Source: Schaalia odontolytica (lineage in GTDB: Bacteria > Actinomycetota > Actinomycetes > Actinomycetales > Actinomycetaceae). Taken from it: 32,000 nucleotides of DNA. This document shows, in pieces, positions 1-32,000 of this stretch; the stretch's first letter is position 1, and each line of letters begins with the position of its first letter. The notes beneath the pieces are model-generated. The model was not told where the DNA came from. It saw only the letters and a program-made list of their open reading frames with translations, and searched no databases. The position numbers and the translations under genes are program-made. The DNA lies in contig NZ_CP040006.1 in assembly GCF_005696695.1 (NCBI RefSeq), positions 390,001 to 422,000 on the forward strand, read 5' to 3'.

Positions 1-1540
1 TCTTGTCGTCCTTGCCGGCGCCAGCACCCGCACCCGCGCCGGCCCCCATGAAGCCGCCGGAGCCTGCGCCGCCCTTGCCAGCAGCGCCGGCCGCGCCGGA
101 TGCGCCGCCGCCGTTCGCGCCCGTGGTGCCCGTGACGCCCGAGGAACCGGCGGCACCGTTCGCGCCGCCGGCGCCGGCCGCGCCCGCAGAGCCGGCGGGA
201 GGAGTGTAGGAGCCGAAGCCGGAACCCGAGTAGGAGCCGACCTTCAGGCCGGCCGCGCTCGCGCCACCCAGACCGCTGGTCGAGCCGGTCACGCCGCGCA
301 TGCCCGCGGCGCCCATGCGACCGGCGCCGGACATACCACCGGCCGAACCGGAACCGCCGAGGCCGTTCGCACCCGCACCGGATCCGCCGAAGCGGCCGAG
401 GGCGCTGGAACCGGCGCCGGCGCCACCGAAGCGACCGAAGACGCTGGAGCCGCCGAGGGAACCGGTTCCGCCGAAGCTGCCCGAACCCATGCGGGCCGCG
501 CCGCGCAGGCCGAGCGCGCCTGCACCGAGGACACCCGCGCCGCCGAGGCGACCGGCCGTGGCGGAGTCGGAAGCTGCGCCTCCGTTCAGGCGCCACAGCG
601 GGTGATGTGCGTCGGCCGGGGGTGCGGGGGTATGACCGCCGACGACGCCGTTACGGTACGCCGTGCCGTTTGCGGGGGTGTGGAGGAGGTCTGTGCCCAT
701 GAGCTCCTGAGGATCAGTGATCGGGTTCGTCCGCGACCCAAGCTCGCCATAGGCGGGTTCCTGAGTGGGAATAGCGCCGGAAGCGACCGTGCGATTCTGG
801 GCAGCGGCGGCGTCCGCCTCGCTCCACCACGGCTGGGCAAAACCACCCGGATAGTTCGCTGAGCTGGGACTTCTGTCGGCGGCGCGTCCAAAGCTATCGT
901 CCAGACTTGGGGCCGACGTCGCTTGCTTGCCTGCGATAACGCCGACATCGATCGGGTCATTTGCGTGGCCTTGCACTTTATCTCGCAGTGCAGCCTGCTG
1001 CCTCATGAGCGCCGCGATGTTGCTCGTCCGCTGGTTCACCATCGAGAGGACGCGCTGCGCGGCAGCCTCGCGCTGGGCGTTCGCCTGTGCCTCGACCGCG
1101 TCCACGTAGGCGGCGCCGGTCGTGAAGCGTTTGCCCAGCACAGAAACGCCGCCTCCGGGTGAGGAGCTAGGAACCATAACGACGGGGTTGTCACGCATGG
1201 CCTCCGTGGCAGAGTCCAGAAGGGTCGGAGAGATCATCTCAGCTTCCTTCAGCGCTGTTGCCATCGTGGATCGACCGGCCTCGTAGCTCGTGTGTCCTGC
1301 CTCGTAGATCGACCGGACCATATTGATGCGGTGAAGCGATTCAGCTACCCACTGGGTCATCGCATCGGCGGTAGCGCCCTGAAAGCCCTGACTGTCGCTG
1401 TAACGCGTTAGTCGCTCGGTCGCTTCCTTGAAGCCTTTCAGCGTCTTCTTGTGGTCGGTATCCCATGCGTCCAGGTCGCGGTTGGTTCGGGCAGCCTCCA
1501 TGAAGACCTTGAGGCGCTCGTACATCGGTGACGAAACCAT
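1..1540 (-). CDS. Putative T7SS substrate, 5' part only: helical WXG100-like N-terminal domain plus Gly/Ala/Ser-rich low-complexity region. The C-terminus lies beyond the left edge of the window.
   Basis: This ORF is missing from the ORF track because it has no stop inside the window. I translated the minus strand by hand from the ATG at 1540-1538 (MVSSPMYERLKVFMEAARTNRDLDAWDTDHKKTLKGFKEATERLTRYSDSQGFQGATADAMTQWVAESLHRINMV...). There is no in-frame stop down to nt 2, giving 513 codons. From about nt 600 downward the protein becomes Gly/Ala/Ser-rich (GGAGAGSSALGRFGGSGAGANGLGGSGSAGG...). The Pro/Ala-rich plus-strand ORFs 3..209 and 300..605 are its antisense shadows. It lies in the same operon direction as eccC. 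Confidence 0.6.
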   Translation of the reverse strand, partial: MVSSPMYERLKVFMEAARTNRDLDAWDTDHKKTLKGFKEATERLTRYSDSQGFQGATADAMTQWVAESLHRINMVRSIYEAGHTSYEAGRSTMATALKEAEMISPTLLDSATEAMRDNPVVMVPSSSPGGGVSVLGKRFTTGAAYVDAVEAQANAQREAAAQRVLSMVNQRTSNIAALMRQQAALRDKVQGHANDPIDVGVIAGKQATSAPSLDDSFGRAADRSPSSANYPGGFAQPWWSEADAAAAQNRTVASGAIPTQEPAYGELGSRTNPITDPQELMGTDLLHTPANGTAYRNGVVGGHTPAPPADAHHPLWRLNGGAASDSATAGRLGGAGVLGAGALGLRGAARMGSGSFGGTGSLGGSSVFGRFGGAGAGSSALGRFGGSGAGANGLGGSGSAGGMSGAGRMGAAGMRGVTGSTSGLGGASAAGLKVGSYSGSGFGSYTPPAGSAGAAGAGGANGAAGSSGVTGTTGANGGGASGAAGAAGKGGAGSGGFMGAGAGAGAGAGKDDK

Positions 1541-1567
1541 GATTAATTTCCCTTTTCTTATGAAGGC

Positions 1568-2125
1568 CTAGTATTCGCTTGGAGCCGAAGTGGCGGTTGA
1601 ACCACTCGTGGATCCGGATGACGATCCACCGCTCGACGCGTGAGGAAGTCCGCCGTTCATGAGTAGTGATCCGCCTAGGGAACTTGCCACGGCACCAGCC
1701 GTGCTCGAGGCGGTGGACACGCCGAAAACCTTTGAGAACTTACCGATCGATGCCTTCAAAGCCACGGCAGCGTCGGACTTGGCGACACGGTCGAGAGCCT
1801 GATTAATTTTCTCAATCCGCGCCTTGTTTTCGTGCTCCGTTCCCGTGAAGCTCGACAGTGCCGCATTGATCTCGGCCTCGAACGTGCTGATCAGGGCCGC
1901 TTCGTTTTTCAGGAGCTCAGATACTGCGTTAAACATTTCGGTAGAGCTGTCCTGCACGGAACGTGGACCCGTCTCATGCCCCCAAAACATGCTCTTCTGA
2001 GCGGCCCCTAATGCAGAAGCCCCCTGAGCGGACTCCGTCATGGCATCAAAGCCCTTTACAACCTCAGTGGCTGCCGCTTCCTGCTTTGCGCTGTCAACAG
2101 AAACCGACTGGTACTGTCCGGCCAT
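1568..2125 (-). CDS. Small helical protein with a Ser/Gly-rich C-terminal tail; possible T7SS co-substrate or partner of the downstream large protein
   Basis: Track ORF 1568..2167. I trimmed the start to the ATG at 2125 (MAGQYQSVSVDSAKQE...), which is preceded by AGGAG (minus-strand context ttAGGAGcaaaaATG). The body looks helical and the tail is SSGGSSSGSTSGSTATSAPSEY. I did not recognise a domain. Confidence 0.55.
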   Translation of the reverse strand: MAGQYQSVSVDSAKQEAAATEVVKGFDAMTESAQGASALGAAQKSMFWGHETGPRSVQDSSTEMFNAVSELLKNEAALISTFEAEINAALSSFTGTEHENKARIEKINQALDRVAKSDAAVALKASIGKFSKVFGVSTASSTAGAVASSLGGSLLMNGGLPHASSGGSSSGSTSGSTATSAPSEY

Positions 2126-2180
2126 TTTTGCTCCTAATTGTCGATGGAAGATAAAAGAGCGCTGCAATGCGCCCGGTTGC

Positions 2181-2723
2181 TTACTTGGCGACCTTGAAGC
2201 GGCGGACCAGCGGCTTATCAGGCTGGTCGGAGCCCTCGATCTTCAGGGTCCACACGTAGGTCAGGTCAGAGCCCGAGCCCTCCACGTCCACGGTCCAGGA
2301 CGAGTAGTACTCGCAGTTCTGCTCCACGCACAGGTCGTAGGTGTCATTGCCCAGTCGCCAGAAGTCGGTGGCCGACATCATCTGGTACATCGTGTCGTTC
2401 TTGTTAACCACGGTCTGGCCCTTGGGATCAAGCTTGAACTGCTGGGAAGCAATCATGCTGGGCTCCACGCCCACCAGCTGCGCGCCAACCATGTTGTTCA
2501 AGGCGACGGCCTTCTCGGCGATCTGCTTCTTCTGCGCGCCCGACGCGGACTGCATCTGCTGCACCAGCTGCTGCTTCTGCCCCTGGGGAATGTTGGGCAG
2601 CTTGCTGATATCGGTGGCCTTGGAGCCACCTCCCCCAGAGGGGGAGCAGCCCGACAGTACGACGGCAGCGAGCAGCACGGATGAGGCGACCGCACGTGCG
2701 CGACGGGACACGAGAGAGGACAT
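2181..2723 (-). CDS. Lipoprotein of unknown function, immediately downstream of eccC
   Basis: Signal peptide with a lipobox: MSSLVSRRARAVASSVLLAAVVLSGC, where LSG-C is followed by SPSGGGGS. AGGAG lies 6 nt upstream of the ATG (gtAGGAGaaaaatATG). Confidence 0.7.
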   Translation of the reverse strand: MSSLVSRRARAVASSVLLAAVVLSGCSPSGGGGSKATDISKLPNIPQGQKQQLVQQMQSASGAQKKQIAEKAVALNNMVGAQLVGVEPSMIASQQFKLDPKGQTVVNKNDTMYQMMSATDFWRLGNDTYDLCVEQNCEYYSSWTVDVEGSGSDLTYVWTLKIEGSDQPDKPLVRRFKVAK

Positions 2724-2788
2724 ATTTTTCTCCTACTTTCAGACTGGTCAATCATATGCGACGAACGGGTCGCCGTGTCAACAAACGG

Positions 2789-5700
2789 TCAGATTGATGC
2801 AGGTGGGGTGTTCGCCAGCTGGGCAGCGACCACGCCGAGCTCTCGGTGGACGACCTGCGCGCGGCCCGGAACGGCTCGCTTGGGCTTGACACCGTTGATG
2901 ATTGCGCCCTCGCTGGGATTGCCGGACAGGAGGATGCCGGTGACCGCCAGGTCGTTCATCATCTGCAGGACCTTCTCGTAGGTCGCACGCGACGCGCCAC
3001 CCATACGGCGGGTGATGATCACGTGCAGGCCGATGTCGGCGGCCTGGGGCAGCAGGTCGATGAACTCCATGAGCGGATTGCCCGACGTCGTCGCGACCAA
3101 GTCGTAGTCGTCGACCAGGATCCACACCTCGGGGCCCGACCACCAGCTGCGGTCGCGGATCTGCTCGGGAGTCACGTCCGAACCCGGCAGGCGCGTGCGC
3201 AGGAATGCTGCGAGCTCGCGCATCTGCTTCATGGCCTCGGAGTGGTTCGTCAGGTACCCCAGCTGGTAGTCCTTCGGAATCGCGCCCATGAGCGTGCGGC
3301 GCATGTCGATCGACATGATCTTTGCCTCGCCCGGCGTGTACAGGCGCGTGACCTCGGAAATGATCGAGCGCAGGAACGTCGTCTTGCCCGTCTTGCCGTC
3401 GCCGAACAGGTACAGGTGCGACTCCGCGCGGGTGTTGAACAGGAGCGGTCCGAGGCGGGACTCCTCCACGCCCAGGATCATGTCGCCACCGCCGCGCGGC
3501 AGGACCAGCGGCTCGGGGATCTGCGCGAGGATCTCGGGAACCGTGACGTTCTCGGGCAGCAGGCGCAGCTTCGGGCCCTCACCGTGGACCAGGGACTCGC
3601 GGATCTTCGCCACCGTGCGGGCAACACCCTGCGACACTGTCGATGGATCCGGATCGTCGTCGGCGCGCGGCAGGCCGATCATCATTTCGTGGCCCACCAT
3701 GTCGATGCCTCGACCCGGGCGGCCCTTCGGAATACGGGCGGCGCCCTCGCGGTTAACGATCGACTCCTTCGGATTCGCCGTGTGCAGCTCCAGGCGCGAA
3801 CCGAAGATGTCCTGCGCCTCCGAACGGATGTCCATCCAACGGGCGGCCGACACGATGAGGTGAACGCCCAGCGACAGGCCTCGGCTCATCATCGTCGTCA
3901 CCGTGCGGTCCAGGCCATCGAACTCGCTGCGCAGCGCGCCCCAGCCGTCGATCACCAGGAACACGTCGCCGTAGCCGTCGTCGTACGTGCCCTCCAGGCG
4001 GCCGCGACGGTAGGTGTCCATCGAGTCGATGCCATGCGCGCGGAAGTAACGCTCGCGGTCATCCATGATCGCCGCGATCTCGGCGATCATACGCGTGCGC
4101 ACCTCCTCGGTGTCGCGCGTCGCGATGCCCGCCACGTGCGGGGCGCCTGCAAAGCCGGCGAACGTACCGCCGCCGAAGTCCATGACGTAGAACTGGACTT
4201 CCTGCGGCGTGTAGGTCAGCGACAGGGCCTGCACGATCGTACGCAGTGCCGTCGACTTACCCGTCTGCGGGCCGCCGACCAGCGCGAAGTTACCGCCCGC
4301 GCCCGACAGGTCCAGGACGAGGGTCTCGCGACGCTGCTCGAGCGGCAGGTCGACCGTGCCCAGGGGCACGCGCAGGGGGCCGGACTCGCGCCACGCGCGC
4401 GACACGAAGCCGAGCTCCGGGTCCGGGCGCAGGTCGGGCATGAGGGTCGCGAAGGTATCCGGGATCTCCAGCGGCGGCAGCCACACCTGGTGCGCCGGGT
4501 AGCCCTTGCCCTTCATCTTCTCCACGGCGATGTCCATCTCGGACATGTCCGCCCACACCTCGTCGCCGGCCAGAACGACTTCCTGGTTCTGGTCGATCTC
4601 TTCCTCCTCGCCCAGGTCCTCGCGCGTGATGACGGGAGCGACCGTGAACGGCAGGATCTCGATCGGCGCGGTTGGAGCGCCGGCCGTCGAGGCCTCGGAA
4701 ATCGACGCGAGCGTACGCGCCGGCGGGGGAGCGGCCACGTAGGACGCGCGGAAACGAACGAGGCCGTCGCCGCCCGCCTTCAGGAAGCCCGAACCGGGCA
4801 GCGGGGGCAGCTTCGCAGCGTCGGGAATACCCAGGACCTCGCGAGAGTCGTTCTCCGTGAAGGTCTTCAGAGCAATGCGGTACGACAGGTGCGACTCCAG
4901 GCCGCGCGCCTTACCCAGGTCCATCTTCTGCGAGGCGAGCAGCAGGTGCACCGACAGGGATCGGCCCAGACGACCGATCATGATGAAGACCTCGCCGAAC
5001 TCCGGCTTGGCCACGAGCATTTCCGTGAACTCGTCCAGGACGATGAACAGGGCAGGCAGCGGCGGGAACTCGTGCTTGCCCGCGAGACGATCCGCCTCGT
5101 AGTCGGACACGTTCGCGTAGTTGCCCGCCTGGCGCAGCATCTCCTGGCGGCGCACCATTTCACCCTGCAGGGCGTCCTGCATACGGTCGACGAGGGAGAG
5201 CTCCGACTCCAGGTTCGAGATCATGGCCGACACGTGCGGCAGGTCCGCCATACCGGCGAAGGTAGCGCCACCCTTGAAGTCGACGAGAACCAGATTCAGC
5301 TGCTCCGGCGAGTGGGTGAGCGCCAGGGCCAGCACGAGGGTACGCAACACCTCGGACTTACCCGAACCGGTCGCGCCGATCAGCAGGCCGTGCGGACCCA
5401 TACCCTGCTGGGCGGATTCTTTAATGTCCAGGACCACGGGGCGGCCCTCGGGCGTGACAGCGAAGGGAGCGGCGAGGCGTTCGCGGCCCTCGCGGCGTCG
5501 CCACTGCTTCTCCGGGTCGAAGTCTCGGATATCGCCGATGCCGACGAGCTCCATGAGGTCCATTTGGCGGGACTCGTCCGAACGGCCCACCGGCGTCTCC
5601 GCCTCTTCCAGGTTCTGCTGGGTGGCGAAGGGCGTCATGCGGCGGGCCACGGCCTCGGCCTGCACGGCGGTGAGGCGGTCGGCGAACGCCTGCTCGGGCA

Positions 5701-6835
5701 GGGAGTCCATGGTGACCACGTCGACCACGTCCGCGCCCTTGTGATCCGGGTTGGGGTGGATGACGAGGCGCAGCGCCGTGTGCGACTTCATGGGCGTCCA
5801 CTCGCGGGCGCGGGACATGATCGTCACGCCGCGCACGCCCACCGCCGAACCGAAGGGGGAGTTGGGCGGGAACTCGGCCCCGTCCAACACGAGGAGGAGG
5901 TGGGGCCACTCGGGCATGTCGTCACCCGGGCGGTACGCGCCGCGCATCGCGATGTCGGGGCCGATCATCTCGGCGAGCTCGCGCGGGTCCGTCGAGATCA
6001 TGCGGCCCGGCCCCACCGCGTCGCGCACGATGGAGGAGCGGGCCTGCGGCATCCACTTGACCCATTCCCAGTCGCCCAGTCGATCGGCCGAACACAGGAC
6101 CGCGATCTTGAGCTTGGAGGGGTCGATGAAGCACGCCAGGTGCATCATGATGGCGCGCATTTCGTCGTAGGCGGTCTCGCCGTCGCCGACGACCTCGATG
6201 TGGCTGAAGTCACCCAGGTAGAGGAACTTGCCGACGTTGTCCGTGTGGTCATGGACGCCGATGAAGCGGTCCATGGCGGACAGACACACGACGTCCATCT
6301 CCGTCATCGGGTCGATCGGGGGACGCTCGAAAATGAGGCCGAGGGGCTGGGTGCCCGAGCCGTAACGGAACGTCAGCAGGTCGTACGTGTTGCCCTCGCG
6401 CGACCACAGGCGCGAACCATTCGCCGCCAGCGTCACGAGAGCGTCGGGGGAGGGGTAGACCCAGTTGTAGTAGGCGCGCTGCTTCTTCGCGACCTTGCGC
6501 ACGGACTCGCGCGTCTCCGCCAGGTAGGAGAGGTATTCGCGGCGCTGCGTCTTGACCCGCGTGCGGTACTGGGAGAACTGACGGTAGATGTTGAAGCCGA
6601 CCATGCCCAGCATGGCGACCAGCATGCCGCCGCCCATCATCAAGGAGCGCGTGTTGCCGTCGTTCTGCAAAGCCATGAAGACCATGACGCCCGTCGAACC
6701 GAGCATTGGGACGACCATCATCAGGACGTTACCGATCGATGCGGGCTCGGCCTTCTCCGGCGGCATCTGGATTGCCAGGGTGCCGGAGGGCTGCTCCGGA
6801 ACCGCGACAGTCCGCCGTTTCTTGCGTGTAACCAT
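2789..6835 (-). CDS. eccC: Type VII secretion FtsK/SpoIIIE-family ATPase EccC
   Basis: The track ORF is 1363 aa. There are two N-terminal TM segments (IGNVLMMVVPMLGSTGVMVFMAL and LMMGGGMLVAMLGMVGFNI). Three P-loop domains carry Walker A motifs GATGSGKSE, GGPQTGKST and GDGKTGKTT. I prefer the start at the ATG at 6835 (MVTRKKRRTVAV) because GAGGAG lies 5 nt upstream. Confidence 0.95.
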   Translation of the reverse strand: MVTRKKRRTVAVPEQPSGTLAIQMPPEKAEPASIGNVLMMVVPMLGSTGVMVFMALQNDGNTRSLMMGGGMLVAMLGMVGFNIYRQFSQYRTRVKTQRREYLSYLAETRESVRKVAKKQRAYYNWVYPSPDALVTLAANGSRLWSREGNTYDLLTFRYGSGTQPLGLIFERPPIDPMTEMDVVCLSAMDRFIGVHDHTDNVGKFLYLGDFSHIEVVGDGETAYDEMRAIMMHLACFIDPSKLKIAVLCSADRLGDWEWVKWMPQARSSIVRDAVGPGRMISTDPRELAEMIGPDIAMRGAYRPGDDMPEWPHLLLVLDGAEFPPNSPFGSAVGVRGVTIMSRAREWTPMKSHTALRLVIHPNPDHKGADVVDVVTMDSLPEQAFADRLTAVQAEAVARRMTPFATQQNLEEAETPVGRSDESRQMDLMELVGIGDIRDFDPEKQWRRREGRERLAAPFAVTPEGRPVVLDIKESAQQGMGPHGLLIGATGSGKSEVLRTLVLALALTHSPEQLNLVLVDFKGGATFAGMADLPHVSAMISNLESELSLVDRMQDALQGEMVRRQEMLRQAGNYANVSDYEADRLAGKHEFPPLPALFIVLDEFTEMLVAKPEFGEVFIMIGRLGRSLSVHLLLASQKMDLGKARGLESHLSYRIALKTFTENDSREVLGIPDAAKLPPLPGSGFLKAGGDGLVRFRASYVAAPPPARTLASISEASTAGAPTAPIEILPFTVAPVITREDLGEEEEIDQNQEVVLAGDEVWADMSEMDIAVEKMKGKGYPAHQVWLPPLEIPDTFATLMPDLRPDPELGFVSRAWRESGPLRVPLGTVDLPLEQRRETLVLDLSGAGGNFALVGGPQTGKSTALRTIVQALSLTYTPQEVQFYVMDFGGGTFAGFAGAPHVAGIATRDTEEVRTRMIAEIAAIMDDRERYFRAHGIDSMDTYRRGRLEGTYDDGYGDVFLVIDGWGALRSEFDGLDRTVTTMMSRGLSLGVHLIVSAARWMDIRSEAQDIFGSRLELHTANPKESIVNREGAARIPKGRPGRGIDMVGHEMMIGLPRADDDPDPSTVSQGVARTVAKIRESLVHGEGPKLRLLPENVTVPEILAQIPEPLVLPRGGGDMILGVEESRLGPLLFNTRAESHLYLFGDGKTGKTTFLRSIISEVTRLYTPGEAKIMSIDMRRTLMGAIPKDYQLGYLTNHSEAMKQMRELAAFLRTRLPGSDVTPEQIRDRSWWSGPEVWILVDDYDLVATTSGNPLMEFIDLLPQAADIGLHVIITRRMGGASRATYEKVLQMMNDLAVTGILLSGNPSEGAIINGVKPKRAVPGRAQVVHRELGVVAAQLANTPPASI

Positions 6836-6973
6836 CAGGTCTCCTCGCGCTGCGCGCGTACGTGTTCGATGCGACTGCACCCAGTGTAGCTGAGTGGACT
6901 TCCAAGTTTTAACCGACGGTTAGCCTCAGTGCATTACACTGGGCACTGTTGTTTCCCGACGATCGGAGGTTTC
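6836..6973. promoter_or_regulatory. Divergent intergenic region between eccC and the eccD-like gene, with candidate -10 elements and a 9-bp inverted repeat
   Basis: CCCAGTGTA (6880-6888) and TACACTGGG (6935-6943) form a 9-bp inverted repeat. This places TACACT (a TAnnnT -10-like hexamer) upstream of each divergent gene on its own strand. TGAGTGGACT at 6891-6900 recurs in the esx/eccD intergenic region. Confidence 0.3.
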
Positions 6974-8410
6974 ATGAGCGCCACCATGGTGTCCGTGACC
7001 GTTATCGACTCCGATGGTGCCTCTGATTTCGCCGCTCCTGAAGGGACCACGGTCGCCGGATTGTGCGCGATGCTGGCCATCGACTTGACCCTCCCTTCGG
7101 TCCGCGTTTCCTACGCCGATGGGCGTCCCCTCGACGGCGGCGCTGTCCTCGGGCGTGACCTGCCCGCAGGGTCGACGATCGCTGTGTCCAGTCGCGTCCT
7201 GTCCGCTCAGCAGGTCAACGAGGCCTCGGAACGTCAGGAGAACCAGTGGCTGTCCCCGGTCCTGGCCCTCCTCGGCTACTGCTTCATCGTGATCGGCGCG
7301 GTCAGCTCCCTGTGCCTCTTGCCGATGGTCGGCGATGCGGTCCTCATTGGGTTCGCTCACCCCGAGGACGGCCCGAAGTGGGCCGTCGAAGTCGTGAAGA
7401 TCCCGATGTGGGCGCGGGGCGCGTGTGCCGCAGTGTGCTGCGCTGCTTCGATCCTCCCGCTTTTTGTGTCGCGCACGGTCCGTTCGAGGCCTGCCCTGTT
7501 GCTCCTGATGCCCGCGTTGGCCGGATATAGCGCGATCGGCTTCGTGTCGATGGCCGGCATCCACGCCCTGTCGGTCGCCCCCGTGATCGGAGTGTGGGTT
7601 GCCCTCGCGGTTTCGCTGGCAGTCGTGTCACTGACGACGACCCCCACCGCGTTCAGCGCGTTCTTCGCGTGGATTGGTGCCACGGCGCTCGTCACGATCG
7701 GCGCGTACCCGTTGTTGAGCCTCATCGACATCGCTCCGCTGGCTCTCCTCCTCGGGGTGTTCCTGTTCCTGATGGCGCCTCGTTTTGCGTTGCGCGTGCC
7801 CGACAGTCAGCTCATTGACTCCGCGTCGGTGCAGACGATCGCGTCGCGTATCCGTCAGCCTCCCGCGCAAAAGCCCAGCACGGTGACCGGCGGCCGGATG
7901 GCGGATGCCCTCGGGCACACGGATGCTCGGTACACGCTGCTGGTTGCCTCCTCGACGCTGTTTGTGCTGGTAGGCGGCATACCCCTGGCGTACACGGTGA
8001 CTCCCGCGATCACGCTGGGCCGAGGCCTCGGCGGCTTCATCTTCGTCATCATGTCCATCCTGATTCTGTTGACGGCCCCGCGAGGGGTACGCACGCGCGC
8101 CGGGCAGGTCCTGCCTCGCATCGCTGCGGCGGGTGTCGGCTGTGCGTTCCTGTTTGGTACCTGGTCACAGTCCTTGGTGGTGGGGAAAGGAAAAAACACG
8201 CACTCGTTGTTCCCCCTGCTCCCGCTGGCGATTCTGCTCATCATCGCGATCGCGATGGTCCTGTGGATGACGCTGTATGTTCCCAAAGGACACGCCGCCC
8301 TCGCGGGCACGATCCTCGACTTCGTGCAGACCTTCTGCATCTTTACACTTCTCCCCGCGGCGGTCATCTCCTCGGGTCTCTTCGAGTTTGCTTGGAGGGC
8401 AGTCCTGTAA
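6974..8410 (+). CDS. EccD-like polytopic membrane protein (second paralogue): N-terminal ubiquitin/YukD-like soluble domain plus about 11 TM helices
   Basis: Track ORF 6929..8410. I prefer the start at the ATG at 6974 (MSATMVSVTVIDSDGASDFAAPEGTTVAGL...), which has GGAGG 4 nt upstream. The N-terminal ~90 aa look like a beta-grasp domain (VSVTVI...VRVSYADGRPLDGGAVLGRDLPAGSTIAVS). About 11 hydrophobic segments follow. This is the EccD architecture, but it is called from topology only. Confidence 0.7.
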   Translation: MSATMVSVTVIDSDGASDFAAPEGTTVAGLCAMLAIDLTLPSVRVSYADGRPLDGGAVLGRDLPAGSTIAVSSRVLSAQQVNEASERQENQWLSPVLALLGYCFIVIGAVSSLCLLPMVGDAVLIGFAHPEDGPKWAVEVVKIPMWARGACAAVCCAASILPLFVSRTVRSRPALLLLMPALAGYSAIGFVSMAGIHALSVAPVIGVWVALAVSLAVVSLTTTPTAFSAFFAWIGATALVTIGAYPLLSLIDIAPLALLLGVFLFLMAPRFALRVPDSQLIDSASVQTIASRIRQPPAQKPSTVTGGRMADALGHTDARYTLLVASSTLFVLVGGIPLAYTVTPAITLGRGLGGFIFVIMSILILLTAPRGVRTRAGQVLPRIAAAGVGCAFLFGTWSQSLVVGKGKNTHSLFPLLPLAILLIIAIAMVLWMTLYVPKGHAALAGTILDFVQTFCIFTLLPAAVISSGLFEFAWRAVL

Positions 8411-9870
8411 TGGCTGATACTACGAAGACTCCTTTCGCCCATGCGCCCGCTTCGCGGCTCGTCGGCGCGTATCTCATCGACCTGCTGGTCCTCGGGGTCC
8501 TGCTTGGTGTGACGTGGTACGTGCACTTCACGGCGTGGACGATCGGAATGATCACTGCCGAGGCCGTGGTTGCCTCCGCGCTCATGCTCGGCGCGTCCGG
8601 CCGGACGCCGGGCATGGCCCTCATGCGCGTGTGCATGATCCGCGACGAGGAAGACGCGCAGACTCCGTCGCTCGGCGCGGCGCTGGGCTACACGGCCCTC
8701 GCTGTGCTCCTCCAGGTCACCGTCGTGGGCCTGCTCGCCTCGTATGCGATGGTCCACGATGGGCGTACGTGGCTGAGCGGCCCCACCCGTACCCGCTTTG
8801 TCGACCTGCGCAAGCATGCGGCGCTCGCGGCGGGCCCCGGTGAGGTCGAGCGCGCCGAGCGTCCGCACATGGCCCCCAGTGGTTTTGAGAGCGTGCATGA
8901 GGGGGTTGACCAGTGGAGCGCTCCCGCTGCGCCGTTGACGCCCGTGCCCTCCTCGGCGCCGGACTATTCCGCGCCCGGTCAGCGTGCGAACGACCCCTTT
9001 GGGACGGGTTACAGCGCTCCTGCGGTCCCGGCGGTCTCCCCGCTGCCTGCGGCCCCCGCCATGCCGGCGGCGCCCAGTGCGCCAGCCGTGCCCAGCACGC
9101 CTGCTGCGCCCGGACTGTCCGCTGCGCCTTCGGCTCCCGCTGTGCCCGCCGCGCGCGAGTCCAACGAGTTCGAGGCGCTCCTCGCGCCGCCACAGGGAAC
9201 GCCGGACACCCACCGCCCCGCGCCCCAGCGCCCCGCGACACCGTCCGTGCCCGCGGTACCTCCGGTGCCCAGCGTGCCCGCCTCGTCGACGCCTGCCGCG
9301 CCCGCGCAGGTTCCCGCCCAGGCCAGCTGGGGAGCTCCCGCTCAGCAGGTGCCCCCTCAGCCCGGCCAGGCCTCGTACAACGCAGGAGGGCAGTATGCGG
9401 CCCCCGCATCGGGTGTGCCCGGACCTCCGCCGAGCCGCCGCGACGTGCAGGCTGCGCAGCGCTCCGGCACCTCCCAGTGGGGTGGGGCCGGCCAGTCCCA
9501 GTGGGGTGCACCCGCGACGCCGCCGCGCACGCAGCTCCTGTGGCTCATCTTCGACTCCGGGCAGCGCGAGCTCATCGACATGCCGGTGACTCTTGGGCGT
9601 GCACCCGCAGCCGTCGAGGGCTCGCGTGCGGTCGTCGTGCCCGACGCGACGATGTCGCTCTCGCGCACGCACATGCGCCTGGGGCCCACGGCCACCGGTG
9701 CCTGGATCGAAGACTCCTTCTCCGCGAACGGCACGCAGATTCGTACGCCCGATGGCCGCGTCATGGAACTGACGGGCGGACAGGCGGTCGAGGTGCCTGC
9801 CGGTACCGAGGTCATCATGGGAGACCGGAGGGCCACGATCGTCTACGCCGACGCTGACTCGGTGCACTGA
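8410..9870 (+). CDS. Membrane protein with an N-terminal RDD domain, a ~220-aa Pro/Ala-rich linker and a C-terminal FHA domain
   Basis: The ATG at 8410 overlaps the TAA of the preceding gene (TAATG). RDD-like region: SRLVGAYLIDLLVLGVLLGV...GRTPGMALMRVCMIRDEED, with 3 hydrophobic segments. FHA signature: VTLGRAP...LSRTHMRL...SANGTQIRTPDG (GR, SRxH and NGT motifs). The track ORF start at 8263 lies inside the upstream gene and was rejected. Confidence 0.85.
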   Translation: MADTTKTPFAHAPASRLVGAYLIDLLVLGVLLGVTWYVHFTAWTIGMITAEAVVASALMLGASGRTPGMALMRVCMIRDEEDAQTPSLGAALGYTALAVLLQVTVVGLLASYAMVHDGRTWLSGPTRTRFVDLRKHAALAAGPGEVERAERPHMAPSGFESVHEGVDQWSAPAAPLTPVPSSAPDYSAPGQRANDPFGTGYSAPAVPAVSPLPAAPAMPAAPSAPAVPSTPAAPGLSAAPSAPAVPAARESNEFEALLAPPQGTPDTHRPAPQRPATPSVPAVPPVPSVPASSTPAAPAQVPAQASWGAPAQQVPPQPGQASYNAGGQYAAPASGVPGPPPSRRDVQAAQRSGTSQWGGAGQSQWGAPATPPRTQLLWLIFDSGQRELIDMPVTLGRAPAAVEGSRAVVVPDATMSLSRTHMRLGPTATGAWIEDSFSANGTQIRTPDGRVMELTGGQAVEVPAGTEVIMGDRRATIVYADADSVH

Positions 9871-9902
9871 TTTCCTCGCCTGGCCGATCCTTCGAAGAGT
9901 CA

Positions 9903-9937
9903 CCGCCGCCGTCCCGATAGGGGCGGCGGCGGTTTTG
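9903..9937 (+). terminator. Rho-independent terminator after the RDD-FHA gene
   Basis: Stem CCGCCGCCGTCCC, loop GATA, stem GGGGCGGCGGCGG, followed by TTTTG. Confidence 0.6.
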
Positions 9938-10004
9938 TAGGTGCTCGCTCCCACCCCGATTTAACCGAATGGGAAATTCTTGTGGATGGAGGCGGGGCAA
10001 AGCG

Positions 10005-10042
10005 GCAGTCGGTCGATTCCGGGTGTGGAATCGACCGACTGC
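10005..10042. terminator. Perfect 16-bp inverted repeat (hairpin) between the convergent operons
   Basis: GCAGTCGGTCGATTCC, then gggtgt, then GGAATCGACCGACTGC. The arms are perfectly complementary. No clear U-tract follows on either strand. Confidence 0.4.
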
Positions 10043-10050
10043 GGCTACGG

Positions 10051-10077
10051 AAAAGGGCCGCCCCAATGGGGCGACCC
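10051..10077 (-). terminator. Rho-independent terminator of the esx gene pair
   Basis: The minus strand reads GGGTCGCCCC-attg-GGGCGGCCC followed by TTTT, about 30 nt after the stop of the second esx gene. Confidence 0.6.
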
Positions 10078-10104
10078 CTCCCGTAGCGCTAGGCGCTCAT
10101 GCTC

Positions 10105-10386
10105 TCAGAAGCGGGCAGCGTTGGACTGGTCCGTCGACTGGTAGTTGTCGCGAGCAGCATCAACGGCGGAGGAGGTGCGGGTCAGCACGTCCTTCAGGCC
10201 CTCAAGGCCCTGGTTCCACTGACGCTGAGCGGCGTCGTAGGCTTCCTGTGTCTTGCCTTCCCAATTCGAGCGCAGCCTGTTCAGCGTCTGCTCGAGGTCG
10301 TCGAGGCACTTCTGCAGGTTATCGGCACCGCCTTTGATGTCAGCGGCAGCGGCGTCAAGAGCGCCGTAACTTACCTGGAAATCCAT
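10105..10386 (-). CDS. esxB: WXG100 family protein carrying a C-terminal YxxxD secretion motif (CFP-10/EsxB-like)
   Basis: 93 aa. The WXG motif is WEG (RLRSNWEGKTQEAYDAAQRQW). The C-terminus is DNYQSTDQSNAARF, which contains Y-x-x-x-D. AGGAG lies upstream. The A versus B assignment is tentative. Confidence 0.85.
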   Translation of the reverse strand: MDFQVSYGALDAAAADIKGGADNLQKCLDDLEQTLNRLRSNWEGKTQEAYDAAQRQWNQGLEGLKDVLTRTSSAVDAARDNYQSTDQSNAARF

Positions 10387-10408
10387 GTCAGTCTCCTAAT
10401 CTAATCTC

Positions 10409-10714
10409 TCACAGGCCGCCGAGCAGCTGGGAGAACGAGTTCTTGGTCTCGGACTCGTTGTCTGTCATCGACGAATCGGTGGCGCGCAGGTTATCAGCGA
10501 GATCCTGAAGAGCCTGGTTAACCTTTCTTACGTTCTCATCCCACTGATCCATCAGCGACTGGAACTGCACCGACGCCTCGCCCTGCCAGGAGCTGCCGAT
10601 GGTCGACAGGTCGCCCTTAAGACGCGTGGTGTGGCCGTCGATGTCGTTCTTGGTGGACTCAACCGCTGCGAAGCCCTCCTTTAGGGCACCTTCTGCGGCC
10701 CTCTGGTCTGCCAT
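10409..10714 (-). CDS. esxA: WXG100 family protein (ESAT-6/EsxA-like)
   Basis: I prefer the start at the ATG at 10714 (MADQRAAEGALKEGF...), with GGAGG 5 nt upstream. 101 aa. The WXG motif is WQG (IGSSWQGEASVQFQSLMDQW). The A versus B assignment is tentative. Confidence 0.85.
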   Translation of the reverse strand: MADQRAAEGALKEGFAAVESTKNDIDGHTTRLKGDLSTIGSSWQGEASVQFQSLMDQWDENVRKVNQALQDLADNLRATDSSMTDNESETKNSFSQLLGGL

Positions 10715-10909
10715 GTGAACCTCCATTTGTATGAGTGGACTCTCTCGCCGGGATGCGTGAGAGCATGGGGACACATGAATACTAACCATGTTTTCATCGT
10801 TTTTTTCGATGTTACGGAAAAATCATGACAAAACCTGACCGAGAATCTAGACTTACAGGGTTGTGTCGTGTAGCCAAAAACCCCATCACGCGGCATTCGG
10901 GAGGACCCA

Positions 10910-12271
10910 ATGGCATCGAAAACATCACGAGGAGTGGCGCTGATTCCGCTCACGATTACGTACGGCGTTGACCGTAGTGACGTGACGCTTCCGCAGTCGA
11001 TCCCCCTGGTGGAGCTGCTCCCTGGAATGGTTGAAACGGTGGGCGCTTTCACTGATCAGCCAACGAATGACGGCTTCGCGGTGCGTACGGCCTCGGGTCG
11101 TCTGCTCGATCAATCCAAGTCCCTGTCCGCCCAGGGAGTGCGCGCCGGCGCGGCGCTCACGCTCGAGCCTCTGGGTGAGGGCGCTGCCGATATGGTCTAT
11201 GACGACCTCACCGAAGCGGTCGGTCAAGTCGTCGAAAGGGTGTCCACTCCTTGGACACGTGAGGACGCTCGCACTCTTGCTGCACTCTCTGCGGCGGGCC
11301 TCGTCTTCGTCGCAGCCCTCCTCCTGGCCACCACTCCTCCGGACGCCCTCACCGCCCTCGATTCTCATTCCGTCACGAGGTACAACGTCATTGCCGGCGC
11401 AATCGGTATCGTCGCGGCGCTGCTCGTGACTGCGACGTCCGCCGTGATGACCCGGAAGTACCCGCAGGCGAGCGGCATCGCGCTGGCACACACCGTCCCC
11501 TTCCTGACGGCCGCATCGGCTCTGCGCCTGAGCCAGAGCCACTGGGACACCGCCGGCTGGGGGTGGACCGGCCTCGGCCTCCTGATCGGCTCCCTCGCCG
11601 TTCTCGCGCTGCCCAAGCGGTACAGAATCTCTATCGCGGCCCCTCTCGTCGTCGGTACGGTTTTGGCCGCGACCGGCCTCCTGGTTCGGCTCGGTCAGCT
11701 CTCTCAGGCGGGTATCTCCGCAATCCTCTTCGCCCTCGTGATTGTGCTTCTCCAGGTCGCGCCCTGGATCGCGCTGGCCCACATCCCCGTGCGCATCCTG
11801 GATGCGGACACGACTGAGCAGATTCCCGCGAAGGGCATCACCGACCAGGTCAGCACCTCCTTCGTGTTCGTCGTCGCTCTGCGCGCCGGCGGGGCAATCG
11901 CCGCTCTCTTCCTGGCCGTCGCCCTGATGACGGCACCCGAAACGCGGTCGATCTCCCTGCCGCTGACCCTCATCGTGCTCGGTGCGGTCTCCCTCGTTCT
12001 CCAGACGCGTTCCATCCGCGCTCGTGTTGAGGTGCTTCTCGGTGCTCTCACCGGCCTGATCGTGATTCTCGTGGCCACTGTGCTCGGCGCCTACGCGGAC
12101 CCGAGGACCATGCCGTGGCTGACGCTGTCGGCAATCGCGACCGCCCTCGTCCTCGTCATCACGAACGTCGTCGGGCCTCGTGCACGCCCGCACCTGACGC
12201 GCATCGCCGACACGATCTCGGTGCTGTCGCTGTTTGTTCTGCTTCCCCTGGCCGTCTACCTGTGGAGCTGA
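10910..12271 (+). CDS. eccD: Type VII secretion integral membrane protein EccD
   Basis: 453 aa. The N-terminal ubiquitin-like domain has the typical pattern (LTITYGVDRSDVTLPQSIPLVELLPGMVETVG...SGRLLDQSKSLSAQGVRAGAALTLEPL). About 11 TM helices follow. GGGAGG lies upstream of the ATG. Confidence 0.9.
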   Translation: MASKTSRGVALIPLTITYGVDRSDVTLPQSIPLVELLPGMVETVGAFTDQPTNDGFAVRTASGRLLDQSKSLSAQGVRAGAALTLEPLGEGAADMVYDDLTEAVGQVVERVSTPWTREDARTLAALSAAGLVFVAALLLATTPPDALTALDSHSVTRYNVIAGAIGIVAALLVTATSAVMTRKYPQASGIALAHTVPFLTAASALRLSQSHWDTAGWGWTGLGLLIGSLAVLALPKRYRISIAAPLVVGTVLAATGLLVRLGQLSQAGISAILFALVIVLLQVAPWIALAHIPVRILDADTTEQIPAKGITDQVSTSFVFVVALRAGGAIAALFLAVALMTAPETRSISLPLTLIVLGAVSLVLQTRSIRARVEVLLGALTGLIVILVATVLGAYADPRTMPWLTLSAIATALVLVITNVVGPRARPHLTRIADTISVLSLFVLLPLAVYLWS

Positions 12272-12274
12272 GCC

Positions 12275-13729
12275 ATGCCGTCGAGTAAAGACATCCTCGA
12301 AGCCCAGCGTTTTAATCGAAACCGCCTGATCACGGCCTTCACCTCCGGCACGCCCGACGGGCGCGAGGTCGACACGCCCTCGCCCGTGCGCCCCCTTATT
12401 TTCGGGCTCGTGGTCGCCGTTATTCTCAGCGTGGTGGGAATCGGCATGCGCGTTTTTGCGCCGAACCCGAAACTCGGGGAGGCGCAGTATCAGCTGGTTG
12501 ACGTCAAGGGGACGGGTGCCCGCTATTTCTGGGCAAACGGCGTCCTCCATCCCATCGCGAACGTGACCACCGCTAGGCTCCTCAGCCCCGAATCGAAGCT
12601 GACGACCATCCAGGCATCAGCGTCGTCACTCGAGAACATTCCGCGCGGCGCCCAGATCGGCCTGCCCGACGTCCCCGATGACGTGCCAGTACCCGACATG
12701 CTGAGTAAGCAGTGGCTCTCCTGCGACATGGAGTCCGGATACCACACGTGGATCGCCAAGGAACTGCCTGTGGCGAATTTTCCGGTGAAGCAGGCGACAT
12801 CCGCGCTCGTTCAGGCGACCGGCAGCGGAGACAAGTACTTCGTCGATCGGGAAAAAGGCAAGAAGTACTACATCGACTCCAGCGTAAGCCGCCTGGGTGA
12901 CTGGGCGCTGTCCTTCCAGAACCTCACCAGCTACCCGATCACCGTCGAACCCGAGTGGCTCGACCTCTTCCCTTCGGGCACGCCTCTGCGCCCCTGGAGC
13001 TACAACGACATTGAGAACGCGGGGCAGCCGGCCAAGAACCTGCCCGGTGACTTGAAGAACGAGGGCATCACCATCGGAATGGTCCTCGACCAGGTCGACT
13101 CCACCGGTCAGGTCAAAAACTCCTACCTGGTGATCGACGACTCGAATCTGGTGGTCTTCAACTCGACTGCGGCGCGCCTGTATCAGGACGCCCCGCCCTC
13201 GAAGAAGTTCCCCACCGAGATGTTCAAGTACGTCGAGCCCGTCCAGGCCGTCTTCGTCGGTGACGATTGGCCTGCCGTCGAGGACTTTGAATCGCCCGAG
13301 TGGTTCAACGAGAGCCGCGACGCGGCCAGCCGGACGGTCCTGTGCGCCGCGATGGACACCACTGATCGCGCTAATCCGACGTTCGACCTGGTCACCATGC
13401 CTGAAAAGCGTGCGATCGAAGCGTCCTACGATGCGGAATCTCTACAGTCCCCGAAGGGGCCGTCGACGACGCGCAACGTCACTGTCGCGGGCGGATCTGG
13501 CGCCCTCCTTGCCCTCACGTCCGGCGGTGGTGGCGAGGCCGCGTCCTACGTCTTCATCTCCGATATGGGCTTCCGCCACTCCCTCGGCGATGTCCCCTCC
13601 GTCTCCATGAATGCCCTCGGCTGGAGCGCCTCTGAGGCCGCGTCGGTCCCGCGCGCGTGGGGCGAGCTCATCCCGCCGGGTTCCGAGATGTCGCCGAAGG
13701 CCGCCGCCACCTCAGTGGGGATCAAGTGA
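12275..13729 (+). CDS. eccB: Type VII secretion protein EccB
   Basis: 484 aa. N-terminus KDILEAQRFNRNRLITAF, then a single TM (IFGLVVAVILSVVGIGM), then a large extracytoplasmic domain containing IPRGAQIGLPDVPDDVP. These match the EccB pattern. The gene starts 3 nt after the eccD stop. Confidence 0.9.
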   Translation: MPSSKDILEAQRFNRNRLITAFTSGTPDGREVDTPSPVRPLIFGLVVAVILSVVGIGMRVFAPNPKLGEAQYQLVDVKGTGARYFWANGVLHPIANVTTARLLSPESKLTTIQASASSLENIPRGAQIGLPDVPDDVPVPDMLSKQWLSCDMESGYHTWIAKELPVANFPVKQATSALVQATGSGDKYFVDREKGKKYYIDSSVSRLGDWALSFQNLTSYPITVEPEWLDLFPSGTPLRPWSYNDIENAGQPAKNLPGDLKNEGITIGMVLDQVDSTGQVKNSYLVIDDSNLVVFNSTAARLYQDAPPSKKFPTEMFKYVEPVQAVFVGDDWPAVEDFESPEWFNESRDAASRTVLCAAMDTTDRANPTFDLVTMPEKRAIEASYDAESLQSPKGPSTTRNVTVAGGSGALLALTSGGGGEAASYVFISDMGFRHSLGDVPSVSMNALGWSASEAASVPRAWGELIPPGSEMSPKAAATSVGIK

Positions 13730-15144
13730 GCGCCCGCCGCACGCGTTCCCGCTTCCTGGGCCGAGGCCTCGTCGGGGCCTCGCTGATCGCTGGACTCGCG
13801 CTCGTGCCGATTGCCGCACCGGTTGTCTCGCCTGATGACTCCGGTGCGTTCGGTCCTGGCGTCGCTCACGCTGACCCGGTGCCGACCCCGAGCGTGCGTC
13901 CGACTCCGACTGCGACTCCCTCGTCGTCGGCGACGACGCCCGCGAGCGAGTCCGAGGGCGGCGAATGCTCGCAAAACTCGCCCTCGTACATCAAGCAAGC
14001 ACCCGCCATCTTCGACGCCGTCGGGGTACGTCGAGCCTGGGAGGTCTCGCGAGGCCGTGGCGTCACGGTCGCGATCGTTGACTCGGGCGTCGCCGCTGGC
14101 AATCAGCACTTCCAGGGCCCGGACGGGTCCGTCGTGCTGCCCGGCATTGACCTGAGCGGTGAAAACACCGACGGGCGCGTCGACGTCGGCGAACACGGCA
14201 CGGCCATCGCCGGTGCGATCGCCGCGCAGGAGCTGCCTAAGGAGATGGGATCCGGCCTCGTCGGCGTCGCCCCCGAGGCGAAGATCCTCCCGGTGCGCGT
14301 TGACACCGGGCTTCAGGACAATCGCCCGCACAAGGAAGGCGAAGAGACCTTCATGTCGAAGGTGGGCCGCGGGATCCAGTGGGCCGCCGACCATGGCGCG
14401 CAGATCATCGTCGTCGCACAGTCTGCTCCCGAGGGGGACCCCCAGCTGGAGGCAGCCATTAACGCCGTGCGCGGCCGGGCCCTCGTCGTGGCATCGACCG
14501 GCAACGTGTACCAGGGACAGGAAGCGAATCAGGTCGTCTACCCGGCCGCCTACCCGGGTGTGCTCGGCGTGACCGCCTCGAATGCTGACGGATCGGCCTC
14601 GGACCAGCAGGTGCACGGCGCGCACGTCAAGCTCGCTGTTCCCGCCGGCGTCATCCTCACGACCTGGTTCGATCAGGCCGACTGCCTCGTCGGCGGATAC
14701 GAGGGGGACCAGCCCCTGCCGTCCTCGTCCTACGCGACCGCATACGCGGGCGGCTTCGCGGCCCTCGTGGCCTCGGCCTACCCCGATGAGGGGCCCGACA
14801 TGTGGAAATACCGGCTCGAAGTGACCGCCCTGCGCGGCACGCCCGATCAACGCACCGACGCCCTCGGCTGGGGTGTCGTCGCTCCCTTCGACGCCCTCAC
14901 CTTCACCGATATCGGCACCAGGTTCGGGCCGGAACACCCTAACGCCGCGGAACATCCCGCTCCCGCCCGACCGGCCGTGGCCTCGGCGGACTTGACCTCG
15001 CGCGATAACAACCTGACGATCCGCGCCTACATCGTGTCCGCGATCGCAGTCCTCGGGGCCTCGCTGATCGGAGGTCTCGTGATCCTCTCCCACCTGCGCG
15101 GTAGGCCCGCCGTGGTCGAAGACTCAGAAGAGGACTTGTCGTGA
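13726..15144 (+). CDS. mycP: Mycosin (membrane-anchored subtilisin-like S8 protease) MycP
   Basis: I prefer the start at the GTG at 13726, which overlaps the eccB stop (GTGA). There is a signal peptide (VSARRTRSRFLGRGLVGASLIAGLALVPIAAP). The catalytic motifs are VAIVDSGV (Asp), EHGTAIAG (His) and SSSYATAYAGG (Ser). The C-terminal TM anchor is AYIVSAIAVLGASLIGGLVILSHL. Confidence 0.9.
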   Translation: MSARRTRSRFLGRGLVGASLIAGLALVPIAAPVVSPDDSGAFGPGVAHADPVPTPSVRPTPTATPSSSATTPASESEGGECSQNSPSYIKQAPAIFDAVGVRRAWEVSRGRGVTVAIVDSGVAAGNQHFQGPDGSVVLPGIDLSGENTDGRVDVGEHGTAIAGAIAAQELPKEMGSGLVGVAPEAKILPVRVDTGLQDNRPHKEGEETFMSKVGRGIQWAADHGAQIIVVAQSAPEGDPQLEAAINAVRGRALVVASTGNVYQGQEANQVVYPAAYPGVLGVTASNADGSASDQQVHGAHVKLAVPAGVILTTWFDQADCLVGGYEGDQPLPSSSYATAYAGGFAALVASAYPDEGPDMWKYRLEVTALRGTPDQRTDALGWGVVAPFDALTFTDIGTRFGPEHPNAAEHPAPARPAVASADLTSRDNNLTIRAYIVSAIAVLGASLIGGLVILSHLRGRPAVVEDSEEDLS

Positions 15145-16328
15145 CCACCTGGGTGTCGCGGCGCTGGGCAAAGAGCGTGGGCGTCCTCGCCAGCGCACTC
15201 GCGCTCAGCCTCGGCGCGAGCCTCACCCCCGTTGCGCCGGCTTACGCCGCCGACCCGCCGGTGACCGCTGACAAGCAGGACTACTACAAGTACTACAAGC
15301 TCAAGTCCATCCACGATCAGGGAATCACAGGCAAGGGCGTCACCATCGCGGTCCTGGACGGCGCCGTGAACCCGAACATTCCCGAACTCAGGGGCGCGAA
15401 CATTCAGGATCGGATGCCCTGCGTCAAGGACTCGGCCCCAGAGAATGCGGCACACGGCACCACGGTCGCGCAGATCCTGGTCTCGCCCGAGTTTGGTGTT
15501 GCGCCGGACGCGACGCTCTACACCTATACACTCCCCCTTCATGGTGATGCGTCGAACTGCACGCTCTCCGGCTGGACGGGGGAAGCAGAAAACGACACGC
15601 CTCTCCTCATCGAGCAAGCGATCAACGACGGCGCCAACATCATCACCATCTCCAGTAACTTTGGCGATAATTCCATCGACCTTCGATGGGCCATGGCCAG
15701 GGCCATGGCCGCGGGAGTCATCGTCGTGGCCGCGATGGGCAACGAGACTACCGAGGACCCCGATGATGCGCTGGCTATCTGGACGGGAATCTGCGGCATC
15801 GGAGCAACGCTGCATGATGGCAGCCTGACGGAGTACACGAACTGGGGCAACGGGTTGTTGACGACCGCCCTGGGAACAGTCGTGACGCGTGACACCTCGA
15901 CCGGTCGTGTCGAGGAAGCTGACGGAACGTCCTTTGCGACCCCGATTATCGCCGGCTTTTTGGCGCTCGGCTGGCAGCACTTCGACGAGGACGTGAGCGC
16001 AGGTCAGATGCTTCAAGCGCTGGCTGCAACGGGGAGAAGCGGAAACGAGTGGAACAAGTTCACCGGCTACGGCCCCGCCGACCCGATCGCGTTCCTCCGG
16101 TCAGACCCGTCGCAGTATACGGACGAGAATCCGTGCGTTCCGCAGGACAACAGGTCTTTGCCAACGAGGGATGATGTCATCGACTACATGGACGGCGTCG
16201 TCAACCCCATTCTGATTCGTAATGATGATGTCTACGTCTACCGCGGCGTGAACGAAGAGGCTGCCCTCAGCCGCGAACACGGCTACCCGACACACATCGG
16301 CACCAGCCCCCGGTACCACAGTCAGTGA
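15141..16328 (+). CDS. Secreted S8 subtilase, mycosin-adjacent paralogue 1, no C-terminal TM anchor
   Basis: The GTG at 15141 overlaps the mycP stop (GTGA). The signal peptide ends ...PVAPAYA. Triad motifs are IAVLDGAV, AAHGTTVAQ and DGTSFATP. The C-terminal tail is NDDVYVYRGVNEEAALSREHGYPTHIGTSPRYHSQ. Confidence 0.85.
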   Translation: MTTWVSRRWAKSVGVLASALALSLGASLTPVAPAYAADPPVTADKQDYYKYYKLKSIHDQGITGKGVTIAVLDGAVNPNIPELRGANIQDRMPCVKDSAPENAAHGTTVAQILVSPEFGVAPDATLYTYTLPLHGDASNCTLSGWTGEAENDTPLLIEQAINDGANIITISSNFGDNSIDLRWAMARAMAAGVIVVAAMGNETTEDPDDALAIWTGICGIGATLHDGSLTEYTNWGNGLLTTALGTVVTRDTSTGRVEEADGTSFATPIIAGFLALGWQHFDEDVSAGQMLQALAATGRSGNEWNKFTGYGPADPIAFLRSDPSQYTDENPCVPQDNRSLPTRDDVIDYMDGVVNPILIRNDDVYVYRGVNEEAALSREHGYPTHIGTSPRYHSQ

Positions 16329-16389
16329 CGGGCCTCGGCTTTCCTGCGAGCCCGAGTGCCTGAGCGCCCGAACGAAAGGAACAGACACA

Positions 16390-17607
16390 ATGATGCGGTC
16401 GGCCGGTCGGTCCCGAGGCCTGCGTGCCCTCTCCGTTCTGGCATCGGCCTGTGCCCTGGCCCTGACGGCCGTGCTCTCGCCCGTCGCCCCTGCTGCCCCT
16501 GCGACAGCGGTGGATCGAGAGCTTACGGCAGCTGACCAGGCCTACTATTCGCGCTACAACCTGGAGGCGCTGCGCGCCCAGGGGTACACGGGCGAGGGCG
16601 TGATTATCGCGGTCATCGACGGGCGTATTGACACGTCCATTCCCGAGCTGCAGGGTGCGGACATCGTCGACAAGAGTACGTGCGACGTAGGAGCCGACGC
16701 CGAGCAGGACGAGCATGCGACGTTCATTGCGCAGCTCCTGGTCGCCCCGGCCTTCGGCGTTGCGCCGAAGGCCACCATCTATAACTATCGGAATGCCCTA
16801 AGCGTTAATCAGGGTAGCGACGACTGCACAACGGTATGGAATCTCCCGACGGGACGAGCCCGTACGGAATACCTCATCGAACAGGCGATCAACGACGGTG
16901 CTGACATTATCGCGATCTCCTCCAGCTACGCGGATTCTCACAATTCATCGATGCGCTGGGCTATTTCTCGCGCGACTGTGACGGGTGTTCCAATCGTTGC
17001 ATCCGTCGGTAACGACAGCGAGTACAACCCCGATGACGAACTGGGTATGTGGGGAGGAGTCATCGGTGTCGCTGCGCTCGAGCAGGATGGCACCGTTGCC
17101 GACTACTCGAACTATGGAGACGGGGTAACACTCGCGGCGATTGGTGAAATCAATGGGCGTTCGTCAATCGACGGTAAGCTCTACAAGACAAGCGGAACAT
17201 CGTACGCTTCGCCCATGGTTGCTGGTTTCCTGGCCCTCGCGTGGCAGCGTTTTGGTGGTGGTGAGGTGAGCGTGTACCAGGTTCTTCAGGCCGTGCTGGC
17301 GACCGCGTGGGGGACGAATGGGCAGTGGAACGAGCGCACGGGTTACGGTGAGATCAACCCGGCGGCTTTGCTGGCCGCCGATCCGTCGCAGTACTCGGAG
17401 GAGAATCCGCTGCTGGAGAAGGGCAGTCGCTTTGCCTTCCATGAGGATGACGTCTACGACTACTACTACGGGCTGGCGAATCCGCGCGAGGTCCTGAACG
17501 ACGACTGGTACGTGTACCGTGGTGTGGATGAGGAGGGTGCTCTGTCCGAAGGGCAGGGGTACGAGGTTCACCTGGGGACGAGCCCGCTCTATCACAACCA
17601 GGGATGA
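16390..17607 (+). CDS. Secreted S8 subtilase, paralogue 2, no C-terminal TM anchor
   Basis: Signal peptide MMRSAGRSRGLRALSVLASACALALTAVLSPVAPAAPATA. Motifs are IAVIDGRI, DEHATFIAQ and SGTSYASP. The tail is NDDWYVYRGVDEEGALSEGQGYEVHLGTSPLYHNQG. AAGGAA lies upstream. Confidence 0.85.
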   Translation: MMRSAGRSRGLRALSVLASACALALTAVLSPVAPAAPATAVDRELTAADQAYYSRYNLEALRAQGYTGEGVIIAVIDGRIDTSIPELQGADIVDKSTCDVGADAEQDEHATFIAQLLVAPAFGVAPKATIYNYRNALSVNQGSDDCTTVWNLPTGRARTEYLIEQAINDGADIIAISSSYADSHNSSMRWAISRATVTGVPIVASVGNDSEYNPDDELGMWGGVIGVAALEQDGTVADYSNYGDGVTLAAIGEINGRSSIDGKLYKTSGTSYASPMVAGFLALAWQRFGGGEVSVYQVLQAVLATAWGTNGQWNERTGYGEINPAALLAADPSQYSEENPLLEKGSRFAFHEDDVYDYYYGLANPREVLNDDWYVYRGVDEEGALSEGQGYEVHLGTSPLYHNQG

Positions 17608-17673
17608 GCGGGCCGTGAGCCGCGACGCCCTCGCGAATGTTGAAACGCCTCGATGAAAGGAATAGACAAGACG

Positions 17674-18879
17674 ATGCGATCGATTGGTCGATCCCGAGGC
17701 CTGCGTGCCCTCTCCGTTATGGCCTCGGCCTGCGCGCTGGCCCTGACGGCCGTGCTCTCGCCCGTCGCTCCCGCTGCCCCCGCAGAGGCGGTGGATCGCA
17801 AGGTGACAGCGGCGGATGAGGCGTACTATTCGCGCTACAACCTTGCGTCCTTGCATGCGCAGGGGAAGAGGGGGGATGGAGTCATCATCGCGCTCATTGA
17901 TGGTCGCGTCGATACGTCGATTCCGGAGTTGCAAGGGGCTGATATTCAAGACAAGACCCCGTGTCAGGTCACGCCCGATGCGGAGTCGAACGATCATGCG
18001 ACATTTCTCGCTCAGCTTCTGGTCGCCCCGGACTTCGGAGTCGCTCCCGGTGCGACACTCTACAGCTACGCCCAGGCGGGTTCGACGAGAGAAGCGGGCG
18101 GAGACTGCAACCTAGGGGCGCGTTCAACAGCCTATGCAGATCAATCCGTGCTGATTGAACAGGCCTTGAATGACGGCGTGGACATCATCTCGATCTCTTC
18201 CAACTATGCGTCCAGGGACAGCGAATCATTGAAATGGGCAGTTGCACGCGCTGCCGTCGACGGCGTGCCAATTGTTGGTTCGATGGGTAATGACGGAGAG
18301 CGTAATCGCACGGATCGCGTGGGGGCCTGGGGTTCGGTTGTTGGTGTTGGGGCACTTGAAACTGATGGGCGCTATGCGGACTACTCAAACTACGGTGATG
18401 GGGTCTCCATCGCCGCAGTGGGAGAGATGATTGCGCGTCAGGCCAGCACCAATAAAATCGTGACAACAGCGGGTACTTCGAACTCCGCACCTTTGGTTGC
18501 GGGAGTGCTAGCCCTGGCGTGGTCCGACTTTGATGACGGAGTGACGGGGTATCAGATTCTGCAGGCGCTGGTTGCGACCGCGAGCGGGTCGGGTGGCAAA
18601 TGGAACGATCGGACCGGTTATGGCGAGGTTGATCCAGCGGCCCTGTTGGCGTCTGATCCGTCGCGGTATCCAGACGAGAACCCCTTCGAAGAGAAGCAGG
18701 GTGATTCCGTCGTGACTCCGGATGATATCGATGATTACGACGATGGGCTCGTCAACCCGAGCTCCGTTTATAACGACGACACGTATGTGTACCGGGGCCT
18801 CGATGAGCAGGTGGTGACTTCGGGCGCGTCCGGTTACCCGGCTCACCTTGGTACGAGCCCCCGCTACCACGCGCAGTGA
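17674..18879 (+). CDS. Secreted S8 subtilase, paralogue 3, no C-terminal TM anchor
   Basis: Track ORF 17653..18879. I trimmed the start to the ATG at 17674 (MRSIGRSRGLRAL...) by alignment with paralogue 2 and the upstream GAAAGGAA. Motifs are IALIDGRV, NDHATFLAQ and AGTSNSAP. The tail is NDDTYVYRGLDEQVVTSGASGYPAHLGTSPRYHAQ. Confidence 0.85.
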   Translation: MRSIGRSRGLRALSVMASACALALTAVLSPVAPAAPAEAVDRKVTAADEAYYSRYNLASLHAQGKRGDGVIIALIDGRVDTSIPELQGADIQDKTPCQVTPDAESNDHATFLAQLLVAPDFGVAPGATLYSYAQAGSTREAGGDCNLGARSTAYADQSVLIEQALNDGVDIISISSNYASRDSESLKWAVARAAVDGVPIVGSMGNDGERNRTDRVGAWGSVVGVGALETDGRYADYSNYGDGVSIAAVGEMIARQASTNKIVTTAGTSNSAPLVAGVLALAWSDFDDGVTGYQILQALVATASGSGGKWNDRTGYGEVDPAALLASDPSRYPDENPFEEKQGDSVVTPDDIDDYDDGLVNPSSVYNDDTYVYRGLDEQVVTSGASGYPAHLGTSPRYHAQ

Positions 18880-19013
18880 ATGATTCCCATGAGCGAGCAA
18901 TCACTCGCAAATACTGAACGTATTGGTGACTTCCGGTCGCCATAGAGGCGGTCTTACCGTCTCGGTACATGAAGTGGTGCACGTGCGCCAAGGAACTCAG
19001 TTAGGATAACCGT

Positions 19014-19409
19014 ATGGTAGAGACGATGGGGAGCACCCCCGAAGAAGTAAGGCAGACTATCCGGGCTCAGATGGAAGCCGCTGAAAAGCGTGCCGAGAAT
19101 GCCCGTGAACTCGTCGAGATTCTCAAGACAGCGAAGACGCGTGGCGTCGACGCTCAGGGCGACGTTGAGGTCGAAATCGACTCGGACGGTCGACTCGTGA
19201 AGCTGTCGATCGATGATGACGCGCTCCAGGGAAGTGCGCGTGAACTCGAGGACTCGATCATGGAGGCCTACGCCGACGCCGGTCGCAACATGCGTGACTA
19301 CGTGCGCATGCAGACCACCCAGCGGTTCGGCGAGGACGGTGGCTCGCTCGGCGGCTACCTCGAGACTATTTCCTCGAACCTTGGTTCCCTCGGAGCGGGT
19401 CAGCGATGA
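19014..19409 (+). CDS. YbaB/EbfC-fold protein (EspL-like ESX-associated protein)
   Basis: 131 aa. It has an N-terminal helix (EEVRQTIRAQMEAAEKRAENARELVEILKTAKTRG), then GDVEVEIDSDGRLVKLSIDDDAL....LEDSIMEAYADA. This is the YbaB-like pattern. AGGA lies upstream. Confidence 0.65.
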   Translation: MVETMGSTPEEVRQTIRAQMEAAEKRAENARELVEILKTAKTRGVDAQGDVEVEIDSDGRLVKLSIDDDALQGSARELEDSIMEAYADAGRNMRDYVRMQTTQRFGEDGGSLGGYLETISSNLGSLGAGQR

Positions 19410-20740
19410 GCGCGGATCTTGGCGTCAATACAGAAGTAATCCGTGATCATGCGACCACGGTGAGTGACTGTGCGTCGACCCTCGACGAGAGCGTGGGCGT
19501 CGCCAACTCGACGAAGGGCCAGGTCAACGGCAACGCCTTCGGCCTGATCTGTTCCTTCTTCGTTTCCCCGGTCAATGAGCAGATCACGAACCTCACGAAG
19601 ATGATCTCGGACTGCTCCGCAGCCGAGAAGCGTCTTGTCAACTGCCTGCTCCAGTGGGCGCAGGAGATGGACGATCTTGAGCAAGACATCGTTGGGGATC
19701 TGCAGAAAATCCAAGGCGCCGTGGGCACATACACTAAGCCTATTGGCAACGGCGGCGACGGCGGAAACGGCGGTGCCGGTGGCGCTGGCGGTGCCGGTGG
19801 TGCCGGTGGCGCTGGTGGAGCTGGCGGTGCCGGTGGAGCTGGCGGTGCCGGTGGAGCTGGCGGATATGGCGGCGGCGGAGGTGGCGGCGGCTTCGGCGGC
19901 GGAGGCGGCTACGGTGGTGGCGGCGGCTTCGGCGGCGGAGGCGGCACCGGCGGTGGTGGCGGCTTCGGTGGTGGCGGCGGCTACGGTGGTGGCGGCGGCC
20001 TGGGCGGCCTCAGCGGACAGTCCACAATGCCCTCCCTCTCACACAACCCCGGCCTCGGTGATGACTCCGCAAAGGACGGTAAGGACGGGCACGACGGTAA
20101 GGACGGGCAGGACGGCAAGGATGGTAAGGAAGGCAAGGACGGCCAGTCCGGTAACTCCTTCGACAGCCTCCTCGGCGGCCACGACAAGCTCAACGCCGAC
20201 GACGACGAACTGCGTCGCTTCCTCGAGAAGCAGCGCGACGACGAAAACACCGATCTTGCCGAGTTCTACGAGCGCCAGAAGGAAGACCAGAACGAGGCGC
20301 TCGCGCGCTACGCTGAGGCGCACCCCGGTGAGGACATCTCCGAGGTCAAGAGCCTCATCGAGTCCAACCAGCAGGAGCAGCAGGACGCGATGACGGACTT
20401 CCTGTCGCGCCAGCGCACCGAAGAAGAAACCCAGATCCGCCAGTACGTGAAGGACAACCCGCAGGCAACGTCCCGCGAGTTCGACGCCTTCATGTCGAAG
20501 CAGCGCAACGACCAGCAGGCCAGCTACCGCAGCTTCGTCGAGGAGCAGGAGAAGGCTCAGTCCTCCCGTATCGAAGAGTTCTCGAAGGCTCACCCCGATA
20601 CGAAGACGGACGACGTGCGTTCGCTGTTCGACCGGCAGGATGACCACGGCGATAAGGACATCGAAACGTTCCTGTATCGTCAGCGCCAGGATGAAGAACG
20701 CACGCTGCGTCGCTTCCTGTTTGAAGGAGTTCAGAAGTGA
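19406..20740 (+). CDS. Mosaic putative T7SS substrate: EspC/DUF2580-like N-terminal domain, poly-Gly tract, collagen-like GXY run and acidic helical repeats
   Basis: The ATG overlaps the upstream stop (ATGA). The N-terminus MSADLGVNTEVIRDHATTVSDCASTLDES...GNAFGLICSFFVSPV resembles the 'type VII secretion target' AYGLLCxF motif. Next come GGAGGAGGAGG... and GGGGG[YF] repeats. Then KDGKDGHDGKDGQDGKDGKEGKDGQSG. Then about 7 repeats of the type FLEKQRDDENTDLAEF or FLSRQRTEEETQIRQY. Confidence 0.7.
   Translation: MSADLGVNTEVIRDHATTVSDCASTLDESVGVANSTKGQVNGNAFGLICSFFVSPVNEQITNLTKMISDCSAAEKRLVNCLLQWAQEMDDLEQDIVGDLQKIQGAVGTYTKPIGNGGDGGNGGAGGAGGAGGAGGAGGAGGAGGAGGAGGAGGYGGGGGGGGFGGGGGYGGGGGFGGGGGTGGGGGFGGGGGYGGGGGLGGLSGQSTMPSLSHNPGLGDDSAKDGKDGHDGKDGQDGKDGKEGKDGQSGNSFDSLLGGHDKLNADDDELRRFLEKQRDDENTDLAEFYERQKEDQNEALARYAEAHPGEDISEVKSLIESNQQEQQDAMTDFLSRQRTEEETQIRQYVKDNPQATSREFDAFMSKQRNDQQASYRSFVEEQEKAQSSRIEEFSKAHPDTKTDDVRSLFDRQDDHGDKDIETFLYRQRQDEERTLRRFLFEGVQK
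19745..20016 (+). repeat. GGN-codon microsatellite-like tract (9-bp and about 18-bp sub-periods) encoding the poly-Gly region
   Basis: The DNA reads GGCGGTGCCGGTGGCGCTGGCGGTGCCGGTGGTGCCGGTGGCGCTGGTGGAGCTGGCGGTGCCGGTGGAGCT..., followed by GGCGGCGGAGGCGGCTACGGTGGTGGCGGCGGCTTC-type units. Confidence 0.8.
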
Positions 20741-21957
20741 GCGTCGAATCCCCCGAATTCACACCGAGTATCGACAACACCACCCCGACCGAGGGCCTGG
20801 GTATCGTCGACGAGCTGTACAACGTCGCCCAGGACCTGCGCGCCGGCGAGGTGAACAACCTCGTCGATTCAGCGAAGGCAATTTACGAGGAAGCAGCCGG
20901 GCTCGCCGTTGACCCTATCGGTGGTCTCGTCGGTATGGGCGTCGAGTGGATCTTGCAGCACATCGATCCCCTCAAGACCTGGGTGAACCAGCTGACCGGC
21001 GACTCGGCTCAGGTGTACGGCATGAGCTCCAGCTGGGACTCCATCTCGAGCTCCCTCGCCTCCGTTGCTGAAGAGCTGCAGTCCACCGCACAGGCCGCGA
21101 TGTCCGGCATGCACGGCGAAGCAGTGCGCGCGTACCTGGAGCGCCAGGCCGTCGTCACCAGTGCGATCGACGGCGTCTCTGCTGCGTCTGGTGCCTTCGG
21201 CGAGGCGCTCACGAAGGTGGCAGACTCCGTCGACAGCATCCATGACGCCGTCGTGGGCGCCATCGGCGATATCGTTGGCAGCTGTGTTTCCGCAGCGGCC
21301 GAGGTAATCTTCACCGCTGGTCTTGCAGCTCCCGCCGCCGAAGCGCAGGTTGCCAGTAAGGTCGCCAAGTGGGTCGGACTCATCGGCCCTGTCCTGGATG
21401 TCCTCATGGAAGCCGTTCAGGCCATCATGGCGATCTACGCCGTCATGACCTCGGTCGGCGAGAACCTGACCCGCGGCGTCGAGCACATCGGCGAGCAGTG
21501 CCAGGCCCCCGGCGGCGGCTGCTGCGGCGAGGGACACAGCAAGGGCGGCGAGGGCTACGAGCTGCGCGACGGAAGAAACGTGTACGTCGACGGCGATAAC
21601 AACGGCACCATCGTGAACGGTGACGTCAATATCGAGGAAGACAATCACACGGAGATCAACCCCAGTATCGAGCTCAGCCCCGAAATCAATATCGAGCACG
21701 AGCACGAAGAGCACCACCACCACGGTAAGCACGACGGGGGCGACGACTCTTCGCACGACAAATCGCACGGTCGCAAGGCACCGCACGAGCAGCAGCACAA
21801 CGGCGCTAGTGAGCGCGGAACTCGCCCGCGCAAACAGCACGGAGGCAACCACGACAGCGGAAACGATGGGAATCACCATCGTCACAAGGGTGGCAGCAGC
21901 CACGATGGCAGTGGACACCGCCCTCGTCGCCCCCACCATCATCGCCGGCCTCACTGA
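20737..21957 (+). CDS. Putative large T7SS substrate: WXG100-like/T7SS-signal-type N-terminal domain, hydrophobic helices and a Cys- and His-rich C-terminal tail
   Basis: The GTG at 20737 overlaps the upstream stop (GTGA), with GAAGGAG 7 nt upstream. The N-terminus is VDPIGGLVGMGVEWILQHIDPLKTWVNQLTGDSAQVYGMSSSWDSISSSL...MHGEAVRAYLERQ. This matches the G-x-G-W-L-x-x-H-x-x-P-L...L-x-G-D...W...G-x-A-x-x-A-Y pattern of large actinobacterial WXG-like substrates. The hydrophobic stretch is WVGLIGPVLDVLMEAVQAIMAIYAVMTSVG. The tail has 22 His in the last ~86 aa (HEHEEHHHHGKH...RPHHHRRPH). Confidence 0.7.
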   Translation: MSVESPEFTPSIDNTTPTEGLGIVDELYNVAQDLRAGEVNNLVDSAKAIYEEAAGLAVDPIGGLVGMGVEWILQHIDPLKTWVNQLTGDSAQVYGMSSSWDSISSSLASVAEELQSTAQAAMSGMHGEAVRAYLERQAVVTSAIDGVSAASGAFGEALTKVADSVDSIHDAVVGAIGDIVGSCVSAAAEVIFTAGLAAPAAEAQVASKVAKWVGLIGPVLDVLMEAVQAIMAIYAVMTSVGENLTRGVEHIGEQCQAPGGGCCGEGHSKGGEGYELRDGRNVYVDGDNNGTIVNGDVNIEEDNHTEINPSIELSPEINIEHEHEEHHHHGKHDGGDDSSHDKSHGRKAPHEQQHNGASERGTRPRKQHGGNHDSGNDGNHHRHKGGSSHDGSGHRPRRPHHHRRPH

Positions 21958-22081
21958 TCGGACGCTCCGGTCCTCTGGTGACCGACGGTGCCCTGCGCGC
22001 CGACGGGAGCCAGAGGCCGGGGATGCGCTCTGCCTCGCCGCATGAGCGTGAACGGCCTCGGCCTCGTCCTCACGTGACGAT

Positions 22082-22119
22082 AGGAGGGCCCCGCACAGAT
22101 CACTGTGTGGGGCCCTCCT
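22082..22119. terminator. Bidirectional hairpin between the convergent T7SS cargo operon and trkA
   Basis: AGGAGGGCCCCGCACA, then gatcac, then TGTGTGGGGCCCTCCT. This is a 16-bp stem with one G-U pair. There is no U-tract. Confidence 0.55.
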
Positions 22120-22132
22120 GCGTAAAGACCGC

Positions 22133-22810
22133 CTACGGCCTATTCGCGAAGTACTCCAGCAGATGCGAGTCGCCCGACACGATGATCTCGTCGTCAGCAT
22201 TAATGCGCGTTGACGAGTCCGCGTATTCGAAGCGCTGCTTGGGACGGCGGATTGCCAGCACGTTCACGCCGTAGCGGCCGCGCAGGTCGAGTTCCTCGAG
22301 GGAGAAGCCGCGCACCTCCTGGGGCGGGCGCAACTTCATGATGGAGAAGCCATCCTTCTCCATCTCGATGTAGTCGACCATGCGCCCACCCACCAGGTGC
22401 GCTGTACGCTTGCCTGCGTCCAGGTCTGGGTAGACGACATGGTGGGCACCCACGCGGCGGAGGATGCGGCCATGCTGAGAAGACGTCGCCTTCACCCAGA
22501 TCGAAGAAATACCCATGTCAACCAGGTTTGCGGTGATGAGCACCGCCGCCTCCAGCGAGGAACCCACGCCGACAACGGCACTACGGAACTCCCGCGCCCC
22601 GAGCTGCTCGAGCGCATCCTTGGACGTCGCATCCGCCTCGACGAGCGGGAATCGACCCGCGAAAGCCTGCACGCGGGCGGGGTTCTTTTCGACGGCCAGG
22701 ATCTCGTAGCCCAGCTGGTCCTGCGTCACCGCGACGGCGGAGCCGAAACGGCCCAGCCCGATGACGAGCGTTCCCGACTGGAGTTCCTTTGACTCGCGTT
22801 CATCTGCCAT
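22133..22810 (-). CDS. trkA: Potassium uptake protein TrkA/KtrA (RCK, NAD-binding)
   Basis: Rossmann motif LVIGLGRFGSAVA, followed by an RCK_C-like C-terminus (FSLEELDLRGRYGVNVLAIRR...DDEIIVSGD). I prefer the start at the ATG at 22810 (MADERESK) over the TTG at 22840; the choice is uncertain. Confidence 0.9.
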   Translation of the reverse strand: MADERESKELQSGTLVIGLGRFGSAVAVTQDQLGYEILAVEKNPARVQAFAGRFPLVEADATSKDALEQLGAREFRSAVVGVGSSLEAAVLITANLVDMGISSIWVKATSSQHGRILRRVGAHHVVYPDLDAGKRTAHLVGGRMVDYIEMEKDGFSIMKLRPPQEVRGFSLEELDLRGRYGVNVLAIRRPKQRFEYADSSTRINADDEIIVSGDSHLLEYFANRP

Positions 22811-23170
22811 GCCCCCATTCTTCCCTGCGTGCGCCCCCAACGCGAACGCTGCGGCCGTGAGCGTGGTTTAGTGAGTCGACGTGGATGCGTTGGTGAGCAT
22901 GATGGTGCCTGCGAACAGCTCAGGGGCGAATGATCTGTGGCGCGAGGATTGTGGCGTGAGGATGTTGCTGTGGTGCAAGGGGATGGCGTTCAGCCTAGTT
23001 CAATGGGGCTGGCCAGGTTCGTTGCGGTAGCGGTGTCGGTATCTGGTCGGTGCGCGTGAAACACGCGTGAAACATCGACTGGGATTCGCATATCGGGGCG
23101 AGAGAACCAGTCAAAGAGAGATAGCTTCGTGCCGCGCTCGGTTCGCGGTGGCAGTGATGTCGGCTCGCGC

Positions 23171-23475
23171 ATGAAACCGGCGTCGCCTTTGCGGGCGTGG
23201 ACGGGCCTGTTTTGAGCGGTTGGGGCGCGCATTGGTGTTGTGGGTTTCATGCGGGTCTGGGTGGGGCCTTGCGGTGGTGCTGCCGGTTGTGTTCTTCGAC
23301 CTTTCGTGAAACCCGCGTCGCCTTTGCGGGCGTGGTTGGCGTGGCTCGTGAAACCGGTGTCGCCTTTGCGGGCGTGGATGGGCCTGTTTTGAGTGGTTGG
23401 GGGCGCGCATTGGTGTTGCGGGTTTCATGCGTGAGCATTCGCCACCGTGCATTGGTGTCGTGGGTTTCAAGCCGG
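23171..23475. repeat. Two ~83-bp repeat units with short terminal inverted repeats, plus extra head and tail half-copies offset by 42 bp
   Basis: Unit 1 spans 23171-23253: ATGAAACCGGCGTCGCCTTTGCGGGCGTGGACGGGCCTGTTTTGAGCGGTTGGGGCGCGCATTGGTGTTGTGGGTTTCATGCG. Unit 2 spans 23348-23431 and is nearly identical. A head half-copy lies at 23305-23335 and a tail half-copy at 23447-23475. The ends TGAAACC and GGTTTCA are inverted. Confidence 0.7.
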
Positions 23476-23580
23476 GTTGTATTGATCGAATCGTCTCGAC
23501 GTGTTCTCAGTGCACAGTCGTAGGCGGTCTGGGAATTCAAAGATTGCATGAGTCATGCACCAGTTAGATCGTCGTCTTGT

Positions 23581-24639
23581 TCAGTTTCCCTTCTTGGTTC
23601 GGATGGCTACCAGAACCTGGGCGACGACCTCGTCGATGACGCGAAGATCCGACCATCGGACACGAATGACTGCCCACCCGTCGCGTTCAAGGTCGCGCTG
23701 CCGACGCTGCTCGGCCTCAATGCTGTCGTGGACTTCATCGACCGTGTCCCCGTACTTGATGCGACCATCGAACTCGATAGCTATCTTCAGGTTGGGCAGC
23801 GCAATATCGATGAAGTACGTGTGGCCGGCTACGTGGACCTCTTCTTGAGTCGTTATTCCTTCGATCCCCGCGCGCAGCAAGGCAAGCAACACGAGGGCCT
23901 CGCCAGGAGACTCGCATCCAGCGTCGGCACGGTCAATGACCCATCGGGCTTGCTTGCGCCCGACGGTGTTGAGGGGAGTGTTAGCCAATGCCTCGTGGAA
24001 CTCTTTGCGTGCCTCCTCCTGGCGGACACGCGACTCATCCTGACGAAAACGGTCGAAGTGGCACGCGTGGGCCAACCCCGCGCAGGCGATGGGAAACCTG
24101 TGCTTGTCGGCCAACAGGCGGGCGCAGTCAACGACAACTCGCGCCGGTGTGGCGATCTGGAAGCCCAAGTAGTTGATTGAGGGAACTGGCGATCGGGGGC
24201 GAGAAACGGTCGTTGTCACTGCCGAAAAACGTTCATTCTTCTCAACTGTGATTGCTGGAAAATGAATCTGGCGTGGGCATTCTCGAGATGGCGCATACAG
24301 TGTGAGCTTCTCGATCTGGTCGTCGGTGGGGAGGTCGAGAAGGTAAGCGGCGACGCCGCCGCTGATGACGTAATTGGGATATCGCAGACTCAGAGCGCAT
24401 AACCGGGCAATGAAAACCGCTGTTTTGCGCTCCCGTGAGTGCAGTCCAATCAACTGTGCTGAAGGGATATAAATGCCGGTAAGGAGACGAATGAATTCTC
24501 CTTTCTGCACGCGCCTATGGATGCGTTCACTAGCTGCATGCGAGTCGGCAATGACTAGGGATGCACGGATGGATGCCACCCGGTCGCGCAGCAAAGCAGC
24601 ATCTTCGTTGTGCGCATGCGCGCCTCGTTGTTGGTCCAT
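23581..24639 (-). CDS. DUF559 (Vsr/restriction-endonuclease-like fold) protein with an AbiEi-like N-terminal region
   Basis: The C-terminus GHTYFIDIALPNLKIAIEFDGRIKYGD...EQRRQRDLERDGWAVIRVRWSDL matches the DUF559 pattern (xxEFDGxxH/Y...R...L...GWxVxRxxxxD). Start candidates are the ATG at 24639 and the TTG at 24675, neither with a good RBS. By eye the GC content is lower than in neighbouring genes. Confidence 0.7.
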   Translation of the reverse strand: MDQQRGAHAHNEDAALLRDRVASIRASLVIADSHAASERIHRRVQKGEFIRLLTGIYIPSAQLIGLHSRERKTAVFIARLCALSLRYPNYVISGGVAAYLLDLPTDDQIEKLTLYAPSRECPRQIHFPAITVEKNERFSAVTTTVSRPRSPVPSINYLGFQIATPARVVVDCARLLADKHRFPIACAGLAHACHFDRFRQDESRVRQEEARKEFHEALANTPLNTVGRKQARWVIDRADAGCESPGEALVLLALLRAGIEGITTQEEVHVAGHTYFIDIALPNLKIAIEFDGRIKYGDTVDEVHDSIEAEQRRQRDLERDGWAVIRVRWSDLRVIDEVVAQVLVAIRTKKGN

Positions 24640-24687
24640 GAGTCCAACTGTGTGACGACTGGAGTGCGCCTTCAAGCTCTCTGTGTG

Positions 24688-24730
24688 AGCCTGTGGATAA
24701 CGACAAGTCGAGAGTTAGCCTGTGGATAAC
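24688..24730 (+). promoter_or_regulatory. Two direct copies of AGCCTGTGGATAAC, each containing a perfect DnaA-box complement (TGTGGATAA)
   Basis: Copies lie at 24688-24701 and 24717-24730, 29 bp apart, just upstream of the DUF559-like gene. TGTGGATAA is the reverse complement of the E. coli-type DnaA box TTATCCACA. Confidence 0.35.
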
Positions 24731-24903
24731 AAGCGATGGTCCTGATGCGCCGAAAGCGAATGCCCGTCTACGCGTGTATGCGAAACGCTCGTTGGGAGTT
24801 GTCTCAGCGAGACGATATTCGCCCTGTGGTTCGAAGTGGGTTGAAAGGCGTGATATTTTTCGCCCTGCGCGGCAAAAATGGCTAGATTTCGGTGTTTTTG
24901 GGC

Positions 24904-25029
24904 TTGCTGGGCGAGTTTTGTCTCGGTTTGGCCAAGATTGGGCTGTTGCTGGGCGAGTTTTGTCTCGGTCTGGCCGTGGGTGGGGTGTTGCTGGGCGAAC
25001 TTTTTCGCGCTCTGGCGCTATCAGGCCAC
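24904..25029. repeat. Three tandem 42-bp repeats immediately downstream of trkH
   Basis: Unit TTGCTGGGCGAGTTTTGTCTCGGTTTGGCCAAGATTGGGCTG at 24904-24945. A second copy lies at 24946-24987 with few changes. A third, more diverged copy starts at 24988. Confidence 0.8.
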
Positions 25030-25067
25030 CCGCTCTCGCGTGGCGACGACGCCAGTCGCTCCCGCAA

Positions 25068-26630
25068 TCAGCCGATGATTGGCCGTTCTTCCGGCATTCG
25101 GATGACGCGGGAGCGCTCGCGCAGGGCGAGGGCTGCGGCCACTGTCATGGAGCCGGTACGGCCGGCGAACATGAGGAAAATCAGCACGTACTTGGCGCCG
25201 ACGGGTAAGACTGGGGTGATGCCGGTGGACAGGCCTACGGTCGCGAACGCGGAGGCGGTCTCGAACAGGATGATGTCGAGAGAATAGTTCGTCATTGACA
25301 GCAGCAGGACGACGGACACGGCCACGAGCGCCAGGCCCAGCAGCGACACGGCAACCGCCAGTCGGACGGCGCTCGTGGGGATGCGTCGCCCGAAGGTCTC
25401 GATGTCGCGGTCGCCTCGAGCCTCCGCGATGACAGCCAAGACGAGAACGGCAAAAGTTGTGACCTTCACGCCGCCCGCCGTGGATGCGGAGCCGCCGCCG
25501 ATCATCATGAGGATGTCCTGCACGAAGTGGGTCTGGGTCTGCATGGCGCCGACGTCCAGGGCAGACAGGCCGGACGAGCGGGAGTTTACGCCGGCGAGCA
25601 TCGCGTTGAGAATCTTGGAGGGAGTGTCGATCGCACCCAGGGTCGCGGGATTGTTCCACTCGGTGAGCGCCAGGGCGAGTGCCCCCACGAATGCGAGGAT
25701 CAGGTAGGTCGACAGGGTGAGCTTGGTGTGGAGTCTCCAGCGCCGCGGTGTGCGCAGGTTCTTGGCGACGTCCATGATGACGGGGAAGCCGATGGCTCCC
25801 ACGGTGGTGCCCAGGATGATGGGGATGAGCATCCACCAGTCGGTGACGTGGGGGGAGAGGCCTTCGGGCAGGATGACGAAGCCCGCGTTGTTGAACACGG
25901 AGATCGCCATGAATACGGCGTCCCACACGGCGCGCACGGGGTCGATGCCCATCGACAGGAAGCGCGGGAGGAACACGGCGGCCAGGAGGGCCTGCATGGT
26001 CAGCGATGTCGCGATGACGGCCTTGAGCAGGAGGGAGATCTGGCCCATGGCGCCGGTGCCGGTTTCCTGCGTGGCGAGCATGCGCTGTGTGAGGCCGAGG
26101 TGGCGTGAGACAGCGAATCCGAGGATCGACGCGAGGGTCATGACGCCCAGGCCGCCGACGACAATGCCGGCGGCGATGACTGCCTGCCCGAAGGGGGACC
26201 AGTAGGTCGCGGTGTCGACGGTGGTCAGGCCGGTGACGCAGACGGCGGACACGGCGGTGAAGAGAACATCGACGAAGGGGGCGGATGTGTCGGACGAGGA
26301 GGAGATTGGCAACATCAGGAGCGCCGTGATGACGCCGATGATGAGTGCGAATGTGCCCAGAGCGAGGCGTGCGGGTGAATACCGGGCCTGCTTGGACAGC
26401 CACGCGCGCACGCGCTGGATGGTTGTGGTGGGTACCTCGCCGTGCGGGTTCTGGGGGCCTTCGGGGACGCGGCGTATGACGGGGGAGGGCTGCGGGTTCA
26501 GCGGTTCCTCAGAGATCACAGGGGACGAGGCCGTGGCGCGTCCGCGCATCAGGGACCGGGTGGCGCCGGGTTTGGGACGTAAGCGAGGGGTCTTGCCTCG
26601 CTGCTGACGACCCTTGTGTGCCGGTGCCAT
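25068..26630 (-). CDS. trkH: Potassium transporter TrkH/KtrB family membrane subunit
   Basis: 520 aa and polytopic, with repeated pore-loop-type segments (SAVCVTGLTTVDT, FNNAGFVILPE, GVNSRSSGLSALD, ASAFATVGLSTG). AAGGAG lies 5 nt upstream of the ATG at 26630. Confidence 0.9.
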   Translation of the reverse strand: MAPAHKGRQQRGKTPRLRPKPGATRSLMRGRATASSPVISEEPLNPQPSPVIRRVPEGPQNPHGEVPTTTIQRVRAWLSKQARYSPARLALGTFALIIGVITALLMLPISSSSDTSAPFVDVLFTAVSAVCVTGLTTVDTATYWSPFGQAVIAAGIVVGGLGVMTLASILGFAVSRHLGLTQRMLATQETGTGAMGQISLLLKAVIATSLTMQALLAAVFLPRFLSMGIDPVRAVWDAVFMAISVFNNAGFVILPEGLSPHVTDWWMLIPIILGTTVGAIGFPVIMDVAKNLRTPRRWRLHTKLTLSTYLILAFVGALALALTEWNNPATLGAIDTPSKILNAMLAGVNSRSSGLSALDVGAMQTQTHFVQDILMMIGGGSASTAGGVKVTTFAVLVLAVIAEARGDRDIETFGRRIPTSAVRLAVAVSLLGLALVAVSVVLLLSMTNYSLDIILFETASAFATVGLSTGITPVLPVGAKYVLIFLMFAGRTGSMTVAAALALRERSRVIRMPEERPIIG

Positions 26631-26772
26631 CGATGCTCCTTAACGACTCTGCAACAAAAGTGGACAAAGTTGCAGTTTCCATGCGGTTGGGCAGTAGTAT
26701 ATTTCGTGAGGCTACGTAAGCGGTGAACGAATCGGGTTTAGCGCGCCTCGCGAGCATATCTGGGAGTCATTA

Positions 26773-26991
26773 ATGGAACAGCAGTCGGCGCCGCGCTTTA
26801 TGACTGTCACGGAAGTGGCGGACATCATGCGCGTCTCTAAGATGACTGTGTACCGCTTGATTCACAGTGGCGAAATGCCCGCGATTCGCGTCGGAAAGAG
26901 CTTCCGAGTCCCGGAGGCCGCGGTCGCCCAGATGATCCAGGCCGGTATGGCGGATCACTCTGGTGACCAGGCTCGCGTCATTGGCGGGTAG
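26773..26991 (+). CDS. Excisionase-family (MerR-like) helix-turn-helix DNA-binding protein, Rv0500A-like
   Basis: 72 aa. FMTVTEVADIMRVSKMTVYRLIHSGEMPAIRVGKSFRVPEAAV is the excisionase-type HTH signature. Its position directly upstream of the bS22 gene matches the conserved actinobacterial gene pair. Confidence 0.85.
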   Translation: MEQQSAPRFMTVTEVADIMRVSKMTVYRLIHSGEMPAIRVGKSFRVPEAAVAQMIQAGMADHSGDQARVIGG

Positions 26992-27074
26992 TATAGGCAC
27001 GATGTGCCCGGCTCGGGCACCCATCATCCATCAGCGGTAGTACCTCTGCCGCACACACTACGAGGGAGGAACCC

Positions 27075-27173
27075 CATGGGCTCCGTCATCAAGAAGCGCC
27101 GCAAGCGCATGGCGAAGAAGAAGCACCGCAAGCTCCTGCGCAAGACGCGTCACCAGCGTCGCAACAAGAAGTG
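27075..27173 (+). CDS. 30S ribosomal protein bS22 (32 aa, Rv0500B-like)
   Basis: This ORF is below the size cut-off of the ORF track. I translated it by hand as MGSVIKKRRKRMAKKKHRKLLRKTRHQRRNKK. GAGGGAGGAA lies upstream and a hairpin terminator downstream. Confidence 0.85.
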
Positions 27174-27181
27174 AGCGAGCG

Positions 27182-27207
27182 GAGGCCCGACCTTTTGGTC
27201 GGGCCTC
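27182..27207 (+). terminator. Hairpin terminator after the bS22 gene
   Basis: GAGGCCCGACC, then tttt, then GGTCGGGCCTC, followed by TCGTGTATT. Confidence 0.55.
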
Positions 27208-27238
27208 TCGTGTATTCGGGGCCCTATACTTGGGTGTC

Positions 27239-27907
27239 ATGGACCGCACCATTATTCACGTTATGCGCCACGGCGAGGTGGACAATCCCGACGGTGTTTT
27301 GTACGGGCGGCTGCCCGGTTTTGGGCTGACGGAGCTGGGGCATGCGATGGCTGCCCGCGCCGCCGAGTATCTGGTGGATTCGGGTGCGGATATTGCTCGC
27401 GTGATTTCGTCGCCGCTGCTGCGTGCGCAGTTGACGGCGGCTCCGACGGCGGCCGCGTACGACCTGAGCATTCAGTCGGATCCGCGCCTCATCGAGTCGG
27501 ATAACGTCTTTGAGGGGCTGCCGGTGAACACCAACCGCGCGATGCTGGCGAACCCGAAGTACTTCAAGTACTACTGCAACCCGCTGCGTCCCTCGTGGGG
27601 CGAGCCCTATCGGGATATCGCGTCGCGTATGAGCGCGGCCCTGTCCTCGGCGCTGCGCGAGGCCCGGGGGCGTGAGGCGCTTGTCGTGTCCCATCAGAAT
27701 CCGATCGTGACGCTGACGCGCTTCGTGAACGGTCAGCCGTTGGCGCACGCGCCGAAGTCGCGCCACTGTGCGCTTGCGTCGATCACCTCGTTTATTTTCT
27801 CGGGTGCGACGCTCGTGGGTACGTCCTACGCGGAGCCCGCGGCTGACCTGGTTGCGATGGCGAAGGATATGACGCCGGGGGACTCGCAGGCAGACTTGCG
27901 CCGCTGA
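27239..27907 (+). CDS. Histidine phosphatase family (phosphoglycerate-mutase-like) protein
   Basis: The catalytic RHG motif is near the N-terminus (IIHVMRHGEVDNPDGVLYGRLPGFGLTELG). VVSHQNPI is consistent with the second His. I prefer the ATG at 27239 over the TTG at 27230. Confidence 0.8.
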   Translation: MDRTIIHVMRHGEVDNPDGVLYGRLPGFGLTELGHAMAARAAEYLVDSGADIARVISSPLLRAQLTAAPTAAAYDLSIQSDPRLIESDNVFEGLPVNTNRAMLANPKYFKYYCNPLRPSWGEPYRDIASRMSAALSSALREARGREALVVSHQNPIVTLTRFVNGQPLAHAPKSRHCALASITSFIFSGATLVGTSYAEPAADLVAMAKDMTPGDSQADLRR

Positions 27908-27987
27908 CGTGACCGTTGCGGTAGCGCTCGCAACGCCGTGTCGCGCCGCAGCAGGGTGGAACCCGCGGTAGATGGCGTGAGCGTCGC

Positions 27988-28380
27988 TCAGTTGGCCTCG
28001 TCGCCGGAATCCTCGGCGGGGTCGGTCCCCTCTTCCTCGGAGTGCTGACGCTGTTCCTGCGCGCGGCGCTCCTCCTCGCGGCGCTTGCGCTGGATGTCGC
28101 GCTCGAGACGGAACAGGAACTCCGGGTCGTCGTCGGGGGCGGAGGGGCGCTTGGGGGCCTCGGGCGCTCGGGTCTGCTTCTTTTCCGCGCGCGATACCCA
28201 CCGCAGGACGAGCCAGGCGATGGGGCCGATGGCGGCGATCGTCGCGGTGAAGAGGATGATCATCAGCCAGATGGGCTTGGCGATCTTTCCGGGCATCTCG
28301 TCTTCGGGCGTGCGGTGCCAGTCGGCGGCAGCGTAGATGGTGACTGCGAGCATTGCGACGACGAAGACGATCCTGGCCAT
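27988..28380 (-). CDS. Small membrane protein, PLDc_N-like, with a charged C-terminal tail
   Basis: There are two TM segments (IVFVVAMLAVTIYAAA and PIWLMIILFTATIAAIGPIAWLVL). A Lys/Glu/Arg-rich tail follows. Confidence 0.6.
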   Translation of the reverse strand: MARIVFVVAMLAVTIYAAADWHRTPEDEMPGKIAKPIWLMIILFTATIAAIGPIAWLVLRWVSRAEKKQTRAPEAPKRPSAPDDDPEFLFRLERDIQRKRREEERRAQEQRQHSEEEGTDPAEDSGDEAN

Positions 28381-28456
28381 GCCCCTAGCATAGGGGCGTG
28401 GGCCGTCTCACGCTGGCGCGTTCACTCCCGGAGCAATCGGAGGAGCCGCGCGGCGT

Positions 28457-29362
28457 TCAGGCACGCGTGACGCGGGGGAGGTTCGCGTACGAGGGGGCGG
28501 CGCCCGGCGCGAGGACCGCCGTCGACCCGGCACGGATTCCGTCGGCCACGGCCTCGGCGAAAGGCTTGCCGAGGGCCATGGCGGCCGCCAGCGCGCCCAC
28601 GCACGCGTCCCCGGCGCCCGTGGTGTCCACGGCCTCGCCGAGGGTGAGGGCGGGGCAGTGCCCGGCCTCGCTGCCCGATGCCCACGCCGCCCCGTCCGCG
28701 CCGAGCGTCACCATGACGTGCTTGGGGCCGAGGCCTCGCAGCGCCCGCGCGACTCCGATCGCCTCGGTGGGGCCGGCGGGGGCGGGCATGCCCAGCGTCA
28801 GGCCTGCCTCCGTCTCGTTGACGATGAGAACGTCGACGCGCGCCATGAATGCGGCGTCGGTGGGGCGGGCGGGGGCCAGGTTGAGCAGGATGCGTGCGCC
28901 GAACGAGTGCGCCCACGCGAGGGCTTCGGCGTTGGCCTCGGCAGGGATTTCGGCCTGGAGGACGACGATGTCGGCGGGGGCGGGGAACAACGAGGCCTTG
29001 GCGGGCTCGACGGTCACGGTCGCGTTCGCCCCGGCGTCGAGGATGATCGTGTTCTCACCCGAGGAGGCGACAGTGATGAGCGCGGTCCCGGAGGGTCCGT
29101 CGACCTCGCGCAGGTGGGTGACGTCCACGCCGTGAGACGCCAGCTCCGCGCGCAGGCGCTGACCCGAGGGATCCGCACCGACCGCACCCACGAAGAAGAC
29201 GGGGACCCCCGAATGTGCGGCGGCGGCCGCCTGGTTCGCGCCCTTACCGCCGAGGCCGTAGGTGAGCGAGGTGCCCGAGAGCGTTTCGCCGGGCTTCGGG
29301 AAACGGTCGACGGTGACCGTGACGTCCTGGTTGATGGAACCGACAACGATGACGCGAGACAT
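28457..29362 (-). CDS. rbsK: Ribokinase
   Basis: PfkB-family signatures are present: VVGSINQDV, GGKGANQAAAAA and DTTGAGDACVGALAAA. I prefer the start at the ATG at 29362 (MSRVIVVG), with AAGGAG 4 nt upstream. Confidence 0.85.
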   Translation of the reverse strand: MSRVIVVGSINQDVTVTVDRFPKPGETLSGTSLTYGLGGKGANQAAAAAHSGVPVFFVGAVGADPSGQRLRAELASHGVDVTHLREVDGPSGTALITVASSGENTIILDAGANATVTVEPAKASLFPAPADIVVLQAEIPAEANAEALAWAHSFGARILLNLAPARPTDAAFMARVDVLIVNETEAGLTLGMPAPAGPTEAIGVARALRGLGPKHVMVTLGADGAAWASGSEAGHCPALTLGEAVDTTGAGDACVGALAAAMALGKPFAEAVADGIRAGSTAVLAPGAAPSYANLPRVTRA

Positions 29363-29548
29363 GGTGCTCCTTTGCGAGGGATGATTCATTGTGCCACGTC
29401 AGGGGTGGGGCAGTGGCGACTTTGAGCCCTGATGGGCGGGCGCGCACGTGGGGGAGAGGCCAGCAATCAGGGTGTTAAGTTGAGCTTCATTTGCGCACTA
29501 GTTTCCTGCAATACTGCTAAACGGTTGATTTGTGGTGAACTAATCGCC

Positions 29549-30982
29549 GTGCGCACGCTCCGATTCTTCATCTCCTCGCGAGCGGCAGGACCCACCTGCC
29601 GCGTCGCCACCGTCCCCTCGCAGGTCATCCGAGGGACGGCCTCGGCCACCGCGGTCAACTTGCGCACCGTTGCCACGGACGGCGAATACGCGGACGGACC
29701 CGCGCGCGTGCTCCTGCCGCTTCTCGGCATCTACGCGCTCGGGACGGTCTCCCTCCAGGGGTTCAACCTGGTCTACCTGCGCGTCGCCCAGGACATCGGC
29801 GCGGGGGATGCCTCCGGCCTCATCACCGCGATCCCTGGCATCGTCCTCGGCGTCGCCTGCTTCCTGTACGGAACCCTCGGAGACTTCATCCCGCTGCGCC
29901 GCATCGTCGATGTGGGGATCGCGCTGATCGTCGCGGGGTCCCTGCTCGGCTTCGTCTTCTCCTCGTCGCTGGCCGGCGTCATCGTCGCCCGCGCCCTCCA
30001 GACACTGGGGTACCAGGCCGCCGCCTCCGCGTACATGATCCTTGCGACTGCCATCCGTGACCCGAAGAAACGAGGCCTCTACGTCGGCCTCATGTGCGCG
30101 GCCTTCCAGGGCGGCACCGCAATCGGCATGCTGGCCGGCGGTATCCTCGCCGACATCAACTGGGCTCTGCTCCTCCTCATTCCCCTGGGTGGCCTCGCCT
30201 GCTTGCCGATCATGGGGCGTCGCGTCCCCGCGCGCGCCCGCGCCGGGCGCGTCGACGTTGTCGGCCTCGCGATTTTCTCCTCCCTGGCCCTGCTGCTCAC
30301 CCTGGTCGCCGCGAACCCGCACTGGTGGCTCATCGCGGGCCTCATCCTCGGCGGCTTCCTCTTCTGGCGCTACATCGGGCGTGCGCGCGCCCCCTTCATT
30401 ACGCGTTCCTTCTTCACGAACGTGCCGTGGGCGCGCTCGATCAGCCTCATCCTGATCGTCTACTGCATGAACTTCACGGTCGCGCCCCTCATGAACGGCA
30501 TCGGCGCCGCCAACTACGGGCTCACGCCCGCGCAGGTCTCCGTGCGCCTGCTGCCCGCCTACTGCGTCGCCCTGGCCACCGCCATGACGTCGGGCGCAGC
30601 CATGTCGCGCATCGGGCGCGGCCGTACCGTGCGCGCGTGCGTCAGCCTCATCCTCACGGGTACCGTCCTTATCGCGCTGTGCATGAGCATGGGCCCGTGG
30701 GTCATCACCGCCGCCATGTGCTTCATCTACGCGGGCTTCGGCGCCCTGTTCACGCCCATCTACGACACCGTGTTCGCGACCGTCGCTCCGGGCCAGAACG
30801 GGCGCGCCGTCGCCATGAACGACCTCGCCATGCAGGGCAGTGCCGCGATCGGCATCGGCGTGTTCACGCCGATGCTCGCCTCGGGTGCCTTCCGGGCCAT
30901 AGCCCTCATCTGCGTCGTCGCGGCAGCGACCGGCATCGCCGGCGACTGGCTGCACGAATACCTGTACCGCCGCGGGCGCTGA
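29549..30982 (+). CDS. MFS transporter (start uncertain)
   Basis: I see about 12-14 hydrophobic segments. The frame is that of track ORF 29432..30982. The first ~115 nt of that ORF cross a lower-GC, promoter-like stretch, so a later start is more likely (GTG at 29549 or TTG at 29660). Confidence 0.7.
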   Translation: MRTLRFFISSRAAGPTCRVATVPSQVIRGTASATAVNLRTVATDGEYADGPARVLLPLLGIYALGTVSLQGFNLVYLRVAQDIGAGDASGLITAIPGIVLGVACFLYGTLGDFIPLRRIVDVGIALIVAGSLLGFVFSSSLAGVIVARALQTLGYQAAASAYMILATAIRDPKKRGLYVGLMCAAFQGGTAIGMLAGGILADINWALLLLIPLGGLACLPIMGRRVPARARAGRVDVVGLAIFSSLALLLTLVAANPHWWLIAGLILGGFLFWRYIGRARAPFITRSFFTNVPWARSISLILIVYCMNFTVAPLMNGIGAANYGLTPAQVSVRLLPAYCVALATAMTSGAAMSRIGRGRTVRACVSLILTGTVLIALCMSMGPWVITAAMCFIYAGFGALFTPIYDTVFATVAPGQNGRAVAMNDLAMQGSAAIGIGVFTPMLASGAFRAIALICVVAAATGIAGDWLHEYLYRRGR

Positions 30983-31059
30983 CGGCAGGGGAGCGCAGAG
31001 CAGCACCGGCCTCGTTTTTAGGACAGGAGCAGCGCGAGCACGCGTGGTCGTGATGCCTG

Positions 31060-31683
31060 TCAGGTCGTGGGGGTAGGGATGAGCCAGTCGGGCCGGCGGC
31101 CCGGGATGTCGGCGAGCTGCTGAGGGTCGTCCGTTGATCCATCGGAGCTGAGCAATTCGGTCCCGTAGTCGAAGGAAGAACGCTTGGAGTCACGGATGTA
31201 GGCGCTGGCGCTAATCCCGTAGGTGGGGTTCCGTGCGATGATCCAAGTTAATTTTCCTTCGTTGTCTGTCATTTGTTCGTCCACCGTGACGGTGAAGCCG
31301 AGAGGGATCAGATGACTTTCAAACGCCGTCCGTACCTTGTCGACATTGTCTTCAAGAAAATAAATGGTTGGGGAATTGAGGATGTAGAGTGTTTGATCTC
31401 CCGTTGGTTGGCTGGAAATCCCATCTTCTCCATGGCGCAGCTCAAAGTTGTTCTCGTTGATGAGCTCGTTGCGTACCTGGATCAGGGTCGGCTCGATATC
31501 GCGTCCAAAGTCCTCGATGGAGTGCATCTGTCCTGCCTGCTGAAGCTGCTCAGCATGCCATGGATTCATCCCCGGAGTACCACCGAAGTACTCCGCGCAC
31601 GAGGCCGTGCACAGCGCCAGGAGGGCGCAGGCGAGGAACGCGAGAGGACGTGCTCCCCGGAGATCGGTTGCTCGTTGCATCAT
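31060..31683 (-). CDS. Putative lipoprotein of unknown function
   Basis: The signal peptide MMQRATDLRGARPLAFLACALLALCTASC has a lipobox-like TAS-C. The C-terminal motif is DPQQLADIPGRRPDWLIP. The start overlaps the stop of the upstream paralogue (ATGATGA). Confidence 0.6.
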   Translation of the reverse strand: MMQRATDLRGARPLAFLACALLALCTASCAEYFGGTPGMNPWHAEQLQQAGQMHSIEDFGRDIEPTLIQVRNELINENNFELRHGEDGISSQPTGDQTLYILNSPTIYFLEDNVDKVRTAFESHLIPLGFTVTVDEQMTDNEGKLTWIIARNPTYGISASAYIRDSKRSSFDYGTELLSSDGSTDDPQQLADIPGRRPDWLIPTPTT

Positions 31684-32000
31684 CCCTGTCCTGAGGGCGG
31701 AAGGTTGGGGTCAAACCAGTCGGGGATGCGCCCGGGCTGGTCGATCAGCTGCTTGGGATCACCGTTGGATCCATCCGAGGGTGTGCCCTGTGTGTAGTAG
31801 TAGGTGGAGGTTTGCTCACCGAGCCGTGTCGTCGCCGAGACGACGGCCTGGTACTCCTCGTTGATCCATAGGTAGTCAACGATCTCAACTCCGTTGGACG
31901 TCCAGCGGTCTTCGGATAGCTCGAATCCGAGGGGGAGGAGACGTGCGCTGTAGGTGTCGCGGATGAGGTCGGTGTCCAGCTCGGTAAAGAAGAACATACG
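31680..32000 (-). CDS. Paralogue of the adjacent lipoprotein, probably 5'-truncated by the window edge
   Basis: The track ORF starts at 31997, but the frame stays open to nt 32000. The 105 aa align with the C-terminal half of the neighbouring protein: RLLPLGFELSEDRW versus HLIPLGFTVTVDEQ, and DPKQLIDQPGRIPDWFDP versus DPQQLADIPGRRPDWLIP. Confidence 0.55.
   Translation of the reverse strand, partial: RMFFFTELDTDLIRDTYSARLLPLGFELSEDRWTSNGVEIVDYLWINEEYQAVVSATTRLGEQTSTYYYTQGTPSDGSNGDPKQLIDQPGRIPDWFDPNLPPSGQG

Follow-up and report, generated by a model that had tools for sequence, protein, structure and literature searches.

The analysed stretch of DNA (the window; 32,000 nucleotides) carries, over positions 1-21957, genes for a secretion machine, its putative substrates, a probable Esr2 output protein and accessory subtilases (Table 1). 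Very probably, these genes encode the Esx secretion system (type VIIa, ESX-4-like) of Schaalia odontolytica XH001, the genome record carrying the stretch being GCA_001462375.1 / LLVT01000001.1. Schaalia (Actinomyces) odontolytica XH001 is an oral bacterium and the host of Saccharibacteria TM7x.

Table 1 Features of the XH001 locus. Coordinates are counted from the first base of the window.
Feature	Coordinates	Strand	Characteristics
AesB orthologue, Esx substrate	1-1540	-	First 513 codons of a 565-aa protein
Probable AesA, 185 aa	1568-2125	-	Helical, Ser/Gly-rich tail; beside aesB
Lipoprotein, 180 aa	2181-2723	-	Signal peptide and lipobox VLSGC; within eccC operon
EccC	2789-6835	-	Unsplit single-polypeptide FtsK/SpoIIIE ATPase, 2 N-terminal TM helices, three P-loop domains
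EccD2, 478 aa	6974-8410	+	Ubiquitin-like N-terminal domain, about 11 TM helices
RDD-FHA protein	8410-9870	+	Membrane RDD domain, Pro/Ala-rich disordered linker, C-terminal FHA domain
WXG100 protein, 93 aa	10105-10386	-	WEG; C-terminal export motif YQSTD (YxxxD) at residues 82-86
WXG100 protein, 105 aa	10409-10726	-	WQG; partner of the 93-aa WXG100 protein
EccD (canonical)	10910-12271	+	YukD-like ubiquitin fold, EccD membrane domain
EccB	12275-13729	+	Single TM helix, extracytoplasmic domain
MycP (mycosin)	13726-15144	+	Signal peptide, S8 domain, C-terminal TM anchor
Secreted subtilases, three in tandem	15141-16328, 16390-17607, 17653-18879	+	Pfam S8, anchorless
YbaB/EbfC-fold protein, 131 aa	19014-19409	+	Pfam PF02575, E 2.5e-10
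Putative substrate, 444 aa	19406-20740	+	EspC-like N-terminal helical domain, Gly-rich repeats, KDG repeats, charged C-terminal half
Putative substrate, 406 aa	20737-21957	+	WXG100-like helical domain, two hydrophobic helices, His-rich tail

The proteins were searched by profile against Pfam and NCBIfam/TIGR models. The components by which a T7SSa is recognised, EccC, EccB together with EccD, an anchored mycosin and a WXG100 pair with a YxxxD motif, were all found within 1-21957, confirming the core proposed in a preliminary description of the sequence. EccC matched TIGR03924 with 807 bits (cut-off 509) and TIGR03925 with 764 bits (cut-off 347); its TM helices fall within residues 37-83 and no FHA match was found in the protein. 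Its closest solved relative was Thermomonospora curvata EccC (4NH0; 1000 bits over residues 206-1339), EccC5 giving 520 bits. Both Pfam matches of the canonical EccD were above cut-off (PF08817, YukD, 45.7 bits; PF19053, EccD, 46.4 bits), with TIGR03920 slightly below it (93 bits, cut-off 95). EccB was recognised by PF05108 (170 bits, above cut-off) and by TIGR03919 (148 bits vs a cut-off of 154), and its PDB matches were EccB1/3/5. The top model for MycP was TIGR03921, at 214 bits and under the cut-off of 279; its TM helix spans residues 436-454, and MycP1 and MycP3 were among its top PDB matches. The shorter WXG100 protein scored 81 bits with TIGR03930, and its 105-aa partner 61 bits with Pfam WXG100 and 56 bits with TIGR03930.

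Across all proteins from the kinase to the left of the window up to base 21957, no match to EccE (PF11203 or the NCBIfam model), EccA, EspG or PE/PPE was obtained at E <= 0.1-1. The absence of EccE and EccA claimed earlier was thereby borne out, and an ESX-4-type layout is supported, with eccB, eccC, eccD, mycP and an esx pair but neither eccE, eccA, PE/PPE nor espG. The core genes sum to 8883 bp, or 40.5% of the 21957 bp, and the earlier figure of about 60% for the accessory share is therefore correct. The genes listed under that share included a second EccD-like gene, an RDD-FHA gene, a lipoprotein and four low-complexity helical putative substrates, all of which are present. The locus had also been taken to start at base 1; this was wrong, since the window edge cuts through the first gene on the left, which encodes 565 aa on the minus strand. 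Left of the window lie three subtilases and a kinase/transglutaminase/Ig-repeat module.

EccD2, the RDD-FHA protein and the Esr2 module

On its own, EccD2 matched the Pfam EccD model weakly (E=0.01, 15 bits vs a cut-off of 30). Aligned by hhalign with the syntenic protein of a more distant locus (L029), it gave a probability of 99.9 and an E value of 1e-35. Pfam EccD was matched by 33 of the 39 EccD2 family members, and the family profile matched EccD5 (7NP7) with an E value of 5.8e-11. In agreement with these profiles, a Foldseek search with the AF2 model (pLDDT 87) returned EccD3 or EccD5 chains as all of its top 13 PDB matches (E 1.5e-10 to 6e-5). Judged by sequence profiles and predicted structure, EccD2 is a genuine paralogue of EccD, though a divergent one. 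Each protomer of the solved ESX-3 and ESX-5 complexes has two non-equivalent EccD positions, and EccD and EccD2 may occupy these two positions as a heterodimer.

The neighbouring RDD-FHA protein has 3 predicted TM helices, and its own RDD and FhaB matches in Pfam and NCBIfam were weak. Its FHA core, GR...SLSRTH...SANGT, was invariant in 5 orthologues of 35-64% overall identity, including the phosphothreonine-binding residues G396-R397, S418-R-T-H421 and N440-G441. The family profile matched the FHA protein ArnA (5A8I) with an E value of 8e-5.

An orthologous cluster in the sister strain F0309, OBNOAD_00322-00338, was characterised in a preprint of September 2026 that is not peer reviewed (bioRxiv 10.64898/2026.09.08.750141, PMC13622651). 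There, EsrG2 carries a C-terminal FHA domain and the FHA protein is placed in the Esr2 signalling pathway (PMC13622651). The locus-tag numbering of the preprint is internally inconsistent, and AesA and EsrG2 were therefore mapped by description and position rather than by sequence. On these grounds, the RDD-FHA protein is probably EsrG2, the output of the Esr2 pathway. Esr2-like genes adjoin the locus on the left, the kinase and the transglutaminase being found in the XH001 genome itself; a contig with a 100% identical kinase carries a 2019-aa Big_9/cadherin/fn3 protein and DUF58. The parts of an Esr module found were thus an Ig-repeat sensor, DUF58, a transglutaminase, a kinase and the FHA protein, a MoxR gene being seen only in the more distant L029. 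We hypothesize that the Esr2 module, made of the Ig-repeat surface sensor, the DUF58/vWA protein, the transglutaminase and the Ser/Thr kinase, controls AesA/AesB export post-translationally. Its phosphothreonine-reading output, acting on the machine, would likely be the RDD-FHA protein, which is anchored in the membrane and encoded next to eccD2.

Substrates, accessory genes and secreted subtilases

The last 52 codons of the truncated leftmost gene, including a GYVNP motif, lie left of the window, and the full gene is found at L007:11184-12881 of the same genome. The protein has an N-terminal helical domain with FQG (residues 53-55), a Gly/Ala-rich disordered stretch (~320-509) and a 56-residue charged tail ('...DELPAGYVNPLSQ...') with GYVNP. 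The three features of an AesB-type substrate, an FXG helical domain, a Gly-rich disordered region and a 56-residue GYVNP tail, are therefore all present, and the protein fits the description of AesB in the preprint (PMC13622651). Pfam and NCBIfam searches with the adjacent 185-aa protein gave nothing; it is 38-64% identical among Schaalia loci. Its position and the description in the preprint point to AesA, which is secreted together with AesB, as its probable identity. The lipoprotein (lipobox LSGC) is 59-93% identical across Schaalia loci, and the distant loci compared gave no homologue of it.

Downstream of the subtilases, the YbaB/EbfC-fold protein is possibly an EspL-like chaperone; a YbaB gene occupies the same post-mycP position in another locus (L114), and a further one is found in a Streptomyces locus (L113). 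The 444-aa putative substrate matched Pfam EspC with an E value of 1.8e-4, under the cut-off, and its gene contains tandem DNA repeats at 19768-20154. Its place in the gene order makes it the probable equivalent of OBNOAD_00337, a candidate substrate of the preprint (PMC13622651). The 406-aa protein, probably OBNOAD_00338 by the same reasoning, gave weak WXG100_2 and WXG100 matches and has a 29%-identical homologue within a Propionicimonas locus. We propose that EccC, EccB, EccD, EccD2 and the anchored mycosin form a membrane machine without EccE or EccA, which would export two heterodimers, a WXG100 one resembling EsxA/EsxB and, as the second, AesA/AesB.

Three extra subtilases had been counted in the preliminary description. 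This number holds inside the window, but the total is six, with the three to its left. All six have signal peptides and intact catalytic residues, the catalytic Asp/His/Asn/Ser being invariant, and none has a membrane anchor. The three tandem proteins share the C-terminal tail 'Y.YRG.DE...GYP.HLGTSPRYH' and are 41-63% identical to one another and 21-24% to MycP. Assignment of the six extra subtilases as mycosins was rejected: they have no C-terminal TM helix and scored 121-129 bits with TIGR03921, against a cut-off of 279. The best PDB relatives of the extra subtilases were subtilisin BPN', mycosins being absent from the top 60, and sequence comparison indicates that these proteins are subtilisin-like rather than mycosins. 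Since all six carry signal peptides, they are probably Sec-exported accessories, whose role may be substrate processing or an attack on the surface of the epibiont.

Alternatively, the six could be ordinary Sec-secreted proteases for nutrition or surface maintenance that merely flank the secretion system. We lean against this explanation while giving it real weight. Their closer relationship to subtilisin BPN' and the missing mycosin anchor speak for it, as do their absence from the ESX loci examined in other genera and an unstable copy number, which differs between strains. It sits less well with their arrangement, since the subtilase genes are mixed in with esx genes to either side, share their orientation and are separated by short gaps or overlap; mycP overlaps an S8 gene at 15141-15144, and aesB overlaps the subtilase gene S8e in L007. 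The top NCBIfam model for the extra subtilases was also the mycosin model, and the ranges induced as 'Esx' in the preprint, OBNOAD_00322-00326 and 00329-00338, should by position take in several subtilases.

Function, conservation and comparison with known systems

Deletion of eccC in F0309 led to more growth of the epibiont TM7-008, and the secretome of the mutant lost EsxA, EsxB, AesA and AesB, the only Esx-dependent proteins (PMC13622651). The system there is gated by the neighbouring Esr2 kinase/FHA sensing pathway; export of the effector pair AesA/AesB required esrA2, and the pair restricted parasitic Saccharibacteria proliferating on the cell surface (PMC13622651). Esx induction was specific to the epibiont, and a second epibiont, TM7-074, escaped the system (PMC13622651). 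This functional evidence comes from strain F0309 with TM7-008 only; by orthology, secretion, the defence phenotype and Esr2 dependence would carry over to XH001, for which we report the gene identities, the homology and fold of EccD2, the conserved FHA residues and the synteny.

The system could instead serve mainly for general interbacterial antagonism or toxin export, as T7SSb does in Bacillota, with defence against epibionts as one case of several. The 406-aa protein with its membrane helices and His-rich tail and the other helical substrates would then be toxins against neighbouring bacteria. The two hydrophobic helices of this WXG100-like protein and its Propionicimonas homologue are consistent with such a role, as are RHS-repeat and HNH genes near the Propionicimonas locus and the further candidate substrates of the preprint, which were not secreted under the conditions used (PMC13622651). 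We nevertheless consider it unlikely, since no toxin or immunity domain was recognised by Pfam or NCBIfam in any protein of the locus, and in F0309 both the narrow set of Esx-dependent proteins and the epibiont-specific induction argue against it (PMC13622651).

The order eccC, eccD2-RDD/FHA, esx pair, eccD-eccB-mycP was kept in 13 Schaalia loci and in four distant contigs (an Actinomyces dentalis-like one, Propionicimonas and two others), to which EccB identity was just 31-38%. One Streptomyces locus, which carries eccE, was compared, and the part of it that was fetched showed no eccD2-RDD/FHA block. Of the accessory set, eccD2 and the RDD-FHA gene are thus kept as a block, whereas the extra subtilases, the lipoprotein and most substrates are Schaalia-specific and do not define a subtype.

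The preliminary description had proposed a distinct T7SS subtype. Stated more fully, this would be an unclassified system beside ESX-1 to ESX-5 and T7SSa to T7SSj, with a two-EccD core and a membrane FHA subunit in the place of EccE. The conservation of the eccD2-RDD/FHA pair in position and sequence across Actinomyces, Propionicimonas and the other contigs favours this proposal, together with its absence from the fetched part of the EccE-bearing Streptomyces locus and the small size of the EccD2 family (102 representatives among 1.84 billion proteins). On the other hand, T7SSa models match EccC, EccB, EccD, MycP and Esx, and published schemes class non-mycobacterial actinobacterial systems, and with them such loci, as ESX-4 or ESX-4-like T7SSa (PMC11217815, PMC4791881). 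ESX-4-bis is a known case of two eccD genes around eccC (PMC4779608), and the orthologous F0309 cluster has been characterised by experiment (PMC13622651). A separate subtype is in our view rather unlikely. The claim is only partly supported, and the locus is a T7SSa of the ESX-4-like kind that carries a lineage-specific module; the system itself is already described, its second EccD and extra secreted proteases having not been discussed before.

A more far-reaching reading is offered only tentatively, and we think it improbable as a whole. The ancestral-type T7SSa machine of Actinomycetales and Propionibacteriales would be built unlike any solved ESX complex, with an EccD/EccD2 heterodimer in each protomer. 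The membrane-anchored RDD-FHA protein would take the peripheral place of EccE and couple threat sensing by the Ser/Thr kinase directly to the gating of late substrates. The variable array of six anchorless subtilases would have been recruited in Schaalia as a diversifying extracellular arm of the defence against epibionts.

The locus belongs to the bacterium that serves as model host for the first Saccharibacterium to be cultivated, and its F0309 orthologue is the first non-mycobacterial actinomycete Esx system whose ecological function is defined, namely to defend against epibiotic parasites. To that functional study the present analysis adds a parts list of the machine, which has no EccE but includes a second EccD and a membrane FHA partner, both conserved, along with strain-variable secreted subtilases. 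This list gives targets for studying the assembly of a T7SSa that lacks EccE and its gating by phosphorylation, questions unanswered by ESX-4 biology.

Compared by the description in the preprint and by locus-tag positions, the F0309 Esx/Esr2 system (PMC13622651) comes from the same species and has apparently the same gene content. Both have an EsxA/EsxB pair, an AesB combining FXG and Gly-rich disorder with a GYVNP-bearing tail of 56 residues, an adjacent kinase, transglutaminase and Ig-repeat sensor, and an FHA output protein. Three subtilases follow mycP in XH001, whereas locus-tag counting suggests two in F0309. The preprint is silent on EccB, EccD, the second EccD, the mycosin and the subtilases, all of which XH001 has (PMC13622651).

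Mycobacterial ESX-4 and the ESX-4-like T7SSa of other actinobacteria share with Schaalia eccB, eccC, eccD, mycP and an esx pair, with EccC as one polypeptide. ESX-4 and the Schaalia locus both lack eccA, eccE, espG and PE/PPE. The ESX-4 gene order, eccB/mycP/eccD/eccC/esx, differs from that of Schaalia, which has in addition the second EccD, the membrane protein with RDD and FHA domains, substrates of the Aes type, the extra subtilases and an adjoining module for threat sensing. Unlike the mycobacterial hosts of ESX-4, Schaalia is monoderm and without a mycomembrane. The likeness of its EccC to that of Thermomonospora curvata (4NH0) covers the ATPase only.

ESX-4-bis of some mycobacteria (Dumas et al. 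2016, PMC4779608) resembles the Schaalia locus in having two different eccD genes and neither PE/PPE nor espG. It has one eccD on each side of eccC, together with eccE, and no reported FHA protein (PMC4779608). Membership was rejected, as the Schaalia locus has no eccE and a different gene order, with eccD2 on one side and eccD beyond the esx pair.

In T7SSd of Olsenella and Bifidobacterium and in other kinase/FHA-linked variants (Garrett et al. 2024, PMC11217815), a secretion ATPase is encoded along with WXG100 proteins, a Ser/Thr kinase and an FHA domain, as in Schaalia. T7SSd has its FHA domains fused to the N-terminus of the ATPase and has neither EccB, EccD and MycP nor a ubiquitin-like component (PMC11217815). 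Membership in T7SSd or a T7SSb-like class was rejected: the EccC of Schaalia gave no FHA match and starts with TM helices, and EccB, EccD and MycP are present. In contrast to T7SSd, the FHA domain of Schaalia sits on a separate RDD membrane protein, and the core is T7SSa. In both systems the FHA domain keeps the phosphothreonine-binding residues (PMC11217815), and the joint encoding of these four components suggests phospho-control.

Gene content and conservation of the Esx locus

The gene map was built from the gene calls of a public assembly encoding identical proteins (GCA_001462375.1, LLVT01000001.1), combined with family scans. These scans bore out the gene content proposed for positions 1-21957 in the preliminary description, including the estimate that about 60% of the locus is accessory (core genes cover 40.5% of the span). 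The proposed lack of EccE and EccA was also upheld, as no locus protein matched either, even at permissive thresholds. The locus does not start at base 1 as described; it runs on leftwards past the window edge, beyond which lie genes for a Ser/Thr kinase, a transglutaminase and three additional S8 proteins. The three extra subtilases reported inside the window are thus part of a total of six. The window DNA is high-GC and actinobacterial. Genes 3' of the locus (TrkA, DUF559-like protein, TrkH, PfkB, MFS and DUF4853) are unrelated to it, and Rfam, tRNA and promoter/terminator scans found nothing relevant. A restriction-endonuclease-like ORF (DUF559/MTES_1575-like) is placed between trkA and trkH and is separated from trkH by a 42-bp tandem repeat (2.7 copies, 84% matches).

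Features of the Esx locus and of the sequence 3' of it
Feature	Position	Strand
565-aa low-complexity protein, truncated by window edge	<1-1540	-
185-aa helical protein	1568-2125	-
Lipoprotein	2181-2723	-
EccC	2789-6835	-
478-aa polytopic protein (EccD2)	6974-8410	+
RDD + FHA domain protein	8410-9870	+
WXG100 protein	10105-10386	-
WXG100 protein	10409-10726	-
EccD	10910-12271	+
EccB	12275-13729	+
Anchored S8 protease (472 aa, mycosin)	13726-15144	+
Three further S8 proteases	15141-18879	+
YbaB-fold protein	19014-19409	+
Low-complexity helical protein, EspC-like, putative substrate	19406-20740	+
Nested tandem DNA repeats in the EspC-like gene	19768-20154	
Low-complexity helical protein, putative substrate	20737-21957	+
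DUF559/MTES_1575-like ORF	23581-24675	-
42-bp tandem repeat	24904-25016	
trkH	25068-26630	-
DUF4853 paralogue	31060-31683	-
DUF4853 paralogue, adjacent, right end of window	31680-32000	-

A scan of the genome collection with one protein returned relatives only from Schaalia/Pauljensenia, and wider taxa were reached through EccB homologues and their contigs. The order S8(n)-aesB-aesA-lipoprotein-eccC / eccD2-RDD/FHA / esx pair / eccD-eccB-mycP-S8(0-3)-ybaB was found in 13 Schaalia/Pauljensenia loci. Outside the genus, four contigs with EccB homologues (31-38% identity) were analysed: one Actinomyces dentalis-like, one very abundant, one from Propionicimonas and one further contig. All four carry eccC / eccD2 (Pfam EccD)-RDD/FHA / a WXG100 pair / eccD-eccB-one S8; kinase/transglutaminase/DUF58 genes (and MoxR, Big_9) adjoin this block in two of them, and YbaB and EspC-like genes follow mycP in one. 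The lipoprotein, AesA/AesB and extra subtilases were not found within 10 kb in any of the four. The eccD2 and RDD/FHA genes are therefore a lineage-wide addition to an ESX-4-like core and the remaining accessories are Schaalia-specific, so that conservation of the accessory set as a block holds for eccD2-RDD/FHA and fails for the lipoprotein, AesA/AesB and the extra subtilases. In Streptomyces sp. S465, the ESX locus reached via EccB encodes EccE, a YbaB-like protein, DUF2563 and two S8 proteases; the 21.6-kb stretch around its eccB showed no eccD2-RDD/FHA pair. The two S8 genes indicate that Schaalia is not alone in having additional S8 genes in an ESX locus.

On the distant syntenic contig L029, the ESX locus includes a DUF4853 gene (4608-5105) that separates the RDD-FHA gene from the esx pair. 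In the Propionicimonas locus (L031:12915-15870), mycP is separated from the kinase/transglutaminase genes by RHS-repeat and DUF222/HNH genes, which hints at toxin cargo in this relative.

The second EccD

The 478-aa protein alone was barely recognisable by Pfam EccD (E=0.01) and gave no significant BLASTP match to the window's EccD. A 14-sequence family profile matched nothing in the PDB, and the AlphaFold2 model from the same alignment was unusable (pLDDT 46). The relationship surfaced only with a 39-sequence alignment drawn from an exhaustive profile search, which returned 102 representative relatives; the 39 near-full-length members, the window protein included, were our own selection. Pfam EccD matched 33 of these 39, and their profile detected EccD5 of PDB 7NP7 (E 5.8e-11). 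Profile-profile alignment with hhalign matched EccD2 end-to-end to the syntenic protein of a distant locus (31% identity, probability 99.9, E 1e-35), a counterpart that itself passes Pfam EccD (36.6 bits, cut-off 30). AlphaFold2 run on the 39-sequence alignment produced a confident structure (pLDDT 87, pTM 0.79), in which a beta-grasp domain at the N-terminus is combined with eleven long helices, and all 13 Foldseek matches in the PDB at E <= 0.001 were EccD chains of ESX-3 and ESX-5 complexes. Transitive homology, family profile and predicted structure agree in identifying the 478-aa protein, as judged from sequence and model, as a bona fide divergent EccD paralogue.

Each protomer of the solved ESX-3 and ESX-5 complexes includes two copies of EccD (structure papers cited in PMC11217815). 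Because the locus encodes two divergent EccD paralogues and no EccE, this suggests that EccD and EccD2 could pair as a heterodimer in an EccE-less machine, and EccE-less systems of this kind may use an EccD heterodimer. We also considered an EccE in disguise. No unassigned protein combined two N-terminal TM helices and a soluble domain with an EccE match; the RDD-FHA protein has the nearest architecture in the locus, but its soluble domain is FHA.

Secreted proteins, the Esr2 pathway and subtilases

The assembly with identical proteins (LLVT00000000) is that of Schaalia (formerly Actinomyces) odontolytica XH001, host of the Saccharibacterium TM7x. The same cluster in the sister strain S. odontolytica F0309 (OBNOAD_00322-00338) is described in a bioRxiv preprint of 9 September 2026 (PMC13622651). 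It is induced by the epibiont TM7-008; deletion of eccC lets the epibiont proliferate and reduces the fitness of the host under heavy infection (PMC13622651). EsxA, EsxB, AesA and AesB are secreted in an Esx-dependent manner, AesA and AesB forming an interdependent pair (PMC13622651). In AesB, an FXG-bearing helical domain at the N-terminus is combined with a disordered, Gly-rich region of ~160 residues and with a charged tail of 56 residues in which GYVNP is required for function (PMC13622651). In the 565-aa protein, residues 53-55 are FQG, a Gly/Ala-rich stretch is present and the tail, with GYVNP, is exactly 56 residues long; on this match to the published description it is AesB, and the neighbouring 185-aa protein is probably AesA. 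EsxA/EsxB are OBNOAD_00329-00330 in the Results of the preprint and 00330-00331 in its Methods. Judged by position in the window, aesA (00323) and aesB (00324) also seem to stand in reverse order with respect to eccC, so the tags can be assigned only with the F0309 sequence.

The adjacent Esr2 cluster is needed post-translationally for export of AesA/AesB, not of EsxA/EsxB, and comprises an Ig-repeat/beta-propeller sensor, MoxR, a vWA protein, a transglutaminase, a Ser/Thr kinase and the FHA output EsrG2 (PMC13622651). A metagenome contig with a 100% identical kinase encodes a 2019-aa Big_9/cadherin/fn3 protein, a DUF58 protein and a transglutaminase upstream of it, which matches Esr2. Among the proteins scanned from that sensor gene to base 21957, no FHA protein other than the RDD-FHA protein was found, and we infer that the latter is EsrG2. 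The RDD-type membrane segment is retained in five orthologues (35-64% overall identity), as is an FHA core with invariant Gly-Arg, Ser-x-Ser-Arg-Thr-His and Ser-Ala-Asn-Gly-Thr, the canonical phosphothreonine-binding positions. Among PDB entries the family profile matched ArnA, an archaeal FHA protein (E 8e-5). An Arg/Lys-rich stretch after the last hydrophobic segment is consistent with an FHA domain facing the cytoplasm.

Nested tandem repeats in the EspC-like gene consist of 18/27/36-bp Gly-rich and 9/27-bp KDG units, so the repeat region of the protein likely varies in length between strains. The last putative substrate of the locus carries a pair of hydrophobic helices (residues 179-237) and a Cys-Cys-Gly motif, and its C-terminal 100 residues are extremely rich in His, which suggests insertion into the membrane, binding of metal or both; the Propionicimonas locus encodes a homologue (29% identity).

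Mycosin architecture (signal peptide, S8, C-terminal TM helix) was found only in the 472-aa protein after eccB, which alone had MycP1/MycP3 among its best PDB matches. The six other S8 proteins (395-413 aa) comprise the three in the window and three on the other side of aesB (413, 404 and 402 aa; L007:12860-16640, the XH001 contig reaching left of the window). They have signal peptides, no membrane anchor, intact Asp, His, Asn and Ser catalytic residues and a conserved tail of ~70 residues ending HLGTSPRYH, and are 41-63% identical to each other versus 21-24% to MycP. Among NCBIfam models the mycosin one scores best for them, yet below half of its cut-off, and subtilisin BPN' is a closer PDB neighbour than mycosins. 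Anchor, score and PDB neighbours thus ruled out mycosin duplicates. Among Schaalia loci, between 0 (L024, Actinomyces sp. ICM47) and 3 of these subtilase genes follow mycP; the 120 matches listed for one secreted subtilase were all >=65% identical and thus uninformative on distribution beyond Schaalia. Tight linkage and inclusion, by position, in the epibiont-induced ranges (PMC13622651) argue that these subtilases belong to the system; their absence from the other genera examined speaks against a place in the machine itself. On an oral metagenome contig (L005:3011-4428) two ORFs of 422 and 50 aa take the place of an intact mycosin gene, which could reflect a frameshift or an assembly error.

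Relation to known type VII systems

The preliminary description proposed a distinct T7SS subtype. This is partly supported, through the conserved eccD2-RDD/FHA pair, but the system is not an undescribed one, since the same-species orthologue has been characterised genetically and proteomically (PMC13622651). The system is already known, and its FHA/kinase linkage is already explained via the F0309 orthologue; EccB, EccD, EccE, mycosin and subtilases are unmentioned in that preprint (PMC13622651). Three additions were absent from the literature searched: EccD2 as an EccD paralogue with structural support, whose conservation together with the RDD-FHA gene extends over Actinomycetales and Propionibacteriales, an EccD heterodimer that EccE-less systems may use, and, within the Schaalia locus, a variable array of six subtilases without an anchor. 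These are moderate, testable additions and not a new kind of system.

The Schaalia locus differs from ESX-1/2/3/5 in lacking EccA, EccE, EspG and PE/PPE. Unlike T7SSd and T7SSb, it encodes EccB, EccD and MycP, and its EccC has no N-terminal FHA domains; the closest solved EccC is that of Thermomonospora curvata, another non-mycobacterial actinomycete. Two eccD genes are shared with ESX-4-bis, in which, in contrast to Schaalia, eccE is present (PMC4779608). Loci of this sort have been published as ESX-4 or ESX-4-like T7SSa (PMC11217815, PMC4791881).

Follow-up and report, generated by a model that had tools for sequence, protein, structure and literature searches.

A divergent EccD paralogue paired with an RDD-FHA membrane protein in an actinobacterial T7SSa locus

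In this study, we show that a type VII secretion (T7SS) locus of the oral actinomycete Schaalia odontolytica encodes, beside its canonical EccD, a second EccD-type protein (here EccDx), and that the EccDx stop codon overlaps the start codon of a gene for a membrane protein combining an RDD domain, a Pro-rich linker and an FHA domain. Across three orders, about 50 species have the pair beside eccC, and it thus looks like a variant of the T7SS rather than a chance neighbour. It is quite likely that EccDx and RDD-FHA are dedicated T7SS subunits.

Organization of the locus

The window, by which we mean the whole stretch of 32,000 nt analysed, comes from assembly GCF_005696695.1 (contig NZ_CP040006.1, positions 390,001 to 422,000 of the forward strand). 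Its T7SS genes are arranged as follows.

2789-6838, minus strand: eccC, FtsK/SpoIIIE-type T7SS ATPase without an N-terminal FHA domain (TIGR03924 EccCa 1e-242; TIGR03925 EccCb 9e-230; Pfam FtsK_SpoIIIE 9e-75)
6839-6973, no strand assigned: intergenic region separating the divergent eccC and EccDx genes (ribosome-binding site GGAGG at 6964-6968, read in the sequence)
6974-8410, plus strand: EccDx gene, 478 aa, divergent EccD paralogue with an N-terminal ubiquitin-like (Ubl) domain and 11 TM helices (hhalign, AF2, Foldseek, orthologues with PF19053)
8408-8412, plus strand: TAATG stop/start overlap from EccDx to RDD-FHA
8410-9870, plus strand: RDD-FHA protein gene, 486 aa (ORF translation; Pfam RDD and FHA matches)
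10105-10386, minus strand: esxA-like WXG100 gene, 93 aa, motif WEG (ORF translation; it adjoins esxB in related loci too)
10409-10789, minus strand: esxB-like WXG100 gene (Pfam WXG100 1e-16; likely start an internal ATG at about 10714)
10910-12271, plus strand: canonical eccD, 453 aa (Pfam YukD 1e-11 and EccD 3e-12; TIGR03920 93 bits; conserved Ubl-TM1 linker motif YDDLxEAxG)
12275-13729, plus strand: eccB (Pfam T7SS_ESX1_EccB 1e-49; TIGR03919 3e-43)
13657-15144, plus strand: mycP, encoding a mycosin that has a signal/TM segment and is anchored by a C-terminal TM helix (Peptidase_S8 2e-29; TIGR03921 3e-63)

The coordinates and gene structure that an earlier sequence-only reading had given for the pair hold, and so does its statement that the extra EccD gene is divergent from eccC, which lies on the minus strand. 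The EccDx ORF starts at ATG 6974, downstream of the GGAGG, and ends with TAA 8408-8410; the ATG at 8410 overlaps this stop codon, as read directly in the sequence. A consensus promoter scan of 6839-6973 gave no match. For mycP the longest ORF is given; because it runs into the end of eccB, the true start may be later. The protein has TM-like segments at aa 33-59 and 453-481. Profile searches detected no EccE in the 32-kb window, and the absence of EccE from some ESX-4 variants is already known (PMC11217815).

EccDx is a divergent EccD paralogue

Profile comparison bears out the claim of a second EccD-type protein at 6974-8410. The EccDx family profile aligned with the canonical EccD family over its full length (hhalign probability 98.2%, E 2.9e-14, 397 collinear columns) at 19% identity, and its Ubl and TM parts were significant separately (E 8e-8 and 6e-8), the Ubl matching that of canonical EccD with 94.5% probability; the negative controls (reversed EccD, TrkH and MFS) all remained at or below 0.3%. 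Searched singly, the window sequence matched Pfam EccD marginally in its TM part (E 8e-4) and did not match Pfam YukD, and orthologues carry PF19053 and reach the Pfam EccD cut-off. As both EccDx and RDD-FHA of the window fall under the curated thresholds for EccD, YukD, RDD and FHA, their assignment to these families relies on the profiles, the orthologues and the model. The AF2 model of EccDx (pLDDT 74.4) has the expected architecture, a beta-beta-alpha-beta-beta N-terminal domain followed by 11 long helices, and in Foldseek its top 11 PDB matches were all EccD-sized chains of ESX-3/ESX-5 (E 2e-9 to 2e-5), followed in the list by ubiquitin-like domains (ISG15/SUMO/ubiquitin-like). It superposes on the mycobacterial EccD chains of 6SGW, 6SGX, 6UMM, 7B9F and 7NP7. 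EccDx has evolved much faster than EccD: between Micropruina (locus L027) and the window, phmmer gave E 3e-23 for EccDx and 1e-60 for EccD. EccDx is thus a true but very divergent, ancient and fast-evolving EccD paralogue with the Ubl and 11-TM fold.

Two regions of EccDx stand out in the conservation profile.

6974-7198, plus strand: Ubl (beta-grasp) domain, aa 1-75 (AF2 secondary structure, Foldseek, Ubl hhalign, conservation profile)
7778-7897, plus strand: TM6-TM7 loop, aa 269-308 (conservation profile, alignments)

The Ubl domain, with modelled strands at 5-12, 15-22, 43-47 and 67-73 and a helix at 27-33, carries the conserved residues D18, P22, G24, T25, T26, G29, L30 and D37. The TM6-TM7 loop has the family signature RvPdsQLlD..v.T.A..iR.P....PS.vT..R, in which T288 and T305 are conserved in at least 94% of sequences; the loop exceeds its counterpart in canonical EccD in length and does not resemble it. 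By analogy with EccD topology it would be cytoplasmic, and the low AF2 confidence across it suggests flexibility. Conservation in the two paralogues is complementary, falling on the linker (91-108) in EccD and on Ubl 18-38 and loop 269-308 in EccDx, from which the conserved Ubl-TM1 linker motif of canonical EccD is absent.

The RDD-FHA protein

The three parts that had been read in the product of 8410-9870 can be delimited as follows.

8410-8829, plus strand: RDD membrane domain, aa 1-140 (two to three hydrophobic helices; R16, D24 and a GRTPG motif; Pfam RDD E 5.6e-4; hydropathy; charge distribution)
8830-9534, plus strand: Pro/Ala/Gln-rich low-complexity linker, aa 141-375 (length variable among strains; alignment indels confined here)
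9535-9843, plus strand: FHA domain, aa 376-478 (Pfam FHA E 3e-3; conserved G396, R397, S418, R419, H421, N440, G441 and T442)

The FHA motifs GR (396-397), SRTH (418-421) and SANGT (438-442) are readable directly in the window protein, which lies slightly under the Pfam cut-offs (RDD 20.6 against 24.1 bits; FHA 18.3 against 20.7 bits). Among 50 diverse homologues of about 30% identity, 36 matched Pfam FHA (best 3e-7) and 27 matched Pfam RDD (best 4e-13), and every FHA signature residue is either invariant or conserved in at least 90%. The domain thus retains all phosphothreonine-binding residues. Against the PDB it gave weak matches to FHA domains, namely Rv1747 (6CAH) and ArnA, and it matched NF049868 with E 4e-3. 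The protein has no similarity to EccE. Public annotation of the pair reads "hypothetical protein", "RDD family protein" or "FHA domain-containing protein".

Distribution and gene order

Loci were retrieved with the FHA motif of the RDD-FHA family from 50 actinobacterial species-level genomes (Actinomycetales, Propionibacteriales and Micrococcales), and in these the RDD-FHA gene is part of a T7SSa locus; since retrieval used motifs of the same family, the constant linkage to T7SS is valid for this orthologous family only. Within that scope, the expected co-occurrence with eccC was found, and the pair is not widespread elsewhere: it is always near eccC, the single exception being one decayed locus, that of A. 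dentalis (L038), where an intact RDD-FHA gene persists without EccDx, EccD, EccB or MycP. Of the 46 loci whose flank is long enough, 45 have EccDx directly upstream of RDD-FHA, and the EccDx stop codon overlaps the next start codon (TAATG, ATGA or GTGA) in all 45 loci listed, a recurrence in about 45 independent loci that agrees with the translational coupling proposed earlier. Canonical EccD is retained in every locus with enough flank, so that EccDx never substitutes for it and always accompanies it.

The recurrent gene order is eccC, eccDx rdd-fha, esxAB, eccD eccB mycP, in which EccD, EccB and MycP form their own co-directional block, usually split from the pair by convergent esxAB. In two loci (L048 and L049) the pair is placed directly between eccC and eccD. 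In L049, eccC, eccDx, rdd-fha and eccD are linked by overlapping stop/start codons (TGATG, ATGA and GTGA, read directly), eccB starts right behind the eccD stop, mycP overlaps the eccB stop according to the ORF coordinates, and a kinase gene lies upstream in the same direction.

A membrane protein with a Pkinase domain and HRD and DFG motifs adjoins the cluster in 13 distant loci, which would fit a phospho-dependent role. The 32-kb window contains no kinase or phosphatase, nor do its closest relatives (L001-L022) within about 10 kb. The linked kinase is accompanied by a TgpA-like transglutaminase gene and is still present in A. dentalis, where T7SS genes were lost; the linkage may therefore be neighbourhood inheritance.

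Relation to known systems

The mycobacterial T7SSa core (ESX-3/ESX-5) is built of EccB, EccC, EccD and EccE in the ratio 1:1:2:1, plus MycP, and the present locus has in common with it EccB, an FHA-less EccC, an EccD with Ubl and 11 TM, a mycosin and an EsxA/EsxB pair. It differs in having two distinct EccD genes rather than one, no detectable EccE and an extra RDD-FHA membrane protein, and EccDx differs from mycobacterial EccD in lacking the conserved linker motif and possessing its own conserved TM6-TM7 loop.

FHA and ubiquitin-like domains also meet in one machine in T7SSb (EssC/YukB with YukD/EsaB), where assembly in B. subtilis requires YukD, which binds to the FHA domains and the DUF of the ATPase (PMC12637312). 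In contrast, our locus has its FHA domain on a separate RDD-anchored protein instead of the ATPase, and its Ubl forms part of an 11-TM EccD-type protein. Phosphothreonine-binding residues, which EssC does not conserve, are kept here, and the other subunits are of T7SSa type (EccB, MycP) and not EssA, EssB or EsaA. Stand-alone FHA proteins, kinases and phosphatases occur in T7SSe, T7SSf and T7SSj of Bacillota, in which threonine phosphorylation has been proposed to regulate secretion (Garrett, Higginson and Palmer 2024; PMC11217815). These resemble our locus in their cluster-encoded separate FHA component, often with a membrane kinase, and differ in lacking EccB, EccD and MycP and in having ATPases that carry FHA domains. 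In T6SS, Fha/TagH with PpkA/PppA reads phosphothreonine written on a membrane component by a membrane kinase, which activates the machine (cited in PMC11217815); T6SS is an unrelated machine with a soluble FHA protein, and homology is limited to the FHA fold. The closest sequence matches of the present FHA domain, far below family cut-offs, are mycobacterial FhaB/FipA (Rv0019c) and Rv1747. These are membrane-tethered actinobacterial FHA domains tied to STPKs, and they differ in their membrane anchors and in their contexts, which are cell division and an ABC transporter.

Discussion

As the best explanation, which we hold to have slightly better than an even chance as a whole, EccDx and RDD-FHA are two co-translated subunits of a T7SSa variant, heterodimer and phospho-control included. 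Each protomer of mycobacterial ESX-3 contains the same EccD twice, in two very different states, bent and extended, and the Ubl-TM1 linker of EccD3-bent contacts EccB and EccC; a role of EccE3 has also been described (PMC6986878). In the variant, the two positions would be filled by distinct gene products: canonical EccD would take the inner, bent-like position, because it keeps the linker that touches EccB and EccC in EccD3-bent, and EccDx, which has lost the motif and has a conserved Ubl surface and TM6-TM7 loop instead, would be outer and dock RDD-FHA at the periphery, in the place of EccE in mycobacteria. A membrane Ser/Thr kinase, adjacent to the cluster in many lineages and absent from the window, would phosphorylate the threonine to which the FHA domain binds; candidate phosphothreonines are T288 and T305 of the EccDx loop, T25/T26 of its Ubl, and the linker of RDD-FHA itself. 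The EccD/EccDx heterodimer, the phospho-dependent control and the replacement of EccE that had been proposed are plausible; as a mechanism, heterodimer plus phospho-switch remains tentative, with somewhat less than an even chance. The constant retention of both paralogues and their conservation in different regions lend the putative heterodimer indirect support. The observation behind the earlier proposal is thus confirmed, and its interpretation partly supported.

It is also conceivable, though somewhat unlikely, that the pair is an accessory or regulatory membrane module outside the core, with EccDx as a homodimer bound to RDD-FHA and canonical EccD still homodimeric, acting either as an alternative scaffold on the same EccC for other substrates or as a signalling unit regulating secretion without belonging to the core complex. 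The separate eccD-eccB-mycP block and the faster divergence of EccDx favour this, as does the fact that canonical EccD has every family feature needed to homodimerise. However, the position of the pair between eccC and eccD in two loci, with overlapping junctions in L049 as expected of subunits made in a fixed ratio, and the constant presence of eccC near it, the one decayed locus excepted, speak for a place in the core. The FHA domain might instead be a phospho-independent scaffold, constitutively binding the EccDx Ubl or the EccC DUF with no kinase involved, since in B. subtilis the FHA domains of YukB bind YukD as well as the pseudokinase YukC independently of phosphorylation (PMC12637312; PMC11217815) and the window and its closest relatives hold no kinase. 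We regard this as unlikely, as EssC FHA domains are without the phosphothreonine-binding consensus (PMC11217815), whereas G-R, S-R-x-H and N-G-T are (near-)invariant here, and the STPK that adjoins 13 loci looks catalytically intact.

The side of the membrane on which the FHA domain lies is ambiguous from simple charge counting. K+R counts over the whole family are 1.7 in the N-tail, 4.15 in the TM2-TM3 loop and 3.15 in the flank after the third hydrophobic segment, and the net charge is +3.0 in that loop against -0.2 in that flank, so that with three true TM helices and the N-terminus inside, the positive-inside count puts the 230-residue linker and the FHA domain outside, where the linker would span the wall and display a beta-sandwich at the surface. 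EsaA, which extends from T7SSb, offers a likeness; long Arg-containing N-tails without a signal peptide in some homologues, and the fact that to our knowledge no wall-spanning part of monoderm T7SSa has been described, also favour this arrangement. It is quite improbable nonetheless, because we know of FHA domains with an intact phosphothreonine pocket only from ATP-containing compartments, and because of the kinase linkage. Moreover, the third hydrophobic segment is about 20 residues long and has a conserved central Gly-Pro, and if it is re-entrant, all Arg-rich segments would be cytoplasmic, a better positive-inside fit; the Pfam description of RDD has two TM regions. Already very unlikely, and given almost no weight by us, is the reading of the two genes as unrelated neighbours that do not take part in secretion, for instance a decayed copy of EccD beside a generic RDD transporter-like protein. 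Public annotation and scores below curated cut-offs might suggest it, but the ORFs are intact, their position and stop/start overlap are fixed across three orders, both proteins have invariant motifs, and both genes are inside one coupled operon in L049.

Returning to the reading of EccDx and RDD-FHA as T7SSa subunits, we found no published description of such a variant, and PMC11217815 mentions neither an RDD fusion, nor an EccD paralogue, nor a T7SSa variant of Actinomycetaceae or Propionibacteriales (RDD, Schaalia and Propioni occur 0 times). An FHA component as such is not a new kind of part, as stand-alone ones are known in T7SSe, T7SSf and T7SSj, and to that extent the background given in the earlier reading needs correction; what is new is an FHA component in a T7SSa of the EccB/EccD/MycP type, joined to RDD and accompanied by a second EccD. 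The host machine is best read as a lineage-specific ESX-4-like T7SSa with EccB, EccC, EccD, MycP and EsxA/B and without EccE, and its assembly or activity would depend on phosphorylation.

Results

Gene structure and classification of the locus

The DNA is high in GC and comes from an oral bacterium of the Actinomycetaceae, and near-identical proteins bear the names Pauljensenia sp. or Schaalia. A T7SS locus occupies 1.5-22 kb of the window and contains, beside the canonical eccD, a divergent eccD paralogue (eccDx, 478 aa) followed by a gene for a 486-aa protein with an RDD membrane domain, a Pro-rich linker and an FHA domain (rdd-fha).

Genes of the T7SS locus (window positions)
1568-2723, reverse strand: lipoprotein gene and helical-protein gene, directly downstream of eccC
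2789-6838, reverse strand: eccC, matching TIGR03924 and TIGR03925 (E ~1e-240), no N-terminal FHA domain
6974-8410, forward strand: eccDx, ATG at 6974 after a GGAGG box, TAA stop at 8408-8410
8410-9870, forward strand: rdd-fha, start ATG overlapping the eccDx stop (TAATG)
10105-10789, reverse strand: two WXG100 genes
10910-12271, forward strand: canonical eccD
12275-13729, forward strand: eccB
13657-18879, forward strand: mycosin and three further S8 proteases
19014-19409: YbaB-like gene
19406-21957, forward strand: EspC-like and WXG100_2-like genes

The coordinates that the sequence-only reading had given to eccDx and rdd-fha, and their orientation divergent from eccC, are correct, as shown by the ribosome-binding site, the stop/start overlap and the fact that close homologues begin at the same residues (MSATMV... 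for EccDx and MADTTK... for RDD-FHA). A scan of 6700-11000 for promoter and terminator consensus sequences was uninformative.

The components by which T7SSa (ESX-4-like) systems are recognized, namely EccB, EccC without FHA, EccD, MycP and an EsxA/EsxB pair, are all encoded here, with no detectable EccE; the EccC protein aligns to EccCa from residue 29, without FHA. T7SSb to T7SSj are recognized by EssA/EssB/EsaA or Tsx-specific components, a free YukD-like protein and, in most subtypes, an FHA domain in the ATPase, and scans of the window ORFs found no EssB, EsaA or free YukD. The locus thus fits T7SSa (ESX-4-like, without EccE) and not T7SSb to T7SSj. The same ORF scans detected no EccE, kinase or phosphatase.

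Several neighboring genes deserve mention in their own right. Of the four tandem S8 subtilases on the forward strand at 13657-18879, only the first (495 aa) carries the C-terminal TM anchor that is typical of mycosins; the remaining three (395-408 aa) are anchorless, carry a signal peptide and reach only 121-129 bits against TIGR03921, and the number of such extra copies ranges from 0 to 3 across related loci. The 444-aa EspC-like protein contains a Gly-rich run of about 100 residues (GGAGG/GGGGF repeats) and, behind that run, a region of charged repeats, and the WXG100_2-like protein encoded after it has hydrophobic segments and an extremely His-rich C-terminal tail. Both genes are kept downstream of the YbaB-like gene in the Schaalia group, and their products are probably substrates or secretion-associated proteins. 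At the other end of the locus (1568-2723, reverse strand), the lipoprotein (180 aa, lipobox LSGC) has relatives in the related loci L001-L025. The helical protein is 199 aa long and has a Ser/Gly-rich tail; it is conserved in L001-L022 and, beyond these, gives a single weak match, in L026 (E 4e-4). No Pfam family matches either protein. A lone DUF4853 gene lies at 31060-31683 on the reverse strand.

EccDx is an EccD paralogue

The sequence-only reading had taken the product of 6974-8410 for an EccD-like protein. For this assignment, in which EccD was defined by Pfam PF19053 with PF08817 and by TIGR03920, the single sequence gives weak evidence, whereas that from family profiles and structure prediction is strong. 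Against PF19053, the profile of the TM domain, the window protein reaches 15.2-18.8 bits (cut-off 30; E 0.01 to 8e-4) in an alignment that spans profile positions 17-335 of 339, and only 6 of 20 close relatives match that profile at E≤1. Neither TIGR03920 nor Pfam YukD matched it, and BLASTP against the EccD of the same window returned nothing significant. HMMER searches of PDB sequences found no EccD with the EccDx family profile; they are uninformative here, since canonical EccD itself finds none.

Syntenic orthologues from other genomes come closer to the profile or exceed its cut-off (36.4 bits in L031 and 28.6 bits in L050, against 30), and the orthologue records P0389-P0400 carry a precomputed PF19053 assignment. 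When 18 non-redundant EccDx orthologues were compared by hhalign with 17 canonical EccDs from the same related loci, the two families aligned with 98.2% probability (E 2.9e-14) and about 19% identity; the 397 columns are collinear and reach from the opening beta-strand through to the final helix. Taken separately, the N-terminal ubiquitin-like domains (Ubl) aligned with 94.5% probability (E 8e-8) and the TM domains with 94.7% (E 6e-8), while the negative controls (a reversed EccD alignment, TrkH and an MFS transporter) gave 0.1-0.4%.

An AF2 model built with 25 more diverse sequences reached pLDDT 74.4 and pTM 0.65 (20 close homologues gave only pLDDT 48.8); it has a beta-beta-alpha-beta-beta domain at residues 5-73 and about 11 long helices after residue 93. 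Foldseek searches of the PDB with this model returned eleven matches at E 1e-3 or better (1.8e-9 to 1.7e-5), all to chains of 405-485 residues in ESX-3/ESX-5 complexes (6SGW, 6SGX, 6UMM, 7B9F, 7B9S and 7NP7), with moderate TM-scores of 0.37-0.55 over about 500 columns. As the output names entries only, these chains were identified as EccD from their length and the full-length alignment. The next matches were ISG15, SUMO and other ubiquitin-like domains, aligned to the N-terminus. The model thus predicts a ubiquitin-like (YukD-like) N-terminal domain and eleven TM helices with the EccD fold. Taken together, the profile comparison with its controls, the model with its structural matches and the orthologues carrying PF19053 identify EccDx as a genuine EccD paralogue. 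It is encoded in a T7SS locus together with eccB, eccC and mycP, a position repeated in 45 related loci. In JGI records of close relatives (P0224 and P0059) the names mislead: EccDx appears as a "putative ABC thiamine transporter, inner membrane subunit" and RDD-FHA as a "putative translation initiation factor IF-2".

EccD and EccDx are conserved in complementary regions

Both paralogues are kept together in every locus with enough flanking sequence, which indicates that EccDx is an addition to EccD and not its replacement, and their conservation falls in complementary regions. In canonical EccD it peaks in the linker between the Ubl and TM1 (residues 91-108, motif rYDDLvEAvG), a motif that EccDx has lost. 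In EccDx the conserved parts are a face of the Ubl (D18, P22, G24, T25, T26, G29, L30) and the long TM6-TM7 loop (RvPdsQLlD...T.A..R.P....PS.vT..R, including T288 and T305), which would be cytoplasmic if the topology of EccD applies. The canonical linker corresponds in position to that of EccD3 in ESX-3, which is highly conserved and in its bent form contacts EccB3 and EccC3, the extended form being held by EccE3 (PMC6986878).

The RDD-FHA protein keeps an intact phosphothreonine-binding signature

Scanned alone, the two domains of the window protein fall slightly below the Pfam cut-offs: the FHA part (aa 376-478) scores 18.3 bits against PF00498 (cut-off 20.7, E 3e-3) over the full profile (positions 1-67), and the RDD part (aa 1-140) scores 20.6 bits against PF06271 (cut-off 24.1, E 5.6e-4). 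An exhaustive phmmer search returned 1109 relatives at E≤1e-3, 115 of them at E≤1e-10, and dozens are proteins of 300-540 residues that match both ends of the query. Among 50 such homologues, about 30% identical to the query, Pfam FHA was found in 36 (E≤0.01, best 3.4e-7) and RDD in 27 (best 4.3e-13). The best PDB sequence matches of the FHA part are FHA domains, with weak E-values; R16 and D24, which correspond to the RDD hallmarks (an Arg where TM1 begins, an Asp inside that helix), are present (D24 at least 90% conserved), and NCBI calls a close relative an "RDD family protein". These homologues and the conserved signature residues support the RDD plus FHA architecture recognized earlier. 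The linker of 230 residues is rich in Pro, Ala and Gln and differs in length even among strains.

Phosphothreonine-binding FHA domains are marked by Gly-Arg in the beta3-beta4 loop, Ser-x-x-His in beta4-beta5 and Asn-Gly in beta6-beta7. The window protein has G396-R397, S418-R419-T-H421 and S438-A-N440-G441-T442; all 50 sequences share G396, S418, H421, S438 and G441, and conservation is at least 90% at R397, R419, N440 and T442. As judged from these residues, the domain retains the full binding signature, in contrast to the FHA domains of T7SSb EssC, which are without the phosphothreonine-binding consensus (PMC11217815).

The side of the membrane on which the FHA domain lies depends on how the RDD domain is read. 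Family-wide, the N-terminal tail holds 1.7 Lys plus Arg residues, the second loop 4.15 and the flank after TM3 3.15. With three true TM helices and the N-terminus inside, the FHA domain would lie outside the cell. The third hydrophobic segment is about 20 residues long, with a conserved Gly-Pro in its middle, and if it were re-entrant the Arg-rich segments and the FHA domain would all be cytoplasmic. We favor the cytoplasmic arrangement because the phosphothreonine pocket is intact.

One further observation concerns family members elsewhere. P0252 (438 aa) and P0270 (515 aa) are different members of the family from the same source, both with a longest contig of 39,431 bases, and one genome may encode both as FHA-protein paralogues.

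The eccDx and rdd-fha pair is linked to T7SS genes

One genome per GTDB species was scanned with two peptide patterns from the FHA core, and the ORFs of each locus were searched with the window proteins and family HMMs. The scan returned 51 loci, 50 of them actinobacterial, in Schaalia, Pauljensenia and Actinomyces (Actinomycetales), in Micropruina, Propionicimonas and other Propionibacteriales, and in one Microbacterium (Micrococcales). The remaining locus, from a planctomycete (L051), was a weak FHA-only match (E 1e-3) and was set aside.

Of the 46 loci with sequence upstream of rdd-fha, 45 encode EccDx immediately before it, including the Microbacterium locus (L050), where EccDx was missed with the window protein and found with the family HMM (E 2e-23). 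The eccDx stop overlaps a start codon in all 45 loci listed, as TAATG in the clade of the window and as ATGA or GTGA elsewhere. Wherever the contig permits, eccC adjoins the pair, and canonical eccD, eccB and mycP follow it in all loci whose flank is long enough. Two Propionibacteriaceae MAGs (L048 and L049) have no interposed esx genes, and there the pair lies directly between eccC and eccD. The order in L049 is eccC, eccDx, rdd-fha, eccD, eccB, mycP; its first three junctions, read directly, are overlapping stop and start codons (TGATG, ATGA and GTGA), the start of eccB comes immediately behind the eccD stop, and ORF coordinates give an overlap of mycP with the eccB stop.

The sole exception is a decayed locus in Actinomyces dentalis DSM 19115 (L038, 8230-10312), which has short eccC fragments only and is without eccDx, eccD, eccB and mycP; it keeps an intact RDD-FHA ORF of 569 codons together with a kinase, a Fic gene and a TgpA-like gene. 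The pair is thus not common away from T7SS genes among the 50 actinobacterial loci, and since these were retrieved with motifs of the same family, the linkage holds for this orthologous RDD-FHA family and not for every RDD plus FHA architecture.

Some loci showed peculiarities of their own. In Actinomyces marseillensis (L044, 2288-7835) the pair occurs twice in tandem with identical scores, beside eccC fragments, which reflects either a recent duplication or an assembly artefact. Assemblies labelled Xylanimonas cellulosilytica 352_XCEL, Sanguibacter keddieii 250_SKED and Trueperella pyogenes 331_TPYO, together with some MAGs under those names (L006, L007, L036, L010 and L032), carry loci that are 98-100% identical to copies from Schaalia, Pauljensenia or Actinomyces (about 46% where the label is Trueperella), and these organism names are probably wrong. 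Between rdd-fha and esxAB, L031 bears three tandem pairs of Abhydrolase_8 (PF06259) and DUF4853 genes (10321-17704, reverse strand), the largest hydrolase having a weak WXG100-like match at its N-terminus; the array looks like a T7SS lipase/esterase toxin and immunity cassette.

A membrane Ser/Thr kinase adjoins distant loci

In 13 distant loci (L023-L029, L032, L033, L037-L039 and L049) the gene for an orthologous membrane Ser/Thr kinase directly adjoins the cluster. The protein matches Pkinase at E ~1e-31 to 1e-35, keeps its HRD and DFG motifs intact, and has a single TM helix plus a small external domain. The gene mostly converges with mycP; that of L049 lies upstream of eccC, in the same direction.

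Kinase genes in two related loci (positions within each locus)
15206-16825, reverse strand: kinase, L023
2325-3716, forward strand: kinase, L049

In the clade of the window no kinase was found within about 10 kb, and the window has neither a kinase nor a TgpA-like gene. In L023-L027, L038 and L049 the kinase is paired with the gene for a TgpA-like transglutaminase. Because it travels with that gene and is absent near the locus studied here, we do not accept its linkage as proof of phospho-regulation and regard it as suggestive.

Discussion

On comparative and structural-prediction evidence, EccDx and RDD-FHA are probably dedicated subunits, produced together in stoichiometric amounts, of a T7SSa variant that ranges over Actinomycetales, Propionibacteriales and Micrococcales. 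The sequence-only reading had proposed an EccD heterodimer with a phospho-dependent RDD-FHA subunit that might replace EccE. Synteny and signature residues support well the part of this interpretation that sees a T7SS component with an intact phosphothreonine reader. As an EccE homologue, RDD-FHA is rejected: it has no similarity to EccE (PF11203), nor has any other scanned ORF of the window.

How the two proteins might work is a more tentative matter. Each protomer may hold one EccD and one EccDx; EccDx would be the outer copy and would dock RDD-FHA at the position that EccE takes in mycobacteria; and the FHA domain, by reading a phosphothreonine, would license assembly or gating. Taken jointly, these three steps seem to us possible and somewhat more likely wrong than right. 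Contacts between Ubl and FHA domains are possible in this family of machines, a precedent being T7SSb, whose assembly requires the free Ubl protein YukD, a binding partner of the FHA domains and the DUF in the ATPase (PMC12637312). The lack of a local kinase in the clade of the window weighs against the mechanism, as does the A. dentalis remnant, which keeps RDD-FHA and kinase without a T7SS. A stricter version, in which the EccD/EccDx heterodimer is obligate, RDD-FHA sits at the EccE position and assembly or gating depends on the kinase, appears rather unlikely. The heterodimer would then assign to two separate genes the bent/extended asymmetry that EccD of mycobacteria reaches by conformation, and the membrane Ser/Thr kinase would phosphorylate the threonine on which assembly or gating was made dependent. 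If true, the system would be a distinct T7SSa subtype and in effect a natural hybrid, with the architecture of T7SSa and an FHA/Ubl logic like that of T7SSb.

With regard to novelty, the parts (the EccD fold, FHA and possibly the kinase) are known T7SS vocabulary, and it is their combination, and their presence in an EccB/EccD/MycP machine, that appear undescribed. Stand-alone FHA proteins and kinases are components of T7SSe, T7SSf and T7SSj of Bacillota, for which phospho-regulation has been proposed (PMC11217815), and a 2025 structure paper on T7SSb gives the FHA domain as absent from T7SSa (PMC12637312). In literature searches, no paper came up that describes a second EccD paralogue, an RDD protein within a T7SS, an ESX-4 system with FHA, or T7SS architecture in Actinomycetaceae or Propionibacteriales. 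In public records the two proteins appear as "hypothetical", "RDD family protein" or "FHA domain-containing protein", and some names are wrong ("ABC thiamine transporter", "IF-2"). As annotation misses EccDx as an EccD, genome surveys overlook the variant.

Schaalia, Pauljensenia and Actinomyces are abundant commensals of the human mouth and gut, and to our knowledge their T7SS biology is essentially unstudied; the loci also bear candidate lipase-type toxin and immunity cassettes. All high-resolution T7SSa models that we know of are mycobacterial, and in mycobacteria one EccD gene supplies two conformationally different subunits. The finding bears on two T7SSa questions, the asymmetry of EccD with the role of EccE, and the regulation of the machine. 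A lineage in which EccD is split into two specialized paralogues would be a natural experiment on each EccD position, and this lineage also has a phosphothreonine reader and no EccE. T6SS is known to be wired to Ser/Thr phosphorylation, and such wiring is a proposal for several Bacillota subtypes; this would be the first indication of it in a T7SSa-type machine.

Follow-up and report, generated by a model that had tools for sequence, protein, structure and literature searches.

The window, a stretch of 32,000 nucleotides of Schaalia odontolytica DNA, carries a T7SS (Esx) locus with EccC, EsxA, EccD, EccB and mycosins, recognized by Pfam, and the three genes analysed here (ORF1, ORF2 and ORF3) are the last three of this locus. 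Two additional genes, aesA and aesB, were found by six-frame reading. The features surrounding the three-gene module are:

<1-1545, minus strand: aesB, running past the window edge
1568-2125, minus strand: aesA
2789-6880, minus strand: EccC, T7SS core
10409-10789, minus strand: EsxA-like WXG100 protein, T7SS core
10910-12271, plus strand: EccD, T7SS core
12275-13729, plus strand: EccB, T7SS core
13657..18879, plus strand: four tandem S8 protease genes, directly upstream of the module
22082..22118: GC-rich inverted repeat between ORF3 and trkA, read from the sequence
22133-22840, minus strand: trkA, convergent with ORF3

All four S8 proteases match Pfam Peptidase_S8; S8-1 is an anchored mycosin (TIGR03921, 214 bits), S8-2, S8-3 and S8-4 carry a signal peptide but lack an anchor, and the number of such genes ranges between 1 and 4, depending on the species. 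The trkA/trkH neighbours are potassium-uptake genes, on the strand opposite to the module. The module itself is composed of the following genes and domains:

19014-19409, plus strand: ORF1, 131 amino acid residues, YbaB-fold protein, proposed cytosolic chaperone/adaptor of the ORF2/ORF3 pair
19406-20740, plus strand: ORF2, 444 residues
19406..19729, plus strand: ORF2 residues 1-108, EspC-family helical hairpin, proposed partner of the ORF3 carrier domain
19730..20182, plus strand: ORF2 residues 109-259, hypervariable Gly-rich linker
20183..20737, plus strand: ORF2 residues 260-444, conserved acidic C-domain, clade-restricted and without family assignment
20737-21957, plus strand: ORF3, 406 residues, GTG start
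20737..21498, plus strand: ORF3 residues 1-254, elongated all-helical carrier (trafficking) domain
21499..21528, plus strand: ORF3 residues 255-264, tri-cysteine motif CQAPGGGCCG at the carrier/payload boundary
21529..21954, plus strand: ORF3 residues 265-406, disordered payload

The original prediction described three genes chained by ATGA and GTGA overlaps, and both the coordinates and the overlaps were confirmed in the sequence (ATGA at 19406-19409 for ORF1/ORF2 and GTGA at 20737-20740 for ORF2/ORF3), with Shine-Dalgarno-like GGAG/AGGAG stretches 5' of ORF2 and ORF3. The window matches the oral bacterium S. odontolytica XH001 at 100% identity, and the draft genome of this strain has gene calls for all three ORFs. 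The same genes in the same order were observed in every sufficiently long locus fetched from related Actinomycetaceae (Schaalia, Pauljensenia and Actinomyces), always in synteny with T7SS core genes, and nearly all orthologous loci also keep the 4-bp ORF2/ORF3 overlap. Since the order is kept in related loci and profile matches were obtained, ORF1-ORF3 are, as judged from sequence, genes and not chance ORFs. We also identified, in more distant actinobacteria, a triad with a middle gene of about 110 residues (L006, L007 and Microbacterium capsulatum L025; in L006 it immediately follows eccC). In Microbacterium L001-L003 and A. oris L004, carrier relatives have no adjoining YbaB/EspC genes and the triad is, therefore, not obligatory for the carrier family. 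The module domains are 35-85% identical between orthologs, whereas TrkA is 95-100% identical. No signal peptide or transmembrane segment was found in ORF1, ORF2 or ORF3, which fits the expectation for T7SS cargo, and neither a canonical WXG motif nor a conserved YxxxD/E export motif was found in the three proteins. We infer a fixed stoichiometry for the module and co-secretion of ORF2 and ORF3.

ORF1, a YbaB-fold protein

The public record of ORF1 (WP_060566311.1) names it 'YbaB/EbfC family nucleoid-associated protein' and, in fact, Pfam PF02575 (YbaB_DNA_bd) matches it over profile positions 1-83 of 91 (2.5e-10, 40.8 bits, against a gathering threshold of 25.5 bits). The profile built from its orthologs matched, in the PDB, E. 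coli YbaB (1pug, 4e-7), Mtb Rv3716c (5yrx, 6.5e-6) and H. influenzae YbaB (1j8b, 1e-5). ORF1 had been described as 'YbaB/EspL-like'; the YbaB part of this description stands, and the protein is better described as having a YbaB fold, as in EspD/EspH/EspL, with which it shares both the YbaB-like fold and the genetic linkage, within a T7SS locus, to a pair of an EspC-family protein and a large substrate. With the housekeeping equivalog model TIGR00103, ORF1 scored 30.1 bits, below the cutoff of 49.45, so that on this sequence criterion it is a divergent paralog and not the housekeeping YbaB/EbfC nucleoid-associated protein. The gene is kept at the same position in all orthologous loci, with an identity of 44-71% across orthologs.

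It could be proposed that ORF1 is a nucleoid-associated or regulatory YbaB paralog and that ORF2 and ORF3 are cytoplasmic proteins unrelated to export, as would agree with the current public name and with the binding of DNA by the YbaB fold in E. coli and H. influenzae described in the reviewed literature. We consider this very unlikely: ORF1 has fold-level homology in common with the housekeeping proteins (1pug, 5yrx) but differs from them in its sub-cutoff equivalog score, in its setting, which is always an operon shared with an EspC-family gene within a T7SS locus, and in its rapid divergence.

Domains of ORF2 and ORF3

The N-terminal region of ORF2 is predicted to form a hairpin of two helices (residues 2-40 and 44-107, pLDDT about 70-75 in the AF2 model), with the sequence NAFGLICSFF at residues 43-52 and an invariant G-x-A-F-G-x-x-C-S motif at the turn. 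This region had been assigned to DUF2580/EspC. The window copy, aligned over residues 1-94 with positions 1-93 of 100 of PF10824 (T7SS_ESX_EspC/DUF2580), stays slightly below the cutoff (22.3 against 23.5 bits), and the assignment is supported by orthologous N-domains, which scored 30.6 (L007), 28.9 (L021) and 26.1 bits (L005), with 23.4 bits in L012. The hairpin aligns with the middle genes of the triads in L006 and L007, and in L006, L007 and L025 the EspC-type protein stands alone, with 109-111 residues. CFP-10/ESAT-6 and T. curvata EsxA:EsxB were its top-ranked Foldseek targets, at non-significant scores.

The corresponding domain of ORF3 was predicted to be WXG-like. Its scores are below threshold for WXG100_2 (PF25547, 17.0 against 27 bits) and WXG100 (PF06013, 14.6 against 27.3 bits), there is no WXG motif at a predicted helix turn (the ORF2 turn has 'AFG'), and no Pfam match to EspA/EspE-type families was obtained at E<=1. 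WXG100_2 was matched by 14 of the 46 carrier relatives, with a best E-value of 1.3e-5. What stands of the prediction is the T7SS-type carrier: homologs in Actinomycetota fuse the same domain to seven kinds of polymorphic-toxin domain (TNT, Ntox15, SsdA_C, Gln_amidase, Tox-REase-2 and ADPrib_exo_Tox were seen in the profile search; the TNT domain of relative P0095 was confirmed at 2.8e-15), and by this homology the N-domain of ORF3 is clearly such a carrier. AF2 predicted carrier helices at residues 90-121, 128-192 and 198-256 (pLDDT 60-75) in a whole-protein model of low confidence (mean pLDDT 46.9). When the N-domains of ORF2 and ORF3 were compared by hhalign with the EsxA of the same locus, the two probabilities were 0.7% and 6.5%, and neither appears demonstrably related to it.

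ORF2 is not a stand-alone EspC hairpin of about 100 residues, since its 444 residues include two further regions. The linker contains (GGA/GGN)n and G5[F/Y] repeats and nine charged G-K/H/Q-D triplets, reaches 70% Gly over residues 109-205 and is encoded by tandem repeats (19768-19863, 19868-20008 and 20072-20154); AF2 assigned it no secondary structure and pLDDT <50. Among orthologs its length ranges from 82 to 277 residues, with 26-33% identity beyond the closest strain. Short-read contigs break in this linker. Gly-X-Y-compatible runs are present (31 and 9 triplets in ORF2, 24 in L016 and 17 in L012), the run in ORF2 being for the most part poly-Gly-like and the bacterial collagen-like criterion being a long uninterrupted run plus a trimerisation domain. 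The C-domain is an approximately 89-residue helical hairpin duplicated in tandem (half 1 against half 2: BLASTP 3e-12; hhalign 98.3%, 46.6 bits against 0.5 +/- 1.8 for shuffles), giving four predicted helices of about 40 residues (266-305, 312-350, 356-395 and 401-440; pLDDT 80-90 in AF2) with HPGED, NPQAT and HPDTK turns. It has 42% charged residues and a net charge of -18, is the best-conserved part of the module, and retrieved only 5 representative clusters at E<1e-10 among 1.84 billion. Mycobacterial hemophore-related proteins were considered and rejected, as the matches spanned only 33 residues and were below cutoff (TIGR04529, 24.3 against 32 bits; PF16525, 13.1 against 27.4 bits); the short Y-x-x-x-N/H-P-x-A-T-x-x-E-F unit involved is also found in unrelated HTH repeat proteins.

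In ORF3, the tri-cysteine motif (C-x-x-P-x-G-G-C-C-G) starts at residue 255 in 12 of the 12 orthologs inspected and is absent from the toxin-bearing relative P0095. It is followed by a 'GDNNGTIVNGDV' segment and by a His-rich repeat tail ending in RPRRPHHHRRPH; residues 257-406 are predicted by AF2 to be disordered (no secondary structure, pLDDT about 30). The His-richness that had been noticed in this protein was confirmed, with 22 His (25%) in the last 88 residues (319-406). Together with the three conserved Cys, it raises the idea of a secreted Zn-, Ni- or Cu-binding protein that would capture ions for uptake or sequestration. However, the His-rich tail is confined to the S. odontolytica group, the other orthologs having Lys/Pro/Ser/Gly-rich tails with few His, so that metal binding cannot be the conserved function of ORF3; nor is there a linked metal transporter, trkA/trkH serving potassium uptake, and we regard this function as highly improbable. 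Most orthologous tails terminate in a run of basic residues.

Payload function and export of the ORF2/ORF3 pair

No toxin or enzyme domain was detected in the C-terminal part of ORF2 or ORF3 in Pfam, NCBIfam, PDB and fold searches, as the original prediction had stated, and two fold searches of the module proteins gave no significant match. The survey of homologous modules that it had proposed showed a conserved triad, with hypervariable ORF3 tails (20-33% identity) and ORF2 C-domains that are 66-85% identical across species. The 'new functional ends' that it had announced can be described, for ORF2, as a conserved duplicated-hairpin domain and, for ORF3, as a disordered, hypervariable cationic tail. 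Both payloads are predicted, from sequence and models, to be non-enzymatic, and most likely work by binding: to the cell's own envelope, to each other (acidic head to cationic tail) or to the surface of another cell.

No immunity gene was found 3' of ORF3, where the inverted repeat, likely a bidirectional terminator and the end of the operon, is followed by the convergent trkA; this layout, which is repeated in orthologous loci, leaves no room for one. Its absence weighs against the proposal of an antibacterial or anti-epibiont toxin pair, in which ORF3, on a polymorphic-toxin carrier, would deliver its cationic His/Lys-rich tail as a membrane-active or surface-disrupting peptide-like effector, and the strongly acidic, co-exported head of ORF2 would be a built-in neutraliser replacing an immunity protein. 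TNT, Ntox15, deaminase, ADP-ribosyltransferase and nuclease toxins share the carrier of ORF3, the tails are hypervariable, cationic and mostly basic at their ends, and in this species the Esx system restricts the growth of parasitic epibionts by means of a disordered effector (PMC13622651, a 2026 preprint). Nevertheless, apart from the Cys motif and a DNNG segment, no conserved fold or motif was found in the tail, its composition is wholly different between species, which would be atypical of a toxin with a defined activity, and the acid/base pairing has no direct support. We consider toxicity of the ORF2/ORF3 payloads unlikely, which would account for the missing immunity gene.

The Esx-dependent secretome of S. 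odontolytica F0309 consisted only of EsxA, EsxB, AesA and AesB, and a structure-based screen listed two more candidate Esx-cluster substrates, OBNOAD_00337/00338 (PMC13622651). Clade-wide conservation suggests that F0309 also has the module and, if so, ORF2 and ORF3 were undetected in the culture supernatant under the conditions used. This observation, together with the synteny with core genes, could point to a secretion-apparatus accessory, as EspA/EspC/EspD in ESX-1, that would be required for or gate other export, or would build an envelope-spanning or surface structure, with little release. This role is rather unlikely, since proteins related to the ORF3 carrier bear toxin domains and are plainly cargo, the module diverges far more rapidly than a machine part would be expected to, and the export of EsxA/B and AesA/B by F0309 is explained without it (PMC13622651).

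We favour, with moderate confidence, a T7SS substrate operon encoding a chaperone and a co-exported pair with binding, non-enzymatic payloads. By analogy with EspD/EspH/EspL, ORF1 would stay in the cytoplasm, where it would bind and stabilise ORF2 and ORF3. The EspC-like hairpin of ORF2 and the long helical domain of ORF3 may pack into one helical bundle, which EccC would recognise, exporting both proteins together; we infer this co-export from homology, from the conserved gene overlaps and from the AesA/AesB and Tap/EatA precedents. Outside the cell, ORF2 would expose a flexible Gly-rich/Gly-X-Y spacer with an acidic four-helix head, and ORF3 the tri-Cys motif with its fast-evolving cationic tail. 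Because this is the Esx locus of a Saccharibacteria model host and the module evolves far faster than the neighbouring trkA, the module most likely has a cell-surface role in encounters with epibionts or competitors.

Comparison with known systems

The ESX-1 sets EspD-EspC-EspA (espACD) and EspH-EspF-EspE, and EspL, combine, as here, a small YbaB-fold protein with an EspC-family hairpin of about 100 residues and a helical co-substrate of larger size, the genes lying together within a T7SS locus or close to one, and in mycobacteria the YbaB-like EspD/EspH/EspL stabilise EspA/EspC and EspE/EspF. In the module the gene order is chaperone-partner-carrier, the chaperone role is assigned by analogy, and ORF2 differs from a stand-alone hairpin in adding a linker and a second conserved domain. 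A further difference is that S. odontolytica is not known to have a mycomembrane.

PE_PGRS/PPE-type T7SS substrates have Gly-rich or disordered C-terminal regions. The module resembles them in its predicted helical export domain, after which come GGA/GGN-type Gly-rich repeats and low-complexity tails varying through repeat expansion, but it has a YbaB-like partner/chaperone system where they have EspG, and no PE or PPE domain was found in it (PPE matches were marginal only).

Exported complexes of small partners with a helical carrier are known in Actinomycetota (Benedict et al. 2026, PMC13444075). Tap/EatA-type loci (PMC13444075) and Firmicutes LXG/Lap share with the module one or more small upstream partners and an elongated N-terminal helical carrier with a variable C-terminus. 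ORF3 has this carrier without a recognisable C-terminal toxin domain, and the module has no immunity gene, whereas relatives of the ORF3 N-domain with TNT, Ntox15, SsdA_C and similar domains carry immunity genes. Moreover, one partner in the module has a YbaB fold instead of a helical hairpin, and the other has grown to 444 residues with a payload of its own.

AesA/AesB, from the same species and the same Esx locus (PMC13622651), are, like ORF2/ORF3, a pair with helical N-domains, a Gly-rich disordered payload and no enzyme domain. In L027 the AesB ortholog is full-length and shows FQG, a Gly-rich region and a 56-residue charged end with GYVNP, in agreement with the description of AesB (PMC13622651); this charged end with its GYNVP/GYVNP motif is absent from ORF2/ORF3, no sequence similarity was found between the two pairs, and AesA/AesB have no YbaB gene, whereas the module has ORF1. 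AesA/AesB were shown by experiment to be secreted (PMC13622651), whereas ORF2 and ORF3 are predicted to be exported, as a likely second secreted pair of the S. odontolytica Esx system.

The Esx locus and its three-gene module

The window contains a complete Esx/T7SS locus, with the following features:

<1-1545, minus strand, aesB, published Esx effector gene, truncated by the window edge
1568-2125, minus strand, aesA, published Esx effector gene, at the opposite end of the locus from the module
2789-6880, minus strand, EccC
10409-10789, minus strand, WXG100 gene
10910-12271, plus strand, EccD
12275-13729, plus strand, EccB
13657-18879, plus strand, four tandem S8 protease genes, directly before the three-gene module
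19014-19409, plus strand, ORF1, 131 amino acids
19406-20740, plus strand, ORF2, 444 amino acids
20737-21957, plus strand, ORF3, 406 amino acids, GTG start
about 22082-22118, GC-rich hairpin between ORF3 and the convergent trkA

Over its left 8,125 bp, the window matches contig LLVT01000001.1 (assembly GCA_001462375.1) with 100.000% identity. This assembly is the draft genome of Actinomyces (now Schaalia) odontolyticus XH001, which hosts the epibiont TM7x (PMC4742689). The locus goes unmentioned in the XH001/TM7x transcriptome and evolution papers.

The three ORFs lie where the original prediction had placed them, all on the plus strand, and the proposed chaining is present as an ATGA at 19406-19409 (ORF1/ORF2) and a GTGA at 20737-20740 (ORF2/ORF3), with GGAG and AGGAG motifs 5' of the ORF2 and ORF3 starts. 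A scan for a sigma-70-like promoter upstream of the module, which may not suit this organism, found none. Since the module is followed by the hairpin and then by the convergent trkA, a fourth gene, for example one for immunity, does not fit.

The S8 genes at 13657-18879 comprise one membrane-anchored mycosin and three paralogs with a signal peptide and no anchor, which share 47-63% mutual identity and a common C-terminal GTSP(R/L)YH end. Related species have 1 to 4 S8 copies, and three additional S8 genes are located just past aesB in XH001 (L027:8262-12042). Two long ORFs, at about 6929-8410 and 8263-9870 (plus strand), lie between eccC and the esx genes; Pfam gives no match for them, gene calls in the XH001 locus L027 and the related locus L005 suggest that the genes on this strand are real, and the two could encode T7SS membrane components that have escaped recognition. 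As trkA and trkH are adjacent in L005, the DUF559/MTES_1575 restriction-endonuclease-like gene that separates them here (23581-24675, minus strand) seems to have been inserted in the S. odontolytica lineage.

A YbaB-like protein and a proposed EspC-family partner

The proposal that the first gene is YbaB-like was borne out, since ORF1 scores above the Pfam YbaB_DNA_bd cutoff (40.8 bits vs 25.5) and the profile of its orthologs finds the solved structures of E. coli YbaB (4e-7), M. tuberculosis Rv3716c (6.5e-6) and H. influenzae YbaB (1e-5). Its name in public databases is nucleoid-associated protein, and a plain DNA-binding YbaB is an improbable alternative for ORF1; it scores below the cutoff of the NCBI housekeeping equivalog model (30.1 vs 49.45 bits). 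We favor a role in which ORF1 would chaperone the ORF2/ORF3 pair.

ORF2 is composed of three parts (residues 1-108, 109-259 and 260-444). The first aligns end to end with the Pfam EspC model, and the DUF2580/EspC-type start predicted for this protein is supported by orthologous N-domains that pass the model (30.6 bits in L007, 28.9 in L021 and 26.1 in L005), the window copy itself falling just below the cutoff (22.3 vs 23.5 bits). AlphaFold2 predicts a hairpin of helices 2-40 and 44-107, whose turn carries an invariant G-x-A-F-G-x-x-C-S motif; the NAFGLICSFF segment, read in the original prediction as part of this domain, was located at residues 43-52.

Residues 109-259 are predicted to be disordered and are coded by tandem DNA repeats, the first part containing 70% Gly and being followed by nine G-K/H/Q-D triplets. 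Across orthologs other than that of the nearly identical L009 strain, this linker ranges from 82 to 277 amino acids and is 26-33% identical, and runs compatible with Gly-X-Y reach 31 triplets in the Gly-rich stretch of this strain and, as charged runs, 24 triplets in L016. Nearly all short-read metagenome contigs with ORF3 (L030-L032) begin within ORF2, and 17 of 19 are 2-5 kb long; the Gly-rich tandem DNA repeats (window 19768-20154) evidently interrupt assembly, which probably accounts for the scarcity of full-length ORF2 homologs in protein databases.

The C-domain, or head (residues 260-444), is the most conserved part of the module (66-85% identity), and is modeled as four helices of about 40 residues (pLDDT 80-90). 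It consists of a tandemly duplicated unit, one half matching the other by BLASTP (3e-12) and hhalign (98.3%, 46.6 bits vs 0.5 +/- 1.8 in shuffled controls). It is acidic (net -18) and has no family assignment; a search of 1.84 billion proteins gave only five representative clusters at E<1e-10, and a word-indexed homolog search only 2 proteins. Its hairpins have no detectable relationship to the EspC-like N-domain, EsxA or the ORF3 N-domain, and hhalign of the ORF2 N-domain with the EsxA of the locus was negative. Searches of PDB sequences with ORF2 and with the profile of its N-domain returned just low-complexity or coiled-coil noise, and Foldseek with the ORF2 model found nothing at E<=0.001, the top-ranked targets being non-significant Esx hairpins. 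A 'hemophore-related' match of ORF2 was discarded as a short motif; similar matches occur in unrelated repeat proteins, HTH proteins among them.

A toxin-carrier domain with a non-enzymatic tail

ORF3 residues 1-254 are modeled as all-helical, the long helices spanning 90-121, 128-192 and 198-256 (pLDDT 60-75), in a model of low overall confidence (mean pLDDT 46.9). The WXG-like N-terminus proposed for this protein is recognised by Pfam only below threshold (WXG100_2, 17 bits; WXG100, 14.6 bits), and stands, by profile, as a T7SS toxin-carrier type. The profile search retrieved relatives, from Microbacterium, Leifsonia and Actinomyces oris among others, whose N-domain is fused to TNT, Ntox15, SsdA_C deaminase, glutamine deamidase, Tox-REase-2 and ADP-ribosyltransferase domains, in some cases with immunity genes downstream. 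The fusion of one N-domain to several toxin domains marks it as a polymorphic-toxin carrier domain. A comparison with the EsxA of the locus by hhalign was negative, PDB sequence searches with ORF3 and with the N-domain profile gave just low-complexity or coiled-coil noise, and Foldseek with the ORF3 model found nothing at E<=0.001, only generic BAR and chemoreceptor bundles.

In the Schaalia/Pauljensenia/Actinomyces clade, the place of the toxin is taken by a C-x-x-P-x-G-G-C-C-G motif, invariant at residue 255 and accompanied in most orthologs by a GGDNNG segment, together with a tail. This tail is predicted to be fully disordered and is hypervariable, repeat-rich and cationic, ending in a basic run in most orthologs. 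Toxin and immunity functions are absent, the former in agreement with the original prediction, which recognised no toxin or enzyme domain in the C-terminal parts. It had also described the third protein as His-rich, and His makes up 25% of the last 88 residues; metal capture is an improbable rival reading of such a tail, which is His-rich in the S. odontolytica group only and Lys/Pro-rich elsewhere. Another unlikely rival is a peptide-like toxin, for which the acidic ORF2 head would serve as a built-in neutraliser. We prefer payloads that would bind at a cell surface.

Toxin loci were also observed among the relatives. In L004 (Actinomyces oris, MSKM01000039.1), SsdA_C deaminase toxin genes with an ORF3-type carrier alternate with Imm5 immunity genes, and one ORF starts with a carrier-domain fragment; the array looks like a toxin/immunity cassette-exchange region. 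In Microbacterium, a 124-amino-acid gene (L001:6331-6705, L003:6394-6768) lies right after an orphan carrier-toxin (TNT, Ntox15) and before presumed immunity genes, and might be a downstream partner or chaperone in place of the upstream YbaB/EspC pair. Pfam gives no match for these genes or for those upstream of the L004 toxin, so that neither set could be tied to the triad.

All of the oral Actinomycetaceae loci fetched that are long enough share one layout (a YbaB-like gene, an extended ORF2 of 363-567 amino acids, an ORF3 homolog and the convergent trkA), preceded by between one and four S8 genes. An accessory or structural part of the secretion apparatus is a less probable reading of a module kept in this place. 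In the distant locus L006 the triad is directly 3' of eccC; some toxin-bearing carrier relatives do not have the two upstream genes. Distant triads (L006, L007 and L025 of Microbacterium capsulatum) have a stand-alone EspC-like middle gene of 109-111 amino acids; the ancestral state is, therefore, a chaperone, a small partner and a carrier-payload, and the partner extension is an innovation of the Schaalia/Pauljensenia/Actinomyces clade. The survey of homologous modules called for by the original prediction separated hypervariable ORF3 tails and ORF2 linker from the conserved ORF2 C-domain. Cross-species identity is 44-71% for the YbaB-like protein, 39-73% for the ORF2 N-domain and 35-70% for the ORF3 N-domain vs 95-100% for TrkA in the same species, the module evolving much faster than its neighbour trkA.

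Proposed function and comparison with known systems

The module is real, and its interpretation as a probable chaperone with a co-secreted pair holds up. The ORF2 hairpin and the ORF3 carrier would co-fold for joint export by the Esx machine. The cationic ORF3 tail may hold the complex on the envelope of the producer, which would explain its absence from culture supernatants.

A different and improbable reading is that ORF2 and ORF3 form no soluble effector but a T7SS-exported fibre or brush kept on the cell surface, with an EspC-like/carrier base, a polyglycine-II or collagen-like stalk of Gly-rich and Gly-X-Y sequence, tri-Cys disulfide cross-links made after export, and the acidic double-hairpin head and cationic tail as exposed arms-race surfaces controlling attachment of epibiotic Saccharibacteria or phage to the host. 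In collagen III, a GPCCG cystine knot cross-links the chains, and the invariant tri-Cys motif of ORF3 is of the GGCCG type. This would make it the first T7SS substrate of a collagen-like or disulfide-knotted kind, and would add a second anti-epibiont system to AesA/AesB.

For the favored chaperone and co-exported pair, the kind of system is already known. In mycobacteria, the YbaB-like EspD, EspH and EspL stabilise the EspC/EspA and EspF/EspE pairs (PMC6107294, PMC6109436, PMC6319747), and in Actinomycetota generally, genes for small Tap partners and immunity genes accompany those of T7SS toxins that have a helical N-domain, and these proteins form complexes (PMC13444075). In S. odontolytica F0309, Esx limits Saccharibacteria via the co-dependent AesA and AesB, whose payload is a disordered region, and only EsxA, EsxB, AesA and AesB were Esx-dependent in the secretome (PMC13622651). 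ORF2/ORF3 are not AesA/AesB, since the pairs have no mutual similarity and aesA and aesB are located elsewhere in the window (and at L027:6001-8283 in XH001). The full-length XH001 ortholog of AesB (565 amino acids) has the FXG motif, the Gly-rich region and the charged 56-residue end published for AesB, and its conserved C-terminal motif reads GYVNP vs GYNVP as printed (PMC13622651).

The same preprint lists OBNOAD_00337/00338 as two more structure-predicted candidate substrates in the cluster and nowhere mentions a YbaB-like gene (PMC13622651). These are probably ORF2/ORF3, both large proteins thus having been partly anticipated as candidate substrates; EsxA/EsxB are numbered OBNOAD_00329-00330 in its Results and 00330/00331 in its Methods, an inconsistency that makes mapping to other genomes uncertain.

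XH001 is the model host of TM7x, and the 2026 preprint shows that the species' Esx system protects against Saccharibacteria with one known effector pair (PMC13622651); the operon adds, within that locus, a second candidate pair that is conserved and fast-evolving and is, therefore, directly testable with existing genetic tools. Compared with the known systems, three aspects are new: a putative YbaB-like chaperone gene outside mycobacteria, which extends to Actinomycetales and Micrococcales an idea described so far only for ESX-1; an EspC-family partner with its own conserved duplicated-hairpin domain, itself probably turned cargo protein; and a toxin carrier repurposed to bear a tri-Cys motif and a hypervariable cationic tail, a non-enzymatic disordered payload that bears on what enzyme-less T7SS substrates do.

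Follow-up and report, generated by a model that had tools for sequence, protein, structure and literature searches.

The Esx (type VII) cluster of Schaalia odontolytica restricts Saccharibacteria epibionts, and AesB is the effector (bioRxiv 2026, PMC13622651). Among hosts of cultivated Saccharibacteria, S. odontolytica XH001 is the founding model (PMC4742689). AesA and AesB heterodimerise via N-terminal helical domains, and each needs the other for Esx export; in AesB, a variable glycine-rich disordered region precedes a conserved charged C-terminus, and the family is marked by an FXG motif located between helix 1 and helix 2 and by a charged tail of ~56 aa with a GYVNP/GYNVP motif (PMC13622651). 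Expression of genes 00329–00338 of the cluster rises in response to the epibiont, and the proteins 00337 and 00338 are structure-predicted candidate substrates; EccC dependence in the Schaalia secretome was limited to EsxA, EsxB, AesA and AesB, and 00337/00338, absent from the secretome detections, are uncharacterised (PMC13622651). Just one effector pair of this anti-epibiont defence, AesA/AesB, has been characterised so far.

Among mycobacterial type VII proteins, EspC and EspF are stand-alone proteins of ~100 aa, and the PE_PGRS proteins, substrates of ESX-5, combine a ~100-aa helical type VII head with long GGA/GGN repeats whose tandem, GC-rich DNA is unstable. EspL of ESX-1, which has a YbaB-type domain, stabilises EspE and the EspC paralogue EspF (PMC6319747). 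AesA/AesB have been likened to the LXG toxin–Lap pairs of Firmicutes type VIIb systems (PMC13622651).

A second gene pair at the Esx cluster

The window (the whole stretch of XH001 DNA that was analysed, 32,000 nt) contains the following genes:

1540 to <1, reverse strand: AesB orthologue (FQG at 52–54, GYVNP at 535)
2125–1568, reverse strand: AesA orthologue
2789–6880, reverse strand: EccC
10105–10386 and 10409–10714, reverse strand: EsxA/EsxB pair
10910–12271, forward strand: EccD
12275–13729, forward strand: EccB
13657–15144, forward strand: mycosin
15141–18879, forward strand: three more secreted S8 proteases
19014–19409, forward strand: YbaB/EbfC-like gene, 131 aa (PF02575, E = 2.5e-10)
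19406–20740, forward strand: the ORF under study, stop codon included, ATG start, 444 aa
20737–21957, forward strand: downstream partner gene, 406 aa (weak PF25547 WXG100_2 match, E = 0.006; orthologue comparison)

The cluster core spans 2789–18879, and the 444-aa ORF and its partner, the other substrate-like pair of the same cluster, lie at one end of it, with the AesA and AesB orthologues at the opposite end of the window. EccC, EsxA/B, EccD, EccB and mycosin fall within the same 18 kb, so that the sequence-only reading was right to place the ORF in a type VII secretion locus; its boundaries, strand, start codon and length were likewise exactly as first read. By position and gene order alone, the ORF is a candidate match for OBNOAD_00337/00338 of strain F0309.

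The start codon of the ORF, preceded by GGAG 9 nt 5′ of the ATG, is overlapped by 4 nt by the stop of the YbaB-like gene (ATGA), as also seen on four other contigs, and its stop overlaps by 4 nt the GTG start of the partner (GTGA), which has GAAGGAG 5′ of it. Overlaps with both neighbours were conserved on other contigs, and the gene is translationally coupled to both. The YbaB/EbfC-like protein is, by analogy, a candidate EspL-type chaperone. The partner has an LXG-like helical N-domain of ~257 aa with an invariant L-T-G turn (20992–21000; LTG/LAG among orthologues), two predicted hydrophobic helices, an invariant C-x-x-P-G-G-G-C-C-G motif (21499–21528) and a hypervariable, low-complexity His/Gly-rich tail. 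A promoter and terminator scan of 18700–22300 gave nothing informative.

The pair shares species group and Esx cluster with AesA–AesB, and in both cases a small and a large partner gene are adjacent. As in AesB, a helical export domain is joined to a glycine-rich region that is hypervariable in length and sequence and then to a conserved charged C-terminus, although this C-terminus comprises 193 aa and is predicted to be folded, compared with 56 disordered residues in AesB, and the extension is borne by the small, EspC-like partner rather than by the large one. The ORF does not itself encode AesB: the GYVNP/FXG protein is the product of the separate gene at the start of the window, and the 444-aa product has neither FXG nor GYVNP/GYNVP. 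The combination of modules had not been recognised on first reading; the succession of helical head, disordered glycine-rich region and charged C-terminus has a precedent in AesB of the same species.

Likeness to mycobacterial EspC/EspF lies both in the head, a helical hairpin of ~100 aa matching the EspC HMM above its gathering score, and in the setting, since the ORF, like EspC/EspF with EspA/EspE and EspL, has as neighbours in a type VII cluster a YbaB-domain gene and the gene of a larger helical substrate. It differs in having 340 extra residues, comprising a disordered spacer and an orphan domain predicted to fold, and in its host, a monoderm oral Actinomycetaceae species rather than a mycobacterium; the locus showed no EspD/EspH-like gene. 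With PE_PGRS proteins it shares a helical type VII export head followed by GGA-type glycine repeats from tandem DNA, but its glycine tract is far shorter and followed by a conserved helical C-terminal domain, the taxon is different, and neither Pfam nor NCBIfam detected a PE domain (Pfam reported EspC only). The order of a small helical protein upstream of a larger one with an L-x-G turn recalls LXG–Lap, whereas here the machine is actinobacterial and type VIIa-like, with EccB, EccD and mycosin, the larger partner has no recognisable toxin domain, no immunity gene was seen at the locus, and the small partner bears a cargo domain of its own.

The head and the glycine-rich spacer

Where four independent modules had been proposed, comparison of orthologues resolved three evolutionary units: head, low-complexity spacer and C-terminal domain. 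All are on the forward strand:

19406–19741, forward strand: EspC-family/WXG100-like helix-turn-helix head, residues 1–112 (PF10824; AlphaFold2; Foldseek)
19742–20158, forward strand: disordered low-complexity spacer (composition, tandem DNA repeats, pLDDT, orthologue variation)
19742–20020, forward strand: glycine-rich run within the spacer, residues 113–205, 73% Gly, (GGA)10 then ~8 GGGGG[YFT] units
20021–20077, forward strand: short linker within the spacer
20078–20158, forward strand: G-X-Y run within the spacer, residues 225–251, nine triplets of GKD/GHD/GQD type, GKDGHDGKDGQDGKDGKEGKDGQSGNS
20159–20737, forward strand: acidic C-terminal domain, residues 252–444, 193 aa, net charge −19 (orthologue conservation; AlphaFold2; periodicity)
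20201–20320, 20339–20455, 20471–20590 and 20606–20725, forward strand: four C-terminal helices of ~40 residues each (AlphaFold2)

Scored alone, the head matched PF10824 (T7SS_ESX_EspC) at 26.0 bits (E = 1.3e-5; gathering score 23.5), as did 9/10 orthologous heads; the full-length protein scored 22.3 bits, lowered by length and composition effects. AlphaFold2 places helices at residues 9–40 and 44–109. The A-F-G at the turn (19535–19543) and Asp4 were invariant among orthologues. The top Foldseek neighbours of the head model were the EsxA/EsxB-type WXG100 hairpins 4lws, 2vrz and 3fav, with probabilities of 0.87–0.95, target-normalised TM of 0.65–0.75 and rmsd of 2.3–3.5 Å, albeit at E-values >1. 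These results uphold the initial description of the head as EspC-like. It is not a WXG100 protein proper: PF06013 gave weak matches in 3/10 heads (best E = 0.0014), the turn is A-F-G rather than W-x-G, and the protein has neither a canonical WxG motif nor a canonical YxxxD/E one. Sequence prediction over the full length found neither a signal peptide nor a transmembrane segment, which fits type VII export. An indexed search for heads carrying alternative C-terminal cargos, in the manner of polymorphic effectors, returned only close, truncated relatives.

Between head and C-terminus, little is fixed. The DNA of the glycine run showed periods of 18, 27 and 36 nt (Tandem Repeats Finder scores 133–198), the spacer ranged from 68 to 270 aa among orthologues, which also differed in its composition, and pLDDT was <50 over residues 105–259 in the full-length AlphaFold2 run. 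The G-X-Y run, first counted as eight triplets, has nine in XH001 and from 0 to 37 per orthologue: it is missing from the L008/P0003/L002 clade, and in L005–L007, where totals are highest, GSGHD pentamers interrupt it, leaving a longest unbroken run of 16. No Pfam family, Collagen included, matched the region even at E ≤ 10. The (GGA)n, GGGGG[YF] and G-X-Y runs are thus strain-specific versions of one hypervariable spacer. Since one clade is without it, the G-X-Y run is not a conserved collagen-like stalk; register breaks, the lack of a Pfam match and modelled disorder weigh the same way, and nine triplets, orthologue variation, no HMM match and low pLDDT likewise set it apart from bacterial collagen-like proteins of the Scl type (PF01391).

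The acidic C-terminal domain

In contrast to the spacer, the C-terminal 193 aa aligned among eight orthologues with zero indels and 76–99% identity, with dN/dS of 0.06–0.31, indicating purifying selection tighter than that on the head. What had been read as about seven separate helical repeats of 15–16 residues proved to be a fixed-length domain of four long helices (orthologue alignment; AlphaFold2) built on a strict 15-residue period of ~12 units, in which positions 1, 2 and 13 are aromatic or hydrophobic and position 5 is Gln. Ungapped self-matches at offsets of 15, 30, 45, 60 and 90 scored 95–134, compared with a maximum of 57 in shuffles (n = 200), and self-identity at offset 90 was 29%. 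Hydrophobicity power was high at periods of 3.75 (z = 10.7) and 15 (z = 14.2), the spectrum peaking solely at harmonics of 15, with no power at 3.5 or 3.6.

The domain is confidently predicted to be a duplicated 90-aa hairpin of four helices, joined by the turns AHPGED, DNPQAT and AHPDTK. AlphaFold2 gave pLDDT 85 and pTM 0.78 from a three-sequence alignment, and the full-length run gave the same four helices, although the structure models were built on alignments of only 2–3 sequences and AlphaFold tends towards idealised helices. Packing of the helices into a bundle is predicted on the pTM value alone. Each 15 residues contribute a single compact hydrophobic knot (h-x-x-Ar-h), with Gln or charged residues in the rest of the would-be core; all knot residues, F272/L273 among them, were invariant among orthologues. 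Hydrophobic positions make up only ~20%. The 15-residue period of 3.75 residues per turn, known here from sequence, is that of pentadecad right-handed coiled coils and bundles, from which the domain differs in its one knot per 15 residues and polar remaining core; searches of PDB and Foldseek gave no sequence or fold match to proteins of that type.

The match to a characterised family that would have refuted the first reading did not turn up: searches of Pfam, NCBIfam, PDB sequences (including with a family profile) and Foldseek gave no significant match for the domain. The sole recurrent weak match was to the haem-binding MHB domain, which fell below both curated cut-offs (PF16525, 18.5 vs 27.4; TIGR04529, 24.3 vs 32); this similarity was confined to Ar-x-x-x-[HN]-P helix caps, no haemophore was matched in PDB, family-profile search included, and the assignment was rejected. 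A fused tandem WXG100 dimer was also considered, the two-hairpin topology being compatible, but neither Pfam nor Foldseek yielded a WXG100 match. Neutralisation of a cationic partner tail by the acidic domain was likewise set aside, partner tails being mostly net negative unless His is protonated, and the clades inconsistent.

Possible roles and competing explanations

The 444-aa protein is probably an Esx substrate with an export-handle head, a disordered spacer and a folded C-terminal cargo, and would likely be a second host–epibiont factor. The data above show the gene structure, the family of the head, the variability of the spacer, the constraint on the C-terminal domain with its predicted fold, and the genomic linkage; on secretion, partner pairing, a chaperone function and a binding or effector activity, if any, we infer the following scheme. 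The EspC-type helical hairpin would serve as the export handle, most likely by pairing with the helical N-domain of the downstream partner, with its LXG-like turn, to give a multi-helix bundle recognised by EccC; the upstream YbaB/EspL-like protein would act as a cytosolic stabiliser. The glycine-rich stretch, G-X-Y run included, would be a disordered spacer that keeps its character while slippage of the tandem DNA repeats quickly alters its sequence and length, and it would hold the C-terminal four-helix domain, presumably the functional cargo and most likely a binding module, off the head. Restriction of Saccharibacteria epibionts has been demonstrated for the same Esx cluster, and the protein would therefore most likely be a second secreted or surface-exposed factor in the host–epibiont interaction. 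A bolder version, to which we give little credence for now, makes the C-terminal domain a new class of Esx-delivered module on a fast-evolving glycine-rich tether; the module would be a second effector against epibionts, or else a binding or decoy domain tethered at the surface, and would act on Saccharibacteria (TM7x) or on the host envelope during epibiont attack; were this true, the hypervariability of the spacer would reflect an arms race.

Three alternatives concern the nature of the protein itself. Assemblies do break in glycine-rich repeats (L001 has a 10-N gap and L002 frameshifts, L009 and L010 terminate within the repeat, and P0014–P0021 are truncated heads), yet an ORF arising from mis-assembled repeats, from two fused genes or from pseudogene decay can practically be dismissed. 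The identical 444-aa product was found on 12 contigs of independent assembly, an isolate genome among them, and the repeats are therefore no assembly artefact; moreover, eight orthologues keep a single frame from head through C-terminus, purifying selection acts on the two conserved modules and the coupling to both neighbours is conserved. A surface fibril, in which EspC-like heads would polymerise as reported for mycobacterial EspC and a collagen-like triple helix would project the C-terminal domain, is very improbable. It can draw on the EspC family membership of the head, on the total of as many as 37 G-X-Y triplets in L005–L007 and on GKD/GQD triplets that we take to be similar to the charged ones in collagen-like proteins of streptococci, but it must contend with a count of just nine triplets in XH001 and zero in the L008/P0003/L002 clade, with GSGHD breaking the register, with the unmatched Pfam Collagen model and the modelled disorder of the region, and with a lack of evidence for trimerisation. 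It is also unlikely that the C-terminus is unfolded, a charged, helix-prone disordered tail like that of AesB working via short linear motifs (Ar-h-x-x-Q-R), with the AlphaFold bundle over-predicted. One would not expect a disordered region to stay free of indels over 193 aa at dS of up to about 0.8–1.3, to confine Pro to just three positions 45 residues apart, or to keep a hydrophobic period of exactly 3.75 with every knot residue invariant, and the pTM value and the recovery of four helices in the full-length run also argue for folding. The composition is, however, highly polar (Asp+Glu 25%, Gln 10%, AILMFVWY 28%), the Q-R/K dipeptide at repeat positions 5–6 is invariant, AesB provides a precedent for a conserved motif inside a disordered region, the model drew on three sequences, and Foldseek found no bundle at good TM-score.

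A further alternative accepts export and shifts the activity elsewhere: the protein would serve solely for targeting or as a co-secretion adaptor, in the manner of AesA or Lap, the downstream partner would be the real effector, and the C-terminal domain an accessory (solubility, plug or timer). This is possible, if doubtful. The gene order, with the small hairpin head ahead of a larger LXG-like protein, is that of AesA–AesB and Lap–LXG, the invariant Asp4 resembles the N-proximal Asp noted for AesA, and the two hydrophobic helices and invariant Cys motif of the partner could hold an activity. The C-terminal 193 aa are nevertheless the most conserved part of the pair, with dN/dS below that of the head, and a dispensable accessory role is therefore unexpected; known targeting factors, moreover, are ~100–150 aa without a folded cargo, and it is the partner's own tail that is hypervariable and low in complexity.

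If the protein is indeed a secreted Esx substrate, it would be an EspC-type 'adaptor' bearing its own cargo, would extend the repertoire of actinobacterial type VII cargo past toxins and disordered tails, and would offer a concrete handle on host action against epibionts. Its end, in contrast to that of AesB, is a conserved domain with a predicted fold, which lends itself to expression, structure solution and use as bait. Even if not secreted, it would be a clean case of a clade-restricted orphan domain of unusual 15-residue helical design.

The family gave two matches in 5.8 billion clusters and five strong ones among 1.84 billion representatives, low counts that are partly due to clustering and to assembly breaks at the glycine repeat. 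Rarity is therefore not taken as a signal, all the more so since the adjacent partner has 92 clusters, all Schaalia-type, of 390–480 aa; judged by these sequence matches, the family is narrow in taxonomic range rather than rare.

Architecture and evolutionary units of the protein

The open reading frame at 19406-20740 (+) starts with ATG and encodes 444 aa, as the sequence-only reading had it. Our verdict is that its product is an EspC-family type VII substrate, putatively secreted, carrying a clade-restricted orphan domain. Prediction on the protein gave neither a signal peptide nor a transmembrane segment. Its parts are as follows.

Residues 1-112: head
Residues 113-205: glycine run, 73% glycine
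Between the glycine run and the G-X-Y run: short linker
Residues 225-251: G-X-Y run, nine triplets
C-terminal region: 193 aa, very acidic

Scored alone, the head reached 26.0 bits against Pfam T7SS_ESX_EspC (cut-off 23.5), and 9/10 orthologous heads also matched, confirming its EspC-like character. AlphaFold2 modelled it as a hairpin (helices 9-40 and 44-109) with modest confidence, as expected given that no partner was included in the prediction. The solved structures nearest to the full-length model (Foldseek) were EsxA/EsxB-type WXG100 hairpins (probability 0.87-0.95, target-normalised TM 0.65-0.75, rmsd 2.3-3.5 A); the head turn carries an invariant A-F-G instead of W-x-G.

Scanned reference genomes and metagenome contigs yielded full-length orthologues (eight) as well as several truncated copies. 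Their sources are without exception Schaalia, Pauljensenia or oral ‘Actinomyces’, and their alignment divides the protein into three evolutionary units. Heads share 40-95% identity. The middle region ranges from 68 to 270 aa, its composition differing by lineage (GGA/GGGGG[YF], GGGGSSS, PPSGGV, GSGHD pentamers, G[KHS]D triplets). The C-terminal region is always 193 aa, free of indels and 76-99% identical, with dN/dS of 0.06-0.31, below the head value in every pair; its hydrophobic ‘knot’ residues never vary, and repeat positions 5-6 always hold a Q-R/K dipeptide.

In this protein the glycine run consists of (GGA)10 followed by approximately eight GGGGG[Y/F/T] units, and the underlying DNA contains tandem repeats of 18, 27 and 36 nt (TRF scores 133-198). 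Glycine and G-X-Y runs had been read as separate modules, the latter with eight triplets rather than the nine found. Because residues 105-259 have pLDDT below 50 (AlphaFold2), the spacer has no Pfam match even at E ≤ 10, and the region varies among orthologues, both runs form a single disordered, slippage-prone spacer; a collagen stalk was rejected on the same grounds. Of the proposed type VII substrate mosaic, the EspC-type head and the Esx cluster setting stand, but with three evolutionary units and no collagen stalk.

The glycine-rich repeat systematically corrupts assemblies of the gene (loci L001:7136-8283, L002:10001-11251, L009 and L010; proteins P0014-P0021), leaving a scaffold gap of 10 Ns, frameshifts in long-read assemblies, contigs that stop within the repeat, and ‘EspC-like’ gene calls cut down to 91-130 aa. 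The family is consequently badly under-represented in protein databases and mis-annotated there as small stand-alone proteins.

The C-terminal domain

Acidic helical repeats had been proposed here, about seven units of 15-16 residues; the domain is indeed acidic (net charge -13 to -19), periodic and helical in the model, but its period is strictly 15 residues over approximately 12 units, in which positions 1, 2 and 13 are aromatic or hydrophobic and position 5 is Gln. Ungapped self-matches at offsets 15, 30, 45, 60 and 90 scored 95-134, while the best score among 200 shuffles was 57. In the hydrophobicity spectrum every peak is a harmonic of 15 (for 3.75 residues per turn, z = 10.7), with nothing at 3.5 and 3.6.

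AlphaFold2, using only three sequences, predicted four helices (residues 266-305, 312-350, 356-395 and 401-440; mean pLDDT 85, pTM 0.78), separated by turns AHPGED, DNPQAT and AHPDTK at 45-residue spacing, and the full-length run recovered the same four. Each helix has three h-x-x-Ar-h knots with purely polar stretches between them. Self-identity is 29% at offset 90 versus 12-17% at offset 15, so the domain arose by an old duplication, the unit copied being a 90-aa hairpin, and the 15-residue pattern is a structural sub-period.

No family in Pfam, NCBIfam, PDB, BFVD or HMMER searches matches the domain, nor does its repeat correspond to a well-characterised domain family. Pfam and NCBIfam gave only a sub-threshold haemophore (MHB) match, PDB searches with the single sequence and the family profile returned nothing meaningful, and Foldseek against PDB and BFVD gave no match with E below 1. 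Searched exhaustively with HMMER, 1.84 billion representatives yielded only the same narrow family and proteins sharing a Y-[IV]-x-x-N-P-x-A-T helix cap. The recurrent MHB similarity of 20159-20737 (+) (PF16525, 18.5 bits versus 27.4; TIGR04529, 24.3 versus 32) centres on Ar-x-x-x-[H/N]-P helix-cap turns (Y302...H306-P, Y347...N351-P, F392...H396-P) and probably reflects a common helix-capping motif, with binding of haem or a metal as a less likely reading.

Esx setting, partner gene and proposed role

Our gene marks one end of an Esx/type VII cluster with the following features.

2789-6880 (-): EccC
10105-10714 (-): EsxA/EsxB pair
Same Esx cluster: EccD and EccB
Same Esx cluster: one mycosin, anchored C-terminally as usual
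Same Esx cluster: three secreted S8 proteases besides the mycosin
2125-1568 (-): AesA orthologue, 185 aa
From 1540, running off the window start (-): AesB orthologue, full length in locus L016:6001-8283

The stop of a YbaB-domain gene overlaps the ATG (ATGA), and the stop of our gene shares bases with the GTG start (GTGA) of the downstream partner gene (20737-21957, +; 406 aa). Other contigs and orthologous loci show the two overlaps as well. The partner has a conserved helical N-domain of ~257 aa whose L-T-G/L-A-G turn is invariant, hydrophobic helices at residues 179-197 and 213-240, and, directly after the N-domain, an invariant C-x-x-P-G-G-G-C-C-G motif (21499-21528). Its tail is hypervariable and His/Gly/Lys-rich: His-rich here (HEHEEHHHH..., from 21697), (GGNHNGDHK)n or Lys/Pro-rich in other strains. 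All 92 partner database clusters are Schaalia-type and 60-98% identical. Mycobacterial EspL, which has a YbaB-type domain, post-transcriptionally stabilises the EspC paralogue EspF and EspE (PMC6319747), a precedent for the order YbaB-like gene, EspC-like gene, large helical substrate.

A September 2026 preprint (PMC13622651) reports that Saccharibacteria are restricted by the Esx system of S. odontolytica and that its substrates AesA and AesB heterodimerise and are co-dependent. In AesB it describes an FXG motif within a helical N-domain, a variable, disordered, glycine-rich middle of ~160 aa, and a charged 56-residue tail with a functional GYNVP/GYVNP motif. Our protein is not AesB: it lacks FXG, the tail and GYVNP/GYNVP, and the AesB orthologue is another gene (in L016, 565 aa, FQG at 52-54, a Gly/Ala/Ser-rich region at ~330-509, and a charged tail of exactly 56 aa with GYVNP at 535). 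The preprint's Methods name OBNOAD_00337 and 00338 as in-cluster candidate substrates via AlphaFold3 and Foldseek; both were absent from the detected secretome and not studied further there. By gene order, these would be our gene and its partner. The biology of this cluster is newly tractable.

The best-supported interpretation is that the two proteins are an Esx substrate pair, with putative secretion, pairing and activity. The EspC-type head would serve as export handle and probably bundles with the partner's LXG-like N-domain, the YbaB-like protein acting as stabiliser; the glycine-rich stretch would be a disordered tether, and the conserved four-helix domain the cargo, most likely a binding module outside the cell in a host-epibiont context. 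Among four rivals, the likeliest is a pure targeting factor to which the C-terminal domain is accessory, followed by a helix-prone disordered tail over-predicted by AlphaFold. A collagen-stalked fibril ranks third; orthologues of the L008/P0003/L002 clade have no G-X-Y run, and elsewhere the run is broken up and falls where pLDDT is low. An artefact is least likely: repeat-rich though the frame is, 12 contigs assembled independently encode the identical protein, which rules out an assembly error.

Neighbouring genes

The window was placed on contig LLVT01000001.1 of GCA_001462375.1. The record LLVT00000000 belongs to strain XH001 of Actinomyces (now Schaalia) odontolyticus, on which the Saccharibacteria epibiont TM7x lives (PMC4742689). 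The AesA/AesB orthologues and eccC are separated by a lipoprotein-like gene (2723-2181, -). Two genes between eccC and esxAB (8263-9870, +; 6929-8410, +) have no Pfam match at E ≤ 1e-3. One, of 535 aa, combines three transmembrane segments with an extended Pro/Ala-rich region and an FHA-looking C-terminal stretch; it may correspond to the EsrG2-type output protein, Esx-linked and with a ‘divergent FHA’, in the 2026 preprint cited above; the other, of 493 aa, has ~10 transmembrane segments and a ubiquitin-like-looking N-terminus, and is possibly a second EccD-like component. A 352-364-aa frame between trkA and trkH (23581-24675, -) has only a weak Pfam MTES_1575 match in precomputed annotations.

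Four subtilase (S8) genes stand in tandem (13657-18879, +; also L016:8262-12042). The first, of 495 aa, is alone in being laid out like a mycosin, with a membrane anchor at its C-terminus (TIGR03921, 214 bits). Its three neighbours, of 395-408 aa, are 47-63% identical to one another and ~25% to the first, and have only a signal peptide and a common conserved ending, ‘YVYRG...GYPxHLGTSPRYHxQ’. Just past the window start are three further S8 genes together with a Ser/Thr kinase gene, and seven S8 proteases around one Esx cluster is unusual.
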